Positions 1 to 64,000 of a stretch of DNA of 64,000 nt are shown piece by piece. How positions within the stretch are numbered: the first letter of the stretch is position 1; every line of letters starts with the position of its first letter. The DNA comes from a virus (lineage: Duplodnaviria; Heunggongvirae; Uroviricota; Caudoviricetes): the IMG/VR virus record IMGVR_UViG_3300020060_000009; one strand, written 5' to 3'. The notes below the pieces were generated by a model. The model was not told the DNA's origin and did no database searches. It saw only the letters and a list, made by a program, of their open reading frames with translations. The position numbers and the translations under genes are program-made.

Positions 1-197
1 TATCTTTACTAAGATATTTTAATTCACCTTGGCTTGCTTCAAACTCTGTAATAGGCGCTGTTGGCAATTTATTTGGGTTATTTACTTGCATTTGATTCAA
101 TCCGTTTCAGGCCCATTCGTTTACCATGTCTGGTTCCGACAAGAGCATTGTTTATTTTTATTGATAATCTCTGTGATAATGTCATAACTATTATAAC

Positions 198-494
198 TCA
201 TTTCTGTTTATTGAGCAACTCGTAAATAAGGACTGCTATACCACTAAGTATAAGAGTATACATAAGGAAAGTCAAGATACTTGTAGCGAGAAAAATTGCA
301 AATATACTAGCAACCCATATGGAGAGACAATAAAAGCAACTAACAAGATCGTACAGCCCACCCATACGTTTCTGACGCTGAGCTAATTTTGCTCTAAATC
401 TTACAAAGATGTCCAATGGGCCACGTTCAGACCACAACATGCGAGTTAATCGCCAAACAGCAACTCCTAATAGTACTAGAAGCCAAGAATCCAT
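198..494 (-). CDS. small integral membrane protein (DUF1360-like)
   Basis: 98-aa ORF with 3 predicted hydrophobic helices. No motif recognised beyond membrane topology. Confidence 0.4.
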   Translation of the reverse strand: MDSWLLVLLGVAVWRLTRMLWSERGPLDIFVRFRAKLAQRQKRMGGLYDLVSCFYCLSIWVASIFAIFLATSILTFLMYTLILSGIAVLIYELLNKQK

Positions 495-597
495 CTAATA
501 AGTTTTACCACTATTGATAGGAATATAGCAGCAATCCCGATGACGAACATGCCACCAGCAATCCTAACAGATAGTGGGTAATCTTGGTTATTTTTCA

Positions 598-993
598 TTA
601 CACTTCTTCCATTGGGATTGCAGCATCTTCTTCTGTTTCATCTGGGTGTTCTTCAATATATTTTAAGCGATCTTCATGACTTGTAATCGCATTTTTGTAA
701 ACATTGATTCGTCCTTGGTGAAACATTTTTTCTGTTTCTACAGGATTAACATTCTTTAGTAGACCTTCAAGAACAGCTTTACACTCTTCAAAAGAATAAA
801 AAGACATAGCAATAGGCTGGATCTCTTTTTTTAGTCCATTAATCATAAACCCGTATTTTACTTTTCTTGGTTCTAAGCTAGACGAACTGATTTGAACCGT
901 ATAATCTAAGGTATTGTCTTTAAACGCTAAACGAATAACTTTGCGGACTATCTTTTCTAGTTCCTGTACATTTTCTGTTTGTGTTTTTGTCAT
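598..993 (-). CDS. hypothetical protein
   Basis: 131-aa ORF, acidic C-terminus. Tightly packed with neighbouring minus-strand ORFs. Confidence 0.45.
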   Translation of the reverse strand: MTKTQTENVQELEKIVRKVIRLAFKDNTLDYTVQISSSSLEPRKVKYGFMINGLKKEIQPIAMSFYSFEECKAVLEGLLKNVNPVETEKMFHQGRINVYKNAITSHEDRLKYIEEHPDETEEDAAIPMEEV

Positions 994-1304
994 TATTTTA
1001 TTTGTCCTCTTAGTTTCTTTTGAGCATGATTTGATTTTGTGTAGTACGGTGGAGTTGTTGGACGCTGGCGACGAGCTGCACGATTCTTTGTGACCATGTT
1101 ACCCTCATTATCAAAGTAAGTAGTCACATCGCTAGAAAGTGTTACTCCTGGTTTCTTTGGTTTCGGGCCTTGACCAGGAAGACCACGGATTCTATTCGCC
1201 CAATATTGCTGCTTTTCAGGGGAGAGTTTTTTAACAGACTCTTCATCTATAAAAGTTGGTGGAACATATTTACGTTCTATTTTTTGTTTTGTTGTAGGGA
1301 CCAT
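993..1304 (-). CDS. hypothetical basic protein
   Basis: 103-aa Lys/Arg-rich ORF; start overlaps the stop of the upstream gene (ATGA-type coupling). Confidence 0.45.
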   Translation of the reverse strand: MVPTTKQKIERKYVPPTFIDEESVKKLSPEKQQYWANRIRGLPGQGPKPKKPGVTLSSDVTTYFDNEGNMVTKNRAARRQRPTTPPYYTKSNHAQKKLRGQIK

Positions 1305-1311
1305 ATACTAA

Positions 1312-2319
1312 TTATACCTGTTTTTTCTTCTTGTTGTCAAGTATTATATCTGTACGTTCGTTGGAGAATTTTAATCGCGCACAGACACCTATATTCACAT
1401 ACTTTGATATTTTAATACGTGAACTATCAGATTCATTAACGTGTGGTAGACCGTTCCAACTAAGTAGGTGTTTCCAAGCAAAGTCTGGATTACCATTCCT
1501 GCGATCACCCTCAAAGAGTAAAATATCTTTTAACGATGGGTATATTTTCAACACAGATTCTACCTCTGGTAAAATTCTTATAAGAACCCCCATCTTTTGG
1601 AGACTTGTCATGCCCTTTTCTACAGACTCTGATATAAGCAGCTTATCAAGTTCCTGTACCCAACGCTCAACAGATACATCGTAGATACGATCTGCGAGTT
1701 GCCTTGCCTTACCGATGAAATTGGGGTCAATTTCAAAATTATAACGAGCTGCAAAACGTGCCGCGCGAAGTATGCGAAGAGGGTCTTCTTGAATACGATC
1801 TTTAGGAAGCCCTACAGTTACAATTTGCTTGCTGTGGATATGAAGCTTGCCTCCGTATGGGTCATAGATAGTCCCATCTGGACGAAGTACCATCGCGTTC
1901 ATAGTGAAGTCACGACGAGCAAGGTCTTCGTCTAATGAAGCAACAAACTCTACTTCTGGCTTGCGAGACTTGCTTGTGTATACCTCAGAACGGAAAGTTG
2001 TTACTTCAACGTATTCGTAATCAGTGGCGACTACTTCACCAGTTTCATCTGATATGTTCACTGGGACCTTAAAACCAATAGTACCGAACTTCTTGCCAAT
2101 ACCATAAGACTTGCGCCCAGCCTTTTTAACGGCTGCTTCGATATCGTCTGGGAGCATAGGAGTAGTAAAGTCATAATCTTTTGGTTCATTACCCATAACA
2201 ATATCACGAACGGAACCACCAACAAGATAGACATCTTCTGTGCCAAGAATTTCAATTACTTGTTTTTGTATTGCTAATGCTTTTTCCATATTAATCTCTC
2301 TGTTCGCCTCTAAGGTCAC
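1312..2319 (-). CDS. cca: tRNA nucleotidyltransferase (CCA-adding enzyme, class II Pol-beta family)
   Basis: N-terminal motif GGSVRD...DYDF, which is the class II nucleotidyltransferase GGxVRD/DxD signature. RILRAARFAARY matches the head/neck region of CCA enzymes. Consistent with many phage tRNAs, some lacking an encoded CCA. Confidence 0.8.
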   Translation of the reverse strand: MTLEANREINMEKALAIQKQVIEILGTEDVYLVGGSVRDIVMGNEPKDYDFTTPMLPDDIEAAVKKAGRKSYGIGKKFGTIGFKVPVNISDETGEVVATDYEYVEVTTFRSEVYTSKSRKPEVEFVASLDEDLARRDFTMNAMVLRPDGTIYDPYGGKLHIHSKQIVTVGLPKDRIQEDPLRILRAARFAARYNFEIDPNFIGKARQLADRIYDVSVERWVQELDKLLISESVEKGMTSLQKMGVLIRILPEVESVLKIYPSLKDILLFEGDRRNGNPDFAWKHLLSWNGLPHVNESDSSRIKISKYVNIGVCARLKFSNERTDIILDNKKKKQV

Positions 2320-2626
2320 CTAATTTAATCTCTTCGCCTTTATACTCAAGATACACGGTAGTGACGTCAGAATAATAACCGTTTTGAACTGAACGCGCTT
2401 GACACCACTTAGGCATACCGTCTTTAGATGTTAGAGCAAAGCCATCTTCTTTGAGCGTTATTTTTTTAGCAAATTGCTTAGCTGTCATGTCTGGAAATTC
2501 TTGACCAACTTCAAATTGTTCAAAGTCTAGATAATTAGATGCGCAACAGTCTTCATCACCAACACCTTTAACAACTAAGCCATTATCAAACTCTAATAAA
2601 TCTTCTTCTGATTTTAATAATTTCAT
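2291..2626 (-). CDS. hypothetical protein
   Basis: 111-aa ORF in the operon. Confidence 0.4.
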   Translation of the reverse strand: MKLLKSEEDLLEFDNGLVVKGVGDEDCCASNYLDFEQFEVGQEFPDMTAKQFAKKITLKEDGFALTSKDGMPKWCQARSVQNGYYSDVTTVYLEYKGEEIKLGDLRGEQRD

Positions 2627-3312
2627 TTTCCCATCCTTATGCTATACAGCAATTCATCAATCTTTTTCCAATTAGGCTCGTCCGGAAGGATTGATTTAAT
2701 ATCTTCCATCTTTCTATCTTCAATAATGAAGGCGTCAACAACCGTTTCTGGTGTCTGTTCTCCCATCTTGAATAACCATTCTCGCTGCTCAGGAGTCACT
2801 CTAACGGTTAATTCGCCTGTTTCGAGAAGCTGTCTACATTGTAGCAGTAAACGGAAGCAATGTCTAGTGTGTTTTGCAAAACGGTTTTTAAGAGCACTAT
2901 CGTACCCCTCTTTACCCTCTTCCTGCCTCCTACTCAAGTCCATAGCTTGACCAAGAGCATAACCTCGATATGCGTTCGTGACTGCCGGAGTTGATAGAAA
3001 GATTTTGCGGTTATCTACTAACAATTTGCCAATAGGATTAAGCACAGTATAACTTTCAAGCCACAATAGTTCAGACACAGTTGGATTACCCCCACCAGCG
3101 AGCTTCATAAATTTACCAACTTCGTGATAAACTTCGTCTGGATTAGTGTTCTGTATGGTAGTTTTTTGTGGATTAAAATTGATACCTAGAACCGTGCTAG
3201 TAGGTAGTAAATATATACCTTTAACATCGGTATCACTAGACTCAGTTGCAAGCCCGTATGCTCTTGAGCCTACGACTCCCTCAAGTATAATTCGGTTTGG
3301 CTTTTTGTTCAT
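2623..3312 (-). CDS. predicted nucleotidyltransferase (GSxAYG...DxD minimal NTase fold)
   Basis: N-terminus VVGSRAYGLATESSDTDVKGIY resembles the Nuc-transf_2-type motif hGS.ayG..t..SD.D. Lies next to the CCA enzyme. Confidence 0.5.
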   Translation of the reverse strand: MNKKPNRIILEGVVGSRAYGLATESSDTDVKGIYLLPTSTVLGINFNPQKTTIQNTNPDEVYHEVGKFMKLAGGGNPTVSELLWLESYTVLNPIGKLLVDNRKIFLSTPAVTNAYRGYALGQAMDLSRRQEEGKEGYDSALKNRFAKHTRHCFRLLLQCRQLLETGELTVRVTPEQREWLFKMGEQTPETVVDAFIIEDRKMEDIKSILPDEPNWKKIDELLYSIRMGK

Positions 3313-3901
3313 TTTCTAACCTTTTGTTTTCCCAGCGTTTTTTCGCTGCATCAGACATTCTCTTTTTCCATTCGTCTGACATCGTACGCCCTTTTAGCGC
3401 TTTACTCAACGATGCGCTTCTTTTTTTGTTGTAGTCTTCTTCTCTATATTTGGCTTTCATTTTTTCAGAAAAGTTCTCTTGCCAAACTGGGTCTTGCCAT
3501 CTTCGTTTTAGGGCAAGTGATATATTAGCTCTATGTTCATCTGATATTTTTCTGCCCGTTAGTGTTTTACTGATCTGCGATTTTTGGTTTTCAGTTCGAA
3601 ACCCATTTCTTCCACCAAGAGTACCGTTATAGCCGTCTGGATGTATACTATTATGCGCCACAATCTCAGATATTTCAAGAGCATTTAATTCATTTACGAG
3701 ACTTTCACTGTCTTCGGCTTCGACTATATGCAAAACTACATGTTCAAAGTTTTTCCAACCATATTTTTTTATTGCCGAGCCGAATATAGTCGCAGGAGCA
3801 TATCCGTGACCAGAATCCCAACGCCTCTTTAATGTCCCTAACGTCTGCCCTATGTACGATTTACCCGAAGGTGATGTGTGTTTATAAATATAACCAATCA
3901 T
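3281..3901 (-). CDS. GIY-YIG homing endonuclease with NUMOD3 repeats
   Basis: N-terminus IGYIYKHTSPSGKSYIGQT (GIY...YIG) and a conserved Arg/Glu/Asn region. Repeated ISDEHRANIS / MSDEWKKRMS segments are NUMOD3-like DNA-binding repeats. Confidence 0.75.
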   Translation of the reverse strand: MIGYIYKHTSPSGKSYIGQTLGTLKRRWDSGHGYAPATIFGSAIKKYGWKNFEHVVLHIVEAEDSESLVNELNALEISEIVAHNSIHPDGYNGTLGGRNGFRTENQKSQISKTLTGRKISDEHRANISLALKRRWQDPVWQENFSEKMKAKYREEDYNKKRSASLSKALKGRTMSDEWKKRMSDAAKKRWENKRLENEQKAKPNYT

Positions 3902-4111
3902 ATATTATCAATTATAAACTAATCGCCTTCTAGGATAATGTTATTTGGTTTCATAGTTCTTCTTCCAGTGCTATACATATCAACGCACGACGCGCTAGGA
4001 TGCCTCTATATATAAGAGTGCCTTCAACATCTCCGATGGTTTCCGCACTCGCTATTCGTGACTCCCAAAAAGCAACTTCTTCTTCTGTATGTGGCTTTGG
4101 GGCATCTTCGT

Positions 4112-4363
4112 TCATAAGTTCACCTTGTACTCGACTACTTTTATTGTTTCTGGGTCAGGTTTTGGATGAAATTGCATCGCGGAAGACAATGCCTTCTTGG
4201 GAGATAGATATGCCTGCACCCCACGCTTCACATATTTAGGCTTACCGTTGTGGCCAAGCGGATGCCAAAACTCCCCTGTAGATTTATCAATTAGAACGTA
4301 TATTGGCTTCACGCTGTCCCTGCTCCCCTTCTCCGACGTATGGCTTACGTCGCTTGCCGTCAT
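4112..4363 (-). CDS. hypothetical protein (internal start of ORF 4112..4492)
   Basis: C-terminal 84 aa from an internal Met looks protein-like (lysine-rich). The N-terminal part of the long ORF overlaps 4287..4577. Confidence 0.25.
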   Translation of the reverse strand: MTASDVSHTSEKGSRDSVKPIYVLIDKSTGEFWHPLGHNGKPKYVKRGVQAYLSPKKALSSAMQFHPKPDPETIKVVEYKVNL

Positions 4364-4577
4364 CTTGTTTTGCCTCTGCCACTTTAATGGCTTCTGCCAA
4401 ACCTTTTCTAGAACTCCTAAGAGCGTTAAAACGTTCTTTTTCTTCTTCTGTAATAATAGGAGCATTATTAATAGCCACCTGTACAGCTCCAAGCAATGCT
4501 CTCAGCTCATGTACGCCAACTGCAATGACATATTGTATCTTATTCTGTGGCGAATATTCTTCGTGCCTATATCTCAT
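4287..4577 (-). CDS. hypothetical protein
   Basis: 96-aa ORF. Overlaps an alternative ORF at 4112..4492, so only one of the two long frames is likely real. Confidence 0.3.
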   Translation of the reverse strand: MRYRHEEYSPQNKIQYVIAVGVHELRALLGAVQVAINNAPIITEEEKERFNALRSSRKGLAEAIKVAEAKQDDGKRRKPYVGEGEQGQREANIRSN

Positions 4578-4855
4578 ATCTTTATGTTCATTTCTTGTAA
4601 TTTTTCTATAAAATCATCATAAATAGTTTCGTAGTCATCTGTCTCATAACGACTAGCTAACTTTACTAGACGGCTGCTAATAGCGCTACCAACACGACCA
4701 CGAATACTGACATTGCCATCAGGTAAGCAAGTTCCAGAAAGAATTGTATTTTTTGTTGGGTCCACTACAATAGCAATTCTAATAGTGTAATTAGACTGTG
4801 GTGAATAAGCCACTAAATCACCCTTACCCAGTGTAGAGCCAAGAGCGTCTTTCAT
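4574..4855 (-). CDS. hypothetical protein
   Basis: 93-aa ORF; stop overlaps the upstream start. Confidence 0.45.
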   Translation of the reverse strand: MKDALGSTLGKGDLVAYSPQSNYTIRIAIVVDPTKNTILSGTCLPDGNVSIRGRVGSAISSRLVKLASRYETDDYETIYDDFIEKLQEMNIKI

Positions 4856-5820
4856 TACTTTATCTCCTTCACGTAACGACCCTTAATTCTGTCTTCTTCA
4901 CTGTAATAATTACCATACTCACGCTTAGCCTTAAACAATGTGTCAAGTAGCTTACCGTCGGTGTCTTTAAGTTTTAACTGACCCGACTTTGTTCGCGCTG
5001 GAGGCGTTCCTGTGGAGAATGAAATGTAAGTACGATCTTTCAATTCTTCTTTTAAAAATGTTTCAAGGTCTTCTGGCAAACCATTCTTGTGGGTGTAAGT
5101 GCTTAGGCTAATCCATGCTGTCATTTTAACTGGCTTTTCTAGTTTACGATATTTTGTTGCCTTACGTGAACCCCAGCGATAACTGCTGTAACTCTCTTCG
5201 ACTTCATAAGTCTCCAGAGTATCCCATACTTCGCCAAGACAAATATCAGTCTGGGTAAGAGTAGAATAAACACCTCCTATTTCCCAGTTCTTAGTCTTTT
5301 TAGCCTTTTTGAGGTCTGACTTTTGTTTCATGTCAGCTATTGCTTCTTTATAGGCTTCCATGTTTTCATGAATAAACCCAGGAACACCGCCCTTACGAAC
5401 GAACATAACTTTCTCTCTTATCACGCCCATGTCGATATGGCTATTGCGTATAAGATCAACAAGCAAAGCATCGTTCACGCCGATAATAAACTTTATGCCA
5501 TCTTTCTCAACTTCACAAGCTAAGAACGACAAACGGCCACCCTGTGATGAACCCCCAGCAGACTTAAGGATTTTTACAGTGAAGCCACCATTGTCGAATG
5601 TCTTAACGTCAGGCTCATATATTTTGGTATATTCTTTCTTAGCATAGTCATAGTTACGATCACGCGCCCAGTCCTTAGCAGATTCTAGACCTCTTTTATC
5701 ACCATGTTCTACAACGTATCCTGTAAATGTCCAAGTACTAGGCGATGTCTTTATTGCGACATCTATCTTGTCCATCATTTTCCAGCCATTATATGACATT
5801 ATAGATTCTCCAAAACCCAA
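4855..5820 (-). CDS. hypothetical protein (321 aa)
   Basis: Long ORF with no recognisable catalytic motif. Confidence 0.5.
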   Translation of the reverse strand: MGFGESIMSYNGWKMMDKIDVAIKTSPSTWTFTGYVVEHGDKRGLESAKDWARDRNYDYAKKEYTKIYEPDVKTFDNGGFTVKILKSAGGSSQGGRLSFLACEVEKDGIKFIIGVNDALLVDLIRNSHIDMGVIREKVMFVRKGGVPGFIHENMEAYKEAIADMKQKSDLKKAKKTKNWEIGGVYSTLTQTDICLGEVWDTLETYEVEESYSSYRWGSRKATKYRKLEKPVKMTAWISLSTYTHKNGLPEDLETFLKEELKDRTYISFSTGTPPARTKSGQLKLKDTDGKLLDTLFKAKREYGNYYSEEDRIKGRYVKEIK

Positions 5821-6119
5821 CCTGCAACAAGTTCTTCAGCTCGATCACGACCATCGTAACGATTATCATAAGTCTTTTTAGCCAATGCTTTTAATTCTTC
5901 AAGATCAAGAATCCAACCATCATAATCACCGTCCCAACAAGAACAACCATTAGAATCAATCCAAGTATACTCACCATCTCTTACAAATAGTGAGGATGTC
6001 TCTTCTTCATAGTCTTCACTTGTATCATGAGAAACTAAAAGTTGTCCAAACTTCTCAGCCATCTCTTCTTCTCGACTCATTTTAGAGTCCCAATTGTGTC
6101 TATATGTTACTGGTTTCAT
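5799..6119 (-). CDS. hypothetical protein
   Basis: 106-aa acidic ORF. Confidence 0.45.
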   Translation of the reverse strand: MKPVTYRHNWDSKMSREEEMAEKFGQLLVSHDTSEDYEEETSSLFVRDGEYTWIDSNGCSCWDGDYDGWILDLEELKALAKKTYDNRYDGRDRAEELVAGWVLENL

Positions 6120-6331
6120 ATATTATTCTTAAACCCTCTGACGCCCAATTGATCTTTTGGGACAATCACGTCTTCGTATACTTTAACTATTTTTAACCAA
6201 GCATCTTCATTTTTAAGCTTGACTTGATTACCCTGCTTTATCAAGTCATCCTGTTCAACCCAAGTTGTCATCTGGCGACCAGTAGTAATAGACTCTAGGT
6301 CAATCTGGACCATTAAAGGAGAACTACTCAT
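6116..6331 (-). CDS. hypothetical protein
   Basis: 71-aa ORF, translationally coupled. Confidence 0.4.
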   Translation of the reverse strand: MSSSPLMVQIDLESITTGRQMTTWVEQDDLIKQGNQVKLKNEDAWLKIVKVYEDVIVPKDQLGVRGFKNNI

Positions 6332-6738
6332 TAGTTTTGATTACCTTGTTCTCTACTGGCGCGAGTCACCCACTGAATAACTTCAATAGTTTTAGGTTCT
6401 ACTTCAAGAATTGGACCATCCCATTCGCTAGAGTCCCAGCTATCGTAAAGACCAGTCTTTAAGAAGTAACGCATGTCGCTTCCCCAACCAACAGTCATAA
6501 CACAACGCATGTTGTGGTCGCCACCCTCTTCACCGTCGAAGAACTCTTTACATTTTAGTGTTACTTCTTGGTCATTCCCTATCTTTTTAAAAGTAATAGG
6601 AAATGTTCCTTCTCGCCAAAATTCAAACTCGTCTGTAAAAGGAAGCTTAATAGGGAGATCAGGAAACATTTTTTCAATCAAAATAGCTTCGTTAATAGCT
6701 GCCTGTAGTTGATCGACTGTAAATGTTGTCTTACTCAT
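6331..6738 (-). CDS. hypothetical protein
   Basis: 135-aa ORF. Confidence 0.45.
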   Translation of the reverse strand: MSKTTFTVDQLQAAINEAILIEKMFPDLPIKLPFTDEFEFWREGTFPITFKKIGNDQEVTLKCKEFFDGEEGGDHNMRCVMTVGWGSDMRYFLKTGLYDSWDSSEWDGPILEVEPKTIEVIQWVTRASREQGNQN

Positions 6739-6837
6739 TACTTTCCCCTTTTGCTAATTTAGCCTTTTTACAATCTCCACGCTTATGAACAATTCCGCAG
6801 TAAACGTGCCTATATTTACGATTTACATTACTAGCCA

Positions 6838-7161
6838 TTAGATTCTCTCATATTCTGTGCGTTGCACTTTTGCTGCCTTCACCTCATATAGTTCTCCATC
6901 AAGTTCTCCACCATCGTAAGAAGCGTACCAACCTTCCTTGCGAAAGAATTGATCGCCGACCTTAAACACTACCCAAAACTCGTCACCAGAACCTTCACCA
7001 CCGTACTCATCAACAAACTTTAAAGTTCCAAAACCTGTAACTTCTATATCTTCTTGTTCGCCTTTTAGATCGTAGTAAACACCACCACCATAAGTTGATT
7101 CATAACCAGCTTCTTCAAATTCACTTATTTTCTCTTCTACTTCTTTTGCTGTAAAACTCAT
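6838..7161 (-). CDS. hypothetical protein
   Basis: 107-aa acidic ORF. Confidence 0.45.
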   Translation of the reverse strand: MSFTAKEVEEKISEFEEAGYESTYGGGVYYDLKGEQEDIEVTGFGTLKFVDEYGGEGSGDEFWVVFKVGDQFFRKEGWYASYDGGELDGELYEVKAAKVQRTEYERI

Positions 7162-7170
7162 ATATACCCT

Positions 7171-7938
7171 TTATAATTTTATTAGTTTATTACTATTATC
7201 TTTATGAACTTGTACATAATTAACATCCGGCGACCATAGCGCTGCGAGATTCTCGACAATAAATAATGCGAACCAACCTCTAGTAAGCGATGTAACTGTT
7301 CTGCGGAGTGCCCATGCGTAAGCTCTACGAGGGCTATAGGTATAGTTGGACGGAATTACCAAACGCTCCAAAGCTGTAGCATATACCTCTTCTCTTACAC
7401 ATTTAAGCTTATCCTCAAATGGCATAGCCTCCCATTTTGATTTATCTACTTTTACTTCTTCGTCATCTGCTAATATTCTTTCGTAAAGTGGAGTGTCATA
7501 GTAAGCAACAGAAGCATGGATAGAATCGTGAACATAAATTCTGACAACCTTATCATTAAAGAACTCACCTGCCATCTGATTAAGATTAGCTTTTTTATTA
7601 CCGTGAATTTCTAGCCATATCTTATAAAGCACTTTATAAAGAGGCCCTATAAGCTTTGCGCCATTCTCTTGCATTAACATAATATCTCTGGCGTGTTTTT
7701 CCCATGTGCCGTTGCGCAAATCCCAAAATATATGAGACACCTTAATGGAATAAAGTTCATCTAAACTAGCAGTTCTATCAACATCACTAAAATATTCCTT
7801 TAATGACTCGTGACTAAAAGGGTCATTACCACCCTTTTTAGGTTTCATGACTTCATCAGTGAAATAATCAACGTCCTGCGGAGTGCGACCAATATCAATA
7901 TGCTGTACTAGAGCAGTTGAGCCCACCAAGATTTTCAC
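7171..7938 (-). CDS. hypothetical protein (255 aa)
   Basis: ORF with a possible DVDYF Asp pair, but no secure family assignment. Confidence 0.45.
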   Translation of the reverse strand: MKILVGSTALVQHIDIGRTPQDVDYFTDEVMKPKKGGNDPFSHESLKEYFSDVDRTASLDELYSIKVSHIFWDLRNGTWEKHARDIMLMQENGAKLIGPLYKVLYKIWLEIHGNKKANLNQMAGEFFNDKVVRIYVHDSIHASVAYYDTPLYERILADDEEVKVDKSKWEAMPFEDKLKCVREEVYATALERLVIPSNYTYSPRRAYAWALRRTVTSLTRGWFALFIVENLAALWSPDVNYVQVHKDNSNKLIKL

Positions 7939-8483
7939 GAAACAAAGTCTCTGTATCCACGCATTAACAATCTCTTTAAGAAATTAGGGCGCTTAGTCTT
8001 GGGGACAGGTGTTACTTGGCTCTTAACTAACCCAACTGTATACTCGATTCTTTTAAGAGTCTGTAGCTCTTGAGAATCTGGCTTATAAGGTGAAACAGTG
8101 TTACAGTCATCGTAATCATCGTTGTCTTCATAGCCAAATAAGTTAAACGGAGCAAATATCTCTCGTTTCTGCTCGTCACTTGCATCAAACGGGACAACCG
8201 CCAATGCTGTAATAGAATAAGCGCTAATCTCATTTACACCCTCGTCAATGTAATATTGTGAATAAATACGAGCACTTTTTAAATATTCATGTAAGTTTCT
8301 GATTTGTTCAGAGTTTTCTGCTTCCAGAACTACCACAGTTCTCCTGTAGTTGTCCGCAAATTGATTACTACCAGCAACACCTTGCAACATCATAGCTGCA
8401 TGAACAGCTTGAGCTGCTGCTTTACCCGCACTCATATTAAGTTCTTTGTTCAGTACAACGTATAGTATTGGATTTTCTCTCAT
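7935..8483 (-). CDS. pth2: peptidyl-tRNA hydrolase, PTH2 family
   Basis: ILYVVLNKELNMSAGKAAAQAVHAAM aligns to the PTH2 signature ([25 protein letters not shown] in human PTRH2). The following beta-strand region is also conserved. Carries a C-terminal ~60-aa acidic extension. Confidence 0.75.
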   Translation of the reverse strand: MRENPILYVVLNKELNMSAGKAAAQAVHAAMMLQGVAGSNQFADNYRRTVVVLEAENSEQIRNLHEYLKSARIYSQYYIDEGVNEISAYSITALAVVPFDASDEQKREIFAPFNLFGYEDNDDYDDCNTVSPYKPDSQELQTLKRIEYTVGLVKSQVTPVPKTKRPNFLKRLLMRGYRDFVS

Positions 8484-8537
8484 ACTACTATTGTACGAGC
8501 TTGTGGTTAAAAAAGCAATACCTTTTTTAGATTTTCG

Positions 8538-9335
8538 TTAAACTAATCCCCATCGTGCAAGCTGTTCAAAACCTCCGAGGTGTTCTATATATTGTCTAGC
8601 AATCCCCACTATTTCCGAGTATTCCTTGCCATCAATCTTCTCGTCACCAATTGCACAATGAAGTTCAACAACTTCACCTGTCTCTTGCGCTTTAAGATGT
8701 GCATAAATATTCACAGCTACATCCGCTTTAGATAAGTCTTTACCGTGTAGACCACCACCCGTAACAGCTTCACCCATATCAGAGCCTAGTTTGCGATTTG
8801 TAGCACCAGTGTCGGCATCTAGCCCACCTGTCCAATAACCGAGTGGGTTAATGACAAGATCATGCTTATACAGCTTAGACAAAAATTCGTTTAAAACAAA
8901 TGTAGAAGCATAAGACTGACAAACGATTAACCTATTGCCAGCTAAAATATACTTACCATCTGTTGGGAAATTATCGTAGATTGTTTTAGCAATATCAGAT
9001 AAATCAGAAATATCTTTTTTAATAGGGACACCCTTAAAGATACCATTATCTCCAGCACGAGTTTCATCCTCTTGGTTCTTAGCTAACTCTACATCTTGAG
9101 GAACCTCAATATATTCAACTGTCAGATTACCAGCAATACGATTAACTATATCTTTGACAATCCAAGTGTCAATATTCACCGATGTCTCGCCAATGATATA
9201 CACCTTACCATGTCCAATGAGAACCTCGAATGCGCATCTTGGTTCATCCTCTATCTCATAAGCATAATCAACTAATGCGCCAGCAATACGATCTGCAACT
9301 TTATCTGGGTGTGATGGGTTTACTTTTTCTATCAT
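8538..9335 (-). CDS. metK: compact S-adenosylmethionine synthetase (MetK/MAT-like, ~266 aa)
   Basis: PSHPDKVADRIAGALVD matches the MetK N-terminal SEGHPDKxxDQISDAxLD motif. RAGDNGIFKG matches GAGDQGLMFG. TGGGLHGKDLSKADVAVNIYAH matches [23 protein letters not shown]. About 100 aa shorter than bacterial MetK. Start taken at the internal Met preceded by an AGGA ribosome-binding site. Confidence 0.7.
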   Translation of the reverse strand: MIEKVNPSHPDKVADRIAGALVDYAYEIEDEPRCAFEVLIGHGKVYIIGETSVNIDTWIVKDIVNRIAGNLTVEYIEVPQDVELAKNQEDETRAGDNGIFKGVPIKKDISDLSDIAKTIYDNFPTDGKYILAGNRLIVCQSYASTFVLNEFLSKLYKHDLVINPLGYWTGGLDADTGATNRKLGSDMGEAVTGGGLHGKDLSKADVAVNIYAHLKAQETGEVVELHCAIGDEKIDGKEYSEIVGIARQYIEHLGGFEQLARWGLV

Positions 9336-9345
9336 ATATTCCTCT

Positions 9346-10248
9346 CTAAAAACTATAATTAGGGTCGCCAAGTTGTGCAACATTTATTCCGTATACATCA
9401 CGAAGCATATTCGCTACTGCTACACGGTCATCGAACCATAAGAGGACATTGTATTTGCCAACAATATATTTCTCTATCATATCTGCTTTGACTAATGTGT
9501 CCTTAACTTGGTTGCCACGTTCATCTACATGTTCACTTCCACGCATATAGAGTTCATCGTATTCAATATCATTCTTCTCTAACCAAGCTTCTGTCTCTGG
9601 GCGACATACTTCATCACGGCCACTAAATATGAATAACTTTGCATGATTGATTAAAGTAACACCATCTAACATATGTGCGACACCTAAGTTGATATCATCG
9701 TTGCCAACTTTGTGCCACTCATAAGGAGAACGGTCTTTTGGGCCTAGCGTAAGAGTGCCGTCTAAGTCTGACACTACTACAAAAGGCAGTTCTGGGTCAT
9801 ATTTCAAGAAGGTGGGTAGCTTTTTAACAAAGCTATGGAACATCCCACGAATTACCTGTTCTCCTACCGAGTTATCTCTTGCTTTGTCACGTTCAATTAG
9901 TTCAGCGAGCGGGACATCGAGGAAATCCTTCTGCTCAACAGTAGCGCTAAATTCTCGCGCGATTGCGGAGAGTCCAGTGACATGTTTTGGATTGAGATTT
10001 GTATCGGAGCTAACAACATTTTTTCCTTGTGAAAGGGATTGACGAATGAGCCTATTTCTTTCTTTGAGAACAATCGACTCATCTCCTCTTTTGTGATTAT
10101 ATATCCCGTCTCGAAACAGACGTCCATCTCTTCTGATGTCATCTTTTTCAACACGAACCCACCCTTTTTCAACGAGTTCTTTGGCATAAGTGGTCTTTCC
10201 GCTTGCGGGCAACCCGCGCAGAATAAGAACTTTTAGTTTTTTTGTCAT
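9346..10248 (-). CDS. pnk: polynucleotide 5'-kinase/3'-phosphatase (T4 Pnk-like)
   Basis: N-terminal P-loop GLPASGKTT (kinase domain). C-terminal HAD motif VVVSDLDGTL (DxDGT) typical of the T4 Pnkp phosphatase domain. Confidence 0.8.
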   Translation of the reverse strand: MTKKLKVLILRGLPASGKTTYAKELVEKGWVRVEKDDIRRDGRLFRDGIYNHKRGDESIVLKERNRLIRQSLSQGKNVVSSDTNLNPKHVTGLSAIAREFSATVEQKDFLDVPLAELIERDKARDNSVGEQVIRGMFHSFVKKLPTFLKYDPELPFVVVSDLDGTLTLGPKDRSPYEWHKVGNDDINLGVAHMLDGVTLINHAKLFIFSGRDEVCRPETEAWLEKNDIEYDELYMRGSEHVDERGNQVKDTLVKADMIEKYIVGKYNVLLWFDDRVAVANMLRDVYGINVAQLGDPNYSF

Positions 10249-10254
10249 TTTTGT

Positions 10255-11538
10255 TTATACTTTTCCTTCTTCTTCCATGTCTAGAGTTCCCTCTGCCATG
10301 TTTTGGTTATCGTAACCCACGAAGGTAGCGCTCTTAGCTTTAAGAGTAAAGGGAGCAATTCCTTCTGCGCGGATTACCACGCCCTCATCACAAGGGCTAT
10401 CTTTATCTAGTGGGACAGCTCCTGGGAAGCCATCTTCTTTGTAACGGTGCATTTCTTCATGTCCAGCAAAGTCAATCCAGTCTTCTGGTTTAAACTCTTT
10501 GTACTTACCGCGCCATAGTAGTGGGACTACTTTCAGTTCACGGTCACGACAGAACTCTGCGATCTGGTCATAAGTCAGGTCGGCAACAACACCCTCTGGG
10601 TTAATCATTCCTACACGGTAAACGTATAAGTCTGCAACTCCCTGTGGAATCTGGTATGTGTACTTGCTCTGTAGTGGAGCACCCTCTGCTGTCCAGCCAA
10701 TAAGCTCACCATAGACCAAGTAGCCCTGTGGAATTTTGCCCATAAGCTTCTCACCTTCTGTGGACCAGATATCTGTGTCATAGAAGTGAACGTGGCTTGG
10801 ATTATTCTTGTCCTTAATAACACGGCGTGAACCGTAAACGTAGTCATACTCTTTTTCTTGGACAACTGCACCAATCTTCTTGGCAACTTTGTCCTTCCAT
10901 GTCATCTTGCGCTGCACGATAGTATTTGCAATACGAATAGATGTTCCGTGTAGTTTCTGTGTAACAGTAACATCTGCATTTTCAGGAATAACATGTGAGT
11001 TTTTGAAGTAGTTATCTGTGTCATAATGCTGTGGCAAGAACTTCTCATCAACACGGCTAAAGATTTTCTTGTTCTTCTCTAGTATTGTTTGTGCGCGAGT
11101 TGCCTTACGAATAAACTTCTTACAAATTTCATGGTCGCCAATGCGGTCAAACGTATCACCCTCAACGAATAATGAAGTATCTAACTTCTTAATGTAAGAG
11201 AGCGCACTTAGCTTGACCACAAGGGCATCCGAGCGATGACCACGCAGTTTAAGAGAGCGGATGTGTCGGTTATCTTCAAGATATCCAGACTCAGCCTGAT
11301 TCTCGTTCTTATCGTTGTGACGGTATAAGTTATTCTTGTAAGCAAATTCCTCTGAAAGCTGCGTACCTGCGGTAAATACCAATGCGAGGTCTCCGTAGTC
11401 AGAGGTCTTTGCTACAAGTGCTTGGCTTCCCAAAACTTGAAGTCCTACAAGGTTGTCTAAACCTTCTAGAGCCACAGGCTTTGGCAAGCGCACTATCACA
11501 CCTGCGTAGTCACTGTTTTCTGGTTCTAATAGTTTCAT
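10255..11538 (-). CDS. rnl: RNA ligase (Rnl2-like nucleotidyltransferase)
   Basis: Motif I QKLHGTSIR matches the KxHGxN covalent nucleotidyltransferase motif of T4 Rnl2-type ligases. Adjacent to pnk, the classic tRNA-repair pair. Confidence 0.65.
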   Translation of the reverse strand: MKLLEPENSDYAGVIVRLPKPVALEGLDNLVGLQVLGSQALVAKTSDYGDLALVFTAGTQLSEEFAYKNNLYRHNDKNENQAESGYLEDNRHIRSLKLRGHRSDALVVKLSALSYIKKLDTSLFVEGDTFDRIGDHEICKKFIRKATRAQTILEKNKKIFSRVDEKFLPQHYDTDNYFKNSHVIPENADVTVTQKLHGTSIRIANTIVQRKMTWKDKVAKKIGAVVQEKEYDYVYGSRRVIKDKNNPSHVHFYDTDIWSTEGEKLMGKIPQGYLVYGELIGWTAEGAPLQSKYTYQIPQGVADLYVYRVGMINPEGVVADLTYDQIAEFCRDRELKVVPLLWRGKYKEFKPEDWIDFAGHEEMHRYKEDGFPGAVPLDKDSPCDEGVVIRAEGIAPFTLKAKSATFVGYDNQNMAEGTLDMEEEGKV

Positions 11539-11603
11539 TTTGTTTTTCTCTCTTTGTTTCTGTTACTATTTTACGACACTAAAATAAAAAAAGCAATAGC
11601 ATT

Positions 11604-12383
11604 TTATAAACCAGCATGCCAAACATTACTACGGCCTAAGGGAGTTAAGTTAATCACCATAGAATCATTAGTAGCTTCAACCCATAATGTTTTGCCGTTC
11701 TTCTCTGTTAGATGAGTGACAGGTACGAACCAATCTATATAATTTTTCCAACCTAATTGCCTAAATTCTATTGCCATATTTACATCAGGACCGAGTCCAT
11801 TGCTTGAACCAAATTTGTGCATCTTATATAAATCAGCTCTGATTAAAGCACAATACAATCCACAGGCATCCACCTCTTCTACCTCGGTTGTCCCTACTTT
11901 GTTTTTCATAGATGTTATCTTTCGAGGATTATCTATATTATCAACTTTCCATGCGCCAACATATGGTGTTCCCCACCGTCCTAGTTCAACACCAGTAACA
12001 ACACCAACTGCTGGATAATTTTGGACATCGTTAACAAGCCAAGATAAAGCATTTTCAGGTAAAATTCCATCATCTTCAATTGAGAATATCCACTCAATAT
12101 CTTCTCCAATCAAACTTTTAATCTGATTATGAATTGAGCTAATTCTAGCCCTGCGTTGTGGGATTGTAACGGCTGAATCACCCCAGTTATTTGACCTAAC
12201 GCATAGTACGTCATTTAGGGGCAATGACGCAAGTTTATTATGAACTTTGATATATAAGTCATTCGAGCCGTCAACGACCACTAGAAGCGCTGTACGCTCC
12301 TCGTATGACTGGTTTAATAGTGATTCAAGTACAAGATCAAGGTAGGTCAGGCGACTTACTGGCAGTATTGTTAATATTTTCAT
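11604..12383 (-). CDS. family 2 glycosyltransferase
   Basis: VVVDGSND and a DxD-like EDDG. Overall GT-A fold pattern. Confidence 0.6.
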   Translation of the reverse strand: MKILTILPVSRLTYLDLVLESLLNQSYEERTALLVVVDGSNDLYIKVHNKLASLPLNDVLCVRSNNWGDSAVTIPQRRARISSIHNQIKSLIGEDIEWIFSIEDDGILPENALSWLVNDVQNYPAVGVVTGVELGRWGTPYVGAWKVDNIDNPRKITSMKNKVGTTEVEEVDACGLYCALIRADLYKMHKFGSSNGLGPDVNMAIEFRQLGWKNYIDWFVPVTHLTEKNGKTLWVEATNDSMVINLTPLGRSNVWHAGL

Positions 12384-12567
12384 TTTGTATTTTTAGTATT
12401 TCATTGTATTGTTTTAATATATCTTTTGATTCACGAACAGCTTTATCCCATTCACGATTTGGTGATTTGGCGCTAATAGCCTTGATATAAAGAGGCTCTG
12501 ACAAAACAGCGCGTAATAGCACAGCTAGTTTCGCATCAATTATTTCTAATCTCTCTTCTACTGTCAT
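12337..12567 (-). CDS. hypothetical small protein
   Basis: 76-aa ORF overlapping the neighbouring gene ends. Confidence 0.3.
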   Translation of the reverse strand: MTVEERLEIIDAKLAVLLRAVLSEPLYIKAISAKSPNREWDKAVRESKDILKQYNEILKIQNENINNTASKSPDLP

Positions 12568-13265
12568 TTTGTTTTAATTTTCTTAAATTTTTTGCCATTA
12601 ACTATCTCGAGCATTGTGTGGTCACCATAAGGCGTTCCATCCGCATAGGTAGAGAATGTATCAATACACCAAATATCCTTTGCAACTTCCCAACAAGTTT
12701 CACTAGGAGTATGACCAAACACCTGGGGAATTTGCGCATAACTTCCCCAACTTGGACGAACCCATAGAGGAGAATGATCTTGCCATAGATCATCCATCTC
12801 GTTAGTACCATTCCAGCCGTGTGCTATACCAGCATGTGAAAAAGTTACACCATCCTCTTCTAGAGTAATAGGTAGGCCAAGTAACCAGTCTTTTAGGTAT
12901 TTATACGCTGGCGCATTGATAGAAAGTTGTGTTACGGCGTTATAACCACTTTGTAGACTTGGAGTTTTGTTGACGTATATAAAATCATGGTTACCAAGAA
13001 CAAGCTTTACTTTGTCTTCGTTAGCTTGTTGCAACATAAAAAGTCTATGCCATGTATCAATGGATTCAAGACCGTCTTTACCAAAGTCGTCAGCATAATC
13101 TCCAACAAAAATAACACGATCATACTTAGGAAGCAGTTTTTCAACTCTATCTATTACAAATTGTTTCGTATGCACATCACCGACTGCTAATATTTTCATC
13201 TTGTTCCTTAATAAGTTTTTGTTCTTGATATTCGTTATATCTTCTTGCACCCTCTTCTGCATCAC
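12564..13265 (-). CDS. calcineurin-like metallophosphoesterase
   Basis: Motifs GDVH, GDYADD and GNHD in order, the classic Ser/Thr phosphatase / phosphoesterase signature. Confidence 0.75.
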   Translation of the reverse strand: MMQKRVQEDITNIKNKNLLRNKMKILAVGDVHTKQFVIDRVEKLLPKYDRVIFVGDYADDFGKDGLESIDTWHRLFMLQQANEDKVKLVLGNHDFIYVNKTPSLQSGYNAVTQLSINAPAYKYLKDWLLGLPITLEEDGVTFSHAGIAHGWNGTNEMDDLWQDHSPLWVRPSWGSYAQIPQVFGHTPSETCWEVAKDIWCIDTFSTYADGTPYGDHTMLEIVNGKKFKKIKTK

Positions 13266-13419
13266 CCTTGATTTTTTCTCTAGACTCGATTATTAAATCA
13301 ATAATCTTATTATTTTCGTCAACAGAAACTTGAGCTATTTCGTTACGTTGAAACAGAGAACGACTTTCCCCATCTACCATGTAAAAAGCATCTGTAGTCA
13401 TGTAACTACGCAAGGTCAT
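13177..13419 (-). CDS. hypothetical small protein
   Basis: 80-aa ORF. Confidence 0.3.
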   Translation of the reverse strand: MTLRSYMTTDAFYMVDGESRSLFQRNEIAQVSVDENNKIIDLIIESREKIKGDAEEGARRYNEYQEQKLIKEQDENISSR

Positions 13420-14440
13420 TGATCAGTTTCTCCCATTTTCCCTCAAGCTCATAATTAGAGAACTCTTCGTACCCTATATTATATGCTATCTTCTTCTCTG
13501 CTTGCAAGTCCTTTTTTGCTAAAAAGTCTAATCTCTGCCCTAAAGTAGCGTGGTTAACAGTGTAAAGATCAATTAAAGTTCTCGTCATAAACTTACCTGT
13601 TTCCGTAGCGGGGGTTAACCAATGTTGAGGTAATATTTTATCATTGGGCGAAATATCGGTCATAAGAACGGGCATTCCGGCACAGAGCGCTTCTGTCATT
13701 GGCAAACATTGTCCACCGTATCGTCTAGGAAGAATCATGGCATCAAAATCACGATACAATTCCACTTCATTTTCTGGACTTGATGTGTCAATTGTAATTC
13801 TTGGATCGTTATAAGTATTTACAACACCACCAACTTGTGTCTTAATTACTAATTCAAAGTCTTCACCACTATAGCGCATAGCTCTAATGAGGTCTTCTGT
13901 CCCATTACGATCATTTACTGCTTGTCTCCCCATGATATGCAAGAAGCGTTTTCTGCCCGTGCGTTTTAGGTTATGTTCTCTGACTTCTTTAAAGTCATCA
14001 ACAAACACAGGCGTGGGGAGATATTCGACACTGCCCCATAATGAACGTGCATCTGCTAAATGCCATCTACTAGGAGAAATAAGTTTATCGGGTAAAGTTA
14101 GTTCAGGTTGACGAAGATAATCAGCGAACTCCCAGTTGTATTGGTTGATTGTTTTGACTCCCATATGCTTTGCAAGGTCTACAAATCTAGTATTGTAAAA
14201 AATCTCACAAGTGATAACAATATCTATACCGCGAAGCCACTCTATAACCTGCTGGTTAGTCGGGAATCCGTTTATCTCCGTGACACTATATGTAGCATAG
14301 GTATCTGGATATTGTTTATTGCCGTTAAAAAATGAGCTGTTAATAAGCATAATCTCGTCTGGGCGAATCATCCGTGCTAAGTTGCGAGTCTGATTGCCCA
14401 AGCCAGTTCTATCACTTCGTGCTATTAGTCCAATTCTCAT
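13406..14440 (-). CDS. putative glycosyltransferase (GT-B like)
   Basis: 344 aa with a Rossmann-like N-terminus and an E-x7-E-like C-terminal region. Weak assignment; sits in a glycosylation cluster. Confidence 0.45.
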   Translation of the reverse strand: MRIGLIARSDRTGLGNQTRNLARMIRPDEIMLINSSFFNGNKQYPDTYATYSVTEINGFPTNQQVIEWLRGIDIVITCEIFYNTRFVDLAKHMGVKTINQYNWEFADYLRQPELTLPDKLISPSRWHLADARSLWGSVEYLPTPVFVDDFKEVREHNLKRTGRKRFLHIMGRQAVNDRNGTEDLIRAMRYSGEDFELVIKTQVGGVVNTYNDPRITIDTSSPENEVELYRDFDAMILPRRYGGQCLPMTEALCAGMPVLMTDISPNDKILPQHWLTPATETGKFMTRTLIDLYTVNHATLGQRLDFLAKKDLQAEKKIAYNIGYEEFSNYELEGKWEKLINDLA

Positions 14441-14646
14441 CTTATGCGCTCCACTTTAGATATATCTACAAATATATGCAGTTTCATCCAACAATCAAGT
14501 CTACTCGGAGGTTTAACCCTTGTAGGATTTGCAATTGGCATAAACCCAGGTATCTCAACAATTTTTCTTTTGCCACAACCAATGCAAACCACAATGCGTT
14601 CAACTCGATTAACGTTTTGTTTTCTCACTTGATATTTAGCTCTCAT
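14437..14646 (-). CDS. small Cys-containing protein
   Basis: 69-aa ORF with CIGCGKRK. Confidence 0.3.
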   Translation of the reverse strand: MRAKYQVRKQNVNRVERIVVCIGCGKRKIVEIPGFMPIANPTRVKPPSRLDCWMKLHIFVDISKVERIR

Positions 14647-15203
14647 TTTGTCGCCTCAAATACGAGGCTCTCTTTTGGCCGTGTATCATATTCACTACTT
14701 TCCAGTTGTACTACTTTCCGGAACCCCGCTTCTTCCAATACTTTCGCCATTCTTGCTGGTGTATATAGAGAATCCCTTGTGCTGTAGCCAGAGATAGCGA
14801 AACAAAGCTTATCGTCAATAGAACCCTCATCAATCGGTATGTCTTCACTTCGCCCCTCCTCATAAGATTTAAATACTTTTAGCAAATCCATATCAATCAC
14901 AACCAGCTTTGCTCCTGGCTTTAATGTTCTGTGGATGTTAATTAGCGCTTTATGCACAAGATAGTCGTTCATTGTACATAGCACATGGTTAATAACACCG
15001 CCGTCGAAACGCTCGATGTATTTATCTTCTGGTGTTTGTGTCATGTCCCAGTAATGGAAACTATCATTGCCAATGCTGCCATTGACAAAGATAGAATCAA
15101 AGTTATACCACTTCTCTTCCTCAGTACTTTCTTTTAAATCTGGTCCAGAACCGTAGTTAGCAAATTTAAACGGAAACATTTTTGCCCCACATGTTTGTAG
15201 CAA
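14643..15203 (-). CDS. class I SAM-dependent methyltransferase (putative)
   Basis: Rossmann-like core HVLCTMNDYLVHKALINIHRTLKPGAKLVV resembles the Methyltransf_11 C-terminal motifs. Confidence 0.45.
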   Translation of the reverse strand: MLQTCGAKMFPFKFANYGSGPDLKESTEEEKWYNFDSIFVNGSIGNDSFHYWDMTQTPEDKYIERFDGGVINHVLCTMNDYLVHKALINIHRTLKPGAKLVVIDMDLLKVFKSYEEGRSEDIPIDEGSIDDKLCFAISGYSTRDSLYTPARMAKVLEEAGFRKVVQLESSEYDTRPKESLVFEATK

Positions 15204-15648
15204 TCAGTTGTGCTCTTTTTTCATTTGCTATCTTTATAGCATGTTTTTTGTTTTTAGCCAAAACATCTATCCCCATAACCCATTCACCATTGTGCAATTT
15301 ATCTTCGTCTTTACCATGTGACCATCTTTCTCCGGTGTGGAAATGAGGGTATTCATGCTTAATAAAATTTGGTGTATCTAAATCCCATGAATATCTATCG
15401 CTACCGTGTTCATACACATCAAAGTCAGCAGGGTTTTGAGGCAATTCGCCGTTTTCAAACATATTAACATAAAAAATCTTATAACCATTTTGAATATAAC
15501 TTGGTGCTTCTGGATTAAGCGGATATTCTTCTACTCTTCTCTCGTAGAAAGCACCAGCAAAAAGTTCCGCCTTTTTTTCATCAGTAAATACACCAACTAT
15601 ATGATAGTCAGAGTAATCACCTTCCGTCACTACATAAGCATTATTCAT
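15166..15648 (-). CDS. hypothetical protein
   Basis: 160-aa ORF. Confidence 0.4.
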   Translation of the reverse strand: MNNAYVVTEGDYSDYHIVGVFTDEKKAELFAGAFYERRVEEYPLNPEAPSYIQNGYKIFYVNMFENGELPQNPADFDVYEHGSDRYSWDLDTPNFIKHEYPHFHTGERWSHGKDEDKLHNGEWVMGIDVLAKNKKHAIKIANEKRAQLIATNMWGKNVSV

Positions 15649-16286
15649 ATTTTATAAAACCTTTCCGGTACATACATTAAATATGGGTCTAAAATACCTG
15701 TCCCTATTTGTGAGCTGTAACACATAAGCGCTCTTATCTTATCTGCCATACGAGATTTCTCTTGAATTGTACGGGCTGGCTTGTATGCAATACCTAATTC
15801 TTTTAACCTAGTTGGAACAAGCTCTGGTTCTGTGACACGAATTGGCAAGTCCTCCCATAGCATGACTGGCAAGTCGGTCTCTAAGCTAAGAACTGCGTCG
15901 CTTACCCTTAAATGGTCTGGGTGCCCTAACCCAAGTGGGGCATAAATTCCTTCATATTCTCCACCATCTACAATTCTTTGCAGCACTTCTGCTATCTCTG
16001 ATTGTGTCACATCTTCGCCGTATTGTCCATCAGGAAAATCTAGGTCTACATTTGTCGCGCTTAATAAGGCAGTGGCAGCATCATTCTCTCGGCGACGTTC
16101 TGAAACTGCATCTTGGGCATTTTTGAACCCGCACTTTAAATCGTAAGGGGTTACTACAGTCTCCGAAGCATCTGGATATCCACCGAAAACGGTAACAACA
16201 GTAGTATCAGGGCGTTCTGCCATGAATTGACCAGCGCTAAGGATAGCGTCATCGAAGTGGGGGCTAATTATGAGTAACTTATTCAC
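15645..16286 (-). CDS. PIG-L / LmbE family N-acetylglucosaminyl deacetylase
   Basis: ISPHFDDAILSAG near the N-terminus and GHPDH, the PIG-L zinc-binding motifs. Confidence 0.7.
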   Translation of the reverse strand: MNKLLIISPHFDDAILSAGQFMAERPDTTVVTVFGGYPDASETVVTPYDLKCGFKNAQDAVSERRRENDAATALLSATNVDLDFPDGQYGEDVTQSEIAEVLQRIVDGGEYEGIYAPLGLGHPDHLRVSDAVLSLETDLPVMLWEDLPIRVTEPELVPTRLKELGIAYKPARTIQEKSRMADKIRALMCYSSQIGTGILDPYLMYVPERFYKI

Positions 16287-16388
16287 TTTCTACCTCTGCC
16301 AAAACAAAATATGATGGCGTCTCTGTTTCGCCTAACGGGATTGGTGGTTTAATGATCTCCCATTTGCTTCCATCATCAGCTGTAATTA

Positions 16389-17939
16389 TCATATCTTTTC
16401 CATCCAGAATCTAATATTATGGTTTTCCAACTCCTCACTTTTTACACTAAACTTACATTTACTATAAAAACCAGTTGTCTTTCCGTAGTGCTTTGTCGGG
16501 TCAAAGAAGTCCATAGACTGAATATCAAACCCTCTTACATGTGTCGGGTCAATCCATAAGAACTCTGCTTTCCAGCCTGGAGTCTGTATATACAATATCC
16601 CACCTGGCTTCAAAATACGATGACATTCTTCCAGAAACTTAATAACGCCATGATCTTCGCCGATATAAGGAGGAAGATGCTCAATAACATCAACTGCTTT
16701 GATCTCGCTAGCAGAATTGTCTTCAAATGGATAAGGAAATTTCATCAAATTATGGACAACATCTATGTTCGGCAAGTCGATCATATCCACATTAATCCAA
16801 CCCGGAAATGCGTCTTCACCTGCCCCTAAGTTTATTCTTAAATCTGGCTTAATTTCTATTGCTGTTGAATCTTTATCAATTGGTTTAATAGGTGACAATG
16901 GTTTGCCTTTCATTTCTTGTGTTGCTGTTATTGTTGTCGCTTTGTCAGAAACCTCAAAAACGTCGCCTGTGTGGGACTTTGGATCACCAAACGCCCCTTC
17001 GTCGTCTAAAGTATCTAAGAGGGCTTGTAGGCGCTTAGAATACGTCTGAGAGGACTTTACGAACTCGTGTCCTGCCTTGCGAATTGCTTCACGCTCTTCA
17101 TCATGCTCTAAATAGTAATTTATCTTCTCATCAAGCTCTTCAAAATTTCCGTATTCATAAAAGACTGCATTTACATTTTCTTGAAAAAGATCAGCCACAC
17201 CTTCAATCCGAGGATATATAGTGAAAGCACCGCGACCAATACTTTCAAAGAGACGATCTGACGTATAGTTTTTGTGTTTGAATCCAATATTGACAGAGTC
17301 ACCAACAGCGATTTTAGAGTTTGCATAAAGTTGATTAAGCTCTGTACCCCTGACTGTTCGTTGTGGATGTCCAAACTTTTTATATCTTTCTCCATACTTA
17401 TCCTCCAAATGTTTTACTAACTCGTAACGATAAGCCCATTCTTTGTGGCCGTATTCTGCACCTCCACCAACAAAGATGACATCTCCGCTTAATGAAGCAT
17501 CATTGTTTGGAGGGAGCATGATACACTCTTGTTCAAACACGCCGGGAAGAAGCCAGTAATGATTAATTCCTTTACTGTCGAAGAAAGCTTGTGATTCAGG
17601 ATCGCCATCTGCACTAAATACATATTCAGTTCTCCAAAACGGATCGCTCTCAATACCAGATTGTCTAGAAAGGCCAACATAAAGATCAAGGTGATAAGAA
17701 GCTGTTGGAATACCTCGCTCCTTTAATATCGCAAGATCAGCAAGTGTTACCATTTTGCCCCAAGTACGTGTATATAGAAATAGATCGGTGTCCTCTGGCA
17801 CTCTTTGAAGCCAAGATGGGTCATGATGAGCAAGTTCTTGGATGCGAACAACTTCATGACCCATGCTCTCAAGGGTCTTAGCGATATGGTTTTCTGTAGT
17901 GAAGTCTACACTATAATTTCCAACGTATGTTATTTTCAT
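16389..17939 (-). CDS. bifunctional glycosyltransferase / SAM-dependent methyltransferase (predicted)
   Basis: 516 aa. N-terminal 300 aa are GT-like. C-terminal VDVIEHLPP...ILKPGGILYIQTP is a Methyltransf_11/23 signature. Confidence 0.55.
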   Translation of the reverse strand: MKITYVGNYSVDFTTENHIAKTLESMGHEVVRIQELAHHDPSWLQRVPEDTDLFLYTRTWGKMVTLADLAILKERGIPTASYHLDLYVGLSRQSGIESDPFWRTEYVFSADGDPESQAFFDSKGINHYWLLPGVFEQECIMLPPNNDASLSGDVIFVGGGAEYGHKEWAYRYELVKHLEDKYGERYKKFGHPQRTVRGTELNQLYANSKIAVGDSVNIGFKHKNYTSDRLFESIGRGAFTIYPRIEGVADLFQENVNAVFYEYGNFEELDEKINYYLEHDEEREAIRKAGHEFVKSSQTYSKRLQALLDTLDDEGAFGDPKSHTGDVFEVSDKATTITATQEMKGKPLSPIKPIDKDSTAIEIKPDLRINLGAGEDAFPGWINVDMIDLPNIDVVHNLMKFPYPFEDNSASEIKAVDVIEHLPPYIGEDHGVIKFLEECHRILKPGGILYIQTPGWKAEFLWIDPTHVRGFDIQSMDFFDPTKHYGKTTGFYSKCKFSVKSEELENHNIRFWMEKI

Positions 17940-18196
17940 TTTTTTGTCCTTTTATTTACTGCGCGATATGCTGGTATAACACCAAGTCCTATCAGCTCTG
18001 CTGTATGTATAACGCCATCTTCGTCTGGAAAATCAGATATATAAGCCGGACTCAGTACCCAAATATTATCGCTATTTGGTCCACTCATCTCAAGGTTTTC
18101 TTCATATTCTTTCTTGAACTTTGGAGTAAATGTAACATAACCAATTATTTCTTTATCATTAAAGTCTTTTGTTATAGGAATTTCAAACACGTTCAC
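17936..18196 (-). CDS. hypothetical protein
   Basis: 86-aa ORF. Confidence 0.4.
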   Translation of the reverse strand: MNVFEIPITKDFNDKEIIGYVTFTPKFKKEYEENLEMSGPNSDNIWVLSPAYISDFPDEDGVIHTAELIGLGVIPAYRAVNKRTKK

Positions 18197-18557
18197 CGCC
18201 TAAATCTGTAGTATCGCTTTTTCTTGGTACTTTAAAAGCCAAGATACCATTGGAATTTAATAGATCACAAACATCCTGTCGGTCATCGAAGAACATCTCA
18301 ATGCCTAGCTCTTGACATTTAGCAAGCTTAAGCTCTGGGGACTCACGAGACTTCCTAAACACTACTTCGTGTACCTTATTTGAGGGAAAGTTAGGCCATT
18401 TACTCTTTACGTCAGCAGCGATTGTACCCACTCTTGTCTTACCAATAGCACTGATAACATGCACTTCATGGCCAGTCTCAACTAATCCATCAGCAATCAT
18501 CCACATCTCATCTGGATAGTGGCTAATAACCTGCCAATAATCAAATCCAACTACCAT
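18183..18557 (-). CDS. hypothetical protein
   Basis: 124-aa ORF. Confidence 0.4.
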   Translation of the reverse strand: MVVGFDYWQVISHYPDEMWMIADGLVETGHEVHVISAIGKTRVGTIAADVKSKWPNFPSNKVHEVVFRKSRESPELKLAKCQELGIEMFFDDRQDVCDLLNSNGILAFKVPRKSDTTDLGGERV

Positions 18558-18775
18558 TAGTAATCATCCCCTTTCTTTACCCATAATGAAATAAGCCAAC
18601 CGATACCAGAAAGGATAAGAATAACTACTAAGAAAAATAATCCAATAATAAACAAAGGAGGGACAGCTATACAAATTGCGAGTCCTATTAGACCCATGAT
18701 AACGTAAGTACAGAACATTACACGCTGTTCTTGCGTTCTTGTGTATTTTTTCCACAATGTCTTAATATTTGTCAT
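18557..18775 (-). CDS. small membrane protein
   Basis: 72 aa with two hydrophobic helices. Confidence 0.45.
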   Translation of the reverse strand: MTNIKTLWKKYTRTQEQRVMFCTYVIMGLIGLAICIAVPPLFIIGLFFLVVILILSGIGWLISLWVKKGDDY

Positions 18776-19035
18776 TTTTCAAATCTCCAATTACCATATT
18801 TCATTCTATTATCCAAAACTATTCTTATCCCAAATACCGTAGAGTTAGGGTCAAAAGGTCTATCTTTTGTTTTATCAACTTCTACATTTTCCAAATCTGC
18901 TGTTGCCATATCATAAAAGTCATTAAATGTCTTTTGAGAAAGTTTTAGCCTAGAGGGAGGAACCTGTATATCATCTATTGCGCGGATAAGATTAGCGAAT
19001 GTAATTGGCTCTGTGTTCATTATTCTGTTATCCAA
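18772..19035 (-). CDS. hypothetical protein
   Basis: 87-aa ORF. Confidence 0.4.
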   Translation of the reverse strand: MDNRIMNTEPITFANLIRAIDDIQVPPSRLKLSQKTFNDFYDMATADLENVEVDKTKDRPFDPNSTVFGIRIVLDNRMKYGNWRFEK

Positions 19036-19280
19036 TCTGGCTTCCTTGTTCCTGTGCCAATAAGTTTACATTTCTGCGCTAAATCCATCTGATCTACAAC
19101 ATTGTCATATTGATTCTCTTTTGAGGCAAGGATTCTCTTCTTAAACTCTGCTAAGCTCGAACGACTAGGGCTATTGTAAATGTTGTAAGAGATATATTGA
19201 GAACCTCCGACATTCACGACTACCGATGTATCACTTAGGTAATAAGTTATCCTGCCTCTTTTAACAACTTTGTGTTCCAT
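19020..19280 (-). CDS. hypothetical protein
   Basis: 86-aa ORF. Confidence 0.4.
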   Translation of the reverse strand: MEHKVVKRGRITYYLSDTSVVVNVGGSQYISYNIYNSPSRSSLAEFKKRILASKENQYDNVVDQMDLAQKCKLIGTGTRKPDWITE

Positions 19281-20164
19281 TATACGAACGCTGGCGGTAT
19301 ATCGCCATCCTTCTTCTTAATCGCGCTACGCTCACTAAACCAACCATAACATCCCTCAACATTACACTGATAACGCTGGTAGCGACCAGTCTTGGTTGCT
19401 CGAGTACCCTCTTCATGGTAATCAGATTGTAGACAATAAGGACAAGCAAGCTCAAGATTAGCAATCCTAAGTAAGCTAACTGGTGAACGATACCAAGGAA
19501 ATAACACCCTAAAGTCATCAATCGTCAATTTAACATCTTGGTTATTATAAATCGCCATCTTTTTAGCAGCTTTTAGACCAGCAGCGCCACCACAGATAAT
19601 ATCCCACCATAAATCAGCATGGGTTGTTTCTGTTTTACGTCCTTTACCTAAGAAGTCACTCAAGTAATTGAGAGAGTAGCTAGGAAGACGCATAATCTGT
19701 TTCGCAATCAATTTAGTATCGAGCTGTTGGTGGGGAACAACTGGTTTAAGTTTATGCTTAATAAAGAACATATTTGCCATCTTGTCATCGAATTGTTTCG
19801 AGTTATGACCAAGGGTTATATCTGTTTTTGTAAATAATTGATACAATTCTTTAACAAGTAATGTGTCATCTTTCGGGTCCCAGGAATACGTTTCCATTTG
19901 AGCGATTGTACGACAATGAACTTTTGGTTCATATTTAGGGTCCGATAATCTACTTGGGTCAACCCATGCATAAGAAAAGGAAAGCAAAATTGGTTGTTCA
20001 ATCACTTTATGAATATTGGTCTCCCAAACCCCGTAACTATAACCAAGTAAACCTGTACACTCTATATCATAGGCCAAGAGATTTGGTTCTCGTACCTGTA
20101 AGGTATCAATCCCACGCTCGCTGTCTTTTTCACTCATTTTTGTATTTAACCCCTTTTCCCACAT
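19280..20164 (-). CDS. DEDD-family 3'-5' exonuclease with C-terminal zinc ribbon
   Basis: AYDIECTG matches the Exo I motif of DnaQ-like exonucleases. C-terminal CPYC...C..C is a Zn-ribbon. Confidence 0.65.
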   Translation of the reverse strand: MWEKGLNTKMSEKDSERGIDTLQVREPNLLAYDIECTGLLGYSYGVWETNIHKVIEQPILLSFSYAWVDPSRLSDPKYEPKVHCRTIAQMETYSWDPKDDTLLVKELYQLFTKTDITLGHNSKQFDDKMANMFFIKHKLKPVVPHQQLDTKLIAKQIMRLPSYSLNYLSDFLGKGRKTETTHADLWWDIICGGAAGLKAAKKMAIYNNQDVKLTIDDFRVLFPWYRSPVSLLRIANLELACPYCLQSDYHEEGTRATKTGRYQRYQCNVEGCYGWFSERSAIKKKDGDIPPAFV

Positions 20165-20181
20165 TATATCGCACTTTTAAT

Positions 20182-20340
20182 TAAAACGCAAGCGTTTTCT
20201 TTTTATTCTTATTCTTATTTATATTCTTATTCTTATCTATGCTTGATAACCCTTACGCTAACCTCTGTTAATTTACACAGTTGGGTAAGGGTTTAAAAAC
20301 GCCTAACCCTTACGCTATCGTGAGCTAACTACGACGTAGT
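20182..20340. repeat. iteron/palindrome cluster (putative replication origin)
   Basis: Perfect palindrome aaaacgc-aa-gcgtttt. 14-bp direct repeat attcttattcttat x2. 13-bp repeat taacccttacgcta x2 with an inverted partial copy ttgggtaagggtt between them. Palindrome actacgacgtagt. AT-rich and located between divergent operons, upstream of the replication genes. Confidence 0.5.
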
Positions 20341-20424
20341 TGTGGTATAACCCACACACTATCGCTATGCTACACCGCTTTCGCTTATATGTCAACCAAT
20401 TATATGAAAAATCTTTCAAAATAA

Positions 20425-20456
20425 GCTTGTGTTTACGTTGGAAAAGGCGCATAATT
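20425..20456 (+). promoter_or_regulatory. conserved phage promoter (TTGTGT-N17-CATAAT)
   Basis: gcTTGTGTttacgttggaaaaggcgCATAATtc, upstream of the replication operon. Confidence 0.6.
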
Positions 20457-20496
20457 CAAAACACAAGGGGAATCGAAAAACGAGGGTATAACAAAC

Positions 20497-21168
20497 ATGA
20501 ACACATCAATTATTAAAAAGGACTTTTGGAAGTCCGACGAGTATGTAGTATTGCATTTAGATACAAAAATGGTGTATCTTTATTTGCTATCTTGTCCAGA
20601 TAAAGGCTATTTAAATGTTTTTAAATTAAATAAACATCTTGCAACTCTTTGTACGGGTGTATCTAGCAATTCTATAGAAGCTGGGCTTGAACAACTACAA
20701 AAGATGGGCTATATTGATCTATTTAATGGATATGTGGGCTTGTTAAAGGGTCATGTTACAGCAGTTGGTGGACGCTACGGAGGCGAGAATAAAGACAAAG
20801 AACTAGCATCATTACCAGTTGATATTCGTGAGCATTTTGGCTTAGATGATGAGTCTATAATAGATATAGAACCTACTAAAAGAGTAGTTAAAAAAACTGG
20901 CCCACCACCAGAGACAATTAAAAGTATAATCGCTAAACAACCAGAGGCTTTACGCGAGACTCTTCAAGACTTCGTAGAAGACCGTATTGAGCGTAAGAAA
21001 GCCCCAACTACCCGTGCCGTCAAGGGTTGGGTTAAAAAGCTAGAAGATATGTACCCCAAGAACCCAGCTAAACAAGCAATGTGCTTGCAACAATCTATTG
21101 ATCGTGGTTGGATGGGATTATTTGAAGTTAAGATGGATAGTACTACAGGAGGGGGAGAATTTATGTAA
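20497..21168 (+). CDS. replication initiation / replisome organiser protein
   Basis: N-terminal region resembles the phage replisome-organiser / DnaD-like domain. First gene after the origin-like repeats, followed by a helicase. Confidence 0.5.
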   Translation: MNTSIIKKDFWKSDEYVVLHLDTKMVYLYLLSCPDKGYLNVFKLNKHLATLCTGVSSNSIEAGLEQLQKMGYIDLFNGYVGLLKGHVTAVGGRYGGENKDKELASLPVDIREHFGLDDESIIDIEPTKRVVKKTGPPPETIKSIIAKQPEALRETLQDFVEDRIERKKAPTTRAVKGWVKKLEDMYPKNPAKQAMCLQQSIDRGWMGLFEVKMDSTTGGGEFM

Positions 21169-21473
21169 TGACAAGTCTCGTTACTCCAGAATACTGGAAG
21201 ATGTGGCTTGGTGATATGCCGATGCCAGAAGATGCTACTACAGATATGATGTGGGCAGCTCATGATGCAATGCAAGAGTTTGAGGCAAGGGATGAAGACA
21301 TACGAATGATTAATTGGTATGAAGAATCTAAGAAACACTATGTAAAAAAACGTGAGTTCTGGCTTCCACGCACAAATGAACCAGATTATGTTGATAAATT
21401 AAGAATTTACGATAACATATTGGAACAAATTGATGAAGGAATTGAATTTTTAAGGGAGCAATTAAATGGCTGA
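21168..21473 (+). CDS. hypothetical protein (possible helicase loader)
   Basis: 101-aa acidic ORF between the initiator and the helicase, translationally coupled. Confidence 0.4.
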   Translation: MTSLVTPEYWKMWLGDMPMPEDATTDMMWAAHDAMQEFEARDEDIRMINWYEESKKHYVKKREFWLPRTNEPDYVDKLRIYDNILEQIDEGIEFLREQLNG

Positions 21474-22398
21474 GAAAAAAGACTGGAAACAAAAAGCTGT
21501 AAATCGAATTGTTGAGCAGTTCGCCGATATGGATGAGCCTCAACAAGCTAAAGTCATGGATGCTATTAAGTATAACTACGCGCTCCAAGCAGCTAAAGAA
21601 GTCGGTATGACCAAGACTGTTACGTTTGGTGATATGTATGCAACAGCTATCGAGCGCCAAAAACACTTCAATAAGTTCGAGGGCTTTGGTTGCGGTCTCC
21701 CTTACTTCGACCGTGCCACCATGGGCTTTCGTGGTGGTGAGCTGATAATCATTGCAGCGCCTTCTAACTTCGGTAAAACGATGGTAGCTATGAATATTGT
21801 TGCGCAGCTAGCAGCAAATACTCTTAAAAAGGTCGTTATGATTACTATGGAAATGACACCCGCTGAGGTGAGTACTCGTTTGTTCAACATGGTGGATAAA
21901 GCAGATCATGACACACTAAAAGAAAACTTCATTATCCAAACGGAATTAACAGTTAGTGCCGAACACGTAAAAGCGATTGTCAAAAAACATAAACCTGATA
22001 TTCTTTTAATCGACCACTTAGGATTCTTAGCTAAACAAGAACCAGGGACAGAAGAGCGTCAACAGATTGACACAGCTATGGCTAAGATTAAGCGCCTTGC
22101 GATCAATGAGAATATCCCCATCATTATGATTAGTCATGTTAGCAAGACACGTTCTGGCTCAAGTGGCGAGGCGACTGTGTCAGACCTAAAGGGCAGTTCA
22201 GCAATCGAACAAGACTCTGATATTGTCTTCATGATTAACAAGCCAAAAAACCAAAACTTTATGGACCAAGGCATTATAGAGATTGTTTTGAAACTAGAAA
22301 AACATCGTACAAAGTCTCCGAGAGGATTATTTCATCAGAAAGTTTTAATCCAGGTGAAAGGTGTTCGGACTGATGGAAAATACACCGTGTATAATTAA
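21466..22398 (+). CDS. DnaB-like replicative helicase (RecA-fold C-terminal domain only)
   Basis: Walker A IIAAPSNFGKT and a Walker B hydrophobic stretch ILLIDHLGF. 310 aa. Confidence 0.7.
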   Translation: MAEKKDWKQKAVNRIVEQFADMDEPQQAKVMDAIKYNYALQAAKEVGMTKTVTFGDMYATAIERQKHFNKFEGFGCGLPYFDRATMGFRGGELIIIAAPSNFGKTMVAMNIVAQLAANTLKKVVMITMEMTPAEVSTRLFNMVDKADHDTLKENFIIQTELTVSAEHVKAIVKKHKPDILLIDHLGFLAKQEPGTEERQQIDTAMAKIKRLAINENIPIIMISHVSKTRSGSSGEATVSDLKGSSAIEQDSDIVFMINKPKNQNFMDQGIIEIVLKLEKHRTKSPRGLFHQKVLIQVKGVRTDGKYTVYN

Positions 22399-22606
22399 AA
22401 ACATAACCCTCATAGAGGTGACAAATGGAGTTCGCTATACTGGGCCAATAGATATGGAGGGCATGATACTTCACAGTGTTCAGGGTGAAGCGACAACACA
22501 TAGTAATGAACGCAAATATTTTTGCAACAACTGCCTAAAAACATTTAATGGTTCAGAAACATTTGACGAATGTAAAAACCATCTTGGTACATTTCCACTT
22601 GACTGA
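22361..22606 (+). CDS. small zinc-finger protein
   Basis: FCNNCLKTF...ECKNH, a C2HC-like pattern. Confidence 0.35.
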   Translation: MFGLMENTPCIIKNITLIEVTNGVRYTGPIDMEGMILHSVQGEATTHSNERKYFCNNCLKTFNGSETFDECKNHLGTFPLD

Positions 22607-22677
22607 TTAAAATATTATGCTCATACTTAGAGTATGAAACAACCCCAACGAAAAACGCAAAAGTTTATAATTAAAAT

Positions 22678-23319
22678 ATGGAAACAAAAATAGGAATATA
22701 TCAAATAAAAAGAGATGGCACGGTCTTGTACATTGGTCAGTCTAGAAACATAAAAAATAGATGGCTCCAACATAAATATGAACTTAAAAGAAATAAACAT
22801 TGCAATACTTATCTACAATGAATGTACAATAAATATAACGACTTAGAGTTTTCAGTTTTAGAAGATAATATACCCGTCGAAGGGTTGACACCAAAAGAGA
22901 TATTTTATATCAACAAGCTAAAACCTCTTTGTAATATTGCTATACCGAACGGAGACGACAGCTGGACATACACGGAAGATAGAAACAGAAAAGTATCTGT
23001 AGGCAATCTTGGAAAGAAAAAGTCCGCAGAACATGCTCTGCATATAAGTGAAGCAAGAAAAGGTATGAAGCTATCCTATCCCGTGTGGAACAAGGGCAAT
23101 GGTGAATATATGTCGGGAGAAAAAAACTCTTTTTATGGCAAACATCACACACTAGAAGACAGGAAAAGAATATCTGAAACTAAGTCGAAAAGTAAAGTGG
23201 ACATTAAAAAGTTAATTCAATTCAGAAATAGCGGGATGAGCTATGCTGCCGTAGGGAGAGTACTTGGTGTCTCAAGAACCTTTGTAAACAGAAAATATAA
23301 ATTATGGACGGAAAAATAA
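22678..23319 (+). pseudogene. GIY-YIG homing endonuclease interrupted by an in-frame TGA (22819-22821)
   Basis: ATG at 22678 opens ...GIYQIKRDGTVLYIGQSRNIKNRWLQHKYELKRNKHCNTYLQ, then TGA. In the same frame the next ORF continues MYNKYNDLEFSVLE...NKLKPLCN, the rest of the GIY-YIG domain. NUMOD3-like repeats and a C-terminal HTH follow. The frame was checked as (22822-22678) mod 3 = 0. Confidence 0.6.
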
Positions 23320-23681
23320 AAATGAAATTAACGGCCACAGGGACTGTTCCCTCAAAAAAGAATAGTCGTATCAACACAAGAAGTGGGCGAAGTTTTCCAA
23401 GTAAAAGATTCTCATCCTGGGAAGCTCTCGCTCTGCCGGAACTTAAAAAACAATTCAAAGGGTTACGAGTAACAGGTTATCCCATATCAATAACGATGGT
23501 GTTCTTTAATGGAGACCTTCGTCGTCACGATCTCGATAATCAATGCAGCTCTATATTAGACACATTAGTAAAGGCTGGTGTGATAGAAGATGATAATCAG
23601 AAGTTTGTAGATGGTATTCAACTACAGTATGGTGGTCTAGATAGAACGAACCCTCGTTGTGAGATTTTCCTTGACGAATAA
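23304..23681 (+). CDS. rusA: RusA-family Holliday junction resolvase
   Basis: DLRRHDLDNQCSSILDTLVKAGVIEDDNQ aligns to the E. coli RusA catalytic region [29 protein letters not shown]. Confidence 0.75.
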   Translation: MDGKIKMKLTATGTVPSKKNSRINTRSGRSFPSKRFSSWEALALPELKKQFKGLRVTGYPISITMVFFNGDLRRHDLDNQCSSILDTLVKAGVIEDDNQKFVDGIQLQYGGLDRTNPRCEIFLDE

Positions 23682-23718
23682 GCTTGTGCTTTTTTTGATA
23701 TAGGAGCATAATTAAAAT

Positions 23719-24180
23719 ATGAGCGTACTAAGAGATTTTCACGAACAGCATTTACATATCGTAAAGAGATATTGGCCTCGTGAAATTTTTAATCCATTTA
23801 ACTGGATAAGAACTATCAAGTGGCGACATCAACGAGCAGAGAGAGGATGGAGTGATAGAGATACCTGGGGCGGAGGAGAATATATTGCAGGAATAAGTGC
23901 AGGAATCCTTAACTACCTACAAAGCGAAAAGGGCCATGTTGATTGGGATGAATATTTTAATTTTAATTATCCCGAGAATCTCGGATATACATCTCTCAAT
24001 GAAGTTGCACAGGATATTGATAATTATTTAGCATGGGAAGAAGATTCTTTTAGTGACCCTATATATTCTATGTTAAAAGATGAGAATGAAACTCGATGGG
24101 CAATTGAATTTCAACTTTATGAAGATTATAGAAACGCAATGCACTTTGTTGCCGAAAATATAGGACAACTTTGGGACTAA
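23719..24180 (+). CDS. hypothetical protein
   Basis: 153-aa Trp-rich ORF. Confidence 0.45.
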   Translation: MSVLRDFHEQHLHIVKRYWPREIFNPFNWIRTIKWRHQRAERGWSDRDTWGGGEYIAGISAGILNYLQSEKGHVDWDEYFNFNYPENLGYTSLNEVAQDIDNYLAWEEDSFSDPIYSMLKDENETRWAIEFQLYEDYRNAMHFVAENIGQLWD

Positions 24181-24207
24181 AAAAGAGTTAGTTTCCTAAC
24201 TCTTTAA
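24181..24207 (+). terminator. rho-independent terminator
   Basis: aaagagttag-tttc-ctaactcttt hairpin followed by an AT/T-rich tail, directly after the stop of 23719..24180. Confidence 0.55.
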
Positions 24208-24492
24208 TAATTTCATGACCAGCGATTGACATAACCGAGTTAACGGCAGTCTGCTTTGATATCTTCCCCTGCTGGCCATACACAGTTACGAAGTGCAACT
24301 TATATTTGGAAGACTCTCTTACAGACCTCTGTGTCTATTATACTATTTTGCGGAAACGTCCGTCAGTGGAAACGGCTGATAGAATCCTTATACCATCCTG
24401 CGCGAGGAGCCACTATAACCTGCCAATTCAGGCAGCTAGGAAGTCGGTTTAATCTTCTAAGCCTTGCCCTTATTCTTTATCAAATTAAAATA

Positions 24493-24844
24493 TGGTGGAG
24501 ATGGGGGGAATCGCACCCCCGTGCCAAAAATCCACAATTAGCTTTCTATTACAAGTTTATCCAGTTTCTACTGGCAAAAGACAGTGTGACACCACCACTT
24601 ATTTTTATAGTTCAAATAAGAAACTTGTGCATTGCGTTCGGTATGCTCGTAGTCTTCATTATTGGCCGAAGACCGCCATTCTCTCGATTAAACCAGTGAG
24701 AAAGCTGGTGCTGGAACAAATGCTTGTTTAAACATTGCTACAGCGGATTTGAATGCGTTTGCATTTAGGTTTTGTTGTCTTTGACGCGGACAGGCGACTT
24801 GCTTACTAACTGTTAAAAATTCAAGGTCGAATCTAAGTCATCCC
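24493..24844 (-). ncRNA. ssrA: tmRNA (ssrA), phage-encoded
   Basis: 5' end GGGGATGACTTAGATTCGAC (E. coli has GGGGCUGAUUCUGGAUUCGAC). 3' end GGGGGTGCGATTCCCCCCATCTCCACCA, i.e. T-arm plus an acceptor that pairs with the 5' GGGGATG, plus CCA. About 352 nt. A candidate tag ORF ANAFKSAVAMFKQAFVPAPAFSLV* is only tentative. The overlapping ORFs 24256..24699 and 24492..24731 are therefore spurious. Confidence 0.75.
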
Positions 24845-24887
24845 CATAAATCTATTATACACCAGAGGTAAAATAATTGCAACATAA

Positions 24888-24920
24888 AAAGCTTGTGTTT
24901 TTTTGAAAAAAGGAGCATAA
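24888..24920 (+). promoter_or_regulatory. conserved phage promoter (TTGTGT-N17-CATAAT)
   Basis: aagcTTGTGTttttttgaaaaaaggagCATAATtaaa. Confidence 0.6.
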
Positions 24921-24960
24921 TTAAATTTGATAATAAAGAACACAATAAAAGGGAGCATTA

Positions 24961-25059
24961 AATGGTAATTTATGCAGATTCAAAAAGAGAACATCTACTA
25001 GCAGCAGTACTATCAATCGTCACAGCGATTGCAGTTGTTATATTAATTTTAGTCAAATA
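24961..25059 (+). CDS. small hydrophobic peptide (32 aa)
   Basis: MVIYADSKREHLLAAVLSIVTAIAVVILILVK preceded by AAGGAG. Not in the supplied track because it is shorter than 60 aa. Confidence 0.35.
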
Positions 25060-25072
25060 ATAAGGAGAAATA

Positions 25073-25654
25073 ATGGTTCCAACTCAAACTCCGTGGTATG
25101 CTACGAAGAAAGCTATTAATGGGTACATTATTGGCGGTGCTGTAATCGTAGGATTGCTAATCCTATTTACAATAATTGGTTCTTTGAACAACACATATGT
25201 TTCCAAAGACCAGAATGTACAAACTAGTGAGAGCAACATCAGCAAAGAAAGCCAGCGTCGTGTTGATTTATTCAACAACTTAGTAGATGCAGTGGAATCA
25301 GCGAAGACATTTGAGCAAAATACTCAAACAAGAATTGCTGAGGCTCGATCACAGGGTAATAAAGGGCAAGTTGATGAAGCAATGCTAACAATTAATGCAG
25401 TTGCTGAGGCTTACCCAGAGATCAAGAGTACTAAGTTGTATGAACAGACCATGATTGAATTTAGTATTACCGAGAATCGCCTAGCTTCATACCGAGAACA
25501 GTACAATAATGATGTTCGTGATTTTAATGGTTATGTTCAGGGATTCCCTCAGTCTATGTTCTTGCCTTTTGTTGGTAAAGACACAGCGCCTAAAAAATAT
25601 CTAGACTATAAGGTTAACGACGCAGAGGCTCGTGACCTTTTCAAAAAGGATTAA
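25073..25654 (+). CDS. lemA: LemA family membrane protein
   Basis: N-terminal TM helix plus the LemA pattern RRVDLFNNLVDAVESAK...AEAYPEIKST...YNNDVRDFNGYVQGFPQSMF. Strong AAGGAG ribosome-binding site. Confidence 0.7.
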   Translation: MVPTQTPWYATKKAINGYIIGGAVIVGLLILFTIIGSLNNTYVSKDQNVQTSESNISKESQRRVDLFNNLVDAVESAKTFEQNTQTRIAEARSQGNKGQVDEAMLTINAVAEAYPEIKSTKLYEQTMIEFSITENRLASYREQYNNDVRDFNGYVQGFPQSMFLPFVGKDTAPKKYLDYKVNDAEARDLFKKD

Positions 25655-25656
25655 TT

Positions 25657-26385
25657 ATGTATATAGGAAGACCTCCTTTTGTAGAACAGCTAAACGATAT
25701 TAGTTTCTGGTTCCCAATTCTCAGTAAGATTGGAATGAGGACACCAGAAACTAAGTTGTTCTATGTATCAAATGAAGTTGGACATATTGTAGATGGAAAA
25801 GAAACCGATGAGTTTAAACAACTCGTAAAAGATATCACATCTACAAAAGAATCATTTGGAAGGACGGCCTTCCTACGTACAGGACAAACAAGCAACAAAC
25901 ACGACTGGAAGCATACTTGTTACTTGAGTGAGAACTCTGATGTTAAGAAACATCTAGCTGCGCTAATAGAGTTTAGTATGATGGTTGATCTACCATATAA
26001 CACGTTTGCAGTTAGGAAGATGATAGATACTGTTCCTCTTACTACTGCGTTTAAAGATATGCCAATTGCTCGTGAATTAAGAATTTTTGTTAAAGAGGGT
26101 AAACTTATTTGCGCACATCCTTATTGGCCAGAAGAAGCATTTAGAGGTGGGCAACATCCAAATAACGAAGTGACCGAGGAACAAATTAGACAATTACAAG
26201 TTATGCCAAAAATGACAGAAATTACACAAATGGCAGAATATGTAAGTAGTAGTTTCCAAGGATCATGGAGTGTTGATTTTCTAGAAGACAAAGACGGTAA
26301 TTGGTGGTTAACAGATATGGCGCTTGCTTCTACAGGTTACCACTGGCCCAACTGCGAGAATAAAGATAAATTTGGCGACAATTAA
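25657..26385 (+). CDS. ATP-grasp fold protein (putative)
   Basis: ELRIFVKEGKLICAHPYWP and surrounding strands resemble the ATP-grasp central/C-terminal domain. Weak. Confidence 0.4.
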   Translation: MYIGRPPFVEQLNDISFWFPILSKIGMRTPETKLFYVSNEVGHIVDGKETDEFKQLVKDITSTKESFGRTAFLRTGQTSNKHDWKHTCYLSENSDVKKHLAALIEFSMMVDLPYNTFAVRKMIDTVPLTTAFKDMPIARELRIFVKEGKLICAHPYWPEEAFRGGQHPNNEVTEEQIRQLQVMPKMTEITQMAEYVSSSFQGSWSVDFLEDKDGNWWLTDMALASTGYHWPNCENKDKFGDN

Positions 26386-26387
26386 TA

Positions 26388-27197
26388 ATGAACGATCTAC
26401 ATCGCGTCGGTATTATTTTCACCGCACTTGTAGTCGTTGTATTAGGTGTTTTGGGTATTAAAAACTTAGCGGAAGACTCGGGCTACAAAAACCAAGTCCG
26501 TTATACGACTGCTATTCGCGCAGAAGATAAAGATCGTTTTAACTACGCCGTTGACTCTCAACAGGGAAACTTGTTGGTTCACGGCGTTTTTAAAGCAGAA
26601 GATAAAAACCTAGTTAAGTTCCCAGAAATGACAAAAGCATTCACATTTGTGGAACGTGTAAAAGAACATTACACTAGACATGAGAGTTGTTCTACTGATA
26701 GCGATGGACATGAAAGTTGTACAACCTATTACACATGGGATGCTGTAGACTGGGAACACCAATCATCACCAGAATTGACATTATATGATCGACAATATCC
26801 TGCTGGGTTATTTAAGATGGATGATTTTAGTGATCGCCAAAGCTGCGAAGGCATCACCAAAGCCAATGCTCAAACAGGTTGGTTTAGTTCTAAAGATGGT
26901 TGTGATAACGGAGAATATTATTTAGATAGTAATGATCGTTACGTTTATAATGTTGTTCCTCAGAGCTTCTCTGCCACCTTTATTGCCAATAGCCTTCATG
27001 GTGGTTTAAAGCCTGTTGAGGGCAATCGTATTACTCTACAAAATAAATCTATAGACCAAACCATGAAAGAAGTAGGACAATACAAAGTGTGGGCATTCTG
27101 GATAGCATTTGTGTTTATCGTCTTACTGGTAATCGGCGCTTGTGTCGGAGCCTACTATTGGGTAATGGAGGATGGGGAATGGAGTCTACACAGATGA
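26388..27197 (+). CDS. Cys-rich bitopic membrane protein
   Basis: TM helices at the N- and C-termini. Multiple Cys in the central (likely extracytoplasmic) domain. Confidence 0.45.
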   Translation: MNDLHRVGIIFTALVVVVLGVLGIKNLAEDSGYKNQVRYTTAIRAEDKDRFNYAVDSQQGNLLVHGVFKAEDKNLVKFPEMTKAFTFVERVKEHYTRHESCSTDSDGHESCTTYYTWDAVDWEHQSSPELTLYDRQYPAGLFKMDDFSDRQSCEGITKANAQTGWFSSKDGCDNGEYYLDSNDRYVYNVVPQSFSATFIANSLHGGLKPVEGNRITLQNKSIDQTMKEVGQYKVWAFWIAFVFIVLLVIGACVGAYYWVMEDGEWSLHR

Positions 27198-27328
27198 CCA
27201 CAAGAACTGTAACAGTTAACGGACAAAGTGTAACTATTTATTATTATGAATTATTCGTTGATCTTTTAAAGGAATGGAAGGCCAAAGGGATGTCACGAGA
27301 AGACATAGAGGAGTTGATATTGTCATAA
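27195..27328 (+). CDS. small protein (44 aa)
   Basis: MTTRTVTVNGQSVTIYYYELFVDLLKEWKAKGMSREDIEELILS, translationally coupled (ATGA). Confidence 0.3.
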
Positions 27329-27488
27329 TGTACAAAATATATTTTATTATTACCCATCTCTACTTTAAACTATTGTACCCCATGAGAAAACTAGAGCAAC
27401 ATGCAAGTGGGCTGCGAAACGAATCTGTATTCCACAGAAAATATGGTAAAGGTAAAGATTGTAAATTGGTAAATTGTAGGTGTAAGAT

Positions 27489-27785
27489 ATGAATTATATT
27501 GACGAGGTAAAAGAAGAATTAGCAAAGCACATAACCGTTGGTAAGGGGCTTATGAATGTATATGCTCTACTTGTTTTAGTTAAAGGTGAAGAAACGACGC
27601 TAGAGGACGTTCACGACGCTTGGAGTGTTAATATAAACCAAACGTGGAACTTTGCCCAGAACGGTAATCATCGCTCTCTAATCGCGTTTAATGAGCTTGC
27701 TAAAGAGATACAAGAAAAAGACCGTGCTTATGTCGAAGCTATACACGAAACTGCTCGTATTCTGAGAACCAAAAAGAGCCTGTAG
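27489..27785 (+). CDS. hypothetical protein
   Basis: 98-aa ORF. Confidence 0.45.
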   Translation: MNYIDEVKEELAKHITVGKGLMNVYALLVLVKGEETTLEDVHDAWSVNINQTWNFAQNGNHRSLIAFNELAKEIQEKDRAYVEAIHETARILRTKKSL

Positions 27786-27933
27786 GGAGTGTCTGGCGCT
27801 AACCAGTCTTGCCTCAGGCTCGAAACGACTTTCCTGTGACGCCGTATATAAACGCATATACCACAGCTCGTTCTCTTTATACTCTTATTATAGTCTTGCT
27901 AAATTGCTATGTCAAGAGTTTTTTATAATTTCA

Positions 27934-28006
27934 TGGCTCCCTCGCTAGGACTCGCACCCAGATAACAGCCTTCAAAGGGCTGCGTCCTACTTTAGACGAC
28001 GTGGGA
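27934..28006 (-). tRNA. tRNA-Gln (anticodon UUG)
   Basis: Anticodon stem CAGCC/GGCTG with loop CTTTGAA. T-arm CTGGG-TGCGAGT-CCTAG. CCA encoded. Confidence 0.6.
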
Positions 28007-28011
28007 ATATT

Positions 28012-28098
28012 TGGCGGTGACAGTAGGATTCGAACCTACGGGGCTTTTGGCCCACAGCTTTAGCAAAGCTGCTCGATAAACCACTCTGACATATCACC
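28012..28098 (-). tRNA. tRNA-Ser (anticodon GCU), type II
   Basis: T-loop GGTTCGAATCC, long variable arm, anticodon loop TTGCTAA. CCA encoded. Confidence 0.65.
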
Positions 28099-28103
28099 GT
28101 ATT

Positions 28104-28180
28104 TGGCTGGAAAGGTAGGGGTCGAACCTACGAATTTTCTGGTTCAGAGCCAGGTGCCTTGCCTACTTGGCCACTTTCCA
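28104..28180 (-). tRNA. tRNA-Gln (anticodon CUG)
   Basis: Anticodon loop CTCTGAA flanked by CTGG/CCAG. T-loop GGTTCGACCCC. CCA encoded. Confidence 0.6.
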
Positions 28181-28621
28181 TTATTTAAATAAGTTATTAG
28201 CGACTACTACAATAATTGATATTATCGCAACTGCTGCTGCAATCGCACCGTATATTCTACCTACTGTTAGCTGGGAGCCTTTAGCCTTACCATCAGATAT
28301 ATTAATTCTGTCTGTAAGATCGCTTAACTTGCCTTCTAATGCTTTATGCTGAACAGTATATTCCTGCCTTGGCATTAAAGTACTAGATTGGTCTGCTAGT
28401 TGAGCTCTGAACTCATTAACGCTCTCAAATCGTTTCTCAGTAGAAACTTCTGCTTTATTAATAGCTTCTTTTGTTGCAGCTAAAGCAGCAGCTACTGCTT
28501 TCTCTTGCGATACAAGCGCAGCATCTATAGCTTTTTGATTATCTTCAAACCGTTGAGCGACATACTCTTTTAGAGTATCTACTGTCCAACCACTTTCATT
28601 TTTTTGTGTTTCACCTGACAT
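28181..28621 (-). CDS. coiled-coil protein with C-terminal membrane anchor
   Basis: 146 aa with a long Ala/Glu/Lys-rich helical region, then GAIAAAVAIISIIVVV TM. Embedded in the tRNA array. Confidence 0.45.
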   Translation of the reverse strand: MSGETQKNESGWTVDTLKEYVAQRFEDNQKAIDAALVSQEKAVAAALAATKEAINKAEVSTEKRFESVNEFRAQLADQSSTLMPRQEYTVQHKALEGKLSDLTDRINISDGKAKGSQLTVGRIYGAIAAAVAIISIIVVVANNLFK

Positions 28622-28651
28622 ATATACTCTAAGTATATAGGAAAGCTAATT

Positions 28652-28730
28652 TGGGGTGTAGAACGAGAATCGGACTCGCATCTCCTCCTTCACAGGGAGG
28701 CGCTTGCAACCAGTAAGCTACCTACAACAT
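28652..28730 (-). tRNA. tRNA-His (anticodon GUG)
   Basis: Anticodon stem CCTCC/GGAGG with loop CTGTGAA. Extra 5' G(-1) opposite C73, typical of tRNA-His. T-loop TCCGATT. Confidence 0.55.
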
Positions 28731-28733
28731 ATA

Positions 28734-28826
<93 letters not shown>

Positions 28827-28845
28827 TTTGGTGTGCCAGGTGGGA

Positions 28846-29241
28846 CTAATAACCAGTTTTTAAGTAAATTTCTCTACGTTTTTCTGGTGTATAAGCCTTT
28901 CTTCGACACGCTGATTTTGCGTCTCGGCAAGGCTGGCAATGACAACCTCTGTTGTACATTCCAATCTGACCATGATCTGCTAATATTTTCCTTGATGCTG
29001 CGACATTACAAGGCAGGTGGCTATAACCTATATTCTCCAAGTCAAAAAATAATTTGATTGGGTCTTCGCTATCTAACCAAGGTTCCATATGCTCTATAGA
29101 AAATGTTTCTCTATCTAGTGGCTTTTTACACCTGTAGCATACATGACCAGCTTTAACGGCAAAGTCGAATAATAAGTCTTTTAACAGCCGACCATTAGCT
29201 GTGCTAGGATTCATTCCTAGCTGTTCTTTCTTTTTGTCCAT
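28846..29241 (-). CDS. HNH homing endonuclease
   Basis: CYRCKKP...HMEP...N...H motif with flanking Cys pairs (CHCQPC). Lies between tRNA genes. Confidence 0.65.
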   Translation of the reverse strand: MDKKKEQLGMNPSTANGRLLKDLLFDFAVKAGHVCYRCKKPLDRETFSIEHMEPWLDSEDPIKLFFDLENIGYSHLPCNVAASRKILADHGQIGMYNRGCHCQPCRDAKSACRRKAYTPEKRREIYLKTGY

Positions 29242-29319
29242 AACAATCCTCGGATGTTTATTTTGGTTATTAATTTAATTATAACCTTTTCCGATTCTTG
29301 TCAAGGAAATGGTGGCCTC

Positions 29320-29396
29320 AGATGGACTCGAACCATCAGTCCCGAAGGATGGGAGGTTTAAGCTCCCTGCGTGAACCGTTTCGCCATGAAGCCATA
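29320..29396 (-). tRNA. tRNA-Leu (anticodon UAA), type II
   Basis: Anticodon stem GGGAG/CTCCC with plus-strand loop gtttaag. Long variable arm. CCA encoded. Confidence 0.6.
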
Positions 29397-29483
29397 TGGT
29401 GGGTCGTGAGAGACTCGAACTCTCAAGCCCTTGCGGGCAATAGGTTCTAAACCTATCGTGTATACCATTCCACCAACAACCCG
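29397..29483 (-). tRNA. tRNA-Leu (anticodon UAG), type II
   Basis: Acceptor GGGTTGT/ACGACCC. Anticodon stem ATAGG/CCTAT with loop TTTAGAA. Variable arm GCCCGCAAGGGC. T-loop TTCGAGT. Confidence 0.6.
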
Positions 29484-29572
29484 TGTGGTGCGCTTAGCTG
29501 GACTCGAACCAGCATGAGCTCTCGCTCGGACGCTTTTGAAGCGCCTGGGTCTACCTCTTCCCCCATAAACAC
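29484..29572 (-). tRNA. tRNA-Leu (anticodon CAA), type II
   Basis: Anticodon stem GGCGC/GCGTC with loop TTCAAAA. Variable arm GAGCGAGAGCTC. D-loop AGGTAGAC. Confidence 0.55.
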
Positions 29573-29624
29573 ATGTTTGTTAAAGACTCTTGACCATTTT
29601 ACCTGGCATATTTTCTCTTTCTTT

Positions 29625-29698
29625 TGGAGCGCCATACTGGAATCTAACCAGTTTAAACCGCTTTGCAGGCGGACGCGTGGACATTCCGCCAATGACGC
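29625..29698 (-). tRNA. tRNA-Cys (anticodon GCA)
   Basis: Acceptor GCGTCAT/ATGGCGC. Anticodon loop CTGCAAA. T-loop TTAGATT. Confidence 0.6.
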
Positions 29699-29782
29699 AT
29701 ATTTTATCTTGATTCCTCCGCTTATCCTTTAGGGATAGCTTGCTGATGTTTCATTGGGCGCAAGACGCGCGGAAGTTATTTT

Positions 29783-29860
29783 GGTGGCATCGGAAGGTTT
29801 CGCGCCCTCGACCCCCTGTGCTTCAAACAGGTGCTCTAACTATCTGAGCTACAATGCCAT
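29783..29860 (-). tRNA. tRNA-Phe (anticodon GAA) with atypical T-loop
   Basis: Acceptor GGCATTG/CGATGCC. Anticodon stem CCTGT/ACAGG with loop TTGAAGC. T-loop reads CGCGAAA instead of the canonical TTCGAAT. Confidence 0.5.
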
Positions 29861-29865
29861 AATTT

Positions 29866-29942
29866 GGTCGGGATAGTAGGAGTCGAACCTACCGCTTGAG
29901 ACGTCCAAGGTCCCCGTCACGCCTCGCAACTTCACCCCGATA
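29866..29942 (-). tRNA. tRNA-Pro (anticodon UGG)
   Basis: Anticodon stem GGGAC/GTCTC with loop CTTGGAC. T-arm GTAGGTTCGACTCCTAC. Confidence 0.55.
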
Positions 29943-29944
29943 TT

Positions 29945-30030
29945 TATTTGAACTTAGTCGAGATCGTCGGACTTGGACCGACATCGCCAGTCCCCGTGAC
30001 TGGTGTTCTTCTTAAACTATCTCTCGTTAT
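29945..30030 (-). tRNA. tRNA-like element, probable pseudo-tRNA
   Basis: T-arm-like GTCGG-TCCAAGT-CCGAC and a 5-bp anticodon-like stem CCAGT/ACTGG with loop CACGGGG (no U33). No encoded CCA, and two acceptor mismatches. Confidence 0.3.
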
Positions 30031-30031
30031 T

Positions 30032-30108
30032 TGGCTCCCAGTGTTGGAATCGAACCAACCGCCTTGACGTTAACAGCGTCCTGCACTACCGATGTGCTGA
30101 CTGGGAAT
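30032..30108 (-). tRNA. tRNA-Asn (anticodon GUU)
   Basis: Plus-strand T-arm gttggaatcgaaccaac and anticodon stem gacg/cgtc with loop ttaacag. Confidence 0.6.
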
Positions 30109-30204
30109 ATTTAGACACCCCGTGGAACTTGACATCCACATCTTCATCTATGTTACTTTGCTAGCGTTCACATAGGGTTGTTTTCTTTAAACTATGGGGC
30201 ATAT

Positions 30205-30282
30205 TTGGCGGACTGTACGAGACTCGGACTCGTTTCATCTCCGTGACAGGGAGACGTGTTACCCATATACTAACAATCCATA
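30205..30282 (-). tRNA. tRNA-Asp (anticodon GUC)
   Basis: Acceptor GGATTGT/ACAGTCC. Anticodon stem TCTCC/GGAGA with loop CTGTCAC. Confidence 0.6.
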
Positions 30283-30285
30283 TTT

Positions 30286-30362
30286 GGCAGGGAATGTAAG
30301 AATCTAACTCACGCCAAGAGGTTTGGAAGCTCTTGTGCTAACATTACACCAATCCCCTATAT
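30286..30362 (-). tRNA. tRNA-Trp (anticodon CCA)
   Basis: Anticodon loop TTCCAAA. T-loop GTTAGATTC. Acceptor AGGGGAT/ATTCCCT. A C-C mismatch closes the anticodon stem. Confidence 0.5.
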
Positions 30363-30363
30363 T

Positions 30364-30466
30364 TGGTGGAGGACTTTTCGTGGTATCCCCCGTTGAATGT
30401 GACATTTACAGTACACAAGGAACTGTAAACCGTTACTGTCTAGAACAGCACCAAAGTCCGAAGACT
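30364..30466 (-). ncRNA. tRNA-like structured RNA with 3' CCACCA
   Basis: 5' GGACTTT pairs with 3' AAAGTCC-T-CCACCA. Internal 8-bp hairpin TTTACAGT...ACTGTAAA with a 9-nt loop. About 100 nt, no canonical T-arm. Confidence 0.3.
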
Positions 30467-30829
30467 TTATATACATAACCTCGCAGACGGCTAGCTAATC
30501 CAACGTCTGTGACACATTGCAGCCATAGCCTGCTGTGCCTACATGTACATGACCACTCGCTACCCATCCCAGTTTCAGCACGATCAGGGTTTCACTCCCG
30601 CAACCGTCGTACATACTGGGCCAAAGCCTTGTCCGTCGTGTACTTGTATATCTATTATATCTAATTGTTAAATAAAAAGCGACCCTACATTTTTGTGGGT
30701 CGCTCGGAGATATTTTTGTTTTTCTATACTACAGTGAAAAACCTACAGCCCGAGCGCCACTAAAACTATCTGAATTATTCCAGAGTTGCGGTAGTTGATG
30801 CTGACACGATAAGTTCTTCATACTTTTAA

Positions 30830-30872
30830 TTATACACCATTATGAAAATAAACACAAGCGTTTTATTTAGTT
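30830..30872 (-). promoter_or_regulatory. conserved phage promoter on the minus strand driving tRNA array 1
   Basis: Reverse complement reads cgcTTGTGTttattttcataatggtgTATAATtaaaag (TTGTGT-N17-TATAAT), oriented towards the tRNA genes at 30466 down to 27934. Confidence 0.55.
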
Positions 30873-31070
30873 TTGTGCTTTTTCAGCTTCATCTGCTCCT
30901 GCTGATGTCTCTTCATTCGCGTAAACAGAACATAATAACGTGTAAAATAGAAGTATTTTTTCATCTGTTAAAAAGTAAAGTGCAATAGCAACAGGATAAT
31001 TCGCTCGCCAGAACCATTTTTTATAGAAGTGTTCTCTCTTCTGATATTTCTTATAAAATTTTCTAAACAT
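30867..31070 (-). CDS. small membrane protein (questionable)
   Basis: 67-aa ORF with one hydrophobic segment; its 3' end overlaps the promoter element. Confidence 0.25.
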   Translation of the reverse strand: MFRKFYKKYQKREHFYKKWFWRANYPVAIALYFLTDEKILLFYTLLCSVYANEETSAGADEAEKAQN

Positions 31071-31163
31071 GTTTATAGTATACTTGGTCGAGCCAGCGGG
31101 GGATGATCCCGTATCTCCATCTTGAGAGGATGGTGTCCTAACCGATTAGACGAAAGCTCGATA

Positions 31164-31250
31164 TGGTACTGAGGGAGGGATTCGAACCCCCGAAGTCCGA
31201 AGACATCTGGTTTACAGCCAGCTTACTTTAACCACTTGCATACCTCAGCA
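31164..31250 (-). tRNA. tRNA-Tyr (anticodon GUA), type II
   Basis: T-arm GGGGGTTCGAATCCCTCCC, long variable arm. Plus-strand anticodon stem ctgg/ccag with loop tttacag. Confidence 0.6.
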
Positions 31251-31253
31251 TAT

Positions 31254-31327
31254 TTGGTGAACCACGCGAGACTCGAACTCGCTTCTACTCCTTGAAGGGG
31301 AATCGACTTAACCCATGGTCGAGTGGT
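31254..31327 (-). tRNA. tRNA-Glu (anticodon UUC), position 33 = C
   Basis: Acceptor GGACCAC/GTGGTTC. Anticodon stem ATTCC/GGAGT with loop CCTTCAA. T-arm GCGAGTTCGAGTCTCGC. Confidence 0.5.
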
Positions 31328-31486
31328 CCAGATATTAAAAAAATCGCCTATGGGCGACTACAATTTTATGACAAAAGAAGAAGCCCTGTTATAGGTTAGA
31401 TTCTTCCTCGTAATATGTATTACTGTTTATCATATTATCTATTATAGCGTATTCAATTAAATAACACAATAGCTAAAATAAAGCTT

Positions 31487-31518
31487 GTGTTTTTAACCAC
31501 ATAGGCGCATAATTATAA
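31487..31518 (+). promoter_or_regulatory. conserved phage promoter (TTGTGT-N17-CATAAT)
   Basis: aagcTTGTGTttttaaccacataggcgCATAATtat, upstream of 31543. Confidence 0.6.
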
Positions 31519-31542
31519 GTATAAGCGAATAGAAGGGTAGAA

Positions 31543-32694
31543 ATGGCAAAAGAAAAAGCGTTAAATATGATCAGTTATCATAGTAAACTAGTGGGTGTAA
31601 CATTTGAGGGTCGTCAGGACGTCATTAAGCAATTAAAAGGTAATGAAGAACTGCGTTTCAGGCGCGAACCAGAGAACGCATACGATGCGAACGCGGTTGC
31701 TGTAGATGTATTAGTTTATACAGGTGATATCCCTAATCAAAGTTCGCTCGAAGAATGGATACCAATTGGCTATATTGCTCGTGATAAAAACTCTGATCTT
31801 GCAAAACTTCTTACAGATGGTAAACACGCAACTATAAAAATGAGTGAAATTACTGGCGGTGGCGAAGCAAGCAGCTACGGCGTTAACGTTTATATCGAAT
31901 ACGAACGAGAACGCAAATTAGAGCGTTCAGAATATGCAGTATTAGTTAAAGATTTTTTTGGCAATGAAATATTCTACGACCCTATCCTACATGAATACAC
32001 AAATCCTCTAGGAGAAGTTTATCTGTCTGGTAGTGCTTTTGCTGCCGAGCCTGAGTTTGATTCAGAGTTCTGGGCTAATGACGCAATCGAACGTTACGGT
32101 CTACCACCAGAACACAAGCAACGCATTCTTGATATGTGGAAGACAAATGGTGAGGCTTCTCGAAGCTACGGAACAGCAATCCACGCTGCAATCGAACTCT
32201 ATGGTCAATATCACGATATTGCAGATATCATAGATATGGATAAGAAAACTGGTAAACGTAAAAAGGTAGACGCTAAAACAGAAAAACATTCAGCACTCTC
32301 AAAGCTTCCTTACTTAAAAGAAGTAACATTAAATTTCTTCACAGAAGAACGTCTTAAAGAAGTTGCTTTCTATGAAGTCCTCATTGTAGATCACAAGAAC
32401 AAACGTGCTGGCCGTATTGACCGTTTGGTGATTCTTGAAGATGGACGATTTGAAATTCGTGATATGAAAACAAACTTCAAACTTGCACCAAAAGACTTAC
32501 GTGGTTATGCAAAACAGTTAAGCTTCTATGCAGATCTTGTAGTAGCTAATGGTGGTATATTGGGCGATAACCCAACTATGATTCACCATCTAAAGGATAC
32601 GCAATGGGAAGATATCAAACTAGAAAAGATTGATACTCTCGAAAAGTTTGAAGCGCCAGAATTAAATAATAATAAAAGCCTGAGTAAACAGTAA
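31543..32694 (+). CDS. HIRAN-domain protein with C-terminal PD-(D/E)xK-like nuclease region
   Basis: N-terminus VGVTFEGRQDVIKQLKGNEELRFRREPENAYDANAVAV is the HIRAN signature. C-terminal RIDRLVILEDGRFEIRDMK resembles a D...E.K restriction-like core. Confidence 0.55.
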   Translation: MAKEKALNMISYHSKLVGVTFEGRQDVIKQLKGNEELRFRREPENAYDANAVAVDVLVYTGDIPNQSSLEEWIPIGYIARDKNSDLAKLLTDGKHATIKMSEITGGGEASSYGVNVYIEYERERKLERSEYAVLVKDFFGNEIFYDPILHEYTNPLGEVYLSGSAFAAEPEFDSEFWANDAIERYGLPPEHKQRILDMWKTNGEASRSYGTAIHAAIELYGQYHDIADIIDMDKKTGKRKKVDAKTEKHSALSKLPYLKEVTLNFFTEERLKEVAFYEVLIVDHKNKRAGRIDRLVILEDGRFEIRDMKTNFKLAPKDLRGYAKQLSFYADLVVANGGILGDNPTMIHHLKDTQWEDIKLEKIDTLEKFEAPELNNNKSLSKQ

Positions 32695-33008
32695 TGAGTT
32701 TAAGTAACCCAAACAGCACATTTGAGGTTATGCTTCCGGCAAAGTATGATGAACTGACTTCTTTGCAGCGTAGAGCTGTAAGGGAGCAGTACTCTCGTCT
32801 GCAACATTGGAACTGTTTCTTTTGTAAGGCTTCGTTATTCGGTAAGCCTATTCAGAAAGTTATGGATGCAGAAATAAATTGGGCATTATTCCCAGAAAAC
32901 TTTACAAAATATCCAGTTCATTTACAACATGATCACGATACAGGATTGACCGAAGGTGCTGTTCATGCACTATGTAACGCTTATATGTGGCAATACCACA
33001 GGAGGTAA
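32694..33008 (+). CDS. endonuclease VII-like (HNH/His-Cys box) protein
   Basis: CFFCKASL...LQHDHDTGLTEGAVHALCNAY matches the T4 endo VII family core C..C...HxDHDHxTGxxRGLLCxxCN. Confidence 0.65.
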   Translation: MSLSNPNSTFEVMLPAKYDELTSLQRRAVREQYSRLQHWNCFFCKASLFGKPIQKVMDAEINWALFPENFTKYPVHLQHDHDTGLTEGAVHALCNAYMWQYHRR

Positions 33009-33014
33009 AAACAG

Positions 33015-33545
33015 ATGCAGACGATAACCGTCTGTACAGATGCAGGACATAAGAACGCTTGGAAGGACTCAGTATCAATTTGGGCGACGTACATACGAAC
33101 ACCGTCTGAAACTATACATGCTTCCGGAATAATCAAACAAAAAACCAAAGGAAGTTCTCATGCAGAACTATATGCTGTTGCTAATGCGCTTTATATCCTT
33201 AGTAAAAAATATGATTTGAGCAAATACAAATTAATCTTATATTCTGACAATCTGTACGCACTTCAAAACCACAGAGAAGGTACTCTAAAGAAGCGAAAAG
33301 CAGACAACATGAAGGTCTATAATAAATGGATTAAACCACATGTTGATAACGCTTGTGAATTTGAAACTCGACATGTTAAAGGTCACTTACCGAGATCACA
33401 ATGGGGAGCTAACCCAACAAGATTCTATATGCAGTGGTGGTGTGACAATGAAGTACACCGAATAATGAAAATAGGAGTGCAAATAGTATATGAAAAATGG
33501 AAACAAAAAAGGCTTGTGTTATTAGCGAAAAAAGAGCATAATTAA
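33015..33545 (+). CDS. rnh: RNase H
   Basis: ITVCTDAG, SSHAELYAVANALYIL and LILYSDNLYA give the D-E-D catalytic pattern in RNase HI order. The C-terminal residues are encoded by the downstream promoter sequence. Confidence 0.65.
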   Translation: MQTITVCTDAGHKNAWKDSVSIWATYIRTPSETIHASGIIKQKTKGSSHAELYAVANALYILSKKYDLSKYKLILYSDNLYALQNHREGTLKKRKADNMKVYNKWIKPHVDNACEFETRHVKGHLPRSQWGANPTRFYMQWWCDNEVHRIMKIGVQIVYEKWKQKRLVLLAKKEHN

Positions 33546-33546
33546 A
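33514..33546 (+). promoter_or_regulatory. conserved phage promoter (TTGTGT-N17-CATAAT)
   Basis: ggcTTGTGTtattagcgaaaaaagagCATAATtaaa, overlapping the 3' end of rnh. Confidence 0.55.
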
Positions 33547-33578
33547 GCATAAGAGAAAAGGCCTAAAAAGGGGATAAA

Positions 33579-34613
33579 ATGTCAAAAGTAGAAAACATTA
33601 TTAACCACATTGTATTAGTGCTTGATGCGTCAGATTCAATGACACATCTTGCAAAGGATGTAATCAAAGTAGCAGATAACCAGATTGAGTATTTGGCTCG
33701 TCGCTCTAAAGAACTCGACCAAGAAACTCGCGTTACTGTCTATTCGTTTAATACTACTTATACTCAACCTAGCAGTTATCGCTACAGCCACACTCCACAA
33801 ATTGAATGCCTTGTCTATGACAAAGACGTTCTTCGTGTGCCAAGTATTGCTGAAGTGTACAAGACTGATGGTGCTACTCCACTTATTGACGCTACTATAC
33901 TAGCTCTTGATGATTTAGCTCTTACCCCAGAGAAATATGGCGAACACTCATTCCTCGTCTACGTTCTTACCGATGGCGAGGAGAATGTCTCTAGCGCTAC
34001 TCCAGCATCTTTGAGCGCTCGTATAAATAACTTACCTGATAACTGGACACTGGCTACATTCGTACCTAACCAGGTCGGTGTTATGGAAGCAAAGCGTTTC
34101 GGGTTCCCTAAAGACAATATCGCCGTTTGGGATGCTACTAGCACCGCTGGTGTTCAAGAGATGGGTAAGCAAATCCGTGAAACTACAGAACGCTTTATGC
34201 AAGCTCGTTCTACTGGTAGCCGTGGAATCCGTAATCTATTTGCACTTGAAGACGTTAAGAGTGCTGACCTTTCTAAACTTACTGCTCTCCACTTTGGTCA
34301 GTTCCGCTTATTCGATGTTACTGAAAAGCAGCGTATTGATGAATTTGTAGAAGGTACTACAGGACGTGCCTATAAATTGGGCGAAGCTTATTACCAACTC
34401 TCTAAACCAGAGATTATCCAACCGCAAAAACAAGTTGCAATTCTTAATAAGAAAGGTCTGTTCATCGGTGACGAGGCTCGTACTATCCTTGGTCTTGGTG
34501 ATGAACATGTAAAGGTTGGCCCAAACCACAACCCTGACTACACAATCTTTATTCAAAGTACAAGTAATAACCGTAACCTAATGCCAAACACTAAACTGTT
34601 GATCTTGAGTTAA
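33579..34613 (+). CDS. von Willebrand factor A (vWA) domain protein
   Basis: MIDAS motif LVLDASDSM, plus a downstream Thr and an Asp (LTDGEEN) at canonical spacing. Confidence 0.65.
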   Translation: MSKVENIINHIVLVLDASDSMTHLAKDVIKVADNQIEYLARRSKELDQETRVTVYSFNTTYTQPSSYRYSHTPQIECLVYDKDVLRVPSIAEVYKTDGATPLIDATILALDDLALTPEKYGEHSFLVYVLTDGEENVSSATPASLSARINNLPDNWTLATFVPNQVGVMEAKRFGFPKDNIAVWDATSTAGVQEMGKQIRETTERFMQARSTGSRGIRNLFALEDVKSADLSKLTALHFGQFRLFDVTEKQRIDEFVEGTTGRAYKLGEAYYQLSKPEIIQPQKQVAILNKKGLFIGDEARTILGLGDEHVKVGPNHNPDYTIFIQSTSNNRNLMPNTKLLILS

Positions 34614-34720
34614 TATGGTTGATTCAATTATGGTCATGATGCTCTACCAACCAGCGCAATTCTTCATAGGATTAGTGATAATTTCTGCTGTTTATTTCGG
34701 AATAATATGGTTGATAGAAA

Positions 34721-34957
34721 ATGTATGGTGGAAAGATGAGTAATCCAGTCTACAAAAATGAATTTGATAAACCTGTATTTGCAGTTAATAATGCTCATAT
34801 CAAGAAACTAGCTGACGGCGCTAGAAACACTCCTTATGGAAAGCAGTACTATGAGTTGCAATTGAATATGGAATATTTCATAATTTCAGAAGACATGTTA
34901 GAAACAATATCAACAATAACTAGAGCGCCAGAGGGTGTTTCTATCTCTATAGGATAA
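34721..34957 (+). CDS. hypothetical protein
   Basis: 78-aa ORF. Confidence 0.4.
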   Translation: MYGGKMSNPVYKNEFDKPVFAVNNAHIKKLADGARNTPYGKQYYELQLNMEYFIISEDMLETISTITRAPEGVSISIG

Positions 34958-34958
34958 T

Positions 34959-35150
34959 ATGAACCCAATATCAAAAACATTATTAGGTATAGTAGCTTTT
35001 GTAATATTTATGTTGCCCGCATTAGTTATACTGTGGCTTAACCTATTACAACGACTTTCTTTTGATGGTGGCGTGTGTTTTCTAGCGAGCGTGTTATTTG
35101 TTATTGGATGTATTTTTGAAGTGTTACTTATTGTTGAGGGAGATGAATAA
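34959..35150 (+). CDS. small membrane protein
   Basis: 63 aa with two TM helices. Confidence 0.4.
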   Translation: MNPISKTLLGIVAFVIFMLPALVILWLNLLQRLSFDGGVCFLASVLFVIGCIFEVLLIVEGDE

Positions 35151-35491
35151 TGAGCGAAATGAGACATTACAAAGGAAAACTAGTTAAATTACCAAGAAGA
35201 TTTGATCAAACGCTTGAAGAACAAGCTAAAGAGCTCGTCAATGAGAAGGTACTAGAGCAGTGGAATAAAACTTATTTAGATCAGCTCCTTGACGAAGGTG
35301 ACTACAAAGAATACATGGTTATTAATGGCGACCTTTACAAGACCAAAAACCTTACAGAGAAAAATGCAGATAATGGTCTTTTTAATGCTCGAAGAATCAA
35401 CGGAAATGATTATGAATTTGAAGTTCGTTTTTACGACGGGGGATGCAGCTTAAGCGAAGCAATAAACACTGCGTTAGGGGTGACAAAATGA
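35150..35491 (+). CDS. hypothetical protein
   Basis: 113-aa ORF. Confidence 0.45.
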   Translation: MSEMRHYKGKLVKLPRRFDQTLEEQAKELVNEKVLEQWNKTYLDQLLDEGDYKEYMVINGDLYKTKNLTEKNADNGLFNARRINGNDYEFEVRFYDGGCSLSEAINTALGVTK

Positions 35492-35805
35492 GTGTAACAA
35501 TTAACGGTGAAACTTACGAAGGCAACAATATAAAAGTTGTTAATGATAAAGTTTGGATTGATGGCAAGCGTGTAGATAATGCAGAACCTAATAATAAGGG
35601 CATTCTTCAAGTCAAAGTTACTGGTACGCTCCATAATCTTGAGGCAGATGGTTCTGTCACTTGCGACAATGTTACTGGCACTGTTAAAGCAGGTGGCTCA
35701 GTAGCTTGTGACGATGTAGGTGGAAATGTACAATCTGGTGGAAGTGTTAGCTGCGACAACGTTGGGGGTTCAGTTATGGCAGGTGGTTCTGTAAGTCACG
35801 GCTGA
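35487..35805 (+). CDS. beta-helix repeat protein (bactofilin-like repeats)
   Basis: Tandem degenerate repeats GSVTCDNVTG-TVKAGGSVACDDVGG-NVQSGGSVSCDNVGG-SVMAGGSVS. Start taken at the ATG at 35487 with a GGGGTGA ribosome-binding site. Confidence 0.4.
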
Positions 35806-35844
35806 GAGGCTCTGTATGAGCTTCAAAATTAAAAAGGTAAACAT

Positions 35845-36126
35845 GTGCAGGTATTAGATAAAGACAGCTCACAGGCGCTTAAAATGCCCTCTGCGGATGA
35901 AATAGACCACATAACACCCGAAGAGCGTAAAGCTTTAATGGGATTTTGTGAAAGTGATGAAGCATGGTGGAAATTTACACGAGATGGTAGCCCTGAATTG
36001 TGCCCAATATGTGGCCATAAGCCAAGCCAACAAATTGGGTTCCAAGTTATGACTCAACGAACATTTGACCCTGTCTTACATGGCAAAAAGAAACTGAAAA
36101 ATAAAGGTGGAAAACGCTTGCGCTAA
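35845..36126 (+). CDS. hypothetical protein with Cys/His cluster
   Basis: 93 aa; CPICGHKP suggests a zinc ribbon. Confidence 0.4.
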   Translation: MQVLDKDSSQALKMPSADEIDHITPEERKALMGFCESDEAWWKFTRDGSPELCPICGHKPSQQIGFQVMTQRTFDPVLHGKKKLKNKGGKRLR

Positions 36127-36197
36127 CTCGTTTCATTCTGTATAATAGTAGTAGAGGAATTAACCTCGTACAAACTAAAAAGAATGGGAGTAAGTCA

Positions 36198-36881
36198 ATG
36201 AGCTTATCAAACCAAACATCAACAGTCAGCCCTGCAAAACATTTTTTGCGAGTTAAGAGCGGAACCGTAAACTATTACGACAAGGAAGCACAGAAGAACA
36301 TCGACGTTCCACTACCTTTGTCATTCGTAGTTCTCGATCAGCTTGCAACAGTTAAGGGTTGGTCTGACAGTGACCAAAGTGGTTATTGGAGTAACGAGGT
36401 AAAATCAGCAGGACAAGATGTTCTAACCGTTCGTACATCGAAGGGCCAAAAAGCATCAGGTATCTGGAAGGAAATTAAAAGCGACCCAGCAGTGTCAGGT
36501 GCGAAGTTCAACGCTTCTGTCTACATTGCAGCACCAGGTCGTGAAGGTCTAGAAATTCAGAACATCGCATTTAGCGGTGCAAGTCTAAACGCTTGGATTG
36601 AATTTGTTAATGCAAATAAGGGCGTAACTCGCGGTAAGAACAAGGTGGTTATCACTGGGTTCAGCGATGAGAAAAAGGGTGCTGTGAAGTATCAAGTGCC
36701 TGTGTTTGCGGCTGAGGAGATCACTGAGTCTGAGCTAGGGGAAGCTATGGAACTGGATAAGGAGTTACAGACTTACTTGGACAGTTACTTTGCAAACCGT
36801 CGTTCAGAAGAGTTAGTAGCAGTTGCTACCGACGACGAAGAAGAGGGAAAGCCAGTTGACCTAAGCGAGATACCTTTTTAA
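36198..36881 (+). CDS. single-stranded DNA-binding protein, T7 gp2.5-like (putative)
   Basis: 227 aa with an acidic C-terminal tail TDDEEEGKPVDLSEIPF ending in Phe, as in gp2.5-family SSBs. The OB-fold region is not independently verified. Confidence 0.4.
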   Translation: MSLSNQTSTVSPAKHFLRVKSGTVNYYDKEAQKNIDVPLPLSFVVLDQLATVKGWSDSDQSGYWSNEVKSAGQDVLTVRTSKGQKASGIWKEIKSDPAVSGAKFNASVYIAAPGREGLEIQNIAFSGASLNAWIEFVNANKGVTRGKNKVVITGFSDEKKGAVKYQVPVFAAEEITESELGEAMELDKELQTYLDSYFANRRSEELVAVATDDEEEGKPVDLSEIPF

Positions 36882-36890
36882 GGAATCGCT

Positions 36891-37040
36891 ATGGGACAGG
36901 TTCTAATTATAGCCCTGTTGGTCGCAGTTATAGCTTTGGGAGGTCTCGCCATCTCCCAAAGCAAGACCATTGAAAAATACGAAAATGAGCTTATTAAAAA
37001 AGCCGGAAAGAACAAGAATGGGCCAAAGCAGTCAAAGTAA
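36891..37040 (+). CDS. small membrane protein (49 aa)
   Basis: MGQVLIIALLVAVIALGGLAIS...; overlaps the start region of the next gene. Confidence 0.3.
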   Translation: MGQVLIIALLVAVIALGGLAISQSKTIEKYENELIKKAGKNKNGPKQSK

Positions 37041-37830
37041 TTTAGTTCGGAAAATCGTAAAATGGAGCGCTATTGGTGTATTAGCACTATTGCTAATCAT
37101 CACATTTACAAGCGCCACTCGTAATATTGATACTGGTAAGATCGGTGTTGTTACACAATATGGTCGCGTTACTGGTCGTGAACTTGACGAAGGTTTTAAC
37201 TGGGTTCTGCCTTGGGGTGTGAACAATGTTACAGTCTACGATGTTAAGACGCAAAAAGTAGAAGCCCAAGCAGGTGCAGCTACCAAGGACTTGCAGGATG
37301 TGAACGCGACAATTGTCCTGACATATAGTCTTAATCAGGGTAAAGTAAAAGAAGTTCACCAAGCTGTTGGTAAAAACTTCCAAGCTATTGAAATTGACCC
37401 ACAGGTACAAGAAGCATTTAAGGCTGTTTCAGCAAACTACACCGCTAGTGAATTGATTACTAGTCGTGCAGAAGTAAAAGCAGCAGTTGTAAAGAACCTA
37501 AAAGAACGTGTAGAAAAGAATGGCCGTTATAATATCCAAGATGTAGCCATCACAGACTTTAAGTTTAGCGCAGCATTTAATGCAGCTATCGAAGCAGTGC
37601 AGATTGCAAACCAGCAAGTTGCACAGAAGCGTCAAGAACTCGAATCGGTAAGAGTTGAAGCAGAAAAAACAATTGCACAAGCTAATGCAGCAGCCGAAGC
37701 TCAACGTGCGCAGCAAGCTTCCTTGACACCAGAACTCTTGCAAAAACAAGCTATAGAAAAATGGGACGGTAAACTACCAGTTTACTCGACGGGTGGAAAC
37801 ACATTCTTCAACATCCCTACAGGAAAATAA
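37017..37830 (+). CDS. SPFH/band-7 (prohibitin/HflKC-like) domain membrane protein
   Basis: N-terminal TM, then GKIGVVTQYGRVTGRELDEGFNWVLPWG...VYDVKTQK, the characteristic PHB-domain start. Long Ala/Gln-rich coiled-coil C-terminus. Confidence 0.65.
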
Positions 37831-37834
37831 GCAT

Positions 37835-38203
37835 ATGCTTCTAATTACTGCCTTAACAGGTATGTTGGAAGCAAGAAACAGCCTTCAAAAAACGGAGGCT
37901 ATTTCTAACCCTACATACATATCCGAACAAACACAAACACTTGCGCAGTATACAGGTGCAGTTGAGGAAGTCCTCGCCGAAGATGAAGCTGACCTCATAA
38001 TGAAAGAATCTAAAAGATTCAAGACTTATATGGAAGAAAAGAAGTCAGCCAACATGGCAACCAACTTACTTAAATATGATTTTACAGAAGAAAAAGCCGA
38101 GATAGTTAAACTAACTCGACTCTGTAATAGTAGTTGGAAGATTATCAGTGTGGCTCAAAGCAGGGTGAAGCACTTAATTGCCGAAGCAACTAATCAGATT
38201 TAA
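37835..38203 (+). CDS. hypothetical protein
   Basis: ORF from the ATG at 37835 (MLLITALTGMLEAR...). Confidence 0.4.
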   Translation: MLLITALTGMLEARNSLQKTEAISNPTYISEQTQTLAQYTGAVEEVLAEDEADLIMKESKRFKTYMEEKKSANMATNLLKYDFTEEKAEIVKLTRLCNSSWKIISVAQSRVKHLIAEATNQI

Positions 38204-38529
38204 ACCCAATCAGCAGGAACACCGTCGTCGGCTTCGGAGGCTTCTCTTTCTATTAACTCATCAAATGCTTCACGATCACAGTCTGCCACCTCTTGTAGGT
38301 TTATGTGTGCAGGGTAACCATTTTCTTCCATGAAACCAGTGACCTCTTCAAAAGCCGGATGAACGCTAAAGAGATAAGTACCTTTGCTTTCTTCTTCATC
38401 AGCGAAAAATACGTGATCGTATAAAGCTAGTTCACCCATGTGTCTGAACATTGATGTATTGTGACGAGTTGCTTCAAACTCTCCATCGGGCATCTGTATC
38501 GTAAATTTAGGTTCATTTTCTATTGCCAT
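38200..38529 (-). CDS. hypothetical acidic protein
   Basis: 109-aa ORF, convergent with the upstream gene. Confidence 0.45.
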   Translation of the reverse strand: MAIENEPKFTIQMPDGEFEATRHNTSMFRHMGELALYDHVFFADEEESKGTYLFSVHPAFEEVTGFMEENGYPAHINLQEVADCDREAFDELIEREASEADDGVPADWV

Positions 38530-38569
38530 ACCCTAAGTATACAACTCAGGAGCAATAAATGCAAGCCTA

Positions 38570-38827
38570 TTATACTTTACGTTTTTGGACAGCGTTCAAT
38601 ATAGCGCAGAACACGATAGCTCCAGCTAATGACCACAGTAATCCGGATAGATCAAATGCTAGAAAAGCTTGTTTACCACCACCGATAGCGTAACTAACGA
38701 GGTTACCTAGAAAAGCACCAACGATACCGATTAAGGTACTAATCAAGAACCCTGAATCGCGTCCGGTAATGCGTTGTGCTATCCAGCCTACAAGCGCACC
38801 TAATAAAATTGCAATAATTAATGACAT
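38570..38827 (-). CDS. GlsB/YeaQ/YmgE family membrane protein (transglycosylase-associated)
   Basis: 85 aa; GALVGWIAQ...GIVGAFLG motif pattern of the PF04226 family with 3 TM helices. Confidence 0.65.
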   Translation of the reverse strand: MSLIIAILLGALVGWIAQRITGRDSGFLISTLIGIVGAFLGNLVSYAIGGGKQAFLAFDLSGLLWSLAGAIVFCAILNAVQKRKV

Positions 38828-38873
38828 ATATTTTCTCCTGTTATCTATATCTATTATAACAGTAATAATCTTA

Positions 38874-38951
38874 TGGTGGGTCTTCTGGGGATCGAACCCA
38901 GGACATTCTGCTTAAGAGGCAGATGCTCTAACCTGCTGAGCTAAAGACCCA
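38874..38951 (-). tRNA. tRNA-Lys (anticodon CUU)
   Basis: T-arm ctggggatcgaacccag. Plus-strand anticodon stem ctgc/gcag with loop ttaagag. Confidence 0.6.
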
Positions 38952-39237
38952 TATGTTTGCAAACACCTACTGTCCTAGTCGTTATTCCGCAGTTTACACA
39001 ATAAATGCGAATGAGTTTAAAAACTCGAGCTGGCATAAAAACTGCTATCATTTCATTGCAACAAAAGCAACGTGGACGGCCGTATTCGTTAAGGTATTTA
39101 TCTATGAACTCGTGATTTAGTAATCCAGCTCTTAAATGCTGTCGCACTGGTAAATCATTTGTTCTCTTTTTTATATCCATGTATTTATTATATATGGTGG
39201 AGTCGCAGGTAGTCGAAACCTGATATCTATCGTGCAA
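38941..39237 (-). CDS. hypothetical Cys-rich protein
   Basis: 98 aa; CFCC...CVNCG. Its 3' end abuts or overlaps tRNA-Lys. Confidence 0.3.
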   Translation of the reverse strand: MHDRYQVSTTCDSTIYNKYMDIKKRTNDLPVRQHLRAGLLNHEFIDKYLNEYGRPRCFCCNEMIAVFMPARVFKLIRIYCVNCGITTRTVGVCKHMGL

Positions 39238-39270
39238 GGATAGTGTAATAGCCGTTATACGACGACCCCA
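39195..39270 (-). tRNA. tRNA-Ala (anticodon UGC)
   Basis: Acceptor GGGGTCG/CGACTCC. Anticodon stem CTATC/GATAG with loop CTTGCAC. T-loop TTTCGACT. Confidence 0.55.
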
Positions 39271-39352
39271 TAAATGAAATGTACTAAGGGAAGTTTTCGT
39301 ATAACTTACAACGAGGCAATTCCTGCTGAGTTTGACCCCTTAATCATACTTA

Positions 39353-39430
39353 ATTGTCGCATAGCAGGATTTGAACCTGCGCCATGAACCCCTAAAATGG
39401 GGCTGCTCTACCGCTGAGCTATATGCGACA
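39353..39430 (-). tRNA. tRNA-Lys-like (anticodon UUU), no encoded CCA
   Basis: 8-bp acceptor GTCGCATA/TATGCGAC. T-arm GCAGGTTCAAATCCTGC. Anticodon region CCCC-ATTTTA-GGGG with an imperfect stem. The 3' end is followed by AATT, not CCA. Confidence 0.45.
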
Positions 39431-39434
39431 TATT

Positions 39435-39512
39435 TGGTGACTCACGAAGGATTCAAACCTTCAACCTTCACGTTCGTAGCGTGATGCTCTATTCGATTAA
39501 GCTAGCGAGCCA
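39435..39512 (-). tRNA. tRNA-Arg (anticodon ACG)
   Basis: T-arm gaaggattcaaaccttc. Plus-strand anticodon stem cacg/cgtg with loop ttcgtag. Confidence 0.6.
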
Positions 39513-39742
39513 TATAGTGCCAAGTTACTGATTACAGACAGAACTTGGGCTGTAAGAAACTGGAGCTAGACGGTGCTACCCCGTCAATGGCATTACTAGT
39601 AAGTCCATTTACATTCCATTTGCCCATATTTGGTGGACTGAGTTTATAGTCATCTGCCCGTAACGACTAAACAGTTTAACGACATATTCAGGTCAATTAT
39701 TTCTTGGTTGCGGAGCTGGGTAATGCTCCCAGTGTCTCCTCC

Positions 39743-40105
39743 TTATGAGAGAGGCGAGATAACTTTTTCTCCACTCCGCAGTATTTGTGCTTTGCCAAAG
39801 GTTTTTATATCTACGGTTAGCGTCTTAATAACATGGCAATTTGCACAGAGCATTTGTAGATTATCCTTTGTTATTTTACCTCTATACAGTTTTCGCCAAG
39901 TCTGATCACCACCAAAATCTTCTTTATTTTTTCTAAGTAGGGGCTTTATATGATCTATTTGAAATGCCAATATATTTTCACAGTAACCACATTTAGCGCA
40001 TCTGTTATTAAACATCTCTGATACTTTTTCTCGTATCATCAATTGTTCTTTTTGTTTCCAAAGACGTTCATATTCACGCTGTTTGTTTTTATCTTTATAT
40101 GGCAT
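39743..40105 (-). CDS. HNH endonuclease
   Basis: CAKCGYC...IDHIKP...N...LCANCH, the HNH core with zinc-coordinating Cys pairs. Inside the tRNA array. Confidence 0.7.
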   Translation of the reverse strand: MPYKDKNKQREYERLWKQKEQLMIREKVSEMFNNRCAKCGYCENILAFQIDHIKPLLRKNKEDFGGDQTWRKLYRGKITKDNLQMLCANCHVIKTLTVDIKTFGKAQILRSGEKVISPLS

Positions 40106-40150
40106 AATCTTATTTAATTATAACCTTTTTGTGTTTTGTCAATGTACGTT

Positions 40151-40226
40151 TGGTGGTTCATCAAGGAATCGGACCTTGTGCACTCGGTATGTAACACCGA
40201 TGCTCTACCAATGAGCTAATGAACCA
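40151..40226 (-). tRNA. tRNA-Val (anticodon UAC)
   Basis: T-arm caaggaatcggaccttg. Plus-strand anticodon stem tcggt/accga with loop atgtaac. Confidence 0.6.
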
Positions 40227-40320
40227 TATGGACTTTTTGATTAACTTCTGTGTCCAAAGAAGCCGAGGCGATTTTACTCTTTATTTTCTGTTCGCGCGAA
40301 CATATACCTCTGGGAGCATT

Positions 40321-40396
40321 TGGTCGTGCCAGAAGGGGTTGAACCTTCTTCGTCAAGATATAAGCTTGATGCTCTAACCGTTGAGCTATGGCACAG
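40321..40396 (-). tRNA. tRNA-Ile (anticodon UAU)
   Basis: T-arm agaaggggttgaaccttct. Plus-strand anticodon stem tcaag/cttga with loop atataag (codon AUA). Confidence 0.55.
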
Positions 40397-40401
40397 TATT
40401 T

Positions 40402-40472
40402 TGGTAGCCACGCTGGGAATTGAACCCAGTATTAAGGTTTAGAACGCCTGTTACTTATCCTAAGACGTAGCC
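40402..40472 (-). tRNA. short tRNA-like gene with defective anticodon arm
   Basis: 71 nt. Acceptor GGCTACG/CGTGGCT and T-arm CTGGGTTCAATTCCCAG are good, but the anticodon region has only a 3-bp AGG/CCT stem around CGTTCTAAA. Possible anticodons UCU or CUA cannot be decided. Confidence 0.35.
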
Positions 40473-40608
40473 GTATTTGATTCACCACTAGCAGAGTCGA
40501 TACAAACGCACAAAAGGTACAATTTTCCAATGCTCTCGTCGCTGCATACAGGTTACTCCTTATCCTGCGTGGGTCGCCGTTTTTTCGTGTGAATCTTGGT
40601 CGTGGTGC

Positions 40609-40684
40609 AGGGATTCGAACCCTGACGATCTGATTGGAAGTCAGACATGCTAATCCGTTAAACATCACATCACGATAATTTCAC
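40609..40684 (-). tRNA. tRNA-Gly (anticodon UCC)
   Basis: T-arm cagggattcgaaccctg. Plus-strand anticodon stem ctga/tcag with loop ttggaag. Confidence 0.6.
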
Positions 40685-40761
40685 GAGCTAGTCCATGTCA
40701 TGCTGGATACTATCAATGCCACTTCATGCAAAGTTGGGCGCTCTCATTACTAAATTGTTAA

Positions 40762-40857
40762 ATTGGAGTCTTTAACGGAATTGAACCGTTCTACTCGGAG
40801 CCTACCTAGGATGGCCAGCCGAGTGTGCTACCGTTACACTAATGCGACATATATGGA
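40762..40857 (-). tRNA. aberrant ~96-nt tRNA-like element
   Basis: Good 5' half (GTCGCAT-TA-GTGT-AACGGTA-GCAC) and T-arm AACGGTTCAATTCCGTT plus CCA, but the 3' acceptor AAAGACT does not pair with the 5' end. The anticodon region CTCGG...CCGAG encloses about 20 nt. Confidence 0.3.
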
Positions 40858-40930
40858 GCCGACTTTCGGACTTGAACCGAACACCTGGTACTTACAAGAT
40901 ACCTGCTCTACCTGATGAGCTAAATCGGCA
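40854..40930 (-). tRNA. tRNA-Thr (anticodon UGU)
   Basis: Acceptor GCCGATT/AGTCGGC. Anticodon stem GGTAT/GTACC with loop CTTGTAA. T-arm TTCGGTTCAAGTCCGAA. Confidence 0.55.
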
Positions 40931-40931
40931 C

Positions 40932-41008
40932 ATGGTTGGCAATCTAAGACTTGAACTTAGGACACCTACTGTATCGGAGTAGCGCTCTACCACTGAGCTA
41001 ATTGCCAT
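40932..41008 (-). tRNA. tRNA-Ile (anticodon GAU), position 33 = C
   Basis: Perfect anticodon stem CTACT/AGTAG with tRNA-sense loop CCGATAC. T-arm ctaagacttgaacttag. Confidence 0.5.
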
Positions 41009-41113
41009 TATTGGAGGCAGGAGGAGAATAAACTTCTTGTGAGTACTACACATCATCTCCCACGTCCTAGCTAAGTTCGATAGGGAGTCCTACCTTTTGA
41101 ATTGTTAAAATCT

Positions 41114-41190
41114 AATTTGGAGGGTCTGATGGGTGCTGCCCCCATGACATTTTGCTTAAAAGGCAAATGCTCTACTGTTGAGCTACAGAC
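41114..41190 (-). tRNA. tRNA-Lys (anticodon UUU)
   Basis: Plus-strand anticodon stem tttgc/gcaaa with loop ttaaaag. T-arm ATGGG-GGCAGCA-CCCAT (unusual T-loop, plus strand reads tgctgcc). CCA encoded. Confidence 0.5.
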
Positions 41191-41344
41191 CCCTACTAAA
41201 AAAGGGACTGATTTGTCCCCTATTATTTTTCATGCTATAAGCTAAAAATAATAGGGCTACAGTTTGGCCTTGCCTCCGCGAATGACCATAGCAGTAGCTT
41301 GCACAATTGGGGTTGTACGCTTCGTCATAACTGCTATTCTTTCA

Positions 41345-41395
41345 CTCATACTTCCATTATACATTATTTATAAAATAAACACAAGCCTTTTTATT
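41345..41395 (-). promoter_or_regulatory. conserved promoter on the minus strand driving tRNA array 2
   Basis: Reverse complement reads ggcTTGTGTttattttataaataatgTATAATggaag (TTGTGT-N17-TATAAT), directed towards the tRNAs at 41190 down to 38874. Confidence 0.55.
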
Positions 41396-41397
41396 TC

Positions 41398-41430
41398 GCT
41401 TGTGTTATTAATGCAAATAGCGCATAATTG
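41398..41430 (+). promoter_or_regulatory. conserved phage promoter (TTGTGT-N17-CATAAT), divergent partner
   Basis: tcgcTTGTGTtattaatgcaaatagcgCATAATtg, upstream of 41438. Confidence 0.55.
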
Positions 41431-41437
41431 ATAATAC

Positions 41438-41704
41438 ATGGAAGATATTAAAATAGGGGATATAGTTCAGGGCGCGACATCTTTTAAACAAAAGAAGTTT
41501 GGCTTTGGTATCGTAATTAGTGTTAAGCAATCGAGCATTACCCCAATAACCGCTATATTCCTTTCCGAATATCTTGACTTTAGGGTTCACGACTTTAAAG
41601 ATACTGGCTTGAAAAAAGCAACTGTAAGCAAAATATTACATAACCAACTTAATAAATTATCTTACAACTATTCACAACTACTGGAAGAATTAAAACGTGC
41701 GTGA
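41438..41704 (+). CDS. hypothetical protein
   Basis: 88-aa ORF. Confidence 0.45.
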   Translation: MEDIKIGDIVQGATSFKQKKFGFGIVISVKQSSITPITAIFLSEYLDFRVHDFKDTGLKKATVSKILHNQLNKLSYNYSQLLEELKRA

Positions 41705-41707
41705 AAA

Positions 41708-41740
41708 CGCTTGTGTTTTAAATAAAAAAAGAGCATAATT
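41708..41740 (+). promoter_or_regulatory. conserved phage promoter (TTGTGT-N17-CATAAT)
   Basis: aacgcTTGTGTtttaaataaaaaaagagCATAATtg. Confidence 0.55.
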
Positions 41741-41763
41741 GCGTTCAAGAAGGGGAAAACAAA

Positions 41764-41994
41764 ATGGTAGAAAACAATAAAGAACAAAAAGCAGAAGAGC
41801 AACCAATAGAATGGTCTCTGACAGAGCAAAAAGTTCCGCTTATGGACGTTAGTTCCAAGTTTCGCCTAAGTCGAACCTTCGGTAAGAAAGACCCGTGGAT
41901 TGTTCGAGCGGTGGGGACAACTGTTGATGCAGTCGTTACATTCTTCTTTGACGTATACACGGCAATAAAAATAATAATGAAGGAGGTAATGTAG
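41764..41994 (+). CDS. hypothetical protein
   Basis: 76-aa ORF after the promoter and a GAAGGGG ribosome-binding site. Confidence 0.45.
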   Translation: MVENNKEQKAEEQPIEWSLTEQKVPLMDVSSKFRLSRTFGKKDPWIVRAVGTTVDAVVTFFFDVYTAIKIIMKEVM

Positions 41995-42371
41995 TGTCAG
42001 GCGAAAATACCATGTACTTTGCGTACGATAATCTAGAAGGGGACGAATTTGGAGTTGGCTATTTGTCAACTAAGACCGACTGGGTTGATAGAACTAATAG
42101 TTGGGGAAGACAAGACGGCAATCGTCATGACTTTACAGAAAAATCTTGGGATAGTATATATCCTACTAATTTACGTGGCTGTGTTTTAGCAAAAGTTGAA
42201 TCAGATAACTCAGCGTTTTTAGTAACTTGGAAAGCCGATAATAAAGAAAATACCGTCAGAATTAGCAACAAAGGCGAATTTTCTTGGGAAAATAATTCAG
42301 CAAAAAGTTCATCAATTCCAAGGTGGATGAATCGACTTAAAAAAGCCATAAAAGAAAAGAATCTTGAATAA
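41994..42371 (+). CDS. hypothetical protein
   Basis: 125-aa ORF, translationally coupled. Confidence 0.45.
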   Translation: MSGENTMYFAYDNLEGDEFGVGYLSTKTDWVDRTNSWGRQDGNRHDFTEKSWDSIYPTNLRGCVLAKVESDNSAFLVTWKADNKENTVRISNKGEFSWENNSAKSSSIPRWMNRLKKAIKEKNLE

Positions 42372-42374
42372 AAC

Positions 42375-42407
42375 GCTTGTGTTTTTAGGAAAAAAAGAGC
42401 ATAATTG
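42375..42407 (+). promoter_or_regulatory. conserved phage promoter (TTGTGT-N17-CATAAT)
   Basis: aacgcTTGTGTttttaggaaaaaaagagCATAATtg. Confidence 0.55.
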
Positions 42408-42460
42408 TTTTCAGTGAACGACAAAAGAACGTCACAAATAAAAAGGAAGGCTCAAAAAGT

Positions 42461-42728
42461 CATGTCAAATAAAGATAAAAAAGTAACAGAAACAAAAGTA
42501 GAAACTACTAAGGCTAAAAGCTTAGAAGAAGAAAACAAAGGTATGAATAACGTCATCGTTCGTGGTATACTGGGCATAGTGTTGCTTGCAGTATTTGGAA
42601 GTATTCTGTTTAGCACTTGGGTAATTTGGACTGGGACAGATAATCCTATGTACAAAATATTCACAGGCCCCGCTGCATTGTTTGATGTATTCATCGCATT
42701 CGTAGCATTTTCTAAAATACTTAAATAG
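42461..42728 (+). CDS. small membrane protein
   Basis: Start MSNKDKK after AAAGGAAGG. Two TM helices at the C-terminus. The supplied ORF 42405..42728 probably starts here. Confidence 0.45.
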
Positions 42729-42786
42729 TAAAGGAACAAATTGTTGGCTAAACTTCCCTGAGTAATGTCTGATAAGCCAGCGGATT

Positions 42787-43482
42787 ATGCGTAAAGCACA
42801 AATCATAGTAGCTATAGTGGCAGTGTTAACCCTCGGTGGTTTTACATGGTTAGCCATTAATAGTGGGATTACAACTAAAAATCTTGACATCAAGACGATA
42901 AAGTTGCAATCGACAGAAGCCAAGTTAAAAGATGTCAACGTCCAAGTTGAACAACTCAAGACTCAATCTTCTAGAGATAAAGAAAAAGCAGAACAACTCG
43001 AAAAAGAAAAAAAAGAACTAGAAGCAAAGCTTGTAGCGAAAGCAGAAGCAAAAGCTAAACTAGAACTTGCAGCAGCTCAAGCAGAAGCAAAGCTCACCGC
43101 TACGCAAACTGTATCAGCTAAAGCAACTGCTTCGTTACCGTCCGGTTCACACAACGACTGGATGGCACAAGCAGGAATCGCTGCTAGTGATTATGGTTTT
43201 GTAGATTACATCGTTATGCATGAGGGCCATTATGAACCCTGTGTAGTAAACGGTGGAACGGTGGATTGTAGTTATGCAATACCTGTCGATCAAGGCGGAA
43301 AAGGTGGACAAAAAGCTTACGGTGTTTGTCAGGCACTCCCAGGAAGCAAAATGGCTTCTGCCGGAGCTGATTGGGCAACGAACCCTATCACACAGCTTAA
43401 ATGGTGTCATGGTTATGCGATAGGTCGCTATACCACATGGGCAAACGCCTACAACTTCTGGATAAATAATAGATGGTGGTAA
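42787..43482 (+). CDS. membrane-anchored peptidoglycan hydrolase (transglycosylase-like domain) with coiled-coil linker
   Basis: N-terminal TM, Ala/Lys/Glu coiled coil, then C-terminal WMAQAGIAASDYGFVDYIVMHEGHYEPC...AYGVCQALPG...W..GY..RYTTWANAYNFW, resembling lytic-transglycosylase-like cell-wall binding or hydrolase domains. Confidence 0.5.
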   Translation: MRKAQIIVAIVAVLTLGGFTWLAINSGITTKNLDIKTIKLQSTEAKLKDVNVQVEQLKTQSSRDKEKAEQLEKEKKELEAKLVAKAEAKAKLELAAAQAEAKLTATQTVSAKATASLPSGSHNDWMAQAGIAASDYGFVDYIVMHEGHYEPCVVNGGTVDCSYAIPVDQGGKGGQKAYGVCQALPGSKMASAGADWATNPITQLKWCHGYAIGRYTTWANAYNFWINNRWW

Positions 43483-43490
43483 CCACCCGT

Positions 43491-43520
43491 TAAAAGACCC
43501 CTTGCGAGAGGGTCTTTTTT
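43491..43520 (+). terminator. rho-independent terminator
   Basis: aaaagacccc-ttgcgag-agggtctttttt, a GC-rich hairpin plus T-run right after the stop at 43482. Confidence 0.7.
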
Positions 43521-43524
43521 CTTA

Positions 43525-43557
43525 TGCTTGTGTTTTATTGTCTAAAAGAGCATAATT
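43525..43557 (+). promoter_or_regulatory. conserved phage promoter (TTGTGT-N17-CATAAT)
   Basis: atgcTTGTGTtttattgtctaaaagagCATAATtc. Confidence 0.55.
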
Positions 43558-43588
43558 CTCCCCATAAGTAAAAGAGAAAGGCTTATCA

Positions 43589-44080
43589 ATGATCGCAAGT
43601 AAACTAATCATCAGTCAAGAAACTAGAGAAAAACTACTAAACCCTGTACTAACACCAATGAAGAAACGCGAACTACGTGAAGAACTCATTAAAGATAGTA
43701 TCCGAAAGGCAGTAGCTGGTTCTCGTACTAAACAAGAACTAGTTGCAGCAGCGGGATTTAACCCTGATGCCACATCGAATGATTATGCTAATGGCAACGG
43801 GCTTGTTAATAGTATGATCAAACGAGGCATTATCTCCCATAACCCTACTAGATCGTTTAGGAAAACTTGGACGGTGTGCGAAGATGTTAGAGTCACACCG
43901 ACTCCTAAGCAAGTAGCCGATGCTATTGTTCAACCTGAAAAAGAAATTATTGTTCAGACCAAGGAAAAGGTTCAAGTTAATAAAGGCACTTTAATTAACT
44001 TAGCTAAAGAATTTGCATGGAAGAATAATTCCGATAGTCTTCGTGACTTTATTATGTATACAGAAAATCGCTTAAAATAG
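43589..44080 (+). CDS. hypothetical protein
   Basis: 163-aa basic ORF. Confidence 0.45.
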   Translation: MIASKLIISQETREKLLNPVLTPMKKRELREELIKDSIRKAVAGSRTKQELVAAAGFNPDATSNDYANGNGLVNSMIKRGIISHNPTRSFRKTWTVCEDVRVTPTPKQVADAIVQPEKEIIVQTKEKVQVNKGTLINLAKEFAWKNNSDSLRDFIMYTENRLK

Positions 44081-44089
44081 GCTCTGTAC

Positions 44090-44503
44090 TCATTTTAGGA
44101 GTTCGTATATAGTTTCGTTAGAATAGCCACTATTGTGCAGGTCTATAATATGTTGCACCACGCCGACATTAGCAACTTTGTTTTTTATGTTCGTACCACG
44201 AGAACTCCACCTAAGATTTGAAGCCCTGTTGTCGTGTTTGATTCGATTAATGTGGTCTACCTCTGGTAGATTGTCAGGATTCGATAAGAATGTCTTAGCG
44301 ACTAGTCTATGTACTCTGAACGTAATAAGATTCCGATTAGTATCGTAGAGACTGTGTGTCTGGTATCCAGTGGATCTGTTATTCTTTTTTAATATTCTAT
44401 CAGTCTTTACGTTTCTGACATCCCCCATATTTGACACCTCATAATTTGGGAACCCGTCTATTTTGCGCCATTCTGTTTGTGTTTTCATTTTGTCCCTAAA
44501 CAA
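44090..44503 (-). CDS. HNH_3-type homing endonuclease (NUMOD4 + HNH)
   Basis: NYEVSNMGDVRN (NUMOD4-like) followed by GY...HRLVAKTF...VDHINRIKHDNRASNLRW, the HNH_3 pattern. Confidence 0.7.
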   Translation of the reverse strand: MFRDKMKTQTEWRKIDGFPNYEVSNMGDVRNVKTDRILKKNNRSTGYQTHSLYDTNRNLITFRVHRLVAKTFLSNPDNLPEVDHINRIKHDNRASNLRWSSRGTNIKNKVANVGVVQHIIDLHNSGYSNETIYELLK

Positions 44504-44533
44504 AAAACTCCACAGTTAGGGCTGTGGAGTTCT
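44490..44533 (-). terminator. rho-independent terminator (minus strand)
   Basis: 10-bp stem aactccacag/ctgtggagtt. On the minus strand it is followed by TTTTTTGTTT. Downstream of the vWA gene. Confidence 0.55.
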
Positions 44534-44753
44534 TATATATCTATTTTAGCAGACACCCTAACGTCTACTTTAAGTATAACCTTTATCGTTTTTGTCAAAT
44601 AAAATTACAATAATTGCTATTTTCGGCTTCTGTAACGCGACTTAGAACTCAAGACGCACATTTTCCCTACTTTATAACAAAAAGCCCTCACAGAGCCTTA
44701 GAAAAGGCCACAGAGGGCTTATTGGATTAGGTTGCAACGCCTAGCATGTTATA

Positions 44754-45542
44754 TTATTTAGTTTTTTCGTTTTCTTCCTGCTGTGTGCGAGTGAAGTACG
44801 AGTCGGTCGTCATAGTAGGCGATGCACTGTACGAACGAGTAGCACTTGAGAGGCTCACGACCATAGCCTTGATACCTGCTCCTGTAGTGTTGAAGTTACT
44901 CGTGTTTGAGGTTGAGAACCCATAGGCTGATGAAGTAGCGAACGCGTCTTGGTTTGCACCAAGGTACACGAATGTCCAGTTACCTTCATTTTCTTTTTGC
45001 TTTTTAAGTTCTTTCATATCTTTAGCGGTGAACTCTTTAGACATATTCTCACCACCATCTGTCAATACGACAAAGAGGTGTTTCTCGTCTTTACGAGACT
45101 TCACATCCTTCAACACGGTGCAGAACGCATCATGAAGCGGTGTGCCGCCGTCTGGAACGTAAGTCTCTCTAGTGAGTTCTGGCACATCATCAACATACAT
45201 TGAATCATGTATCTTGTTGAGACGGAGACTGCCATTTCTGTCGCTGTCAAAAGCTGTAAGGCTGAATTTATATTTGCCACCATCTTTCTTGAGAGAGTTT
45301 ACATACTCGTTGTATCCTTCGATAGTTGCATTGCGCGCGGACTCCATAGACCCCGAGCTGTCTAGCAATACGTGAACAACTGTCGTCAGCTTAGAGGCAT
45401 CTTCGCGTTTACCTTTATTGAAGATAATATCGCGCGCTTCATCTGCCGTAAGTACGTTTAGTTTTACCAACTCTGCAATCTCTGCACCCGTTGGTTGGTT
45501 TTTTAGTTTCCAAGTTAAATCTTTTGTCATCTTATTATTCAT
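44754..45542 (-). CDS. von Willebrand factor A (vWA) domain protein
   Basis: MIDAS VHVLLDSSGSM, VVLTDGGEN and a Thr at canonical spacing. Confidence 0.65.
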   Translation of the reverse strand: MNNKMTKDLTWKLKNQPTGAEIAELVKLNVLTADEARDIIFNKGKREDASKLTTVVHVLLDSSGSMESARNATIEGYNEYVNSLKKDGGKYKFSLTAFDSDRNGSLRLNKIHDSMYVDDVPELTRETYVPDGGTPLHDAFCTVLKDVKSRKDEKHLFVVLTDGGENMSKEFTAKDMKELKKQKENEGNWTFVYLGANQDAFATSSAYGFSTSNTSNFNTTGAGIKAMVVSLSSATRSYSASPTMTTDSYFTRTQQEENEKTK

Positions 45543-45875
45543 CTTTCGTTTTTAACACTATCATGTGAGGGAGTGCGTTTGTTTAACTTGGCGTTGCAAT
45601 CAAATTGTTAAGGATGAAACCGACTAAACCATTCAAGTAGTCTGCATTTCACTCTCCCTATTATAACAAAGAAACTCCCTAAGTGGAAGTCTCTTGTGTT
45701 TTGCCCGGCTGATAACTATTTTATTATAGCAATTATTGGCAACCTTCGCAAGCAGTTGCATCTGCTGGGTCAACAATGGCATCTAGGAATGTACGTTCTC
45801 TGTCGGGGTCGTTCTTAGCGTTCTCCATAGCTTCGTTGATTAGTCTTAGTTTTTCGTTTAGTTCTTCTGCTGACA

Positions 45876-46097
45876 TTAGATTAGCCCCATTAGTTTAGAA
45901 GGATTCCAGCCAACTACGACTGATTCCCCATTTGTTGTTATTGGTACGGACGACACGCCGGAAAGTTTGAATGCCTCTTCTTGCTTCTCTGGCTGTTCTT
46001 CTATGTTAATCGTTTCATATTCCACGCCTTTTTTATCTAGGAAGTGTTTTACCATTATGCAGTATGCACAATGTGTTGTAGTATAGATTTTTAGCAT
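45876..46097 (-). CDS. nrdH: glutaredoxin / NrdH-like redoxin
   Basis: 73 aa; CAYC active site in a KIYTTTHCAYCIMVKHFL context, and C-terminal VP...G...GW typical of glutaredoxin/NrdH. Confidence 0.7.
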   Translation of the reverse strand: MLKIYTTTHCAYCIMVKHFLDKKGVEYETINIEEQPEKQEEAFKLSGVSSVPITTNGESVVVGWNPSKLMGLI

Positions 46098-46228
46098 TAA
46101 ATCTCCTTATTTTAATGGGAAAAAAATATGTCTCTCGCCACTAAGACATATTTTTCTGTTAATTGTTCTATTCTAATTATACACTGTTATTATCACAAAA
46201 CATAGCTTAAAATTGCGCAACAATGGGC

Positions 46229-46260
46229 TTGTGTTTTTCGTTAAATGAGAGCATAATTAA
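46229..46260 (+). promoter_or_regulatory. conserved phage promoter (TTGTGT-N17-CATAAT)
   Basis: gggcTTGTGTttttcgttaaatgagagCATAATtaaa. Confidence 0.55.
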
Positions 46261-46288
46261 ATTATAAGTTAAGAAAGGCTTAGACAAT

Positions 46289-46456
46289 ATGAACGAACCA
46301 GTACATATCGACGAAAACGATAACGTGATCATAAATATTAGTCAAATCACGCCATCGTCAAATGTATTCACAAACTGTAAAGAATGCGGTTGTGAACTAT
46401 TTGGTGGCGAGCGTGAGGGGGAGGATGCGAATGGATACTGCGATACCTGCAACTAG
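46289..46456 (+). CDS. small zinc-ribbon protein (55 aa)
   Basis: MNEPVHIDEND...CKECGCELFGG...GYCDTCN. Not in the supplied track because it is shorter than 60 aa. Confidence 0.35.
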   Translation: MNEPVHIDENDNVIINISQITPSSNVFTNCKECGCELFGGEREGEDANGYCDTCN

Positions 46457-46838
46457 CACTTGGGATAAAGTGATGGCATTAAAGTCTAAAGACAAAAGGA
46501 ACAATGGGCTTACTAACAATTTAACAGATGAAGAGTTAGAGTGTGTCCTTGGAACTGTTGATTATTTCGGCGGGAATATTGGTATGACATACCACGATCT
46601 AAGTCGGAATGCTAAAGCAAATGTGAATGGTTCTATTGTACCTTTTGCACCTTGCTATCGTATATTCGACTGGCTCGGAATGTGTGTTATGGGCGACAGA
46701 ATCTCAAGTACCGATGCTACTAAGGTTCTTGTTTATTCGTTCTTGAAAGTTGATGGTGATATCGACAAATGGATTACCGATCTTCGAGAAGTAGATTATG
46801 ATATGGACGAAAGCTGGAAAGAGATTATTCTACGATGA
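46431..46838 (+). CDS. hypothetical protein
   Basis: ORF from an internal Met (MDTAIPATS...) of the supplied 46362..46838 frame; the N-terminal part overlaps the zinc-ribbon gene. Confidence 0.4.
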   Translation: MDTAIPATSTWDKVMALKSKDKRNNGLTNNLTDEELECVLGTVDYFGGNIGMTYHDLSRNAKANVNGSIVPFAPCYRIFDWLGMCVMGDRISSTDATKVLVYSFLKVDGDIDKWITDLREVDYDMDESWKEIILR

Positions 46839-47026
46839 AAGTACCGAAGCCTCAAGACCATGCCAAAACAGAAGACGAAGCTCGACAAGAAGCCATTAAC
46901 TGGCAACAATGGCAGAGTGATAAAAGCCTGAGCATGGGTGTCATCGCCCAATGGAATGCTTACTTCACTAAACTAGCAAAGAAATTTGACTTAACTGATG
47001 AGTTCAAGGAAAATGGGATTATATGA
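46835..47026 (+). CDS. hypothetical protein
   Basis: 63-aa ORF. Confidence 0.4.
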   Translation: MKVPKPQDHAKTEDEARQEAINWQQWQSDKSLSMGVIAQWNAYFTKLAKKFDLTDEFKENGII

Positions 47027-47268
47027 AAATATTTGTTTATAGAACATTTGATAGTGCAGGTGATATCATATGCCAGGGTGTAATTGACCATAGTGAAGAT
47101 GTATCTATCGAAGAAGTAACAACTCTAGACACAACATCAGACCGCGATCTTCATGACGTACAAGACTTTATCGAAAGACATTATCCCGAATATGATATGC
47201 ACTTTGAATGGCAGGAAATGCAAATTCTACCTAGATGGGAAATACCAGGGGAAATTAAAAGAAGCTAG
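47023..47268 (+). CDS. hypothetical acidic protein
   Basis: 81-aa ORF. Confidence 0.4.
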   Translation: MKIFVYRTFDSAGDIICQGVIDHSEDVSIEEVTTLDTTSDRDLHDVQDFIERHYPEYDMHFEWQEMQILPRWEIPGEIKRS

Positions 47269-47369
47269 TAACGCTAGCTTCTTAAAGATTTACTTTCTGT
47301 TGGGAGATACCCAAGCTGCTAAATCAAACAGTAGGGAGCCAAGCTTACTACGAATCTTACGAAACATAT

Positions 47370-47618
47370 TTAGCCTTTAGGAATTGTCTTAACAGCAAGC
47401 GAAGCTGAGTCACTGGATGTAACAGTAGCAGATACGATACTTGTTAGAATCGAGATTACACCAGCGCCAACAGCAACACCTAGAGCTTGTTGCCAGTTAA
47501 CCGTAAGTATGTCAAATACTTGATCGCCTACTACCATAAGAGCTAGTAGAGCTTGTGCAACAGTTTTAAGTGAGCGTTCGGCTGTATCAGCCCAGAACTT
47601 AGTTGTGAAAATTGTCAT
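47370..47618 (-). CDS. holin (putative)
   Basis: 82 aa with two or three TM segments, immediately upstream of the endolysin on the same strand. Confidence 0.5.
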   Translation of the reverse strand: MTIFTTKFWADTAERSLKTVAQALLALMVVGDQVFDILTVNWQQALGVAVGAGVISILTSIVSATVTSSDSASLAVKTIPKG

Positions 47619-47627
47619 ATTTTTTCC

Positions 47628-49259
47628 TTATTTTTTATTTGTTAATTTAGCAATGATATCGTTGATGAACTTACCAATAGCTACGAATATTGCCCATAGA
47701 GGACTTTTAGTTGGGTCATCTGGTTCAACTGGGTCTGTAGGAGTTGTTGACTCATCTTTATAACCACCACCTTCTACTTTATAGTATTCCTCAAGTGTTA
47801 GAACACCTGTGTTGCGCATATCTGTCGCAACAATTATCCCTACGTAACGCCAGTGCCAAGGTTCGCTCATGTAGCCTGTGATAGGCTCTTTTGGAGCTGT
47901 GTAACGAAGAATCCAACCATACTTGTAAGCATTGGCGGTTAACCAAGTAGAAGCAGCAGAAGTCGAGAAAGAATCCTCGATAGGCGAGAAGTCCATAGTT
48001 AACCCAGTTTGATGTTCGCTGAATCCTGGACGAGCAGAATAGCGATCAGCAGCCTCTTTCCCATCTTGCTTAACATAATTATTGTAAAGCGTTTCTTGCG
48101 TCTCGTAAGAACGATAACCAGAAGCAGGAGTTAAGGTTTGTTGTGTCTGCATCAACTTAAGACTATCAGCAGCTTCTTTGCGAAGTCTTTGTCCAGAGCC
48201 AACATCAACAAGATCAGCAGGGACATAACTTTTATCAAGCCCGTGCTTTTTATTAACAACCTTAGTCACCTCTTTATCTATTGTAGGGACTGGGTAAACG
48301 GGAGGCGTGACTACCGGAACCGTATCTACTGTCACTTCTTGAAGATCATGAGTGGTTTGGTCCGTGAAACCACCGGAGTGTGCCCAACCACCTGTGTATT
48401 TGCCACGGAACCAAACATCACTACCGTCAACAAGCGTACCGTGTGTCCAGGCATCAAAGTCTAGAACGTCGGCAGGGTTAAATGTCTTAATAACATTATC
48501 CGGTGCTGGGACAGGAGTTTTGCGATAGTTAATAACAGAGTTAGCAACTTCACGTTGATACCCAAGTAGAACTGGCTTAGTAGCTGGAGTTAGATCAGGA
48601 AGATCATGTGTTCCCTTATCGTCGAATGCACCGCTCCAAACATAGCCACCTGTATAACGCCCGACAAACCAAATATCATTACCGTCTACGCTTTCACCAT
48701 GTACAAATCCCTTGAAATCGTAAGCTAAGCCACCTACAAATGTTTGTAGTAGGTTACCTGACGAACTAGCTGCATCACGGTATTTGGCAGCATAACTCGC
48801 TACACGCTGGAAACCTTCGAGTGGAGCATCATCCCCAATAGTGAAGGGAGCGTTACCGTTAGGACGTAACCAACCTTGAACATAACTTGCATAAGCATTG
48901 AATACCCCTGTATAAACAGGAACTTGCATAAATGAATCTTGTTGATAAATTGTTATGTTTGGACCATTAATAGCCACAACTACACCAGTGTGCCCGAAAC
49001 CACCACCCATTTGTCCATTAGAAACAAATATATCTCCTAGGCGTGGAGCATTTCCTGCTGGAATTTTATCAAGATAAGTAGAAGACCAGAAGCGATATAT
49101 ATCTACAGCATTTCCCCAACCCGCGCTTTGAGTCCAAGAAACATCAGTAAGATATTCTACCCAACTTTTTGATACGTCAACACAATCATAACTTTGGTTA
49201 TCTAGGTCTATTTTTTTATTGTATACTTGGTTCATCCAAGCTTGTAGTGATTTTGCCAT
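47628..49259 (-). CDS. endolysin: N-terminal CHAP peptidase + C-terminal M15/VanY-like D-Ala-D-Ala carboxypeptidase domain
   Basis: N-terminus with a conserved Cys (YDCVDVSKSW) and His (GFGHTGVV) as in CHAP. Central repeated ~90-aa modules (HDLPDLT... / HDLQEVT...) look like cell-wall-binding repeats. C-terminus SGYRSYETQETLYNNY...PGFSEHQTGLTMDF...EPWHWRYVG is the VanY/M15B zinc peptidase motif set. Confidence 0.7.
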   Translation of the reverse strand: MAKSLQAWMNQVYNKKIDLDNQSYDCVDVSKSWVEYLTDVSWTQSAGWGNAVDIYRFWSSTYLDKIPAGNAPRLGDIFVSNGQMGGGFGHTGVVVAINGPNITIYQQDSFMQVPVYTGVFNAYASYVQGWLRPNGNAPFTIGDDAPLEGFQRVASYAAKYRDAASSSGNLLQTFVGGLAYDFKGFVHGESVDGNDIWFVGRYTGGYVWSGAFDDKGTHDLPDLTPATKPVLLGYQREVANSVINYRKTPVPAPDNVIKTFNPADVLDFDAWTHGTLVDGSDVWFRGKYTGGWAHSGGFTDQTTHDLQEVTVDTVPVVTPPVYPVPTIDKEVTKVVNKKHGLDKSYVPADLVDVGSGQRLRKEAADSLKLMQTQQTLTPASGYRSYETQETLYNNYVKQDGKEAADRYSARPGFSEHQTGLTMDFSPIEDSFSTSAASTWLTANAYKYGWILRYTAPKEPITGYMSEPWHWRYVGIIVATDMRNTGVLTLEEYYKVEGGGYKDESTTPTDPVEPDDPTKSPLWAIFVAIGKFINDIIAKLTNKK

Positions 49260-49280
49260 ATATTTTTTACCTTACTACTA

Positions 49281-49556
49281 TTATCTCATAGCCTCTACTT
49301 TTACTTTAGCTTCTTCGTTGCATCTGTCAATAGTCTCTTCTCCACGTTGTGCAGTCGGGACAAGTAGTAAACACTTAGTAGCAAGAGATTCTTGCAACAC
49401 TGTAAACGTTGTAGTCCTGCTAATTTCACGTTGTTTTTGGTTGTAATTTTGGTTACTAATCGTAACTGCAATCAAACTGAACTCACTAATCAAAATAAGT
49501 ATAATAAGTGGTATAACTACTGATGATAGATCTTCTTTGAGATTTATAAATTTCAT
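49281..49556 (-). CDS. small membrane protein
   Basis: 91 aa with a central TM helix. Confidence 0.4.
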   Translation of the reverse strand: MKFINLKEDLSSVVIPLIILILISEFSLIAVTISNQNYNQKQREISRTTTFTVLQESLATKCLLLVPTAQRGEETIDRCNEEAKVKVEAMR

Positions 49557-49569
49557 TTGTACCTCTCCT

Positions 49570-50097
49570 TTAAGGACAACTTTGTAGTGGTGAGAGATAA
49601 TACTCTACCTGCCAATTTTCATCACCTTCGTTGCGCCATTCCATACGGCGCTCTTCGGCGTTACAGCGTCTTTCTGTTTTCGGCCCCGGTTCACCCTTTT
49701 CTCCTGGTGGTCCTTGAGTTCCCTCAGCGCCGTCCTTGCCATCAGCACCGTTTGTGCCATTCTCACCATTTACGGCATCTTTACCGTTTGCTCCAATTGT
49801 ACCACTATCGCCCTTTAGCCCTTGTAAACCCGTAGCACCTGTATCGCCTTGTGGCCCACGACAGTTATTAGGGTCAGCAGCACAATATTGCGCAACAGCT
49901 AGGACAATTTTAGATTCATCGAGACTTAAATTATCAGTATTTATATGATACTTCTTTAGCTCTTCTTCTACACTCTTCTGGACAACGGAAGTAATATCTT
50001 GGGGGTGTGTAACATAGTAAAAAAGAATACCTACACTCGTCAAGAAGGCCAGCAGCAGCAATATTACCATGGAAATTAGTAGTTTTTCTTTTTTCAT
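49570..50097 (-). CDS. collagen-like repeat protein (probable fibre component)
   Basis: N-terminal TM/signal, then about 20 Gly-X-Y triplets: GPQGDTGATGLQGLKGDSGTIGANGKDAVNGENGTNGADGKDGAEGTQGPPGEKGEPGPK. Confidence 0.6.
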   Translation of the reverse strand: MKKEKLLISMVILLLLAFLTSVGILFYYVTHPQDITSVVQKSVEEELKKYHINTDNLSLDESKIVLAVAQYCAADPNNCRGPQGDTGATGLQGLKGDSGTIGANGKDAVNGENGTNGADGKDGAEGTQGPPGEKGEPGPKTERRCNAEERRMEWRNEGDENWQVEYYLSPLQSCP

Positions 50098-50099
50098 AT

Positions 50100-50477
50100 T
50101 TAAGTAGCCTTACCTGACAGTGTAATAAGAAACACAATTAGTTGTCCAACAACAGCAAACATAGTACCAACAATCAACCAGAGCGCTTTAGAAATATTCT
50201 TTTTAACGGGACTATACTCAAGGTGAATTTTTTTTATCTCGTCTTCTAATGAAGCGCGAGACTTTTTATCCAAAGCTAAAATATTGTCATTCATCTGTTG
50301 TGGGCTAACCTGAGTATCTGTTTTAAGAAGGAGGGCTTTTAAACTCTCCTTAATATCAGCAAATTCTGAGTTAGCTTGGCGCTCAAAGTTATCAAATTTA
50401 TCATTCAAAGCGTCTAGTTGGTACACCTTTGCAGGTTGTTCCGATTCTTCCTGTGTTTTCTTAGTCATTTTAGGCAT
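50100..50477 (-). CDS. membrane-anchored protein
   Basis: 125 aa with a C-terminal TM helix. Confidence 0.4.
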   Translation of the reverse strand: MPKMTKKTQEESEQPAKVYQLDALNDKFDNFERQANSEFADIKESLKALLLKTDTQVSPQQMNDNILALDKKSRASLEDEIKKIHLEYSPVKKNISKALWLIVGTMFAVVGQLIVFLITLSGKAT

Positions 50478-50478
50478 C

Positions 50479-50943
50479 TTAGTATTGTGTTGCTACAAAA
50501 TAAATTGGTTGTGTGCCAGATAACGTATCAATGTTGATCGTGAACTCCCCAGCAGTAGACATGCTGTTAAAGCTACCTTGGAGAACTTTAGTTATTACAC
50601 CACCAGATAGGTTATAGTGCAATAAACATTTATTATTAACTTGTTCAGTTTTTCCACCAAGAGCACTGCTTGCAAAAATAAGAGCCTTAGTAGTTTGCTG
50701 CGTAGGTGTCATCATTCCATTACTAGAGTGGCATATACCATCACTCCCCGTTGCGGATGGCCCATTCGAGAACTGGATAACATCTGCGAGCAGAGTGCCG
50801 TCATTAAAAAACACCGTTGTAGTGAAAGGTGGCGTACCGTTTGGTGTAAATGAACCGCGTTCTATCTTAGCCATTAGATTCCTCCACAAATTGCCAGTTA
50901 GTGTCACCATCAACTCGGATGATAGTAACTTTCTTGCCATCAC
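50479..50943 (-). CDS. hypothetical structural protein
   Basis: 154-aa ORF. Confidence 0.4.
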   Translation of the reverse strand: MMARKLLSSELMVTLTGNLWRNLMAKIERGSFTPNGTPPFTTTVFFNDGTLLADVIQFSNGPSATGSDGICHSSNGMMTPTQQTTKALIFASSALGGKTEQVNNKCLLHYNLSGGVITKVLQGSFNSMSTAGEFTINIDTLSGTQPIYFVATQY

Positions 50944-50983
50944 GCATTATTTTCTTTTTTTCTATCTTTGCCATACTGGCCTC

Positions 50984-51361
50984 CTAAATGTAGTTAGCTT
51001 TGCTAACAGGAACAAGTTGTACTGTTACTTGTCCGTACTTACATTGGTTAATTAATTTAATGTCGTGGTCAGCAGCATAGTATTGAGCGGTCTTTTGTGA
51101 ACTAGTTTGAGTGTCCCAATAGGTTACTGAAAAATAGTCATCGTTTAATGCTGAGGAAAGTGATTGAGCATGTGCAAAATCTAATATGGAAGTGACCACA
51201 CTAATGTTAGGATATATACCGATAAGTGTTGCCGATATGTTACCGTTCATATCCCTATTCGCATTTTTCCAGAGCTTGCTATATGTCAAAGTATAGTCAT
51301 TGATTTGACTGGTAGACAATGATACGCCATTGATGATAATTAAGGGGTTAGTTACGGCCAT
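50984..51361 (-). CDS. hypothetical structural protein
   Basis: 125-aa ORF. Confidence 0.4.
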   Translation of the reverse strand: MAVTNPLIIINGVSLSTSQINDYTLTYSKLWKNANRDMNGNISATLIGIYPNISVVTSILDFAHAQSLSSALNDDYFSVTYWDTQTSSQKTAQYYAADHDIKLINQCKYGQVTVQLVPVSKANYI

Positions 51362-51544
51362 TTTTTGTTTTTATCTCTGTGACTTATTATAACAGACTGG
51401 TCATTGTTCATCTGGTAGTTAAAGGGGCTCTTACTCCTCTGTTATGGTATAATTAAGGTAATAGATACCTGATTAAATATCTGGTTAAAATAAAAATAAT
51501 AGAAGAGTCTAAATAATCTTAAGACCTACTACGGAGAATAAAAA

Positions 51545-52114
51545 ATGGCATTACCAAACCCAGGAATGGACGCAGTACCGTTCACACCTCTTACTGCTGA
51601 ATTTCTAGATGACATGATAGAAAATATCGAGTTTACTTACAGCGGTCTATCAACTGGTAGCGGTATAGGGTCTGGGACTATTACTAATGCCAAACTATCT
51701 ACTACAGCAGGAGAACCAGGAGCTGCGTGGCAATCTTATACCCCAACATGGACTGCATCTAGTGTAAACCCTACACTTGGTAACGGGACACTCACAGGAG
51801 CCTACAATAAAGTAGGTAAAATGATAACTGCAAGGATATTTTTGCAGTATGGTAGCACAACATCTTCTGGAACAGGGGCATTCCGATGGTCTCTACCTGT
51901 GACGCCAAAATCTAGTACATTCTTTATGGGTTCAGGATGGGGTTTAAGAACTGGTTCAGCCTTTGAAGCTTGGCCCGTATCTAACATAGATACCTTTGGG
52001 GCTGTTCAAGCCTATATTCAACTTGTCAATACTGGTGGTGGAGTCTCTAGCAGTACTCAGAGCTGGACAAACGGCGATAAATTTGTCTTAGAGATAACTT
52101 ACGAATCAGTTTAA
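51545..52114 (+). CDS. Gly/Ser/Thr-rich protein (possible fibre or adhesin-like)
   Basis: 189 aa with low-complexity G/S/T stretches. Plus strand inside the late region. Confidence 0.4.
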   Translation: MALPNPGMDAVPFTPLTAEFLDDMIENIEFTYSGLSTGSGIGSGTITNAKLSTTAGEPGAAWQSYTPTWTASSVNPTLGNGTLTGAYNKVGKMITARIFLQYGSTTSSGTGAFRWSLPVTPKSSTFFMGSGWGLRTGSAFEAWPVSNIDTFGAVQAYIQLVNTGGGVSSSTQSWTNGDKFVLEITYESV

Positions 52115-52680
52115 GAGTTGCTATCCACGTAAGCAAAAGAACCAGTACTCTCTATTTCTTCTATCTGTTTACTTGTTACTTTTTGCAAAAGTGATTCAAA
52201 TAGTTCTTCTATTGAAGATTGATCGCTATTCGTTGTCCACACAAAGAAGGCAAATTTCTTGCCTTCTTTTTCATAGTTTTTACCATATGAGTAAAGAGGA
52301 CTAAGAGTGTTAGAACGGACTAGCGTTCCATTATTAAGATATGGATAACCTCCAGAAAATGTTCTAACATACATATCATCTCTTCTAAGCGCGTGGAAGA
52401 TACCAACTTTATCGTGTTCTGCATATTGTTTCATATACTCATTGTAACAAAATAAGATAAGTTTTGCAAGATTGGGCTTGTGTTTTTGATAAAAAAAGAG
52501 TATAATAGGTCTTATGAAAATGATTAATTCGAAATTTAGCAATATCCTACTATTAGTCCTTATCTCTATCTTAGGAGCTATTGCTATAGTAATAATTATA
52601 TTATCAGTCCATAAATTACAGGCCCCGGCAACCCCAGTAAATAATTCAATTCCAGAAACTAGTAACTGGGAAGACTGCAC
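52111..52680 (-). CDS. hypothetical protein
   Basis: 189-aa ORF; the first ~60 codons overlap a plus-strand promoter and gene, so the true start may be an internal Met. Confidence 0.35.
   Translation of the reverse strand: MQSSQLLVSGIELFTGVAGACNLWTDNIIITIAIAPKIEIRTNSRILLNFELIIFIRPIILFFYQKHKPNLAKLILFCYNEYMKQYAEHDKVGIFHALRRDDMYVRTFSGGYPYLNNGTLVRSNTLSPLYSYGKNYEKEGKKFAFFVWTTNSDQSSIEELFESLLQKVTSKQIEEIESTGSFAYVDSNS
52480..52511 (+). promoter_or_regulatory. conserved phage promoter (TTGTGT-N17-TATAAT)
   Basis: gggcTTGTGTttttgataaaaaaagagTATAATagg. Confidence 0.55.
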
Positions 52681-52852
52681 AAACGCTTCTGAAGTTGAGT
52701 ACAGATCTTATGTCCTGACTAAGGATTCTTATACTGAACCTGACGGGGATATTATGTATAAGCTTTCACCATCTGAGTGGGAAACTATAAATAAAAAACG
52801 CGCCGATCAGATAGACGCATGTTCAAAAAAGTATCCTGACCAAGTTCACTAA
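52514..52852 (+). CDS. secreted/lipoprotein-like small protein
   Basis: N-terminal signal-like hydrophobic segment. 112 aa. Confidence 0.45.
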   Translation: MKMINSKFSNILLLVLISILGAIAIVIIILSVHKLQAPATPVNNSIPETSNWEDCTNASEVEYRSYVLTKDSYTEPDGDIMYKLSPSEWETINKKRADQIDACSKKYPDQVH

Positions 52853-53331
52853 ACAAATGGTGGTCGCATAACTCTAACTTTAACATTTAAAGTAAAACCA
52901 CTAAGAGTTATAGTACCGAGAGTCTGGTTTGATCTACCAACATTGATTATCAAATTATTATTTGAATCAGAAGACGTGTTTATAATAAAAAGTTGATTCG
53001 CACTTGCGACTACTTTATTATCGTACCAAAGAAATTGTCCAGTAATAGGATGCCAGACGTCATCCTCTATCCCCCCAAGCTGAATTTGAAGACGATTTAA
53101 AGTGTCAGTTCTTTCTAGGGGTATAGCTATCCTTGTAGAAGTAGTACCTCCAGAGATCATGCTAATAGGTGCTATGACGTGTGAAGAGGCTAGAGTTTGA
53201 TTATTCCCTAACCCAGCAAATTGAGAAGCAAATTGTATTTTAGTAATATCAATCATCGCCGTAAGTCCTGACATAAAGTTTACCTGCAAATGCTGTAGCA
53301 CCTGCGCCAATCGAAACAACCGTATTAGCAT
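52849..53331 (-). CDS. minor tail/baseplate protein (putative)
   Basis: 160-aa ORF in the tail module. Confidence 0.35.
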   Translation of the reverse strand: MLIRLFRLAQVLQHLQVNFMSGLTAMIDITKIQFASQFAGLGNNQTLASSHVIAPISMISGGTTSTRIAIPLERTDTLNRLQIQLGGIEDDVWHPITGQFLWYDNKVVASANQLFIINTSSDSNNNLIINVGRSNQTLGTITLSGFTLNVKVRVMRPPFV

Positions 53332-53998
53332 CTGTAAGGTATATACCGGAGCTGCCGGAACCTGTCTCTGATTCGTTAGGCACAGTTACAGTGGAAAGAA
53401 AGCGCATTACGGTATCAAGCTCATATAGCGCTGCTGGGAGAACTCCATAGGTAGCATCTGTCTCAAGATACGCCATAGCTTGTGGAAAATATCCCAAATT
53501 ATGAGGGTCTCTATGTTTGGTTGTCCCACCAATTCCTAGAGAGATATTGGTTGTACTATCGTTGACAATTTTTAAATAGTTCTCTTCAGAATTAAATATA
53601 ATTTCCGCTATTGTTGGTTGTGGGTCTATTCTGCCCTGATCTGGTTTGGCAATTAGAGCAACTCTATAAAAGACATTAAAAGACACCGGAGAACTAGTCG
53701 TTGAATTTACTGCTGTAAGAGTTAATGACCCAGGAGTTGAACCCCCGTATACAGACACCTCACTCCCTAACACAACAATACTAGTATCATTGTTAAACTT
53801 AAACCATTTAATACCATCTATAGAAAATATACCCTGAAAGAATGTTGACTCTGGTATATTTGTAGTTATAACTTTATTTGTCGATTCGGGCGACCCCCCG
53901 AATGTAGGCGCATTAGCCGTGAAATTTCCGGCGTAAGACCCTATAATTTGATCAATGCCATAACTACTATGAAAATATAGTTTACGGAGATCAACCAT
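53249..53998 (-). CDS. minor tail/baseplate protein (putative)
   Basis: 249 aa, Gly/Thr-rich. Confidence 0.4.
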   Translation of the reverse strand: MVDLRKLYFHSSYGIDQIIGSYAGNFTANAPTFGGSPESTNKVITTNIPESTFFQGIFSIDGIKWFKFNNDTSIVVLGSEVSVYGGSTPGSLTLTAVNSTTSSPVSFNVFYRVALIAKPDQGRIDPQPTIAEIIFNSEENYLKIVNDSTTNISLGIGGTTKHRDPHNLGYFPQAMAYLETDATYGVLPAALYELDTVMRFLSTVTVPNESETGSGSSGIYLTDANTVVSIGAGATAFAGKLYVRTYGDD

Positions 53999-54252
53999 TA
54001 AAGCACCTCAAATACGTCGAATCCTGGCTTGCTAATAACAATTCCAACTGACCCGTCTGGTAAGAGGCCAATAACCATACGATAATTAGTCCCGTCGTGA
54101 AGAATAAGACGGTTATTTCCCTCTTCAAATCTAAGCTGCCCGCTAAGAACAGAGGTAGATTGTTGTCCTGTATATTTCTTCTTTACTTGTATCGCCATTA
54201 TGGTGCCAAAACATCTGTTCCATCCAATGTAGAAGTGTTTAACATAAACCAC
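53998..54252 (-). CDS. hypothetical tail protein
   Basis: 84-aa ORF. Confidence 0.35.
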   Translation of the reverse strand: MVYVKHFYIGWNRCFGTIMAIQVKKKYTGQQSTSVLSGQLRFEEGNNRLILHDGTNYRMVIGLLPDGSVGIVISKPGFDVFEVL

Positions 54253-55763
54253 TCTCTTGGGTTGTAACGCTTAGCTTTTATTATTTGATCAACTCCACCT
54301 GGGTTTATTGAATTGGATATTTTTATTATTTGGAATTGACCAGTTATCTTAGTTGTATCTACCCATATTATATCACCTAGTTGTAGCGCAGGATTACCTT
54401 TAACAGACATTTCGATAATACTATCAAACTGTGAATAGGCATCAATTACGGTATAAGCGAATGATTCACAGTTTGATTCAGAACCAAAAAGATCATTCTC
54501 AATTGGTAATAAATGCTCTCCGTACTCATCAATACTATCTTGATCGAAAGCTTCGTAGTTAATAGTATCAACGATTTTAGCTGGTTCACCATACACCTCA
54601 ATAGCATCTATATACACATCAAAAAGATTGACATTTGTGAAAGTCAAAGTTAAAGTATTAATAGAAATAGACGAATCAGTGACGGATGTACCTGTTATAA
54701 CAGGAGTGCCACCAACCGTTGTAGTCGTAAACCATGAGTCCCCTGATAAGTATCCTAAAGCTGGTTCGCTATACCCAGCAAGTGGGTCTGTAAGTTTTAT
54801 CTGGTATAATCCAGTGCTTCCAGCAGGAATAACAACAGGCTGTGAAAGAGTAGGGCTAGATAATTCACCAGAACCAGCATGGATAGGCTGGAACTGTTGT
54901 ACAGATCTTATATTAGATGTTATTTTTACTCTGTTAATAATTTCAGTATCGCCAGTAGTAGAAATAGTAGAAATGTTTGATTCATTGAATGTAAAAACTG
55001 GGCCATCTACAGGGACAAGACGCTGATCAAATCTAATAACTCCCTGCTCGTCAATCCATAGTTGTCCACCCTCTGCTTGCATAATATCTCTAAACGCATC
55101 AGCAGCACTTTTCCCCTCTTCTAAGAATAGAAACGGGATAACATTTCTTCCGCGCGCGAGAACATATTGGTAAGACTCAATACCAAACTGTTGTAATAAA
55201 GCAGCAAGAGCTTCATCAGTTCTGACATTAGACATAGCGACTGATTCAGAAAGTTCAAGTTTAAAGATTTCATTCAGGTAATCAAGAGATTCGAACTTAG
55301 CAGTTCTTGCAGACTGGTCTAACTCTGGCTTATCTTGGGTTAGACCAACAAACTGTTGCAGCAAAGGCTCATTTTCATATCCAGCAAATAGTTTAGTCGG
55401 CCTACCGGGGATCAAGTATTGGTTAATTGGGCTATTAGTATGGGAAGAGAAATAATTATCAAAGTTATTAAGAACAACACTGGCTGTCGATGACTGCACA
55501 GAGAATGGAAAATCTATTTCTCTGCTCCACTCAAGTGAAATAACTCTATCTGTATAGGCAGTGTAAGAATAAAAGTCCCAGAATTGAATTGGATTATCTC
55601 CAACGGGCGAAAGTACATCTGTTCCATCTAAAGTTGAAGAATCTAGCGTAAAAAATGTTCGAGAATCATCAAATTCCTTATCAAAAGACATAGCAAGAGA
55701 CCATCTGTGTTTACGGATGCCAGCTTGAGACTTTTGATGGAATGATGGTGATACGGCTTGCAT
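54198..55763 (-). CDS. tail-associated protein (Tal-like) / receptor-binding component (putative)
   Basis: 521-aa ORF downstream of the tape measure and distal tail gene. Confidence 0.4.
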   Translation of the reverse strand: MQAVSPSFHQKSQAGIRKHRWSLAMSFDKEFDDSRTFFTLDSSTLDGTDVLSPVGDNPIQFWDFYSYTAYTDRVISLEWSREIDFPFSVQSSTASVVLNNFDNYFSSHTNSPINQYLIPGRPTKLFAGYENEPLLQQFVGLTQDKPELDQSARTAKFESLDYLNEIFKLELSESVAMSNVRTDEALAALLQQFGIESYQYVLARGRNVIPFLFLEEGKSAADAFRDIMQAEGGQLWIDEQGVIRFDQRLVPVDGPVFTFNESNISTISTTGDTEIINRVKITSNIRSVQQFQPIHAGSGELSSPTLSQPVVIPAGSTGLYQIKLTDPLAGYSEPALGYLSGDSWFTTTTVGGTPVITGTSVTDSSISINTLTLTFTNVNLFDVYIDAIEVYGEPAKIVDTINYEAFDQDSIDEYGEHLLPIENDLFGSESNCESFAYTVIDAYSQFDSIIEMSVKGNPALQLGDIIWVDTTKITGQFQIIKISNSINPGGVDQIIKAKRYNPREWFMLNTSTLDGTDVLAP

Positions 55764-56158
55764 TATGAGACGAAGTACCCTGTGGTTGATTGTATTGTTT
55801 CTCGCAGGATGAGTTGTACGTTCTCTACCAACCCAGATTCGTCTGTAATATTTTGGTCATTTAGACTAGCTTTAACAACTACAGAACTTACTCCTAAATC
55901 TACTATGGTTACATCTGGAAACTCCAGATTTGTAAATTGACGATTATAGAAACCTCTTAATGCAGCATAATCTACCGCATTCATGTATCCAAAGTTAATT
56001 GTCCAGCTGCGTTTAGTGTTCAATAGATCAACATAGATATTAAGATCTAATGTTGTCACTTCAGAAGAAGCCTCGATTACCTGTTCAGATAATGGGGTGT
56101 TGGGAGCAGGAGAAGTCCAAGTAGTTGTGCTATCATGTAGTCTTATTTCATATGCCAT
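55763..56158 (-). CDS. distal tail protein (putative)
   Basis: 131-aa ORF immediately after the tape measure gene. Confidence 0.4.
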   Translation of the reverse strand: MAYEIRLHDSTTTWTSPAPNTPLSEQVIEASSEVTTLDLNIYVDLLNTKRSWTINFGYMNAVDYAALRGFYNRQFTNLEFPDVTIVDLGVSSVVVKASLNDQNITDESGLVENVQLILRETIQSTTGYFVS

Positions 56159-59100
56159 TAGAATGTTCCCCTTAATCCTTTAGCGCGGAGTGAATTTTCT
56201 AGTTGTTTACCAATCATTTCCGCTAGTTTTCTCTTTTCTTGTTCACTTGTAGCCAATACACCAGACATATTAATTTCTATGCGAGTAGTTGGTTGATCTT
56301 TAATATTTGTAACAGGAATCATGTCTGGGCCAGCGTTACTTACACCTGTATTATTGCCACCATTAATCTTTGAAGCAAGCTTATCAATCCACTCAGTATT
56401 ATTCTCTAATGGCATAACTGCTTCTGCACCATTTTCGCCGATCTGAGCAAAGGTAGGAGATGTTACAACACCACCTGTAGCAAGACGAGGGAGGTTTACT
56501 TTAGGCAATTTACCAAGCTTTACACCTGGAATCTTGTTAATAAGATCAAGTGCCCCATTAATCAAATCAATAACTGTATTTACGATGCCGGAAACATAGT
56601 TTAAAACCGCATTTACAACGACCTTAAATGCTCCACCAATTGCATCACCAATAGTTGCGCCAATTGACCCGAATATATTAACAATCGAATCCCAAACCCC
56701 ACGGAAGAAGTTTCCTACAGCACCAAATGCACTCTTAATGCTTTCCCAGGCTTTATTGAATATATCACCGAAGAAGCCAGCTACAACACTGAACACATTA
56801 GTAATACCGTTCCAAACATCTTGGAAGAACTGAACTGTAGCGCCAAAGGCATTAGCTATCCCCTCGGCAGCAAATTTAAATATAGCGATATAAGTATCCA
56901 CATAGAACTTGATGACAACACCTATCCCTGCGAATATATCTGAGAAAAATTTACCAATTCCAGCTAGAGCATCGCCAATAAATTTTCCAATGCCTACAAA
57001 TAATTCTTTAATGAAATTGCCAAATCCAGATACTACATCTGTAATAGCTTTCCACACTGCATCCCAGTTTTTAAAGAGTAAAATGGCAATCGCAATAATA
57101 GCAGCAATTGCAACAACAATAAGCGTTAGAGGAAGTGTTGCTAGCCCTATTGAAACTGCACCTGTAACGAATAGAGCAATAATAATACCAAGAATAACCG
57201 CGAATGCAATAAAGAATGGGACTGGATTAGAATTGATAAATTTGCCAATAGCATCGAATGGGTTAGGGAATCCCTCATCGAATTTACCTTGTAGATTCTC
57301 AAATTGTTTTGTCATATCTCCAAGTGTTTTGTCAAAGTCTTCTGTGTTAATCTCGGGAGTGACAACACCACCACCTGCACCAAGGCCACCTAAGTCAGCA
57401 GCAGGAAGACCAGGAAGCCCAGCAATCCCAGCACCAGCAGCAGAGTTATCAGTTAAGACATTCATCTTATCAAATGAAGCCAGATTACCAGTAGCAGCTT
57501 CTGTGGCAGTGCCTACTTGATTAAGTTGGTCTGTAAGGTTACCTAAGCCTCCTGTAGCAGCTTTGTTGCCACTTGAACCTACATTCTTCAATGATTTCTG
57601 TAGAGCGCTTAGAGATCCCCCTAGGCCAGTTGAAGCAGTTTGTGTTTCCTTTGCTTTACTAGAGAATACTCCAAGCATACCAAGAATAATAAGCACCCCA
57701 ACAGCAGCAGCAAGTAACGGTACTAATGCAGCCTGTAGAAACAAAGCGCCACGGGCAGCGAAGCTTAGACTTGTGCCAGCAGCCAGAGAAGCCTCTGCCA
57801 TACCGATCATTGTGACCGCAGCCATATTAGTTGTGAAAGCCAATATCTCTTGAGAACCAGCGGTCGCTATTGAAGCAGAACCTTGGCGGATAAGAGCTTG
57901 TGCAGCAGCATTACTCGCAATAGTTAGTACATAGGATAGGCCAATATAAGTGGCAATCGCAACTCCGATAATAATAAATGCGCTACCAAGTGGCCCACGG
58001 ATAATTGAACCAAGTATTACTAGCCCACCAGCGACAAGCAAGGCAATAGAAGCAACTGCTCCTAGAGCACCTACCATAACAATCGCCTGTTCAATGAAGT
58101 TGAATATTGTAACTGCTAGCACACGAACAGCTAGGTATAATTGAGAGAAGTAACTTACAACAGGGCGAATCACCAAAGCAGATGCTAAGAAGTTAACAAT
58201 CATTTGTTGTACTACAGGGTTTAGGCTGGAAATAACTTGCAAGATAGAAAAGAATGAGCTCAAAGCTTCACCAACTACATTTGCAACCGTCTTAATCGTA
58301 AGAGCTGTGAACTGAAATAGAGCTGCAAGTTGAGCTTGACCTTTTGCGCTGTTTACCCAGGCGGTCATTTGATTTACAATTCCTGTAATTGTTGCAATAA
58401 GAGATGTACCACTAGCCACAGATGTACGGAATACTGATGTCAAAAAGCTGAATACTGATCCAACAAGACTGCCGATTTGTTGCAATGCCACAATACCTTG
58501 CTGGATTGCCAAGTTAAGAGAAGCTTGGCCTCTTGCACTACTTAGATATGCAGCACCTGCATTTGTTAGATCAACTATAAATTGAGATAGTAATTGAACA
58601 TATGGAGCTGTAATAGTGTATAAGTTACTAAATATAGTTAGAAGAGGGGCAAGCGCACCGGATAATGTGTCTACAGTACGAGCAGTATCATTAAAGATTT
58701 GACCTAATAAACCACTAAAAGCAGGGCTGCCTGCGAGTTCAGCAGCTTGATTAAAGGCGCGATTCATGCTTTGTCCGATTATCTGAAAACCTGCATTAAC
58801 TGTAGGGAGAACATTAGCACCCAATTGTAGAAGCGTATCGCCAATTCCGGCTAATAATGCTTGCTGAGTATTGAGTTTAATGCTATTTAAAGCTTTATTA
58901 AGGCCACCAATAGCGAATGCGACTGATGTTGCTGCGGGGCCAAGGTTCTGTAGTGATTCTTGGAATGCTTTACCATCATTCTTGCCAATAGCTTTGAAAG
59001 CTTCGCCAAGACCAGATACACCAGTCTTAAAGGCTGTTGAAGCAGCTATACCCTGCGCGAGAACAGGCACAAGAACCGAAATAGAGCTTCCGGCAGCAGC

Positions 59101-59397
59101 CAAAGCCCCGGATAGCTCTAAAAACGCCCCTGAAAGCGCTGTTACACCAACAATTGCTGTTGTTGTATTAAATGCTTGGAATGCAACACCAAAGTTACGG
59201 ATTGACGAAGCAGCAGTTTGCGCATTAGCACGTATATCTTTGAAGTTATTTTCAGAGCTCTTAGATGTCTTAGAAAGAGAACGATTAATTCTTGTACCAG
59301 CAGCATCTGCTTGTGCAGCAGCGGAAACCATACCTCTAGAAAAGCCAGAGGTATCAGCGTCGATAATATATTTTACTGTTTCGCCTTTGCCTGCCAT
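56158..59397 (-). CDS. tail tape measure protein
   Basis: 1079 aa. Extensive Ala/Gly/Leu low-complexity, multiple TM-like hydrophobic stretches and a long predicted helical character. Located between the chaperone pair and distal tail genes. Confidence 0.8.
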   Translation of the reverse strand: MAGKGETVKYIIDADTSGFSRGMVSAAAQADAAGTRINRSLSKTSKSSENNFKDIRANAQTAASSIRNFGVAFQAFNTTTAIVGVTALSGAFLELSGALAAAGSSISVLVPVLAQGIAASTAFKTGVSGLGEAFKAIGKNDGKAFQESLQNLGPAATSVAFAIGGLNKALNSIKLNTQQALLAGIGDTLLQLGANVLPTVNAGFQIIGQSMNRAFNQAAELAGSPAFSGLLGQIFNDTARTVDTLSGALAPLLTIFSNLYTITAPYVQLLSQFIVDLTNAGAAYLSSARGQASLNLAIQQGIVALQQIGSLVGSVFSFLTSVFRTSVASGTSLIATITGIVNQMTAWVNSAKGQAQLAALFQFTALTIKTVANVVGEALSSFFSILQVISSLNPVVQQMIVNFLASALVIRPVVSYFSQLYLAVRVLAVTIFNFIEQAIVMVGALGAVASIALLVAGGLVILGSIIRGPLGSAFIIIGVAIATYIGLSYVLTIASNAAAQALIRQGSASIATAGSQEILAFTTNMAAVTMIGMAEASLAAGTSLSFAARGALFLQAALVPLLAAAVGVLIILGMLGVFSSKAKETQTASTGLGGSLSALQKSLKNVGSSGNKAATGGLGNLTDQLNQVGTATEAATGNLASFDKMNVLTDNSAAGAGIAGLPGLPAADLGGLGAGGGVVTPEINTEDFDKTLGDMTKQFENLQGKFDEGFPNPFDAIGKFINSNPVPFFIAFAVILGIIIALFVTGAVSIGLATLPLTLIVVAIAAIIAIAILLFKNWDAVWKAITDVVSGFGNFIKELFVGIGKFIGDALAGIGKFFSDIFAGIGVVIKFYVDTYIAIFKFAAEGIANAFGATVQFFQDVWNGITNVFSVVAGFFGDIFNKAWESIKSAFGAVGNFFRGVWDSIVNIFGSIGATIGDAIGGAFKVVVNAVLNYVSGIVNTVIDLINGALDLINKIPGVKLGKLPKVNLPRLATGGVVTSPTFAQIGENGAEAVMPLENNTEWIDKLASKINGGNNTGVSNAGPDMIPVTNIKDQPTTRIEINMSGVLATSEQEKRKLAEMIGKQLENSLRAKGLRGTF

Positions 59398-59399
59398 TG

Positions 59400-59705
59400 T
59401 TATTTCTCGAGTATCTTTCTAAAATGTTCCATGAGTGATTTAACACCCTTACCGTCTTTACTATGAGGAGCAGATGCAATCATTGTCAGATTATATAAAT
59501 GTGCTGCTTCTATTTGACTTGCTGTTTGAAGTAAAAGTGCAACATCTCTATAAGGCATTGCCTCTACATCTTCAAGTTTGTACTGCGGAAAGTGATAACA
59601 CACAGTAGCATAGAGAATACGATTCTCGCCAAACGCTGGGTTAGTAGACTCAACCTTTGCTTGATGGACAGACTGAACTTCAACAGTTCTGCCTTCCGTT
59701 TCCAT
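59400..59705 (-). CDS. tail assembly chaperone, downstream frame (gpT-like)
   Basis: 101-aa ORF directly after 59710..60045, in a different frame, preceding the tape measure. Confidence 0.45.
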   Translation of the reverse strand: METEGRTVEVQSVHQAKVESTNPAFGENRILYATVCYHFPQYKLEDVEAMPYRDVALLLQTASQIEAAHLYNLTMIASAPHSKDGKGVKSLMEHFRKILEK

Positions 59706-59709
59706 GAAA

Positions 59710-60045
59710 CTATCCTAGATTGATTTCTTTAGACATCATGCTACGGAAGTCACGAACTACATTAATAGGTTGGTCTTCAAGGACTTCGCTAATAGTGTTT
59801 TCGTGTCCAACTGGTGTAACAAGTGCATTCATTTTTGCTTCGCTTGCATCGCTCTGCTTTTTGATGACTTTTTCATCAGCTTTTTCTTCTACAAGCTTTT
59901 GTAACTCTTGATTCATTTTACTGAGCTCGCGCATTTCGCGAGTAGTCGGGTAACGGAAAGAATAGACAAGGTCGCCTAGCGAAAATGTGAATGCTTTTTT
60001 AGTGTTATCTGTACCTAATTGATATTGTACTGGTGCGTTTTCCAT
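59710..60045 (-). CDS. tail assembly chaperone (gpG-like)
   Basis: 111 aa, acidic, between the major tail protein and the tape measure. Confidence 0.5.
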   Translation of the reverse strand: MENAPVQYQLGTDNTKKAFTFSLGDLVYSFRYPTTREMRELSKMNQELQKLVEEKADEKVIKKQSDASEAKMNALVTPVGHENTISEVLEDQPINVVRDFRSMMSKEINLG

Positions 60046-60203
60046 ATTAATTGTCTCCTGTGGACTTAATGGTTCTATATATGCTCTGTGAGCTGTTCTA
60101 AGCCGTTCTAAGGCGTGTTAGGCGCGAAGTAGGGAACTTGTCCCCCTCCGCTACCAAAGGCGCTTAAAATGGCTGTTTTTGCATGTTTATTTTTTAAGGG
60201 GTA

Positions 60204-60710
60204 CTAGCTGATTGAATCAGTTGAAGATGTGAACACCTGTACTGCTGCATCTTGGCTTGCTGGCTCACCAACGAACTTAACTGTGAACGTAAGAACTGTA
60301 GAGTCCTGTAGATCAATTGAGTCAATTGTTGAACGGGCATTTACTAGACGCACAACTGTAGCGTTTGTACCACAGCTAATGATGTCTAGGTTATTATAAA
60401 CAGGAGTAGTGTTACAGCTTGCTGCTACGATGTCAATCGCACCAGTTGAGTTAGCTACTATTTCACCTGTAGACATTGTTCCGCCTTGTGGAACAAAGTA
60501 CTGTGGGAGTACAACCGCTAGAGCAGCTACATCACTTCGTAGAAGTTGTAGCGATACAGAAGCTGAAATTGCACCCTCAATTGTAATTTTGTTACCGTCA
60601 ATAGTGGTGTAGTCGTTTGAGTCTACGCTGTAATCGAATGAGTAGTCTTGCACGTTTGATAGTGTGTTGCTTCCCCATTTTACAATGAATGGACCTTTTA
60701 ATGTTGCCAT
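60204..60710 (-). CDS. major tail protein (siphovirus-type)
   Basis: 168 aa. Ser/Thr/Val-rich beta-sandwich-like composition, upstream of the chaperone pair. No sheath gene. Confidence 0.55.
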   Translation of the reverse strand: MATLKGPFIVKWGSNTLSNVQDYSFDYSVDSNDYTTIDGNKITIEGAISASVSLQLLRSDVAALAVVLPQYFVPQGGTMSTGEIVANSTGAIDIVAASCNTTPVYNNLDIISCGTNATVVRLVNARSTIDSIDLQDSTVLTFTVKFVGEPASQDAAVQVFTSSTDSIS

Positions 60711-60732
60711 TTTTATTTCCTTTTTCTTTTAT

Positions 60733-61134
60733 TTAACTAACATATATTTGAATCGCTACAACAAATGAACCTTGGCGACGATTTTCGGCATCTCTGTCGT
60801 TATCTTCTGGCATGGATGCTTCGATTGAATAGAGATCGAAACCATCTATTGCGAATATACCACGCGCATTCACTTGTTGGTTAAGAGCGAACAGATTATG
60901 CTCGACTACTTCACCGGATTTGTTTCGGTAGAATATCTGTGTGCTGAATTGCTGTATACTCTCCCGAGTAACATTCAACTGAGTGACATCTCCTCCTGCT
61001 GTGACAATCCAATAGGCATTATCAGGGGCGGTATCTGGTATTTGATTCAGATAGATATCTGTGCCAAACGTACCGTAACTGTTGTCTTCCATCCATTTAA
61101 TGAATGATTCTGAAACTGTCGTTGGAGTTATCAT
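60733..61134 (-). CDS. tail completion / tail terminator protein (putative)
   Basis: 133-aa ORF between the head-tail genes and the major tail protein. Confidence 0.4.
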   Translation of the reverse strand: MITPTTVSESFIKWMEDNSYGTFGTDIYLNQIPDTAPDNAYWIVTAGGDVTQLNVTRESIQQFSTQIFYRNKSGEVVEHNLFALNQQVNARGIFAIDGFDLYSIEASMPEDNDRDAENRRQGSFVVAIQIYVS

Positions 61135-61550
61135 ATCTTTTTACCGAAATACTTCTTAGAACTTGATGTTACTTTTTTTACAGATTCCTCTGCAAAGTGT
61201 GCCTTCGTACCTGGAGTTGTGTACCGCTTTACGGGGCCACTTGTATAACCACGCTCTTGATACCATGCATAGGGTCTTGCCCACTCGATTACACCTCTTA
61301 CTCTATCACCTAGACGAGATACGGATTTCTTCACATCTCCTCGTAAGTCACCTGTGAGCATAGGAGTAATTGGGCGAGAGGTTCTATGGATGTCCTCGAT
61401 CAACTGTCTCATTCCGGTTTGAGCTTGGAGTTGGACTTTAGCGGTTTTTCCTCTAAAGTCGAAGTTTCCTTGCTTCTTCACCTTGATTCTGATAGTTGGC
61501 ATCTTATGCTCCTGTTGGGTCGGCAGCCACTTGTAGGTTGACCAGCACAT
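61131..61550 (-). CDS. head-tail joining protein (putative)
   Basis: 139-aa basic ORF. Confidence 0.4.
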   Translation of the reverse strand: MCWSTYKWLPTQQEHKMPTIRIKVKKQGNFDFRGKTAKVQLQAQTGMRQLIEDIHRTSRPITPMLTGDLRGDVKKSVSRLGDRVRGVIEWARPYAWYQERGYTSGPVKRYTTPGTKAHFAEESVKKVTSSSKKYFGKKI

Positions 61551-61875
61551 TGTTTACTTCATTGGTTAGAAGCTTTCTCTGTGCGACCTCTACTGTAGTT
61601 ATTATATACCAGTGGTCAATTCCGAAGACGTTAGTCTTGAAATACAGACCCTGTAGCATATAGCCTAAACCTTTAATGAAAGCATTATTTACATCTAAGT
61701 ATGCATAGGCATCAGATTGCGTTAGCTCCTGGTTCGAGTCTTGCTCTTGTGAGAACGAGTCAAAGAAGGCGCAGGCAATTTCGTTTTCCTCTGTTATAGT
61801 AACATCACCATACCCATTTTTAGTGAGAGAGGTGATGTAGGCTATATCAGGAGTTTTTACTGGGCGATTAGACAT
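61504..61875 (-). CDS. head-tail adaptor (putative)
   Basis: 123-aa ORF. Confidence 0.4.
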   Translation of the reverse strand: MSNRPVKTPDIAYITSLTKNGYGDVTITEENEIACAFFDSFSQEQDSNQELTQSDAYAYLDVNNAFIKGLGYMLQGLYFKTNVFGIDHWYIITTVEVAQRKLLTNEVNNVLVNLQVAADPTGA

Positions 61876-62633
61876 TACGCAGGGTTCCTAGAGGCAGCAG
61901 TGCCATTTGGCCCAGCATATTGACTAAGGATTTTACTCCCTCCAACAGATTCATCAGGAGAAAGATCTTCACCTTTTCCTCCGCCAGAATTAGTTCTAGA
62001 CCAACTATGACCATTTACTGATTCAGATTTTATACTACCCGATACCGAGTAATTGTCGTCTGAATAATAAGTCACCATATCTGCCCAAAGGTAAGCAAGA
62101 TCACTTGGCATATTAGTGCAATCAAGCCAATCAGCATCAACTGCGACCATAAGCCCGTTTCCGCTTCCAACTTTTCTAACTAACCAACTATACCAGCCCC
62201 AATTGAACCAAGTGGTTGACTTCTGAATCCATTTGCTGAACTTTCGAGCATTCTTGCTAGTAAAGTCGTCCAAGTCCCAAATAGTAACGAACTCGTCATC
62301 ATTTTGGGCTTGTACCAATTTTACATGGTAGATATTACGAGCAGGGTCTGTCTTAATGTAAGGGTCAATATCGTTGTAGTAAAACAAGCGATAGTCGCCT
62401 TCTTGTTCGTCAGCCGGAAGAAGTGTTTCTTGAGTCACAGGGTAGTAAGGATACGCACCCTGAAATTGTACTTTTCCAAGTTCTTGTTTGTCAAGGTTCT
62501 TGTTTTGGGAGAGAGAGTAACCTAGCGCTGATTCTAGCAGGACGTTACTTCTACGAATGGTAGCGTTTACACGCACCTTATCCGCTTCGGCAACAGTTGT
62601 ACCTGTTAGTTCTTCATATTTAGCTAGGTCCAC
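61875..62633 (-). CDS. head-tail connector-associated / head completion protein (putative)
   Basis: 252-aa ORF immediately downstream of the capsid gene. Confidence 0.35.
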   Translation of the reverse strand: MDLAKYEELTGTTVAEADKVRVNATIRRSNVLLESALGYSLSQNKNLDKQELGKVQFQGAYPYYPVTQETLLPADEQEGDYRLFYYNDIDPYIKTDPARNIYHVKLVQAQNDDEFVTIWDLDDFTSKNARKFSKWIQKSTTWFNWGWYSWLVRKVGSGNGLMVAVDADWLDCTNMPSDLAYLWADMVTYYSDDNYSVSGSIKSESVNGHSWSRTNSGGGKGEDLSPDESVGGSKILSQYAGPNGTAASRNPA

Positions 62634-62709
62634 TCTAGTTCCCTTTTTGTTTTAGTTTCTATGTTGTACCCCTGCCCAGAAGACAGGGGTAAGTTCATGC
62701 TAATTTCGA

Positions 62710-63996
62710 CTAGGAAACAGCAACGCTTGCGATAGCAGCAATCAGACGGACGTCTCTTACTACACCACCACGTTTGAATGAACCACGAAGCACGATTTCG
62801 TTACGTTGGAAGGCTGAGTAAGTCTTACCACCGATTTCGTATGAAGCAGAACCATCAACGTCGTACTTTAGGCCACCAGACACACGACCTGTGAAGGTAG
62901 ATAGGTCACCGTAGAATACAGCAGTTGTGATAGTCACAGCTTGTCCGTAGACCATGAATGAACGTGTCTCAGTAGTGTTAATAGTAGGTAGGATGTCGTT
63001 AGGTACAACTACGAATGGAGTTCCGAAGATTGTTCCCTGTGATACTTCCTGTAGAACAGCAGCGTTGTTTGTAGAAACAGCCTGACCGATCAAGAAAGCC
63101 TTTGTCTTGTTGTTGAATACAAGAGTACCTGTGCTTGTTGCATCAGATGCAAGAGCTACAGTTTGTGCCCAACCTAGTAGACCATCAGATAGGTCCATTG
63201 TGTGAACTTGTCCGTTGCCGTTAACAGCTTGCTGTAGACGAGCTACAACTAGTTGTGCGCGCTTACGGTCATAGTCTGAACGGTAACCTTCTGCAACGTC
63301 AGCAAGGATATCAGCAGCAGCGTGTTGGATAACGTTGATAGAGATAGGTGTGATAGCAGCGATCTCTTCTAGTTTGTCCATGTGTGCGCCGTAACCAGGG
63401 ATGCTTACAGGCTTCAAACGAGCGTTAGTAGGTTGACCAAGAACTTCACCGTCAAGTGTGTCTGGAGATTCAACATCACCTAGAGCACCCATTGCAACTG
63501 ATTGCATGTCGATGTCAGAGTCACGTGTTAACCAACCAAACTCAAGAGAGCTAGTTTCTTTCCAAGTTGTGATATTCAATAGAGCAGTGTAGTCGTTACG
63601 CTTGTTAGCGATCTCTGTGTAAAGCTCAGGAGCAATAACGAAGTTACCTAGGTCTTCAAGAGTAAGGGAGTTTTTAACAATCTTAGCTTCTTTAAGAGCA
63701 TTTAGGTTCTTTACGTTGATTGCGTTAAGAGTTTTAGCACCTTCAACACTGTTCATACGTTCTACTAGTACAGCAGCATTTAACTGCATACCGAATAGTT
63801 CTTCTGCTGATAGTTCATCAAGTGCGTCGCTTTTAGCTTTTTCAGCTTCGGCAATAGCACGGAACTCAGGAGCTTGAGCAGATTTGTCAAGGGCGTTCTT
63901 AGCGTCAGCTTTAGCTGTTGCTAGTTCTTCTTGAATAGGCTTAAGAGCAGCAGCGATGGCATTAGCAATAACTTCTGCTTGTTCTTCTTTAGTCAT
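62710..63996 (-). CDS. major capsid protein (HK97-like with N-terminal scaffold-like coiled coil)
   Basis: 428 aa. The N-terminal ~110 aa are Ala/Glu/Lys-rich coiled coil, as in HK97-type delta domains. The remainder has mixed alpha/beta composition. Sits at the head of the structural operon. Confidence 0.55.
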   Translation of the reverse strand: MTKEEQAEVIANAIAAALKPIQEELATAKADAKNALDKSAQAPEFRAIAEAEKAKSDALDELSAEELFGMQLNAAVLVERMNSVEGAKTLNAINVKNLNALKEAKIVKNSLTLEDLGNFVIAPELYTEIANKRNDYTALLNITTWKETSSLEFGWLTRDSDIDMQSVAMGALGDVESPDTLDGEVLGQPTNARLKPVSIPGYGAHMDKLEEIAAITPISINVIQHAAADILADVAEGYRSDYDRKRAQLVVARLQQAVNGNGQVHTMDLSDGLLGWAQTVALASDATSTGTLVFNNKTKAFLIGQAVSTNNAAVLQEVSQGTIFGTPFVVVPNDILPTINTTETRSFMVYGQAVTITTAVFYGDLSTFTGRVSGGLKYDVDGSASYEIGGKTYSAFQRNEIVLRGSFKRGGVVRDVRLIAAIASVAVS

Positions 63997-64000
63997 TTGG

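Follow-up and report, generated by a model that had tools for sequence, protein, structure and literature searches.

A probable iteron-class replication origin combined with divergent promoters in an uncultured lineage of tRNA-rich phages

In the iteron plasmids, among them P1 (oriR), F (oriS), RK2 (oriV), pSC101 and R6K (gamma), the origin contains several direct repeats of 17–22 bp set about two helical turns apart, a repetitive A+T-rich unwinding element adjoining them, and the gene for the plasmid's own initiator beside it (PMC5043065). Helical phasing is a hallmark of such origins, and the repetitive 13-mers of oriC and RK2 are examples of the unwinding element (PMC5043065). Bacteriophage lambda carries four or five 19-bp iterons by an AT-rich region of about 40 bp (PMC5043065); each iteron is dyad-symmetric, is bound by an O dimer and lies inside the O gene, and the P protein hijacks the host DnaB. 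The oriL of the Bacillus phage SPP1 likewise combines direct repeats with an AT-rich unwinding element, and genes 38-39-40, in overlapping frames, encode an organizer, a small protein and a DnaB-family helicase (PMC6316719). A further group, the RepA_N initiators of pSK41, pTZ2162 and the Vibrio PLE (RepA), has a variable C-domain, and replication of the PLE depends on the binding of non-coding repeats (PMC7145576).

The locus described here belongs to a phage genome of ~99 kb, of which a window of 64 kb, the whole stretch of DNA that was analysed, leaves ~35 kb beyond it. It is an intergenic gap between a leftward exonuclease operon and a rightward replication operon, and is probably an iteron-class theta origin, linked in cis to an initiator-(loader)-helicase module and combined with divergent promoters. 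From left to right the gap holds P_L1, a hexamer array, five iterons, P_L2 and P_R, flanked by coding genes as follows.

19280–20137, minus strand: DnaQ-like 3'-5' exonuclease ('DNA polymerase exonuclease subunit'), 285 aa, first gene of the leftward operon
20163–20192, minus strand: P_L1, proximal leftward promoter, cTTGCGT-17-TATAAT, serving the exonuclease gene
20200–20240, no strand: hexamer array (ATTCTT/ATTTAT)n, T-rich and G-poor, candidate DNA unwinding element
20247–20265, plus strand: iteron 1 (TAACCCTTACGCTA...), forming the left arm of the inverted pair and passing at its 3' side into the spacer CCTCTGTTAWTTT
20261–20280: conserved spacer CCTCTGTTAWTTT within the pair of inverted iterons
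20276–20294, minus strand: iteron 2 (AAACCCTTACCCAACTGTG on the minus strand), inverted
20304–20322, plus strand: iteron 3 (TAACCCTTACGCTATCGTG), direct copy
20326–20344, plus strand: iteron 4 (TAACTACGACGTAGTTGTG), which includes actacgacgtagt at 20328–20340
20348–20366, plus strand: iteron 5 (TAACCCACACACTATCGCT), in this genome a degenerate copy, adjoining the P_L2 -10 box and covering the predicted P_L2 start point
20367–20395, minus strand: P_L2, distal leftward promoter, TTGACA-17-TAGCAT, pointing into the iterons and the hexamer array
20427–20455, plus strand: P_R, rightward promoter, TTGTGT-17-CATAAT, driving the replication operon
20459–20467, no strand: AAACACAAG, inverted copy of the P_R -35 element CTTGTGTTT (20426–20434), possible regulatory half-site
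20497–21168, plus strand: candidate initiator, 223 aa, in which a disordered linker joins an N-terminal winged helix to a conserved helical domain at the C-terminus
21168–21473, plus strand: 101-aa ORF overlapping both neighbouring genes, putative helicase loader by position only
21466–22398, plus strand: DnaB-family replicative helicase, short form, 310 aa

An initial annotation of this DNA had already proposed an initiator-binding origin in a 330-bp gap, and every element it listed is present where it had been placed. The left edge of the gap shifts. The start codons of related exonucleases (271–287 aa) align with an ATG at 20137, and this conserved codon, rather than 20164, is most likely the start of the exonuclease gene (phrog_403, E 1.8e-46); the true gap therefore runs from 20138 to 20496. 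The description of the whole as AT-rich is apt for the hexamer array but not for the gap overall, where GC is 0.35 against 0.40 for the window, flanking coding DNA is equally low or lower, and striking AT-richness is confined to 20200–20240. Local repeat density peaks across the 64 kb in the 300-nt window that begins at 20176, with 87 nt covered (mean 9.8, sd 14). The coding-strand GC skew is 0.158 and 0.116 in genes co-oriented with forks leaving ~20 kb and 0.020 in head-on genes, a contrast with p = 0.02 at third positions; the signal is weak, is confounded with gene class and would fit an origin anywhere between 20 and 44 kb.

The comparative evidence comes from 15 metagenomic phage genomes gathered by protein search and exact-protein look-ups, with comparisons made first on 12 genomes and then on 16. 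All of these preserve the gene order and the layout of the gap, with initiators only 46–74% identical. Non-conservation of the repeats among relatives had been fixed beforehand as the result that would speak against an origin; the repeats are conserved in the 15 related genomes. In the most divergent relatives, L012 and L018, the array is remodelled, with repeats in opposite orientation and a spacing of 33–56 bp. A distant homologue (L005, 23% identity) has no clear iteron array upstream, and the arrangement therefore cannot be extended past this clade. Among GenBank phages, megablast of 19000–22500 gave no match, and the helicase and exonuclease have distant relatives only (<33%). For the 15-mer AACCTCTGTTATTTT, sought in viral and genome contigs, flanking iterons occur among the matches listed and fetched only in the known relatives; the other matches look like chance, the pattern being too short for such collections.

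The array consists of five 19-bp copies with consensus tAACcCTTACgCTAtCGTc, arranged as an inverted pair (iterons 1 and 2) followed by three direct copies (iterons 3–5). Two direct copies of TAACCCTTACGCTA, exact at 20247 and 20304, and an inverted partial copy at 20281–20293 had been noticed before and are confirmed, but the count of two and a half falls short of the five iterons of ~19 bp. The element actacgacgtagt, previously described as a palindrome, is present, but it is symmetric in this window alone, with just 40% of cells pairing in the relatives; judged by the alignment, in which its counterpart is AACTACGACGCTA or AACCCTTACGCTA, it is an iteron variant, namely iteron 4. Spacing is rigid: iterons 1 and 2 are 34 bp apart in all but one of 12 genomes, from 2 to 3 the distance is 22–24 bp in all 12 (23 bp in 10 of them), and the next two intervals, measured in 12 genomes, are 22–23 bp (iterons 3 to 4) and 21–22 bp (4 to 5). 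By contrast, the distance between P_L2 and P_R drifts from 9 to 34 bp among genomes. Identity between genomes is 59–77% within iterons and 34–36% in the spacers between direct iterons, the latter matching the neutral baseline of 38% at four-fold sites of the initiator gene. Iteron 2 (pairwise identity 77%) and the spacer CCTCTGTTAWTTT (77%) share the top place among the modules scored. In the lineage L010, four iteron copies have changed in concert from AACCC to ATTTC or GTTTC. Among 300 dinucleotide shuffles of 20241–20400, none contained an exact 14-mer pair and none a four-copy family. This footprint-like conservation, together with the concerted change in L010, marks the iterons as candidate initiator-binding sites. 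They are asymmetric, the lone apparent dyad (iteron 4) not being conserved. The inverted repeats show no more covariation than shuffles do, and their interpretation as a hairpin or cruciform was rejected; what is conserved is the sequence of the arms, which points to protein sites. No second iteron cluster occurs elsewhere in the 64-kb window, the initiator gene contains no iteron match, and the initiator, putative loader and helicase genes (20497–22400) hold no repeat clusters, only two-copy repeats at chance level.

Beside the iterons lies the hexamer array, in which the two copies of attcttattcttat reported earlier are found at 20205–20218 and 20223–20236. Tandem Repeats Finder (TRF) assigns it a period of 6 (5.7 copies) and of 18 (2.3 copies). 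In a stability calculation the array (z 3.5) ranks third from the bottom among the 40-mers of the 64 kb, and the least stable 40-mer sits at the matching position in 12 of 12 genomes, with 51–73% T on the top strand; a period of 6 or 12 is retained in 10 of the 12, and top-strand G is 0–8% in all relatives. On its calculated stability, the array would be the site of melting, and its repetitive make-up likens it to the 13-mer elements of oriC and RK2 (PMC5043065).

Three promoters frame these elements. What had been called a perfect 16-bp palindrome, aaaacgcaagcgtttt (20183–20198), has 7-nt arms about a non-symmetric AA centre, and its symmetry is broken in relatives by an indel (AAAACGCAAGTGCTTTT); it overlaps the -35 box of P_L1 and is reassigned to the exonuclease promoter. 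A P_L1-type -35/-10 pair scoring 9–9.5 of 12 is present in 11 of 12 aligned genomes, in nine with TATAAT and a spacer of 16 or 17 nt, in L019 and L023 as TTTACA-17-CATACT, and CTTGC-N16-20-TATAAT occurs four times in the window against 0.41 expected. P_L2 is consensus-like and the sole site called in a promoter scan (10 of 12 matches); the form TTGAC(A/T)-17-TA(G/A)CAT or TAGGAT is kept in 9 of 12 relatives and visible in four added genomes. The conserved promoter first placed at 20425–20456 is borne out as P_R, TTGTGT-17-CATAAT at 20427–20455, with 72% identity among relatives; its class has nine plus-strand copies in the window against 0.12 expected and, with four that carry TATAAT, 13 in all. 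Within the window, the inverted -35 copy is unique to this promoter of the class, and the AAACACAAG/CTTGTGTTT pair is complementary in 91% of cells across relatives, without covariation. Iterons 1–4 are clear of every -35 and -10 box, and iteron 5 alone touches a promoter. Two aspects of this layout count against an origin, namely that iteron 5 sits on the P_L2 start as an operator would, and that 19-bp sites spaced 22–24 bp apart between divergent promoters also fit repressor operators such as lambda OR.

The rightward operon encodes what appears to be a replication module. Its initiator gene begins 131 bp past the last iteron (20366 to 20497) and is so placed in all relatives. The protein matches phrog_678 ('replication initiation O-like', E 1.5e-11), DnaD-like PHROGs and, slightly under the cut-off, Pfam HTH_36; no O-family match was found in Pfam or NCBIfam. 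Structure comparison finds its winged-helix fold in common with RepA_N, DnaD and Orc domains, its best viral structural matches are labelled 'Replisome organizer' or 'replication protein', and in other proteins its two domains are found in new combinations, independently of each other. Sequence searches of PDB with the initiator and with the 101-aa family gave no usable match. The 101-aa ORF keeps its position in all relatives (86–102 aa); its product has no homology among PHROG, NCBIfam and PDB entries, and a word-index search returned only itself. The helicase is identified by DnaB_C (E 8.8e-31) and phrog_19 (E 2.5e-41), and scores under the respective cut-offs against TIGR00665 and TIGR03600. 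The three frames overlap, and their order is kept in all relatives.

Set against the described systems, the locus shares the basic make-up of the iteron plasmids. Where that class has at least three phased repeats of 17–22 bp, the gap has five of 19 bp, the direct copies 21–23 bp apart in 12 genomes; the adjacent A+T-rich unwinding element is predicted by the stability calculation, and the replicon-specific initiator encoded in cis is an organizer-like gene present in all relatives. As in the plasmids, inverted copies of the repeat occur too, and the initiator probably also regulates transcription (PMC5043065). Unlike in them, DnaA boxes (≤1 mismatch) are absent across the genomes checked save for one non-conserved site in L017, and no other host-factor sites were found. 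Further differences are an organizer-like winged-helix initiator with its own DnaB-type helicase in place of a Rep_3-, pi- or TrfA-type protein, an inverted pair placed beside the unwinding element and not over the promoter of the initiator gene, and a setting in a ~99-kb tRNA-rich phage genome.

The phage systems match in part. The order of organizer, small protein and DnaB-family helicase in overlapping frames is that of SPP1, but oriL lies within gene 38, whereas the repeats here are upstream with none inside the gene, and the 64 kb contains no second, oriR-like cluster. Nor is sequence homology to G38P or G39P apparent: tblastn of the initiator against 50,697 GenBank phage records found no similarity to any deposited phage, a profile search with the 101-aa family against PDB gave no match, G39P (PDB 1NO1) included, and the helicase has 310 aa as against 442 aa for G40P. 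With lambda the locus shares the number and length of the iterons beside an AT-rich region, an initiator that carries the PHROG label 'O-like' and, like O, would pair an N-terminal DNA-binding domain with a C-terminal partner-recruiting one, and nearby transcription that probably aids opening. It departs from lambda in that its iterons are asymmetric, mostly direct and intergenic, rather than dyad-symmetric and inside the initiator gene, and in that this phage supplies its own helicase. The RepA_N type, defined by its N-terminal domain and by semi-palindromic iterons around a poly-A tract, does not fit, as the initiator has no Pfam RepA_N match and the iterons are not so built.

These comparisons lead to a model in which the 223-aa protein would bind the five 19-bp iterons through its N-terminal winged helix. 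With direct iterons two helical turns apart, the phased array could bend or wrap the DNA, while divergent transcription from P_L1 and P_R would contribute negative supercoiling by the twin-domain effect; jointly, these may melt the T-rich hexamer array at 20200–20240. The C-terminal domain of the initiator would then recruit the phage DnaB-like helicase, probably through the 101-aa protein. Since iteron 5 overlaps the P_L2 start point, binding by the initiator is probably coupled to leftward transcription through the origin. That the origin fires is what we infer from its sequence: the core of the initial proposal passes every sequence-based test applied, with two of its five elements reassigned.

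The alternative that survives best, although we consider it unlikely, holds that the repeats are operators only, through which the winged-helix protein or another phage regulator controls the divergent promoters, especially P_L2, in an early/middle switch or an autoregulatory loop, with replication starting elsewhere, e.g. by recombination-dependent or terminal initiation. The region does lie between divergent promoters, iteron 5 adjoins the P_L2 -10 and covers the predicted +1, a winged-helix fold matches many transcription factors, and the conserved inverted copy of the P_R -35 element at ~+5 to +14 suggests protein-mediated control; the Rep proteins of iteron plasmids are moreover themselves autorepressors (PMC5043065). 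Yet the -35 and -10 boxes of both P_L1 and P_R are clear of iterons 1–4, and the sites are asymmetric direct repeats that lack the dyad symmetry of operators, so that the repressor-operator pattern of dyad-symmetric sites over promoter hexamers is not what is found. A pure operator region would also not need the conserved, repetitive stretch of minimal stability beside the array, and the protein matches replication organizers in both sequence and structure and heads an operon with the replicative helicase.

Distinctly unlikely, in our view, is an origin opened or primed by transcription, in which the P_L2 transcript, after crossing the iterons, would form a persistent R-loop in the hexamer array and serve as leading-strand primer, with the initiator gating P_L2. 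Origins primed by R-loops or transcripts are those of T7, T4 (oriF/oriG) and ColE1. P_L2 is the region's best consensus promoter, present in 9 of 12 relatives with its orientation towards the array retained; with 0–8% G on the top strand of the array, its transcript there would be ~80% purine. The phage also encodes an RNase H-like protein (33015–33545), and no primase was found among the scanned ORFs of the window. A primase could, however, sit in the ~35 kb beyond the window or in unscanned window ORFs, P_L2 is absent from L012 and matches poorly in L010 and L023, and its role may be no more than early transcription of the leftward operon, whose leader would contain the origin. A sub-threshold CrcZ match was all that Rfam returned, and no RNA structure or family was detected.

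It is enticing to speculate that array and transcript cooperate in a hybrid origin, a proposal to which we give little credence. The sigma-70-type P_L2 would start in iteron 5 and fire through initiator-bound iterons into the pyrimidine tract, the purine-rich RNA would act as R-loop or primer, and the initiator would gate P_L2 as well as place the helicase on the displaced strand, with the conserved 13-nt spacer CCTCTGTTAWTTT inside the inverted pair as a possible site for a further factor. If true, this would be an origin in which RNA priming of the T7, T4 and ColE1 kind meets protein-driven opening as in lambda and the iteron plasmids.

It is highly improbable that the repeats serve partition, as a centromere-like site, or packaging, as a pac/cos site: phased direct-repeat arrays do occur at plasmid parS/parC sites and some pac sites, but the flanking genes are the exonuclease and the initiator-helicase operon, with no gene for ParA, ParB or a terminase beside the gap, and the phage looks virulent, with 26 tRNAs and no integrase or partition genes among scanned ORFs.

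The gap is rather likely to be an origin of the ordinary plasmid or lambda style, not new in kind, and leaves the understanding of replication origins in general unchanged. The comparative footprinting over metagenomic relatives used here can tell real binding sites from incidental palindromes. The result is a precise map of a probable origin and early control region in an uncultured lineage of ~80–100 kb tRNA-rich phages, which comes from environmental metagenomes (soil, rhizosphere and groundwater by sample names) and has no cultured relative. The 2.3-kb cassette of origin, initiator, 101-aa ORF and helicase is a candidate self-contained replicon, with potential uses in host-range work and synthetic biology.

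The exonuclease gene (minus strand) and the candidate initiator gene (plus strand) of this phage are separated by an intergenic gap whose best-supported interpretation is that of a replication origin, a reading we consider probable. The initial annotation placed the start of the gap at 20164; however, the exonuclease start is most likely a conserved ATG at 20137, and the gap therefore spans 20138-20496. The repeats listed in that annotation are all present in the sequence, and the finding is both genuine and significant: 300 dinucleotide shuffles of 20241-20400 produced neither an exact 14-mer pair nor a family of four, and nowhere in the 64 kb are repeats denser than in the 300 nt starting at 20176 (87 nt covered vs a mean of 9.8, sd 14). 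Other parts of the description need revision. The gap is not distinctly AT-rich (GC 0.35 vs 0.40 in the window, and not below the flanking genes), and the supposedly perfect 16-bp palindrome aaaacgcaagcgtttt, which overlaps the -35 box of the leftward promoter P_L1, is interrupted by a non-symmetric central AA between its 7-nt arms and loses its symmetry in relatives. A second palindrome, actacgacgtagt, proved to be one of five iterons (It4); its dyad is kept in only 40% of cells among relatives, where this position reads AACTACGACGCTA or AACCCTTACGCTA.

Features of the gap
20192 to 20163, minus strand: promoter P_L1, cTTGCGT-17-TATAAT
20200-20240: T-rich hexamer array, period 6
20247, plus strand: iteron It1
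20294 to 20276, minus strand: iteron It2
20304, plus strand: iteron It3
20326, plus strand: iteron It4, containing actacgacgtagt
20348, plus strand: iteron It5
20395 to 20367, minus strand: promoter P_L2, TTGACA-17-TAGCAT
20427-20455, plus strand: promoter P_R, TTGTGT-17-CATAAT

This organization is not peculiar to one genome. Fifteen distinct related loci were recovered, and every one that reaches far enough repeats this order, with the exonuclease (minus) separated by a gap of 318-385 nt from the initiator, small ORF and helicase (plus); a single architecture is common to two alignments of 12 (A2) and 16 (A4) genomes. The iterons share a 19-nt consensus, tAACcCTTACgCTAtCGTc, drawn from 62 sites. 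Mean pairwise identity between genomes is 0.38 at four-fold degenerate sites of the initiator gene, taken as the neutral baseline, 0.59-0.77 in the iterons, 0.34-0.36 in the spacers between direct iterons (It3-It4, It4-It5), 0.47 in the It2-It3 spacer and 0.26 between P_L2 and P_R. Conservation is footprint-like, in that the iterons are kept while the sequence separating direct copies is not. The iterons are rigidly spaced, It1 to It2 at 34 bp in 11 of 12 genomes and the next three steps at 22-24, 22-23 and 21-22 bp, whereas the P_L2-to-P_R distance drifts over 9-34 bp. In one relative, L010, TTTCTTACGCTA replaces AACCCTTACGCTA in four iteron copies, a concerted change. Covariation of the inverted arms did not rise above shuffles, and from the alignments the arms look like protein sites on duplex DNA rather than the two sides of a hairpin. 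No further iteron cluster was detected in the window and no repeat cluster within the initiator, small-ORF or helicase genes; no DnaA boxes were found, and an Rfam search of the region gave no match. The It1-It2 spacer CCTCTGTTAWTTT (20261-20280; 77% pairwise) shares with It2 the highest conservation of any module in the gap, and matched no nameable site, being neither a DnaA box nor convincingly an IHF site. In the two most divergent relatives, L012 (4830-4903) and L018 (39-124), the array is remodelled into two or three copies of an 18-nt unit that lie 33-56 bp apart and are turned the other way, like It2; P_L2 is lost in L012.

In iteron origins, phased iterons adjoin an unwinding element that is repetitive and A+T-rich, and the initiator is encoded in cis (PMC5043065); the arrangement of the gap matches this defining layout. 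The hexamer array is the third least stable 40-mer in the window (z 3.5); in each of the 12 genomes tested, no 40-mer of the gap is less stable than the one at this position, and in most loci this holds for the whole ~10-kb locus. Among 12 genomes its top strand is 51-73% T and 0-8% G, and a period of 6 or 12 is preserved in 10. The iteron array is flanked by promoters firing outward, P_L1 and P_R, and by the twin-domain model such divergent transcription would increase local negative supercoiling. Of the 12 A2 genomes, 11 have a good -35/-10 pair for P_L1, with TATAAT and a 16- or 17-nt spacer in nine and TTTACA-17-CATACT in L019 and L023. P_L2, the sole site called by a promoter scan and kept in 9 of 12 genomes, is directed into the iterons. 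The promoter-like pattern CTTGC-N16-20-TATAAT occurs four times in the window vs 0.41 expected: 13478-13508 (minus), 20163-20192 (minus; P_L1), 36117-36146 (plus) and 45723-45752 (minus).

The first genes of the rightward operon encode the 223-aa helix-turn-helix initiator candidate, a 101-aa ORF, a 310-aa DnaB-like helicase, a homing endonuclease and a RusA-like resolvase. The initiator model (pLDDT 78) comprises an N-terminal winged helix (1-90) joined by a disordered linker to a conserved C-terminal helical domain. Foldseek against viral models placed 'Replisome organizer' on top (E 8e-8) alongside other replication proteins, and PHROGs returned 'replication initiation O-like' (E 1.5e-11). 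When 1.84 billion proteins were searched with a profile, 2,731 relatives emerged, and because many match the N or C domain alone, the family is modular. The 101-aa ORF, conserved in position among relatives (86-102 aa), found no homologue in homology searches; by position, it could be a loader. Gene order equals that of SPP1 genes 38-39-40; however, SPP1 oriL lies inside gene 38 (PMC6316719), whereas the array here is outside the initiator gene. Coding-strand GC skew is 0.158 and 0.116 for genes co-oriented with forks leaving ~20 kb vs 0.020 for head-on genes (third positions, p = 0.02), a signal confounded with gene class that gives no fine localisation of the origin.

The main rival, a purely transcriptional operator array, draws on the overlap of It5 with the predicted start of P_L2 and on the winged helix, which regulators commonly carry. 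The repeats, however, are asymmetric and direct, an array resembling an unwinding element flanks them, and the protein is organizer-like; we regard this rival as unlikely. An origin primed by a P_L2 transcript forming an R-loop across the pyrimidine-rich array, which would bring the most novelty, is more doubtful still, and a partition or packaging site is highly improbable.

P_R belongs to a phage-wide class, gcTTGTGTtt-N17-(C/T)ATAAT, with 13 copies in the window; nine plus-strand copies have the CATAAT form (0.12 expected) and four are TATAAT variants (0.22 expected). Such an unusual -35 element points to a factor specific to the phage or to modified sigma specificity.

Sites of the P_R promoter class
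Plus strand: 20427, 24893, 31485, 33514, 41400, 41711, 42377, 43528, 46229, 52478
Minus strand: 30857, 31469, 41384

The P_R -35 element (20426-20434) has an exact inverted copy at 20459-20467, just downstream of the -10 box, which is kept in 91% of cells among relatives, is missing from the other 8 promoters of this class and may be an autoregulatory site. Minus-strand members of the class face the tRNA blocks. The 26 tRNA genes of the window lie in two minus-strand blocks (27934-31329 and 38874-41007) amid plus-strand genes, and include a tRNA-Ile(tat) and one (39355-39429) whose call gives an abnormal anticodon of two bases, 'tt'.

The leftward operon (1-20 kb) carries tRNA-repair and glycosyltransferase functions. 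Its minus-strand CCA-adding enzyme, Pth2 peptidyl-tRNA hydrolase, polynucleotide kinase-phosphatase and RNA ligase (1312-2319, 7935-8483, 9346-10248, 10255-11538) make up a set for tRNA maintenance and repair alongside the tRNA genes and fit counter-defence against anticodon nucleases. A 281-aa protein (8538-9383, minus) matches the S-adenosylmethionine synthetase N-terminal domain only (E 4.3e-11) and phrog_1569, a family of unknown function. Directly downstream of the exonuclease gene, 11604-17939 (minus) encodes three or four glycosyltransferases, a PIG-L-type deacetylase and a methyltransferase domain, a cluster kept in relatives that may serve DNA or surface glycan modification. On the plus strand, a NUMOD3 homing-endonuclease gene (22678-23319), preceded by a short GIY-YIG-like ORF, lies between helicase and resolvase; it is a mobile insertion, since most relatives (e.g. 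L018, L020, L022, L023) lack it there.

The window belongs to a large phage-like genome. Neither megablast of 19000-22500 nor tblastn of the initiator gave a match among 50,697 GenBank phage records, and the helicase reaches at most 25% identity to such records among the matches listed; by these comparisons, there appears to be no close cultured phage. A 99-kb metagenomic contig carries an identical initiator, and a protein search returned 29 homologues at 46-74% identity. In kind, the candidate origin would add one more to the well-known iteron class, from an uncultured phage lineage.

Follow-up and report, generated by a model that had tools for sequence, protein, structure and literature searches.

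An uncultured tailed phage, its genome about 99 kb long, carries a repeated element that is a real family of bacterial-type promoters, and three of its copies stand before short open reading frames (mini-ORFs) whose codons match the tRNA genes that follow. From sequence comparison and modelled RNA folds, we consider it probable that these observations belong together, as a primary-sigma promoter family of which some members would feed ribosome-mediated attenuators of tRNA arrays.

The promoter family

The window (the whole 64,000-nt stretch of DNA that was analysed) contains 13 exact matches to TTGTGT-N15-19-ATAAT, every one with a 17-bp spacer, where dinucleotide shuffles give 0.38 expected and 2 at most. 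A weight-matrix scan of the window returned 13 sites at 38.6-52.7 bits; the top score per shuffle in 20 Markov shuffles of the window was 1.6-17.1 bits. The preliminary description had claimed that the module recurs at least 12 times, and all 12 copies that it listed are present within a few bases of where it placed them: taking the first T of TTGTGT as the coordinate, they lie at 20427, 24893, 31485, 33514, 41400, 41711, 42377, 43528, 46229 and 52478 on the plus strand and at 30857 and 41384 on the minus strand. The scan added a thirteenth strong copy, absent from that list, at 23684 on the plus strand (TTGTGC), and three weak ones on the minus strand at 31469 (18.7 bits), 20191 (17.8 bits, TTGCGT) and 46204 (8.0 bits). 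All sites are confined to 20.1-52.5 kb, the scan finding none elsewhere in the window. Six more copies lie in the same genome beyond the window, and this genome and its relatives together hold 51 distinct sites. The module reads A-rich–GC–TTGTGT–TTT–N–AAAaGnG–[C/T]ATAAT–T, and the predicted promoters of the window are as follows.

20163..20193, minus: weak copy (TTGCGT-17-TATAAT) fronting a 20-kb leftward gene cluster
20425..20455, plus: copy (GC-TTGTGT-17-CATAAT) that would drive a DnaD/O-like initiator and DnaB helicase operon; ortholog in a related phage (L003)
23682..23712, plus: TTGTGC variant; ATG of a 153-aa gene 6 nt past the -10 (leaderless type)
24891..24921, plus: copy back-to-back with the tmRNA promoter
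24882-24854, minus: tmRNA promoter TTGCAA-17-TATAAT, opposite the preceding copy
30829..30859, minus: copy P30857 (gtgTATAAT) that would start leader ORF L1b
31441..31471, minus: weak copy P31469 (TA replaces GC; TTGTGT-17-TATAAT) that would start leader ORF L1a; back-to-back with P31485
31483..31513, plus: copy (P31485) that would drive a HIRAN/PD-(D/E)XK nuclease operon
33512..33542, plus: copy within the 3' end of the preceding gene that would drive a vWA-like gene (33579-34613)
41356..41386, minus: copy P41384 (atgTATAAT) that would start leader ORF L2; one half of a divergent pair
41398..41428, plus: copy with the ATG of an 88-aa gene 9 nt past the -10
41709..41739, plus: copy found by exact match and weight matrix
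42375..42405, plus: top-scoring copy, followed by a conserved 5'-UTR hairpin
43526..43556, plus: copy with a terminator hairpin upstream and a conserved AUAAGU..GAAAGGCUUA leader
46176-46206, minus: weak copy, back-to-back with the next
46227..46257, plus: copy with the conserved AUAAGU..GAAAGGCUUA leader
52476..52506, plus: copy (TATAAT) with the ATG of a 112-aa gene 7 nt past the -10

The earlier claim that conservation extends past the two hexamers is borne out by per-position counts over the 13 strong copies. GC immediately precedes TTGTGT in 12, T fills positions +7 to +9 of the module in 10, spacer position 16 is A in all 13, G stands at -15 in 11 and at -13 in 12, the first base of the -10 is C in nine and T in four, and a T follows the -10 in 10. 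The cassette thus runs from an A-tract (-45 to -39), which occupies the position of a proximal UP element, through GC (-37/-36), the -35 TTGTGT, a T-tract, a second A-tract and G-15/G-13 to the -10 [C/T]ATAAT and T-6; TTGTGT agrees with the canonical -35 at three of six positions only. All 16 sites are oriented toward the next gene or tRNA on their own strand, and 14 are wholly intergenic. The module is kept in about eight related metagenomic phages in which flanks and spacer diverge, identity in ortholog alignments being 78% within the module and 55% upstream of it. At 11 of the 51 family sites an ATG lies 5-9 nt past the -10 (by our own estimate, two or three would do so by chance), which fits a transcription start about 7 nt downstream of the -10 and suggests that about one in five cassettes may start a leaderless mRNA. 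A terminator hairpin precedes six of the 51 copies; before the copy at 43526..43556 its stem sequence is different in all five orthologs. The reading of these elements as promoters is well supported by their bipartite form with a fixed 17-bp spacer, their gene-directed orientation, the block conservation among orthologs, the position of the ATG and the A-tract. The divergent pair proposed at 41345-41430 also holds, at 41356-41428, and there is a second back-to-back pair at 31441-31513.

We give almost no credence to the idea that the repeats are mobile or recombination cassettes, or other non-promoter repeats, with no role in transcription. It would explain why only a 66-81-nt promoter-leader piece of the copy at 46229 aligns to the window in three other contigs (L019, L020 and L021), but the copies are strictly oriented with genes, conservation is bipartite with a free spacer, and the ATG is located at the predicted +1. 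Exchange and promoter function can, moreover, coexist: the promoter-stem-loop (PeSL) elements of phage T4 combine the two.

The polymerase that reads the cassettes

The module has primary-sigma architecture (TTG, 17-bp spacer, nATAAT, upstream A-tract), and the roughly 82 kb that were read of the 99-kb genome (window plus flanks) revealed no family of sigma factors, anti-sigma factors, RNA polymerases, MotA or AsiA-like proteins. Perfect TTGACA-17/18-TATAAT promoters also occur in this genome and are conserved in relatives in their own right, so that selection maintains both -35 types. On these sequence grounds the host RNA polymerase holoenzyme is the likeliest reader of the module, which would serve this novel tailed phage as its main early/middle promoter: a sigma-70/SigA-type cassette with transcription starting about 7 nt past the -10, placed at the head of replication, recombination and host-interaction operons and of the tRNA arrays. 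Host polymerase alone does not account for how strictly GC, TGT and GnG are conserved, and these invariant positions probably add a second layer of specificity, for example a regulator or a modification of RNA polymerase or of the DNA.

The preliminary description had gone further and suggested recognition by a phage-modified RNA polymerase or a dedicated factor. In such a reading the module would require a phage-made specificity factor, through MotA/AsiA-like appropriation of sigma, Alt-like modification of RNA polymerase (both as in T4) or an activator at GCTTGTGTTT, and its copies would form a middle class that comes into play following transcription from a few canonical TTGACA promoters. 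We regard such a requirement as possible but unlikely. GC, TGT, the T-tract and GnG are indeed invariant across the lineage despite diverging spacers and flanks, the selection on both -35 types fits a second promoter class, and the GCT..AGC span forms an imperfect dyad (7/10 by our own reading). However, TTG, the 17-bp spacer and the near-consensus -10 are what a primary sigma requires, the factor families named above were not found in the sequence read, and the module heads clusters of small ORFs that resemble earliest genes. The middle promoters of T4 have their box at -30, with 12 bp between it and the -10, and do not keep the TTG.

The same conserved flanks might instead be an operator, with host polymerase reading the promoters and a dimeric phage or host repressor on GCT-N20-AGC shutting the regulon late. 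The pseudo-dyad between GCTTGTGTTT and AAAaAaGaGC and the absence of the module from late structural and lysis genes are in keeping with this, but the half-sites lack covariation, their symmetry is mostly T-tract opposite A-tract, and no helix-turn-helix regulator was identified except the replication initiator. We judge a repressor distinctly improbable.

The closest parallels to the promoter family are the early promoters and mobile PeSL cassettes of T4 and the early promoters of T5, where a virulent phage likewise carries host-polymerase promoters by the dozen, all nearly identical. Like those of T4 and T5, the cassettes here have a consensus that begins at an upstream A-tract and runs through to the start site, depart from the host -35 and stand at the heads of early gene clusters; also in common with them, some copies lie behind a terminator hairpin and copies are shared by otherwise unrelated genes. 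They differ in the -35 itself (TTGTGT with a GC prefix rather than GTTTAC or TTGCTT), in the GnG upstream of a CATAAT -10, and in the predicted one fifth of copies that start leaderless mRNAs. Unlike in T4, there is no sign of an Alt-like modifier in the 82 kb read.

Leader ORFs and tRNA arrays

The two minus-strand copies first reported were said to sit exactly at the heads of the two tRNA arrays. This is essentially right, except that the copy at 30857 lies between a Glu/Tyr/Glu sub-array (31085-31329) and the remaining tRNAs, the true head of the first array being served by the weaker copy at 31469. At each of these three copies an ATG 6-7 nt past the -10 opens a predicted leaderless mini-ORF, followed by a predicted antiterminator/terminator pair and then the array. 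All the features are on the minus strand.

31389..31433, minus: leaderless mini-ORF L1a, MINSNTYYEEESNL then stop; TAT TAC GAG GAA GAA correspond to Tyr(gta), Glu(ctc) and Glu(ttc) downstream
31337..31357, minus: predicted intrinsic terminator of L1a (UCGCC/GGCGA + U7)
31085..31329, minus: tRNA array 1a, Glu(ttc), Tyr(gta), Glu(ctc)
30729..30821, minus: leaderless mini-ORF L1b, MKNLSCQHQLPQLWNNSDSFSGARAVGFSL then stop; codons 3-20 read by 13 of 14 tRNA species of the array
30674..30703, minus: predicted intrinsic terminator of L1b (GCGACCCACA..UGUAGGGUCGC + U5)
27934..30358, minus: tRNA array 1b, with two ORFs inside; Trp, Asp, Asn, Pro(cgg), Pro(tgg), Phe, Cys, Leu x3, Ser(tga), His, Gln(ctg), Ser(gct), Gln(ttg)
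41257..41349, minus: leaderless mini-ORF L2, MSERIAVMTKRTTPIVQATAMVIRGGKAKL then stop; samples all 10 tRNA species of array 2
41198..41256, minus: predicted attenuator L2; antiterminator hairpin CCCUAUUAUUUUU/AAAAAUAAUAGGG directly after the stop codon
38874..41192, minus: tRNA array 2, Lys(ttt), Ile(gat), Thr, Gly, Arg-like(ct), Ile(tat), Val, Met, Arg(acg), Lys-like(tt), Ala, Lys(ctt)

The codons of the mini-ORFs match 3/3 (L1a), 13/14 (L1b) and 10/10 (L2) of the tRNA species downstream. With all windows of equal length from the coding sequences of the phage itself as the null, none of 13,310 windows reaches L1b in decodable codons (21 of 29), in longest run (10) or in tRNAs covered (13/14) under strict wobble rules, the run growing to 19 if U34 reads four-fold boxes. 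The complete coverage of L2 is equalled by 8 of 13,310 windows, and the run of five cognate codons in L1a by none of 14,670. In L2, 6 of the 29 codons have no cognate tRNA in the array, and in L1a the same holds for the codons at either end. The match extends to isoacceptors (CAG+CAA, TTA+CTA, TCR+AGT, AAA+AAG, ATT+ATA, GAG+GAA) and had predictive value: the W of the L1b leader called for a tRNA-Trp, and relaxed ARAGORN subsequently located one at 30285-30358, while the leader codons CCG and AGA were matched by Pro(cgg) and Arg-like tRNAs found later.

In the predicted folds, each of the eight leaders examined, here and in other phages, combines a U-run terminator with a second way for the terminator's 5' arm to pair, and in all eight this alternative pairing is lost once the ORF plus 13 nt are masked. 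The L1a antiterminator uses the stop-codon region (CCUAU..GGGC), codons 21-24 of L1b (30749-30760) are the 5' arm of its antiterminator, and that of L2 overlaps the terminator (A)GGGGAC/GUCCC(UU) + U-run, whose stem is short at 5-7 bp. For L1b the unconstrained minimum-energy fold is the terminator, the antiterminator appearing only in co-transcriptional (truncated) folds; about 315 nt of unassigned sequence separate its terminator from tRNA-Trp, with a possible weak promoter, TCGCTT-17-TATAAT, inside.

The arrangement recurs elsewhere. Orthologs of L2 in two related phages (L005 and L133) preserve the layout with stems that differ in sequence, and across them the antiterminator is 97% paired with three compensatory pairs, against 54-67% in slid controls, a comparison of three sequences that 42 of 500 shuffles reach. 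An unrelated phage contig of independent lineage (L138) has three arrays and three leaderless mini-ORFs covering 4/4, 7/7 and 11/12 tRNAs (p = 0.05, 0.004 and 0.002, each leader having been chosen among 2-5 small ORFs, guided by the -10). The cultured mycobacteriophage Myrna has TACAGT, 7 nt, ATG, then MFALLSLSSSLRLS and a stop, a hairpin and tRNAs Ser, Ser, Leu, Leu, Leu; its leader contains 11 Leu/Ser, which 0 of 9,713 13-residue windows match. By our own arithmetic, a Fisher combination of the coverage p-values of six leaders gives about 1e-9. In the mycobacteriophage Bongo we found no comparable leader, so the design is not universal.

Bongo, together with the shortness of the ORFs and the possible choice among small ORFs, is what speaks for coincidence, in which the mini-ORFs would be chance or array-unrelated micropeptides and the hairpins ordinary terminators or processing sites. 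We strongly disfavour this reading: ORF composition follows its own array in seven independent cases from three lineages while the peptide sequences are unrelated between cases, and it accounts neither for the isoacceptor-level matching nor for the correct prediction of the missing tRNA-Trp.

A model of tRNA-array attenuation

As to where transcripts start, whether the mini-ORFs are translated, whether transcription terminates and in which direction regulation runs, we infer the following scheme. The transcript at the three tRNA-array copies would begin with a leaderless mini-ORF of 14-30 codons acting as a codon sampler, with cognate codons for essentially every downstream tRNA species. In the terminator that separates the ORF from the first tRNA, the 5' arm could pair instead with an antiterminator segment, formed by the last ORF codons or lying just past the stop codon. 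Were a sampled tRNA scarce, the ribosome would stall early, the antiterminator would form and RNA polymerase would read into the array; were all available, a ribosome at the stop codon would mask the antiterminator arm, and the terminator would form and keep the array off. In this way the phage would adjust how much tRNA it makes to demand, for instance on depletion or cleavage of the host's tRNAs. We found no description in the literature of ribosome-mediated attenuators of tRNA arrays; if true, this would be an undescribed viral means to sense and adjust its own tRNA supply.

The mini-ORFs might also act on the arrays with the opposite sign or by another route, the ribosome shielding RNA from Rho or a hairpin, or the codon tract pairing with tRNA anticodons in a T-box-like manner. 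Untranslated tRNA arrays would be open to Rho, and the sign of regulation is read from folding alone. We nevertheless think this very unlikely: in each of the eight leaders it is the terminating, not the stalled, ribosome that would sit on the arm in competition with the terminator; the window yielded no T-box or any other riboswitch family; 13 different successive codons cannot be one specifier; and the ATG at +1 and the in-frame stops are conserved across lineages.

The closest parallels to the proposed attenuators are the leader peptides of the amino-acid operons trp, his, thr and ilvGMEDA (the last 'multivalent') and of pheST. As there, a short ORF is rich in the codons whose decoding would be sensed, an intrinsic terminator lies ahead of the regulated genes, and ribosome position is proposed to decide between mutually exclusive antiterminator and terminator; L1b shares the classical four-segment layout. 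In contrast, the regulated products are tRNAs rather than biosynthetic enzymes, the ORF is leaderless and phage-encoded, and its codons call on as many as 13 different tRNA species, most of them one or two times, whereas the classical leaders have a run of codons for just one or two amino acids. The sensed quantity is probably tRNA supply, not amino-acid supply.

In mycobacteria, leaderless poly-Cys short ORFs attenuate operons of a 'ribulon', sensing cysteine and controlling translation by unmasking a ribosome-binding site (bioRxiv 10.1101/834739). The leaders described here are similar in that a sensory short ORF begins at the transcription start and a stalled ribosome would alter downstream RNA structure, and one case, Myrna, shares the actinobacterial setting, but the phage leaders sample many codons and lead into a terminator that stands before non-coding tRNA genes. 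T-box riboswitches likewise tie the state of a particular tRNA to terminator read-through before translation-related genes, yet they bind tRNA directly without translation, through a conserved Stem I and T-box sequence, whereas the leaders here are ORFs.

The promoter module in the window and across its lineage

The preliminary description had proposed at least 12 copies of a recurring promoter module, a number that our searches bear out. The pattern TTGTGT-N15-19-ATAAT matches 13 times in the window, with a spacer of 17 bp every time, against an average of 0.38 in dinucleotide shuffles. A weight-matrix scan of the window also returned 13 sites, at 38.6-52.7 bits (per-shuffle maxima in 20 Markov shuffles were 1.6-17.1 bits), which include all 12 copies described earlier together with a strong one at 23684+ that reads TTGTGC (copies are named by the coordinate of the first T of TTGTGT and the strand). 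The same scan gave weak copies at 31469-, 20191- and 46204-, and no scoring site in the window beyond 20.1-52.5 kb. Alignment of the copies likewise upholds the claim that conservation extends well past both sigma-70 hexamers. An A-rich stretch lies upstream, GC immediately precedes TTGTGT in 12 of the 13 copies and a T-tract follows it, the 3′ half of the spacer is an A-tract with A at spacer position 16 in all 13, and G at -15, G at -13 and the T after the -10 are conserved. The first base of the -10 is C in nine copies and T in four, C being a departure from consensus. The interpretation as promoters was right in kind: at each of the 16 sites the next feature downstream, a gene or tRNA, is on the same strand and 0-214 nt away.

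Six further copies lie just outside the window in the same genome, five of them within a small-ORF cluster. An exact-pattern scan of viral contigs found multi-copy matches in seven contigs whose identity to the window is ~70%, and one additional relative with the module was reached via its endolysin. The lineage total is 51 distinct sites, with the consensus aA.Aaaa.GCTTGTGTTTTt....AAAaAaGaGCATAATT. In five orthologous groups identity is 78% within the module versus 55% in the 60 nt upstream, the blocks GCTTGTGTTT and GAGCATAAT being near-invariant and the spacer free. At 11 of the 51 sites (we estimate 2-3 by chance), leader-ORF sites among them, an ORF-opening ATG stands 5-9 nt after the -10, and three of these ATGs start window genes of 88-153 codons. 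A terminator hairpin precedes six of the 51 sites, and AGAAAGGCTTA occurs in 15 of the 51 cassettes across the lineage, with no enrichment within the window alone. At 15 of the 51 sites a common 5′ UTR, AUAAGU..GAAAGGCUUA, of the form AUAAGU-N5-9-(A)AGAAAGGCUUA-N2-6-AUG, precedes the start codons of unrelated genes.

Shared AUAAGU 5′ UTR attached to module copies
43557-43588, in the window
46258-46288, in the window
13 sites in relatives

In three of the contigs compared with the window (L019, L020 and L021), the promoter-leader piece is the sole DNA alignable to it, which suggests that regulatory cassettes are exchanged. For this uncultured group of phages the promoter family supplies a map of transcription and serves as a lineage signature, which is useful but ordinary; the putative attenuators that it serves at the tRNA arrays matter more.

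Leader ORFs and putative attenuators at the tRNA arrays

Whether phage tRNA arrays serve codon compensation or replace tRNAs destroyed by defence systems is a long-standing question and, to our knowledge, nothing is known of how their expression is controlled. At module copies 31469-, 30857- and 41384-, an ATG 6-7 nt past the -10 opens a short ORF, followed by a hairpin with a U-run and then by tRNAs. These leaderless mini-ORFs are called L1a, L1b and L2, after arrays 1a, 1b and 2.

Leader peptides in the window and their downstream tRNAs
L1a, from copy 31469-: MINSNTYYEEESNL; Glu(ttc), Tyr(gta), Glu(ctc)
L1b, from copy 30857-: MKNLSCQHQLPQLWNNSDSFSGARAVGFSL; Trp, Asp, Asn, Pro, Phe, Cys, Leu x3, Ser x2, His, Gln x2
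L2, from copy 41384-: MSERIAVMTKRTTPIVQATAMVIRGGKAKL; Lys, Ile, Thr, Gly, Ile, Val, Met, Arg, Ala, Lys

The leader codons cover 3/3 (L1a), 13/14 (L1b) and 10/10 (L2) of the downstream tRNA species, and the match reaches the isoacceptor level (CAG and CAA, TTA and CTA, TCR and AGT). The W in L1b pointed to a tRNA-Trp missed by default ARAGORN, which a relaxed search located at 30285-30358; this search also gave Pro(cgg), matching a CCG codon, and an Arg-like tRNA, matching AGA. All stretches of equal length from the phage's own coding sequences served as controls for each leader. Under a strict wobble rule, the cognate-codon count, longest run and 13/14 coverage of L1b were each reached by 0 of 13,310 such stretches; the 10/10 coverage of L2 was reached by eight of 13,310, and the run of five cognate codons in L1a by none of 14,670. 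With the five genes beyond the default ARAGORN assignments, the window holds 30 tRNAs.

tRNAs missed or left unassigned by default ARAGORN
39355-39429, minus strand
40402-40472, minus strand
41121-41192, minus strand
29957-30026, minus strand
30285-30358, minus strand

These five comprise two with six-base anticodon loops (tt and ct; Lys- and Arg-like), a Lys(ttt) with an aberrant T-loop, Pro(cgg) and Trp(cca). Such altered anticodon loops are reminiscent of how T5 is reported to escape anticodon nucleases (PMC10264068).

Comparable leaders occur in other phages. L138, an unrelated phage contig of 59 kb, has no TTGTGT promoters; it carries three tRNA arrays, each with its own leader, and the leader promoters read TTTACT-17-TATAAT or TAACAT, then 6 nt and ATG.

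Leader peptides of L138 and their arrays
Tyr and Leu x3: MISKVSSLLLSSYYLIFGVGVPYNS (CTA TTA TTG .. TAT TAC)
Thr, Gly x2, Glu x2, Gln x2: MSKVEQGTGTEATQAWGQFLIA
Trp, Pro, Lys x2, Ile x2, Val, Arg, Phe, His, Asn, Asp: MAKSWHIIPKNVKRFDNPTEGVF

Coverage of tRNA species is 4/4 (p = 0.05), 7/7 (p = 0.004) and 11/12 (p = 0.002), respectively, and the best match of each of the larger leaders is its own array. A further case lies in Mycobacterium phage Myrna, directly upstream of the tRNA cluster.

Leader of Myrna
NC_011273.1 32375-32464: unannotated leaderless mini-ORF MFALLSLSSSLRLS*, with a predicted transcription start at A32398, and GC hairpin near 32445-32462

The Myrna sequence runs TACAGT, 7 nt, ATG TTC GCA CTC CTG AGT TTG TCA TCC TCC CTA CGA CTT TCG TAG, and the mini-ORF is followed by the GC hairpin, which has no U-run, and then by tRNAs Ser, Ser, Leu, Leu and Leu. 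Eleven of its 13 residues are Leu or Ser, the maximum elsewhere being seven (13-residue windows over 10,376 residues of Myrna ORFs). The tRNA region of Bongo (cluster M) held no convincing leader ORF, contig L137 had no tRNAs, and blastn of array 2 against phage records matched single tRNAs only.

In leader-peptide attenuation, a codon-enriched short ORF and an intrinsic terminator precede the regulated genes, a competing antiterminator shares bases with the terminator and is covered by the ribosome at the stop codon, and read-through follows the decoding speed of the leader codons. Codon enrichment is seen in the coverage counts for the window and L138 and in the Leu/Ser content of the Myrna leader. 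A hairpin with U4-U7 is present in 8/8 leaders folded, and in the same 8/8 an antiterminator is predicted that shares terminator bases and would lie under a ribosome at the stop codon. For L2, a predicted 13-bp hairpin (CCCUAUUAUUUUU/AAAAAUAAUAGGG) begins with the first base beyond the stop codon and has GGG in common with the terminator, which is predicted to form 7 bp when the antiterminator arm is masked, as by a ribosome at the stop codon, and 4 bp otherwise. In nascent-RNA folds of L1b, codons 21-24 (UGGCGCUCGGGC) are predicted to pair with the terminator 5′ arm, while the untranslated leader would fold on itself and leave the terminator intact; this predicted layout is the four-segment arrangement of classical attenuators. 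The terminator loop and 5′ arm of L1a are predicted to pair with the stop-codon region. For each of the three L138 leaders a terminator is predicted, along with a G-rich antiterminator arm supplied by the 3′ end of the ORF.

The L2 orthologs in two of the compared contigs, L005 and L133, keep the logic of the peptide (MTKTAITTRKRTTTVAGIAMVIGGKAKL and MVNAATTKVARTAIAADFVVVTTAMRGGKAKQ) and retain both hairpins in different sequences. Across the three phages, pairing of the predicted L2 antiterminator reaches 97% and includes three compensatory pairs; slid registers give 54-67%. Scans of viral and metagenome contigs with the end of the L2 leader returned only the L005 phage. A T-box riboswitch, which has a Stem I specifier loop and a conserved T-box sequence, was also considered as the sensor and rejected: when the whole window was scanned with Rfam at its gathering thresholds, only tRNAs and one tmRNA matched.

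The simplest reading of the leaders is ribosome-mediated attenuation, for which we infer the regulatory sign, transcription start, translation and termination. Were any one of the sampled codons decoded slowly, the antiterminator would stay free and the array would be transcribed; fast decoding would carry the ribosome to the stop codon, letting the terminator form and switching the array off. On this reading only slowed decoding would induce the array, for example when host defences cleave tRNAs. Since each leader ORF enumerates the anticodons of its array, the phage would be measuring the decoding of exactly those codons and responding to it, and the module copies at the arrays appear to be launching sensors of tRNA supply. 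With moderate confidence, we favour the view that these elements are a new, overlooked class of phage sensor-actuator, present in at least three lineages including that of Myrna, in which a leaderless, anticodon-listing ORF gates each array via an antiterminator and terminator. If real, they extend leader-peptide attenuation to non-coding RNA genes and amount to a multi-analyte sensor that samples 10-13 tRNA species within 30 codons, a design that could be turned into a synthetic reporter for the availability of tRNAs; a cultured system in which to test it exists in Myrna on Mycobacterium smegmatis. Our full-text literature search turned up neither leader ORFs described at tRNA arrays nor a phage promoter of the TTGTGT type, and the nearest published case is that of the leaderless poly-Cys sensory ORFs of mycobacteria (bioRxiv 10.1101/834739).

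Candidate readers of the promoter and the host

Promoters of the primary sigma factor (sigma-70/SigA) have the form TTGnnn, 17 ± 1 bp, TAnnnT, with a start 6-8 nt after the -10, and require host holoenzyme. All 13 strong copies, 23684+ with its TTGTGC included, have the -35, exactly 17 bp and [C/T]ATAAT; the TTG, the spacing, the nATAAT and an A-tract at the proximal UP-element position are features of primary-sigma holoenzyme promoters. The preliminary description had proposed a phage-modified RNA polymerase or a dedicated factor. We looked for such a factor with Pfam and PHROGs, run on the concatenated products of the genes at 20.5-53 kb, and in precomputed tables that cover the flanks. In the ~82 kb examined of 99 kb, neither a sigma or anti-sigma factor nor an RNA polymerase or MotA/AsiA-like family turned up. 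In a T4 middle promoter a MotA box, (a/t)(a/t)(a/t)TGCTTtA, is centred at -30 and lies 11-13 bp from the -10, and the phage has MotA and AsiA genes; we rejected this type, as the conserved block here lies at -37 to -27, the spacer is 17 bp and neither protein has a like PHROG or Pfam match. Phage sigma factors such as SPO1 gp28 and gp33/34 are encoded by the phage and use promoters with both hexamers unlike those of the host; this too was rejected on a host-type -10 and the lack of a Sigma70_r2/r4 match in the window or flanks (~82 kb). Single-subunit and virion polymerases recognise one contiguous block of ~20 bp or a hairpin and come with a phage RNA polymerase gene. A T7-like or virion enzyme was dismissed on the two-block layout of the module, with its free spacer, and on the lack of any RNA polymerase family among the large proteins.

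The sequence features make the host polymerase the most economical reader. The invariant GC, TGT and GnG nonetheless argue for an added layer of specificity; a special polymerase or factor may be involved. The genome also carries promoters of other types.

Other sigma-70-like promoters
27915, minus strand: perfect TTGACA-17-TATAAT, before a candidate small RNA of ~100 nt
1311-1340, minus strand: perfect TTGACA-18-TATAAT, in the 20-kb leftward cluster, kept in the relative L013
24882-24854, minus strand: TTGCAA-17-TATAAT, the tmRNA promoter, back-to-back with copy 24893+
two sites in the genome: TTGCTT-17-TAMAAT

Because both perfect TTGACA promoters stay TTGACA in relatives, the -35 difference between the promoter types is, to judge from this comparison, kept by selection and not drift. 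The closest precedents are the early promoters of T4 and T5; those of T4 have their own extended consensus, a deviant -35 and mobile cassettes.

The window is part of a metagenome contig of 99,020 bp that exists in two assemblies broken at different points; the G+C is ~40%. Megablast of 7 kb against 50,697 phage records gave no match. Protein relatives are distant, being actinobacteriophages for the RNA ligase, endolysin and vWA-like protein; the tail protein had no relative in protein searches, and one endolysin homolog is located in a MAG labelled Sulfuriferula.

Layout of the window
1-20 kb, minus strand: RNA ligase, polynucleotide kinase/phosphatase, CCA-adding enzyme, glycosyltransferases, DNA polymerase exonuclease subunit
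20.5-47 kb: replication, recombination and small genes, two tRNA arrays (minus strand), tmRNA
47-64 kb, minus strand: holin, CHAP+VanY endolysin, tail genes, tape measure

Three features suggest a host of actinobacterial type or epibionts of such a host: the actinobacteriophage homologs, a holin of r1t type and the frequency of leaderless starts. The G+C is low, unusual for Actinomycetota. A search of 185,579 genomes for GCTTGTGTT-N13-GNGCATAAT gave 102 loci. Candidatus Saccharibacteria MAGs account for 79 of them, and no other bacterial group is enriched for the phage motif. All 79 represent one orthologous promoter, upstream of tRNA genes in some lineages or of a Mur ligase gene, which reads GCTTGTGTTT(T)-N-GGTGCATAAT with both blocks conserved and a diverging spacer, and is followed by a conserved hairpin-forming 5′ segment (GCUGGUACGC..). 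No second site scored in 588 kb of these loci, where other promoters are of TTGAGA, TTGCAC or TTGCAA type; in the saccharibacterium Southlakia epibionticum, the tuf promoter that has served in experiments reads TTTACA-17-TATAAT. At positions not specified in the search the saccharibacterial sites score between random matches and phage sites, a modest resemblance. Given a single orthologous site, an ordinary -35 elsewhere and this modest resemblance, a Saccharibacteria host is a lead only.

A TET/JBP dioxygenase and several glycosyltransferases are encoded, from which the phage DNA is probably hypermodified.

Putative DNA-modification genes
L028 (flanking sequence of the same genome) 11525-13130, beyond the window's left end: TET/JBP dioxygenase adjoining a TET-associated glycosyltransferase
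11873-12337, window: glycosyltransferase
13406-14440, window: glycosyltransferase
16389-17939, window: glycosyltransferase

No C5-methyltransferase was seen in 82 kb. Both conserved promoter GC dinucleotides are GpC, the context favoured by phage C5-methyltransferases (PMC8256090), and TTGTGT has two TG steps, TG being the context of one phage T-dioxygenase (PMC13229309). A secondary, weaker proposal has the TTGTGT/GC consensus adapted to phage DNA with TET/JBP-glycosyl modification, or else to a host of the Saccharibacteria type.

Other elements of the genome

A phage-encoded tmRNA, missed by default ARAGORN, lies at 24493-24845 on the minus strand (Rfam RF00023, 86 bits), and in our reading its tag apparently ends ..PAPAFSLV. 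At 27775-27915 (minus strand), right after the last tRNA, the perfect TTGACA promoter is followed by ~100 nt and a GAGCCUG..CAGGCUC+U5 terminator, an arrangement that marks a candidate small RNA, convergent with the plus-strand operon; its promoter and start region are conserved in the relative L003 (10774-), with a fold z-score of only -2. Between the L1b terminator and tRNA-Trp, ~315 nt (30360-30673, minus strand) are without a convincing ORF, and Rfam at E <= 1 gave no match in 30340-30720; a possible weak promoter, TCGCTT-17-TATAAT, overlaps the terminator. The array-embedded 146-aa protein had no relatives in viral contigs.

CTGTTATAMT, a TGn and -10 without a -35, precedes several genes of the minus strand that have no TTGTGT module. 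It may represent a late or extended -10 promoter class, but is not statistically enriched in the window (19 versus 13.5 expected).

CTGTTATAMT sites
38853, minus strand
45660, minus strand
51386, minus strand
L025 ~1340 and ~1633

A promoter-like pair, TATTGCTTTTTT-N10-TCGTAMAATAGTA, is found at 8484-8520 and 11562-11598 (both minus strand), the only two occurrences of TATTGCTTTTTT. Three genes are homing-endonuclease-like.

Homing-endonuclease-like genes
22822-23319, plus strand: GIY-YIG/NUMOD3
28846-29241, minus strand: HNH, within tRNA array 1b
44090-44503, minus strand: HNH/NUMOD4

Finally, a 360-bp intergenic region at 20137-20497 adjoins a DnaD/O-like initiator gene and holds direct repeats (TAGCGTAAGGGTTA twice, runs of AAGAATAAGAATA) together with a TTGACA-17-TAGCAT site, and may act as a replication origin or encode a small RNA.

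What the first reader, a model, noticed from the sequence alone, without database searches (positions are those of the whole stretch)
22678..23319. GIY-YIG homing endonuclease gene split by a single in-frame TGA
The GIY-YIG catalytic domain reads straight through a TGA at 22819-22821 (...NTYLQ * MYNKYNDLEF...) with no frameshift. The downstream part contains the rest of the domain plus DNA-binding repeats. This is either a pseudogenised or decaying endonuclease, a two-piece enzyme, or a case of programmed UGA read-through or recoding. No tRNA with a UCA anticodon was confidently found in the two arrays, but several aberrant tRNA-like genes could not be decoded.
Basis: seen in the sequence. Interest (0 to 1): 0.55.

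Follow-up and report, generated by a model that had tools for sequence, protein, structure and literature searches.

The report
Homing endonuclease gene with one stop
A selfish DNA-cutting gene that recently jumped into this uncultured phage carries one real premature stop codon, which most likely marks ordinary early decay of such a gene and is not an unusual genetic code.

Summary
ORF 22678-22821 (47 aa) ends in TGA at 22819-22821. It is followed in frame, with no gap, by ATG 22822-23319 (165 aa). Read together they form one I-TevI/Seg-like GIY-YIG homing endonuclease with a NUMOD3 motif and a weak HTH match, and all catalytic residues are intact. The TGA is a real base: contigs from three sequencing runs and one ENA assembly match the window exactly. 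They represent a single clone. The gene sits on a 688-bp, low-GC cassette inserted exactly at the rusA start codon. Eight contigs of related phages have the site empty. No orthologue of this endonuclease exists in any collection searched, so conservation of the stop cannot be tested. Recoding is not supported. TGA terminates 29 of 109 predicted genes, no other gene is split by TGA, no tRNA has a UCA anticodon, and no RNA structure follows the stop. The stop lies at a variable surface-loop position (N/R/A in relatives, never W). It separates the GIY, YIG, Arg and His residues from the catalytic Glu and Asn. The best reading is a recent nonsense mutation in a free-standing homing endonuclease gene. 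The adjoining UGA-AUG could allow stop-restart synthesis of a two-piece enzyme or of a DNA-binding fragment alone. This is not excluded and not shown. Interest is low.

The parts
22678..22821 (+). N-terminal ORF (47 aa plus TGA). It holds the GIY, YIG, Arg28, His32 and His41 half of the GIY-YIG domain (strands 1 and 2 and helix 1).
   Evidence: Pfam GIY-YIG profile positions 2-39 (E 1.6e-05); I-TevI alignment; AF2 model.
22819..22821 (+). The in-frame opal (TGA) codon. It aligns with I-TevI Arg47. Relatives have N/R/A/S at this position and never W.
   Evidence: Identical in 4 other assemblies.
22822..23319 (+). C-terminal ORF (165 aa) starting at the ATG that abuts the TGA. It holds strand 3 and helix 3 with the catalytic Glu74 and Asn86, then a linker, a NUMOD3 motif and a helix-turn-helix. 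It has no Shine-Dalgarno sequence of its own.
22641..23328 (+). A 688-bp cassette (5' leader, endonuclease gene and a second copy of ATGAAA) that is absent from related phages. Its GC is 33.9%, against 39.9% for the window.
   Evidence: Alignment with L013, L014, L016, L017 and L020; GC.
22634..22640 (+). Left copy of the 7-bp junction repeat ATGAAAC. This is the displaced original rusA start codon.
   Evidence: alignment.
23322..23328 (+). Right copy of the junction repeat ATGAAAT. This is the present rusA start codon.
   Evidence: alignment.
22634..22693 (+). A 19-codon upstream ORF opened by the displaced rusA start. It ends 16 nt inside the endonuclease ORF in another frame. A role in translation is inferred only.
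   Evidence: Read from the sequence together with the alignment.
22599..22627 (+). Promoter-like TTGACT-17-CATACT just upstream of the insertion. It is also present in relatives that lack the endonuclease, so it is probably the rusA promoter now used by the cassette (inferred).
22361..22606 (+). Conserved 77/81-aa upstream neighbour with a zinc-finger-like match. It ends in TGA, and its orthologues stop at or one codon after the same place.
23322..23681 (+). rusA (Holliday-junction resolvase), the conserved downstream neighbour.
   Evidence: Pfam RusA 3.1e-06; orthologues.
30285..30358 (-). Phage tRNA-Trp (CCA). It is the only phage tRNA that could read UGA by near-cognate pairing. It is not a UCA suppressor.
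   Evidence: Rfam tRNA 50.8 bits; sequence; relaxed ARAGORN.

Best explanation
This is a free-standing GIY-YIG homing endonuclease gene of the I-TevI/Seg type: an N-terminal nuclease domain, a linker, a NUMOD3 motif and a helix-turn-helix. It entered one lineage of an uncultured phage of about 99 kb as a 688-bp cassette placed exactly at the start codon of rusA, and the insertion regenerated that start codon. After or shortly before arrival, the gene took a single nonsense mutation, most simply AGA or CGA (Arg) to TGA. The mutation lies at a variable surface-loop position between helix 1 and strand 3 of the nuclease domain. Normal translation therefore ends after 47 residues. This separates the GIY, YIG, Arg and His half of the active site from the Glu and Asn half and from the DNA-binding modules. 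The nuclease is most likely dead or strongly crippled, which is the expected decay stage of a selfish homing gene once it is fixed in its population. Two by-products are mechanistically likely but unproven. One is re-initiation at the abutting AUG, giving a 165-aa fragment able to bind DNA. The other is rare read-through of UGA by tRNA-Trp, giving traces of full-length enzyme. Shown here: the anatomy, the insertion, the reality of the base, and standard use of TGA as a stop. Inferred: the ancestral codon, the loss of activity, and both by-products.
For: The domain runs uninterrupted across the stop and every catalytic residue is present: Y8, Y18, R28, H32, H41, E74 and N86, matching I-TevI Y6, Y17, R27, H31, H40, E75 and N90. 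The AF2 model of the fused protein has pLDDT above 90 over residues 10-80 and superposes on I-TevI 1MK0 and 1LN0 at 1.3-1.4 A, with TM 0.73-0.81 on the target. The stop at residue 48 falls in the loop between helix 25-37 and helix 50-53 / strand 57-63. Eight contigs of related phages (helicase more than 80% identical at protein level, L013-L020) have the 77-81-aa ORF followed after about 25-35 nt by rusA, with no endonuclease gene. The cassette's GC lies in the lowest 2% of the window. TGA is an ordinary terminator here: 29 of 109 genes, and 17 of 72 genes of at least 100 aa. The endonuclease is the only same-frame ORF pair split by a TGA. No credible tRNA has a UCA anticodon. No structure follows the stop (z +0.63). 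Relatives have N (44), R (43), A (10) or S (8) at the stop position and W in 0 of 120. Neither ORF has a Shine-Dalgarno sequence, although neighbouring genes do. Defunct homing endonuclease genes that persist in phage genomes are documented, for example T4 I-TevIII (PMC2790892).
Against: Apart from the one codon the gene is pristine, so activity may not be lost. An ATG sits directly after the TGA, at a position where 120 relatives have A, H, S, T or G and never M. That sample is biased towards consensus-like sequences. The arrangement is what a selected stop-restart junction would look like. The break lies in a surface loop, where split proteins are most often tolerated. All contigs carrying the endonuclease are one clone and there is no orthologue, so neither decay nor conservation can be measured.
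Confidence: 0.6

Rival explanations
1. Two-piece enzyme or stand-alone DNA-binding fragment made by stop-restart. Ribosomes that terminate at UGA re-initiate at the abutting AUG. The 47-aa and 165-aa chains then reassemble into an active GIY-YIG nuclease. Alternatively the 165-aa fragment alone serves as a site-specific DNA-binding protein, for example a repressor or a protector of the target site.
For: The UGA and AUG are directly adjacent. Met is not seen at this position in 120 relatives. The break lies in a loop between secondary-structure elements of a confidently modelled domain. All catalytic residues and the rest of the frame are intact. Translational coupling is a recognised way of expressing phage homing endonucleases (PMC2988022).
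Against: None of the other family members recovered is split this way. Hits P0002-P0009 each carry both domains in one chain, and the 150 best family representatives have full-length sizes. The 47-aa fragment (a hairpin plus one helix) is unlikely to be stable alone. Conservation cannot be tested. The Met could simply be lineage-specific, and any start codon within a few codons of the stop would have looked equally suggestive.
Confidence: 0.2
2. Leaky or programmed UGA read-through keeps a toxic nuclease at trace level. tRNA-Trp from the host or from the phage (30285-30358) occasionally reads UGA, giving a little full-length enzyme that is still enough for homing.
For: The downstream frame is fully intact with its catalytic residues. 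The phage carries its own tRNA-Trp (CCA). UGA is the leakiest bacterial stop codon (general knowledge, not tested here). Phage homing endonucleases are known to be held down at the level of translation (PMC2988022).
Against: No stimulatory RNA structure follows the stop (z +0.63, 146 of 200 shuffles fold at least as well). Trp never occurs at this position in relatives. The stop cannot be shown to be conserved. Basal leakiness would apply to any UGA and does not make the arrangement programmed.
Confidence: 0.12
3. Genetic-code recoding. TGA is read as an amino acid (Trp, Gly or Sec) in this phage or its host, by a suppressor tRNA or an alternative code.
For: The phage has about 30 tRNA genes, some aberrant. 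Some distant homologues of this endonuclease in other metagenomic phages do carry in-frame stops that look recoded, but those are TAG at Gln positions.
Against: TGA ends 29 of 109 genes, including conserved neighbours whose orthologues stop at or one codon after the same place. This is the only in-frame TGA within a gene in 64 kb. No tRNA has a UCA anticodon: the relaxed ARAGORN 'SeC' calls are one at 39423-39494 on the strand opposite tRNA-Arg (39435-39511) and one inside an RNA ligase gene with no Rfam support. There is no SECIS-like hairpin.
Confidence: 0.03
4. Sequencing or assembly error at 22819.
For: None beyond the prior probability that any base is wrong.
Against: The sequence is identical in contigs assembled separately from SRR7015886, SRR7015887 and SRR7015891 and in ENA ERZ27268008. 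No intact 213-aa allele exists among 5.8 billion protein clusters.
Confidence: 0.02

Closest known systems
I-TevI (phage T4 td-intron GIY-YIG homing endonuclease; PDB 1MK0, 1LN0)
   Same: It has the same catalytic fold and the same catalytic residues (32% identity over the domain, rmsd 1.3 A). The overall plan is also the same: an N-terminal nuclease joined by a linker to C-terminal DNA-binding modules ending in a helix-turn-helix.
   Different: I-TevI is intron-encoded and is a single uninterrupted polypeptide. Here the gene is free-standing and is interrupted by TGA at the position of I-TevI Arg47. The I-TevI zinc finger was not detected.
T4 Seg proteins (SegA-SegG), free-standing GIY-YIG homing endonucleases
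   Same: Both are intergenic insertions between genes conserved among related phages, present in some relatives and absent in others (PMC2988022). Both depend on neighbouring expression signals.
   Different: The Seg proteins have demonstrated cleavage and homing activity, and nothing of that kind is shown here. This gene carries a premature stop. Sequence identity to any phage homologue in INPHARED is below 35%.
[quoted passage not shown]
   Same: It is a phage homing endonuclease gene disabled by a lesion yet still resident in the genome (PMC2790892). This matches the decay phase of the homing cycle.
   Different: I-TevIII is an HNH enzyme disabled by an internal deletion, and an intact allele is known in phage RB3. 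Here the lesion is a single nonsense codon and no intact allele is known.
Stop-codon-recoded phages (TAG or TGA read as sense)
   Same: Both show an in-frame stop inside a conserved domain. Distant homologues L029, L031 and L032 show the true pattern.
   Different: In recoded phages the same stop codon recurs within genes at positions of one amino acid, and coding density rises when it is read as sense. In L032, ORF content rises from 2841 to 5592 bases. In this window there is one TGA at an N/R/A position, and TGA is a common terminator.

Membership tests
GIY-YIG homing endonuclease (I-TevI/Seg type) | A GIY-YIG catalytic domain with the conserved Tyr, Tyr, Arg, His, Glu and Asn residues | tested here: met
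   Pfam PF01541 at 28.5 bits against a cut-off of 22.6 when read across the stop. I-TevI alignment with all residues conserved. Fold match at rmsd 1.3 A.
GIY-YIG homing endonuclease (I-TevI/Seg type) | C-terminal DNA-binding modules (NUMOD and HTH) tethered by a linker | tested here: met
   NUMOD3 at 25.5 bits against a cut-off of 20.4. The HTH_38 and HTH_23 matches are below cut-off. PHROG 314 spans residues 1-210. The model of this part has low confidence.
GIY-YIG homing endonuclease (I-TevI/Seg type) | One uninterrupted reading frame encoding nuclease and DNA-binding parts on one chain | tested here: not met
   TGA at 22819-22821, confirmed in four other assemblies.
GIY-YIG homing endonuclease (I-TevI/Seg type) | Presence/absence polymorphism at a fixed site between conserved genes in related genomes | tested here: met
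   Eight related contigs have the empty site. The 688-bp insertion has a 7-bp junction repeat.
GIY-YIG homing endonuclease (I-TevI/Seg type) | Site-specific cleavage of the allele that lacks the endonuclease gene, and gene conversion (homing) | not testable with these tools
   This needs expression and cleavage assays or phage crosses.
Stop-codon recoding (TGA read as sense, suppressor tRNA) | Recurrent in-frame TGAs in conserved genes, with TGA rare as a terminator | tested here: not met
   There is a single case in 64 kb. TGA ends 29 of 109 genes.
Stop-codon recoding (TGA read as sense, suppressor tRNA) | A tRNA with a UCA anticodon | tested here: not met
   ARAGORN and Rfam give about 30 tRNAs, none with UCA. 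The relaxed-threshold 'SeC' calls are artefacts. Only the 64-kb window of the roughly 99-kb genome was scanned.
Bacterial selenoprotein | A SECIS hairpin directly 3' of the UGA | tested here: not met
   The fold of 22790-22900 gives -9.9 kcal/mol, z +0.63. There is no Rfam hit.
Programmed read-through gene (Q-beta A1 type) | The stop codon is conserved among orthologues and the extension is functional | not testable with these tools
   No orthologue was found in any collection.

The most novel reading that the evidence does not exclude
The UGA-AUG junction is a selected stop-restart site. Under this reading the phage makes a naturally split GIY-YIG homing endonuclease: a 47-aa half-domain plus a 165-aa half-domain with DNA-binding modules, which reassemble. 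Alternatively it makes a domesticated DNA-binding fragment. Either would be a built-in way of throttling or repurposing a toxic nuclease.
Probability: 0.15. Interest if true: 0.55.

Novelty: new member of a known kind. Interest (0 to 1): 0.17.

Why it matters
As it stands the finding matters little. Disabled homing endonuclease genes are an expected stage of the life cycle of these selfish elements, and the family is enormous (155,986 representative proteins at E <= 0.001). The case does have some practical use. It is a clean example of an endonuclease gene landing exactly on a start codon and regenerating it. It is also a worked negative control for stop-codon recoding, because true TAG-recoded homologues turned up in the same search and could be compared directly. 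Only if the stop-restart junction proved functional would it add something new, namely a naturally split GIY-YIG nuclease.

Tried and rejected
Megablast of 21400-24300 against 50,697 phage records found no match. The phage has no sequenced close relative there.

An exact-pattern scan around the TGA, with NNN in place of the stop, found 0 matches in IMG/VR and 0 in JGI metagenome contigs. A single-protein scan of IMG/VR with the helicase gave only 23-residue matches that were of no use.

A protein-guided scan of metagenome contigs with the fused endonuclease found only distant homologues, at most 47% identity over 78 aa. The search of 5.8 billion protein clusters found only the identical 165-aa ORF and hits at 28-45% identity. 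No orthologue comparison or dN/dS estimate was therefore possible.

Total ORF length under alternative codes was uninformative, because it rises equally when TAG or TGA is read as sense.

Selenocysteine was rejected: there is no hairpin, no tRNA-Sec, and the position is not catalytic.

A frameshift or 4-nt duplication origin for the AATGAATG sequence was considered by eye and rejected, because removing one copy breaks the frame.

The promoter scan found no more sites than shuffled sequence (10 found against 11.2 expected). The promoter-like element is proposed only because it is conserved in relatives.

The phage tRNA-Trp has a U11-A24 pair. From memory, this is the pair created by the E. coli Hirsh UGA-suppressor mutation. 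I did not pursue it, because many tRNAs have this pair and nothing here tests it.

Full report
1. THE OBSERVATION. The sequence and the ORF list show ORF 22678..22821, which reads METKIGIYQIKRDGTVLYIGQSRNIKNRWLQHKYELKRNKHCNTYLQ and ends in TGA at 22819-22821. ORF 22822..23319 follows in the same frame with no spacer. It begins with ATG (MYNKYNDLEFSVLEDN...) and is 165 aa long. When the two are read together, Pfam GIY-YIG covers residues 5-83 across the stop (E 2e-06, 28.5 bits against a cut-off of 22.6). The first ORF alone matches only the first half of the profile (positions 2-39). The second ORF carries a NUMOD3 motif (25.5 bits against 20.4) and a helix-turn-helix that scores below cut-off. 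PHROG 314 'homing endonuclease' matches residues 1-210 as one stretch (E 3.9e-18). The coding frame has only the internal TGA and the terminal TAA, while the other two frames have 15 and 19 stops.

2. THE BASE IS REAL. The 165-aa product occurs as an exact sequence on several contigs. Contigs from Logan assemblies of SRR7015886, SRR7015887 and SRR7015891, and from ENA assembly ERZ27268008 (99,020 bp), have no mismatch to the window over 1.7-7.2 kb, TGA included. This rules out an assembly artefact. It also shows that all copies belong to one clone, so they say nothing about long-term maintenance of the stop. No intact allele of about 213 aa exists among the 5.8 billion protein clusters searched.

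3. THE GENE AND WHERE THE STOP FALLS. The I-TevI catalytic domain (PDB 1MK0, 1LN0) aligns to residues 4-84 without a gap at the stop (E 2e-07). The stop corresponds to I-TevI Arg47. The equivalents of I-TevI Y6, Y17, R27, H31, H40, E75 and N90 are all present. An AlphaFold2 model of the fused protein has pLDDT above 90 over residues 10-80. It superposes on I-TevI at rmsd 1.3-1.4 A, with TM 0.73-0.81 on the target. In the model the stop at residue 48 lies in the loop between helix 25-37 and the short helix 50-53 / strand 57-63. The first product therefore holds strands 1 and 2 and helix 1, with the GIY, YIG, Arg and His residues. Strand 3, helix 3 with the catalytic Glu74, Asn86 and all DNA-binding parts lie downstream. 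Neither piece can form the active site alone.

4. THE FAMILY. The family is very large: 155,986 representative proteins at E <= 0.001 and 20,012 at <= 1e-30. In 120 of the best-scoring members, the position of the stop is N (44), R (43), A (10), S (8), H (5) and others, and never W. The next position is A (68), H (40), S (8), T (3) or G (1), and never M. This sample is biased towards consensus-like sequences. The simplest history is an Arg codon (AGA or CGA) mutated to TGA. This is an inference.

5. A MOBILE INSERTION. The flanking helicase has many relatives at 50-92% protein identity on contigs of up to 94 kb. In eight contigs from this group (L013-L020) the 77-81-aa ORF that follows the helicase is followed by rusA after about 25-35 nt. 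The alignment places a 688-bp insertion in the window at 22641..23328, exactly at the rusA start. The relatives read ...AGTATGAAAC|TAAC.... The window reads ...AGTATGAAAC|AACCCC...[endonuclease gene]...AAAATGAAAT|TAACGG.... ATGAAA(C/T) is therefore present at both junctions, and rusA keeps a start codon at 23322. The cassette has 33.9% GC and the endonuclease ORF 34.6%, which is in the lowest 2% of windows of that size. This is consistent with foreign origin. The displaced original rusA start (22634) now opens a 19-codon ORF that ends at 22693, overlapping the endonuclease start at 22678. A promoter-like TTGACT-17-CATACT at 22599-22627 is conserved in relatives. The cassette probably uses the rusA signals, which is an inference. 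Intergenic insertion between conserved genes, with presence/absence polymorphism among relatives, is the pattern of the T4 seg genes (PMC2988022).

6. NO ORTHOLOGUE. None of the searches found an orthologue of the endonuclease. The best hits were 36-47% identical.

7. RECODING WAS TESTED AND NOT SUPPORTED. In a greedy, non-overlapping gene set of 109 ORFs, TGA terminates 29 (17 of the 72 ORFs of at least 100 aa). All other same-frame neighbouring pairs separated by a single stop are separated by TAA, and the endonuclease is the only TGA case. The conserved ORF just upstream ends in TGA, and its orthologues end at or one codon after that point.

ARAGORN and Rfam together give about 30 tRNA genes on the minus strand. 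The ones missed by default ARAGORN or called aberrant decode as Trp-CCA (30285-30358), Lys-UUU (41121-41192), Pro-CGG (29957-30026) and Arg-UCU (40402-40472). One further tRNA has a 6-nt anticodon loop AUUUUA (39355-39429). None has a UCA anticodon. Two 'SeC (tca)' calls appeared at a relaxed ARAGORN threshold. One (39423-39494) lies on the strand opposite tRNA-Arg (39435-39511). The other lies inside an RNA ligase gene and has no Rfam tRNA signal even at E <= 10. The 111 nt around and after the stop fold no better than shuffles (z +0.63), so there is no SECIS-like or read-through-stimulating structure.

A useful contrast appeared by accident. Distant homologues in other metagenomic contigs (L029, L031, L032) carry one or two in-frame TAGs at positions where the family has Gln. 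In L032, reading TAG as sense nearly doubles ORF content. That is what real recoding looks like, and the window does not look like it.

8. MECHANISM. The best-supported reading (confidence about 0.6) is a free-standing GIY-YIG homing endonuclease gene that took one nonsense mutation and is now inactive or strongly attenuated. This is the expected decay phase of a selfish homing gene once fixed in its population, as with the defunct I-TevIII of T4 (PMC2790892). The lesion must be young relative to neutral decay, because nothing else in the gene is damaged.

Two rivals remain open. The first (about 0.2) is stop-restart. The AUG abutting the UGA has no Shine-Dalgarno sequence but could be used by terminating ribosomes. 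That would give a 165-aa fragment which either reassembles with the 47-aa piece or acts alone as a DNA-binding protein. Points in favour are the unusual Met at this position and the loop location of the break. Points against are that no family member recovered is split this way and that the small fragment is unlikely to be stable. The second (about 0.12) is that basal or enhanced UGA read-through by tRNA-Trp gives traces of full-length enzyme. Nothing here marks that as programmed. Recoding (about 0.03) and sequencing error (about 0.02) are effectively excluded.

9. COMPARISON AND NOVELTY. By fold, residues, domain order and genomic behaviour this works like, and belongs with, the I-TevI/Seg family. 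It fails one defining feature, an uninterrupted frame. It is best described as a disrupted new member of a known and very abundant kind. Interest is low. The only reading that would raise it is a functional split nuclease (probability about 0.15).

Noticed in passing
window 24493-24845 (-); L013 5821-6154, L014 6071-6486, L016 5876-6212, L017 7081-7445: A phage-encoded tmRNA gives a full-length Rfam RF00023 match at 86.3 bits. It is conserved (50-82 bits) in four related phages that lack the endonuclease. Default ARAGORN missed it, and relaxed ARAGORN calls it a permuted tmRNA.
   Followed up: partly
window 30285-30358 (-), 41121-41192 (-), 29957-30026 (-), 40402-40472 (-): Four tRNA genes were missed by default ARAGORN: Trp-CCA (with a C31-C39 mismatch and a U11-A24 pair), Lys-UUU (with an odd T-loop, GGCAGCA), Pro-CGG and Arg-UCU. 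With these the phage set covers all 20 amino acids.
   Followed up: partly
window 39355-39429 (-): A tRNA with a good Rfam score (52.3 bits) has a 6-nt anticodon loop AUUUUA, which ARAGORN reports as a two-base anticodon. Its decoding role is unknown.
   Followed up: no
window 39743-40105 (-) and 28846-29241 (-): Small ORFs are embedded in the two tRNA arrays. The first is an HNH endonuclease (Pfam HNH 1.3e-08). The second has an HNH-like Cys/His/Asn pattern by eye but no Pfam hit. They are probably further homing-type nucleases, and both are uninterrupted.
   Followed up: partly
L029 772-1017, L031 322-585, L032 2501-2743: Distant GIY-YIG homologues from other metagenomes have in-frame TAG codons at positions where the family has Gln (YIG*S, FSF*VLE). 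In L032, reading TAG as sense nearly doubles ORF content. These are probably TAG-recoded phages.
   Followed up: partly
window 22634-22693 (+): The original rusA ribosome-binding region and start codon, displaced by the insertion, now open a 19-codon ORF that overlaps the endonuclease start codon in another frame. It may couple or limit endonuclease translation.
   Followed up: no
window 10255-11538 (-): A 427-aa ORF has an RNA ligase domain (Pfam PF09414, 5.6e-13). Together with about 30 tRNA genes and a tmRNA, this suggests the phage invests heavily in maintaining translation or repairing tRNA.
   Followed up: no
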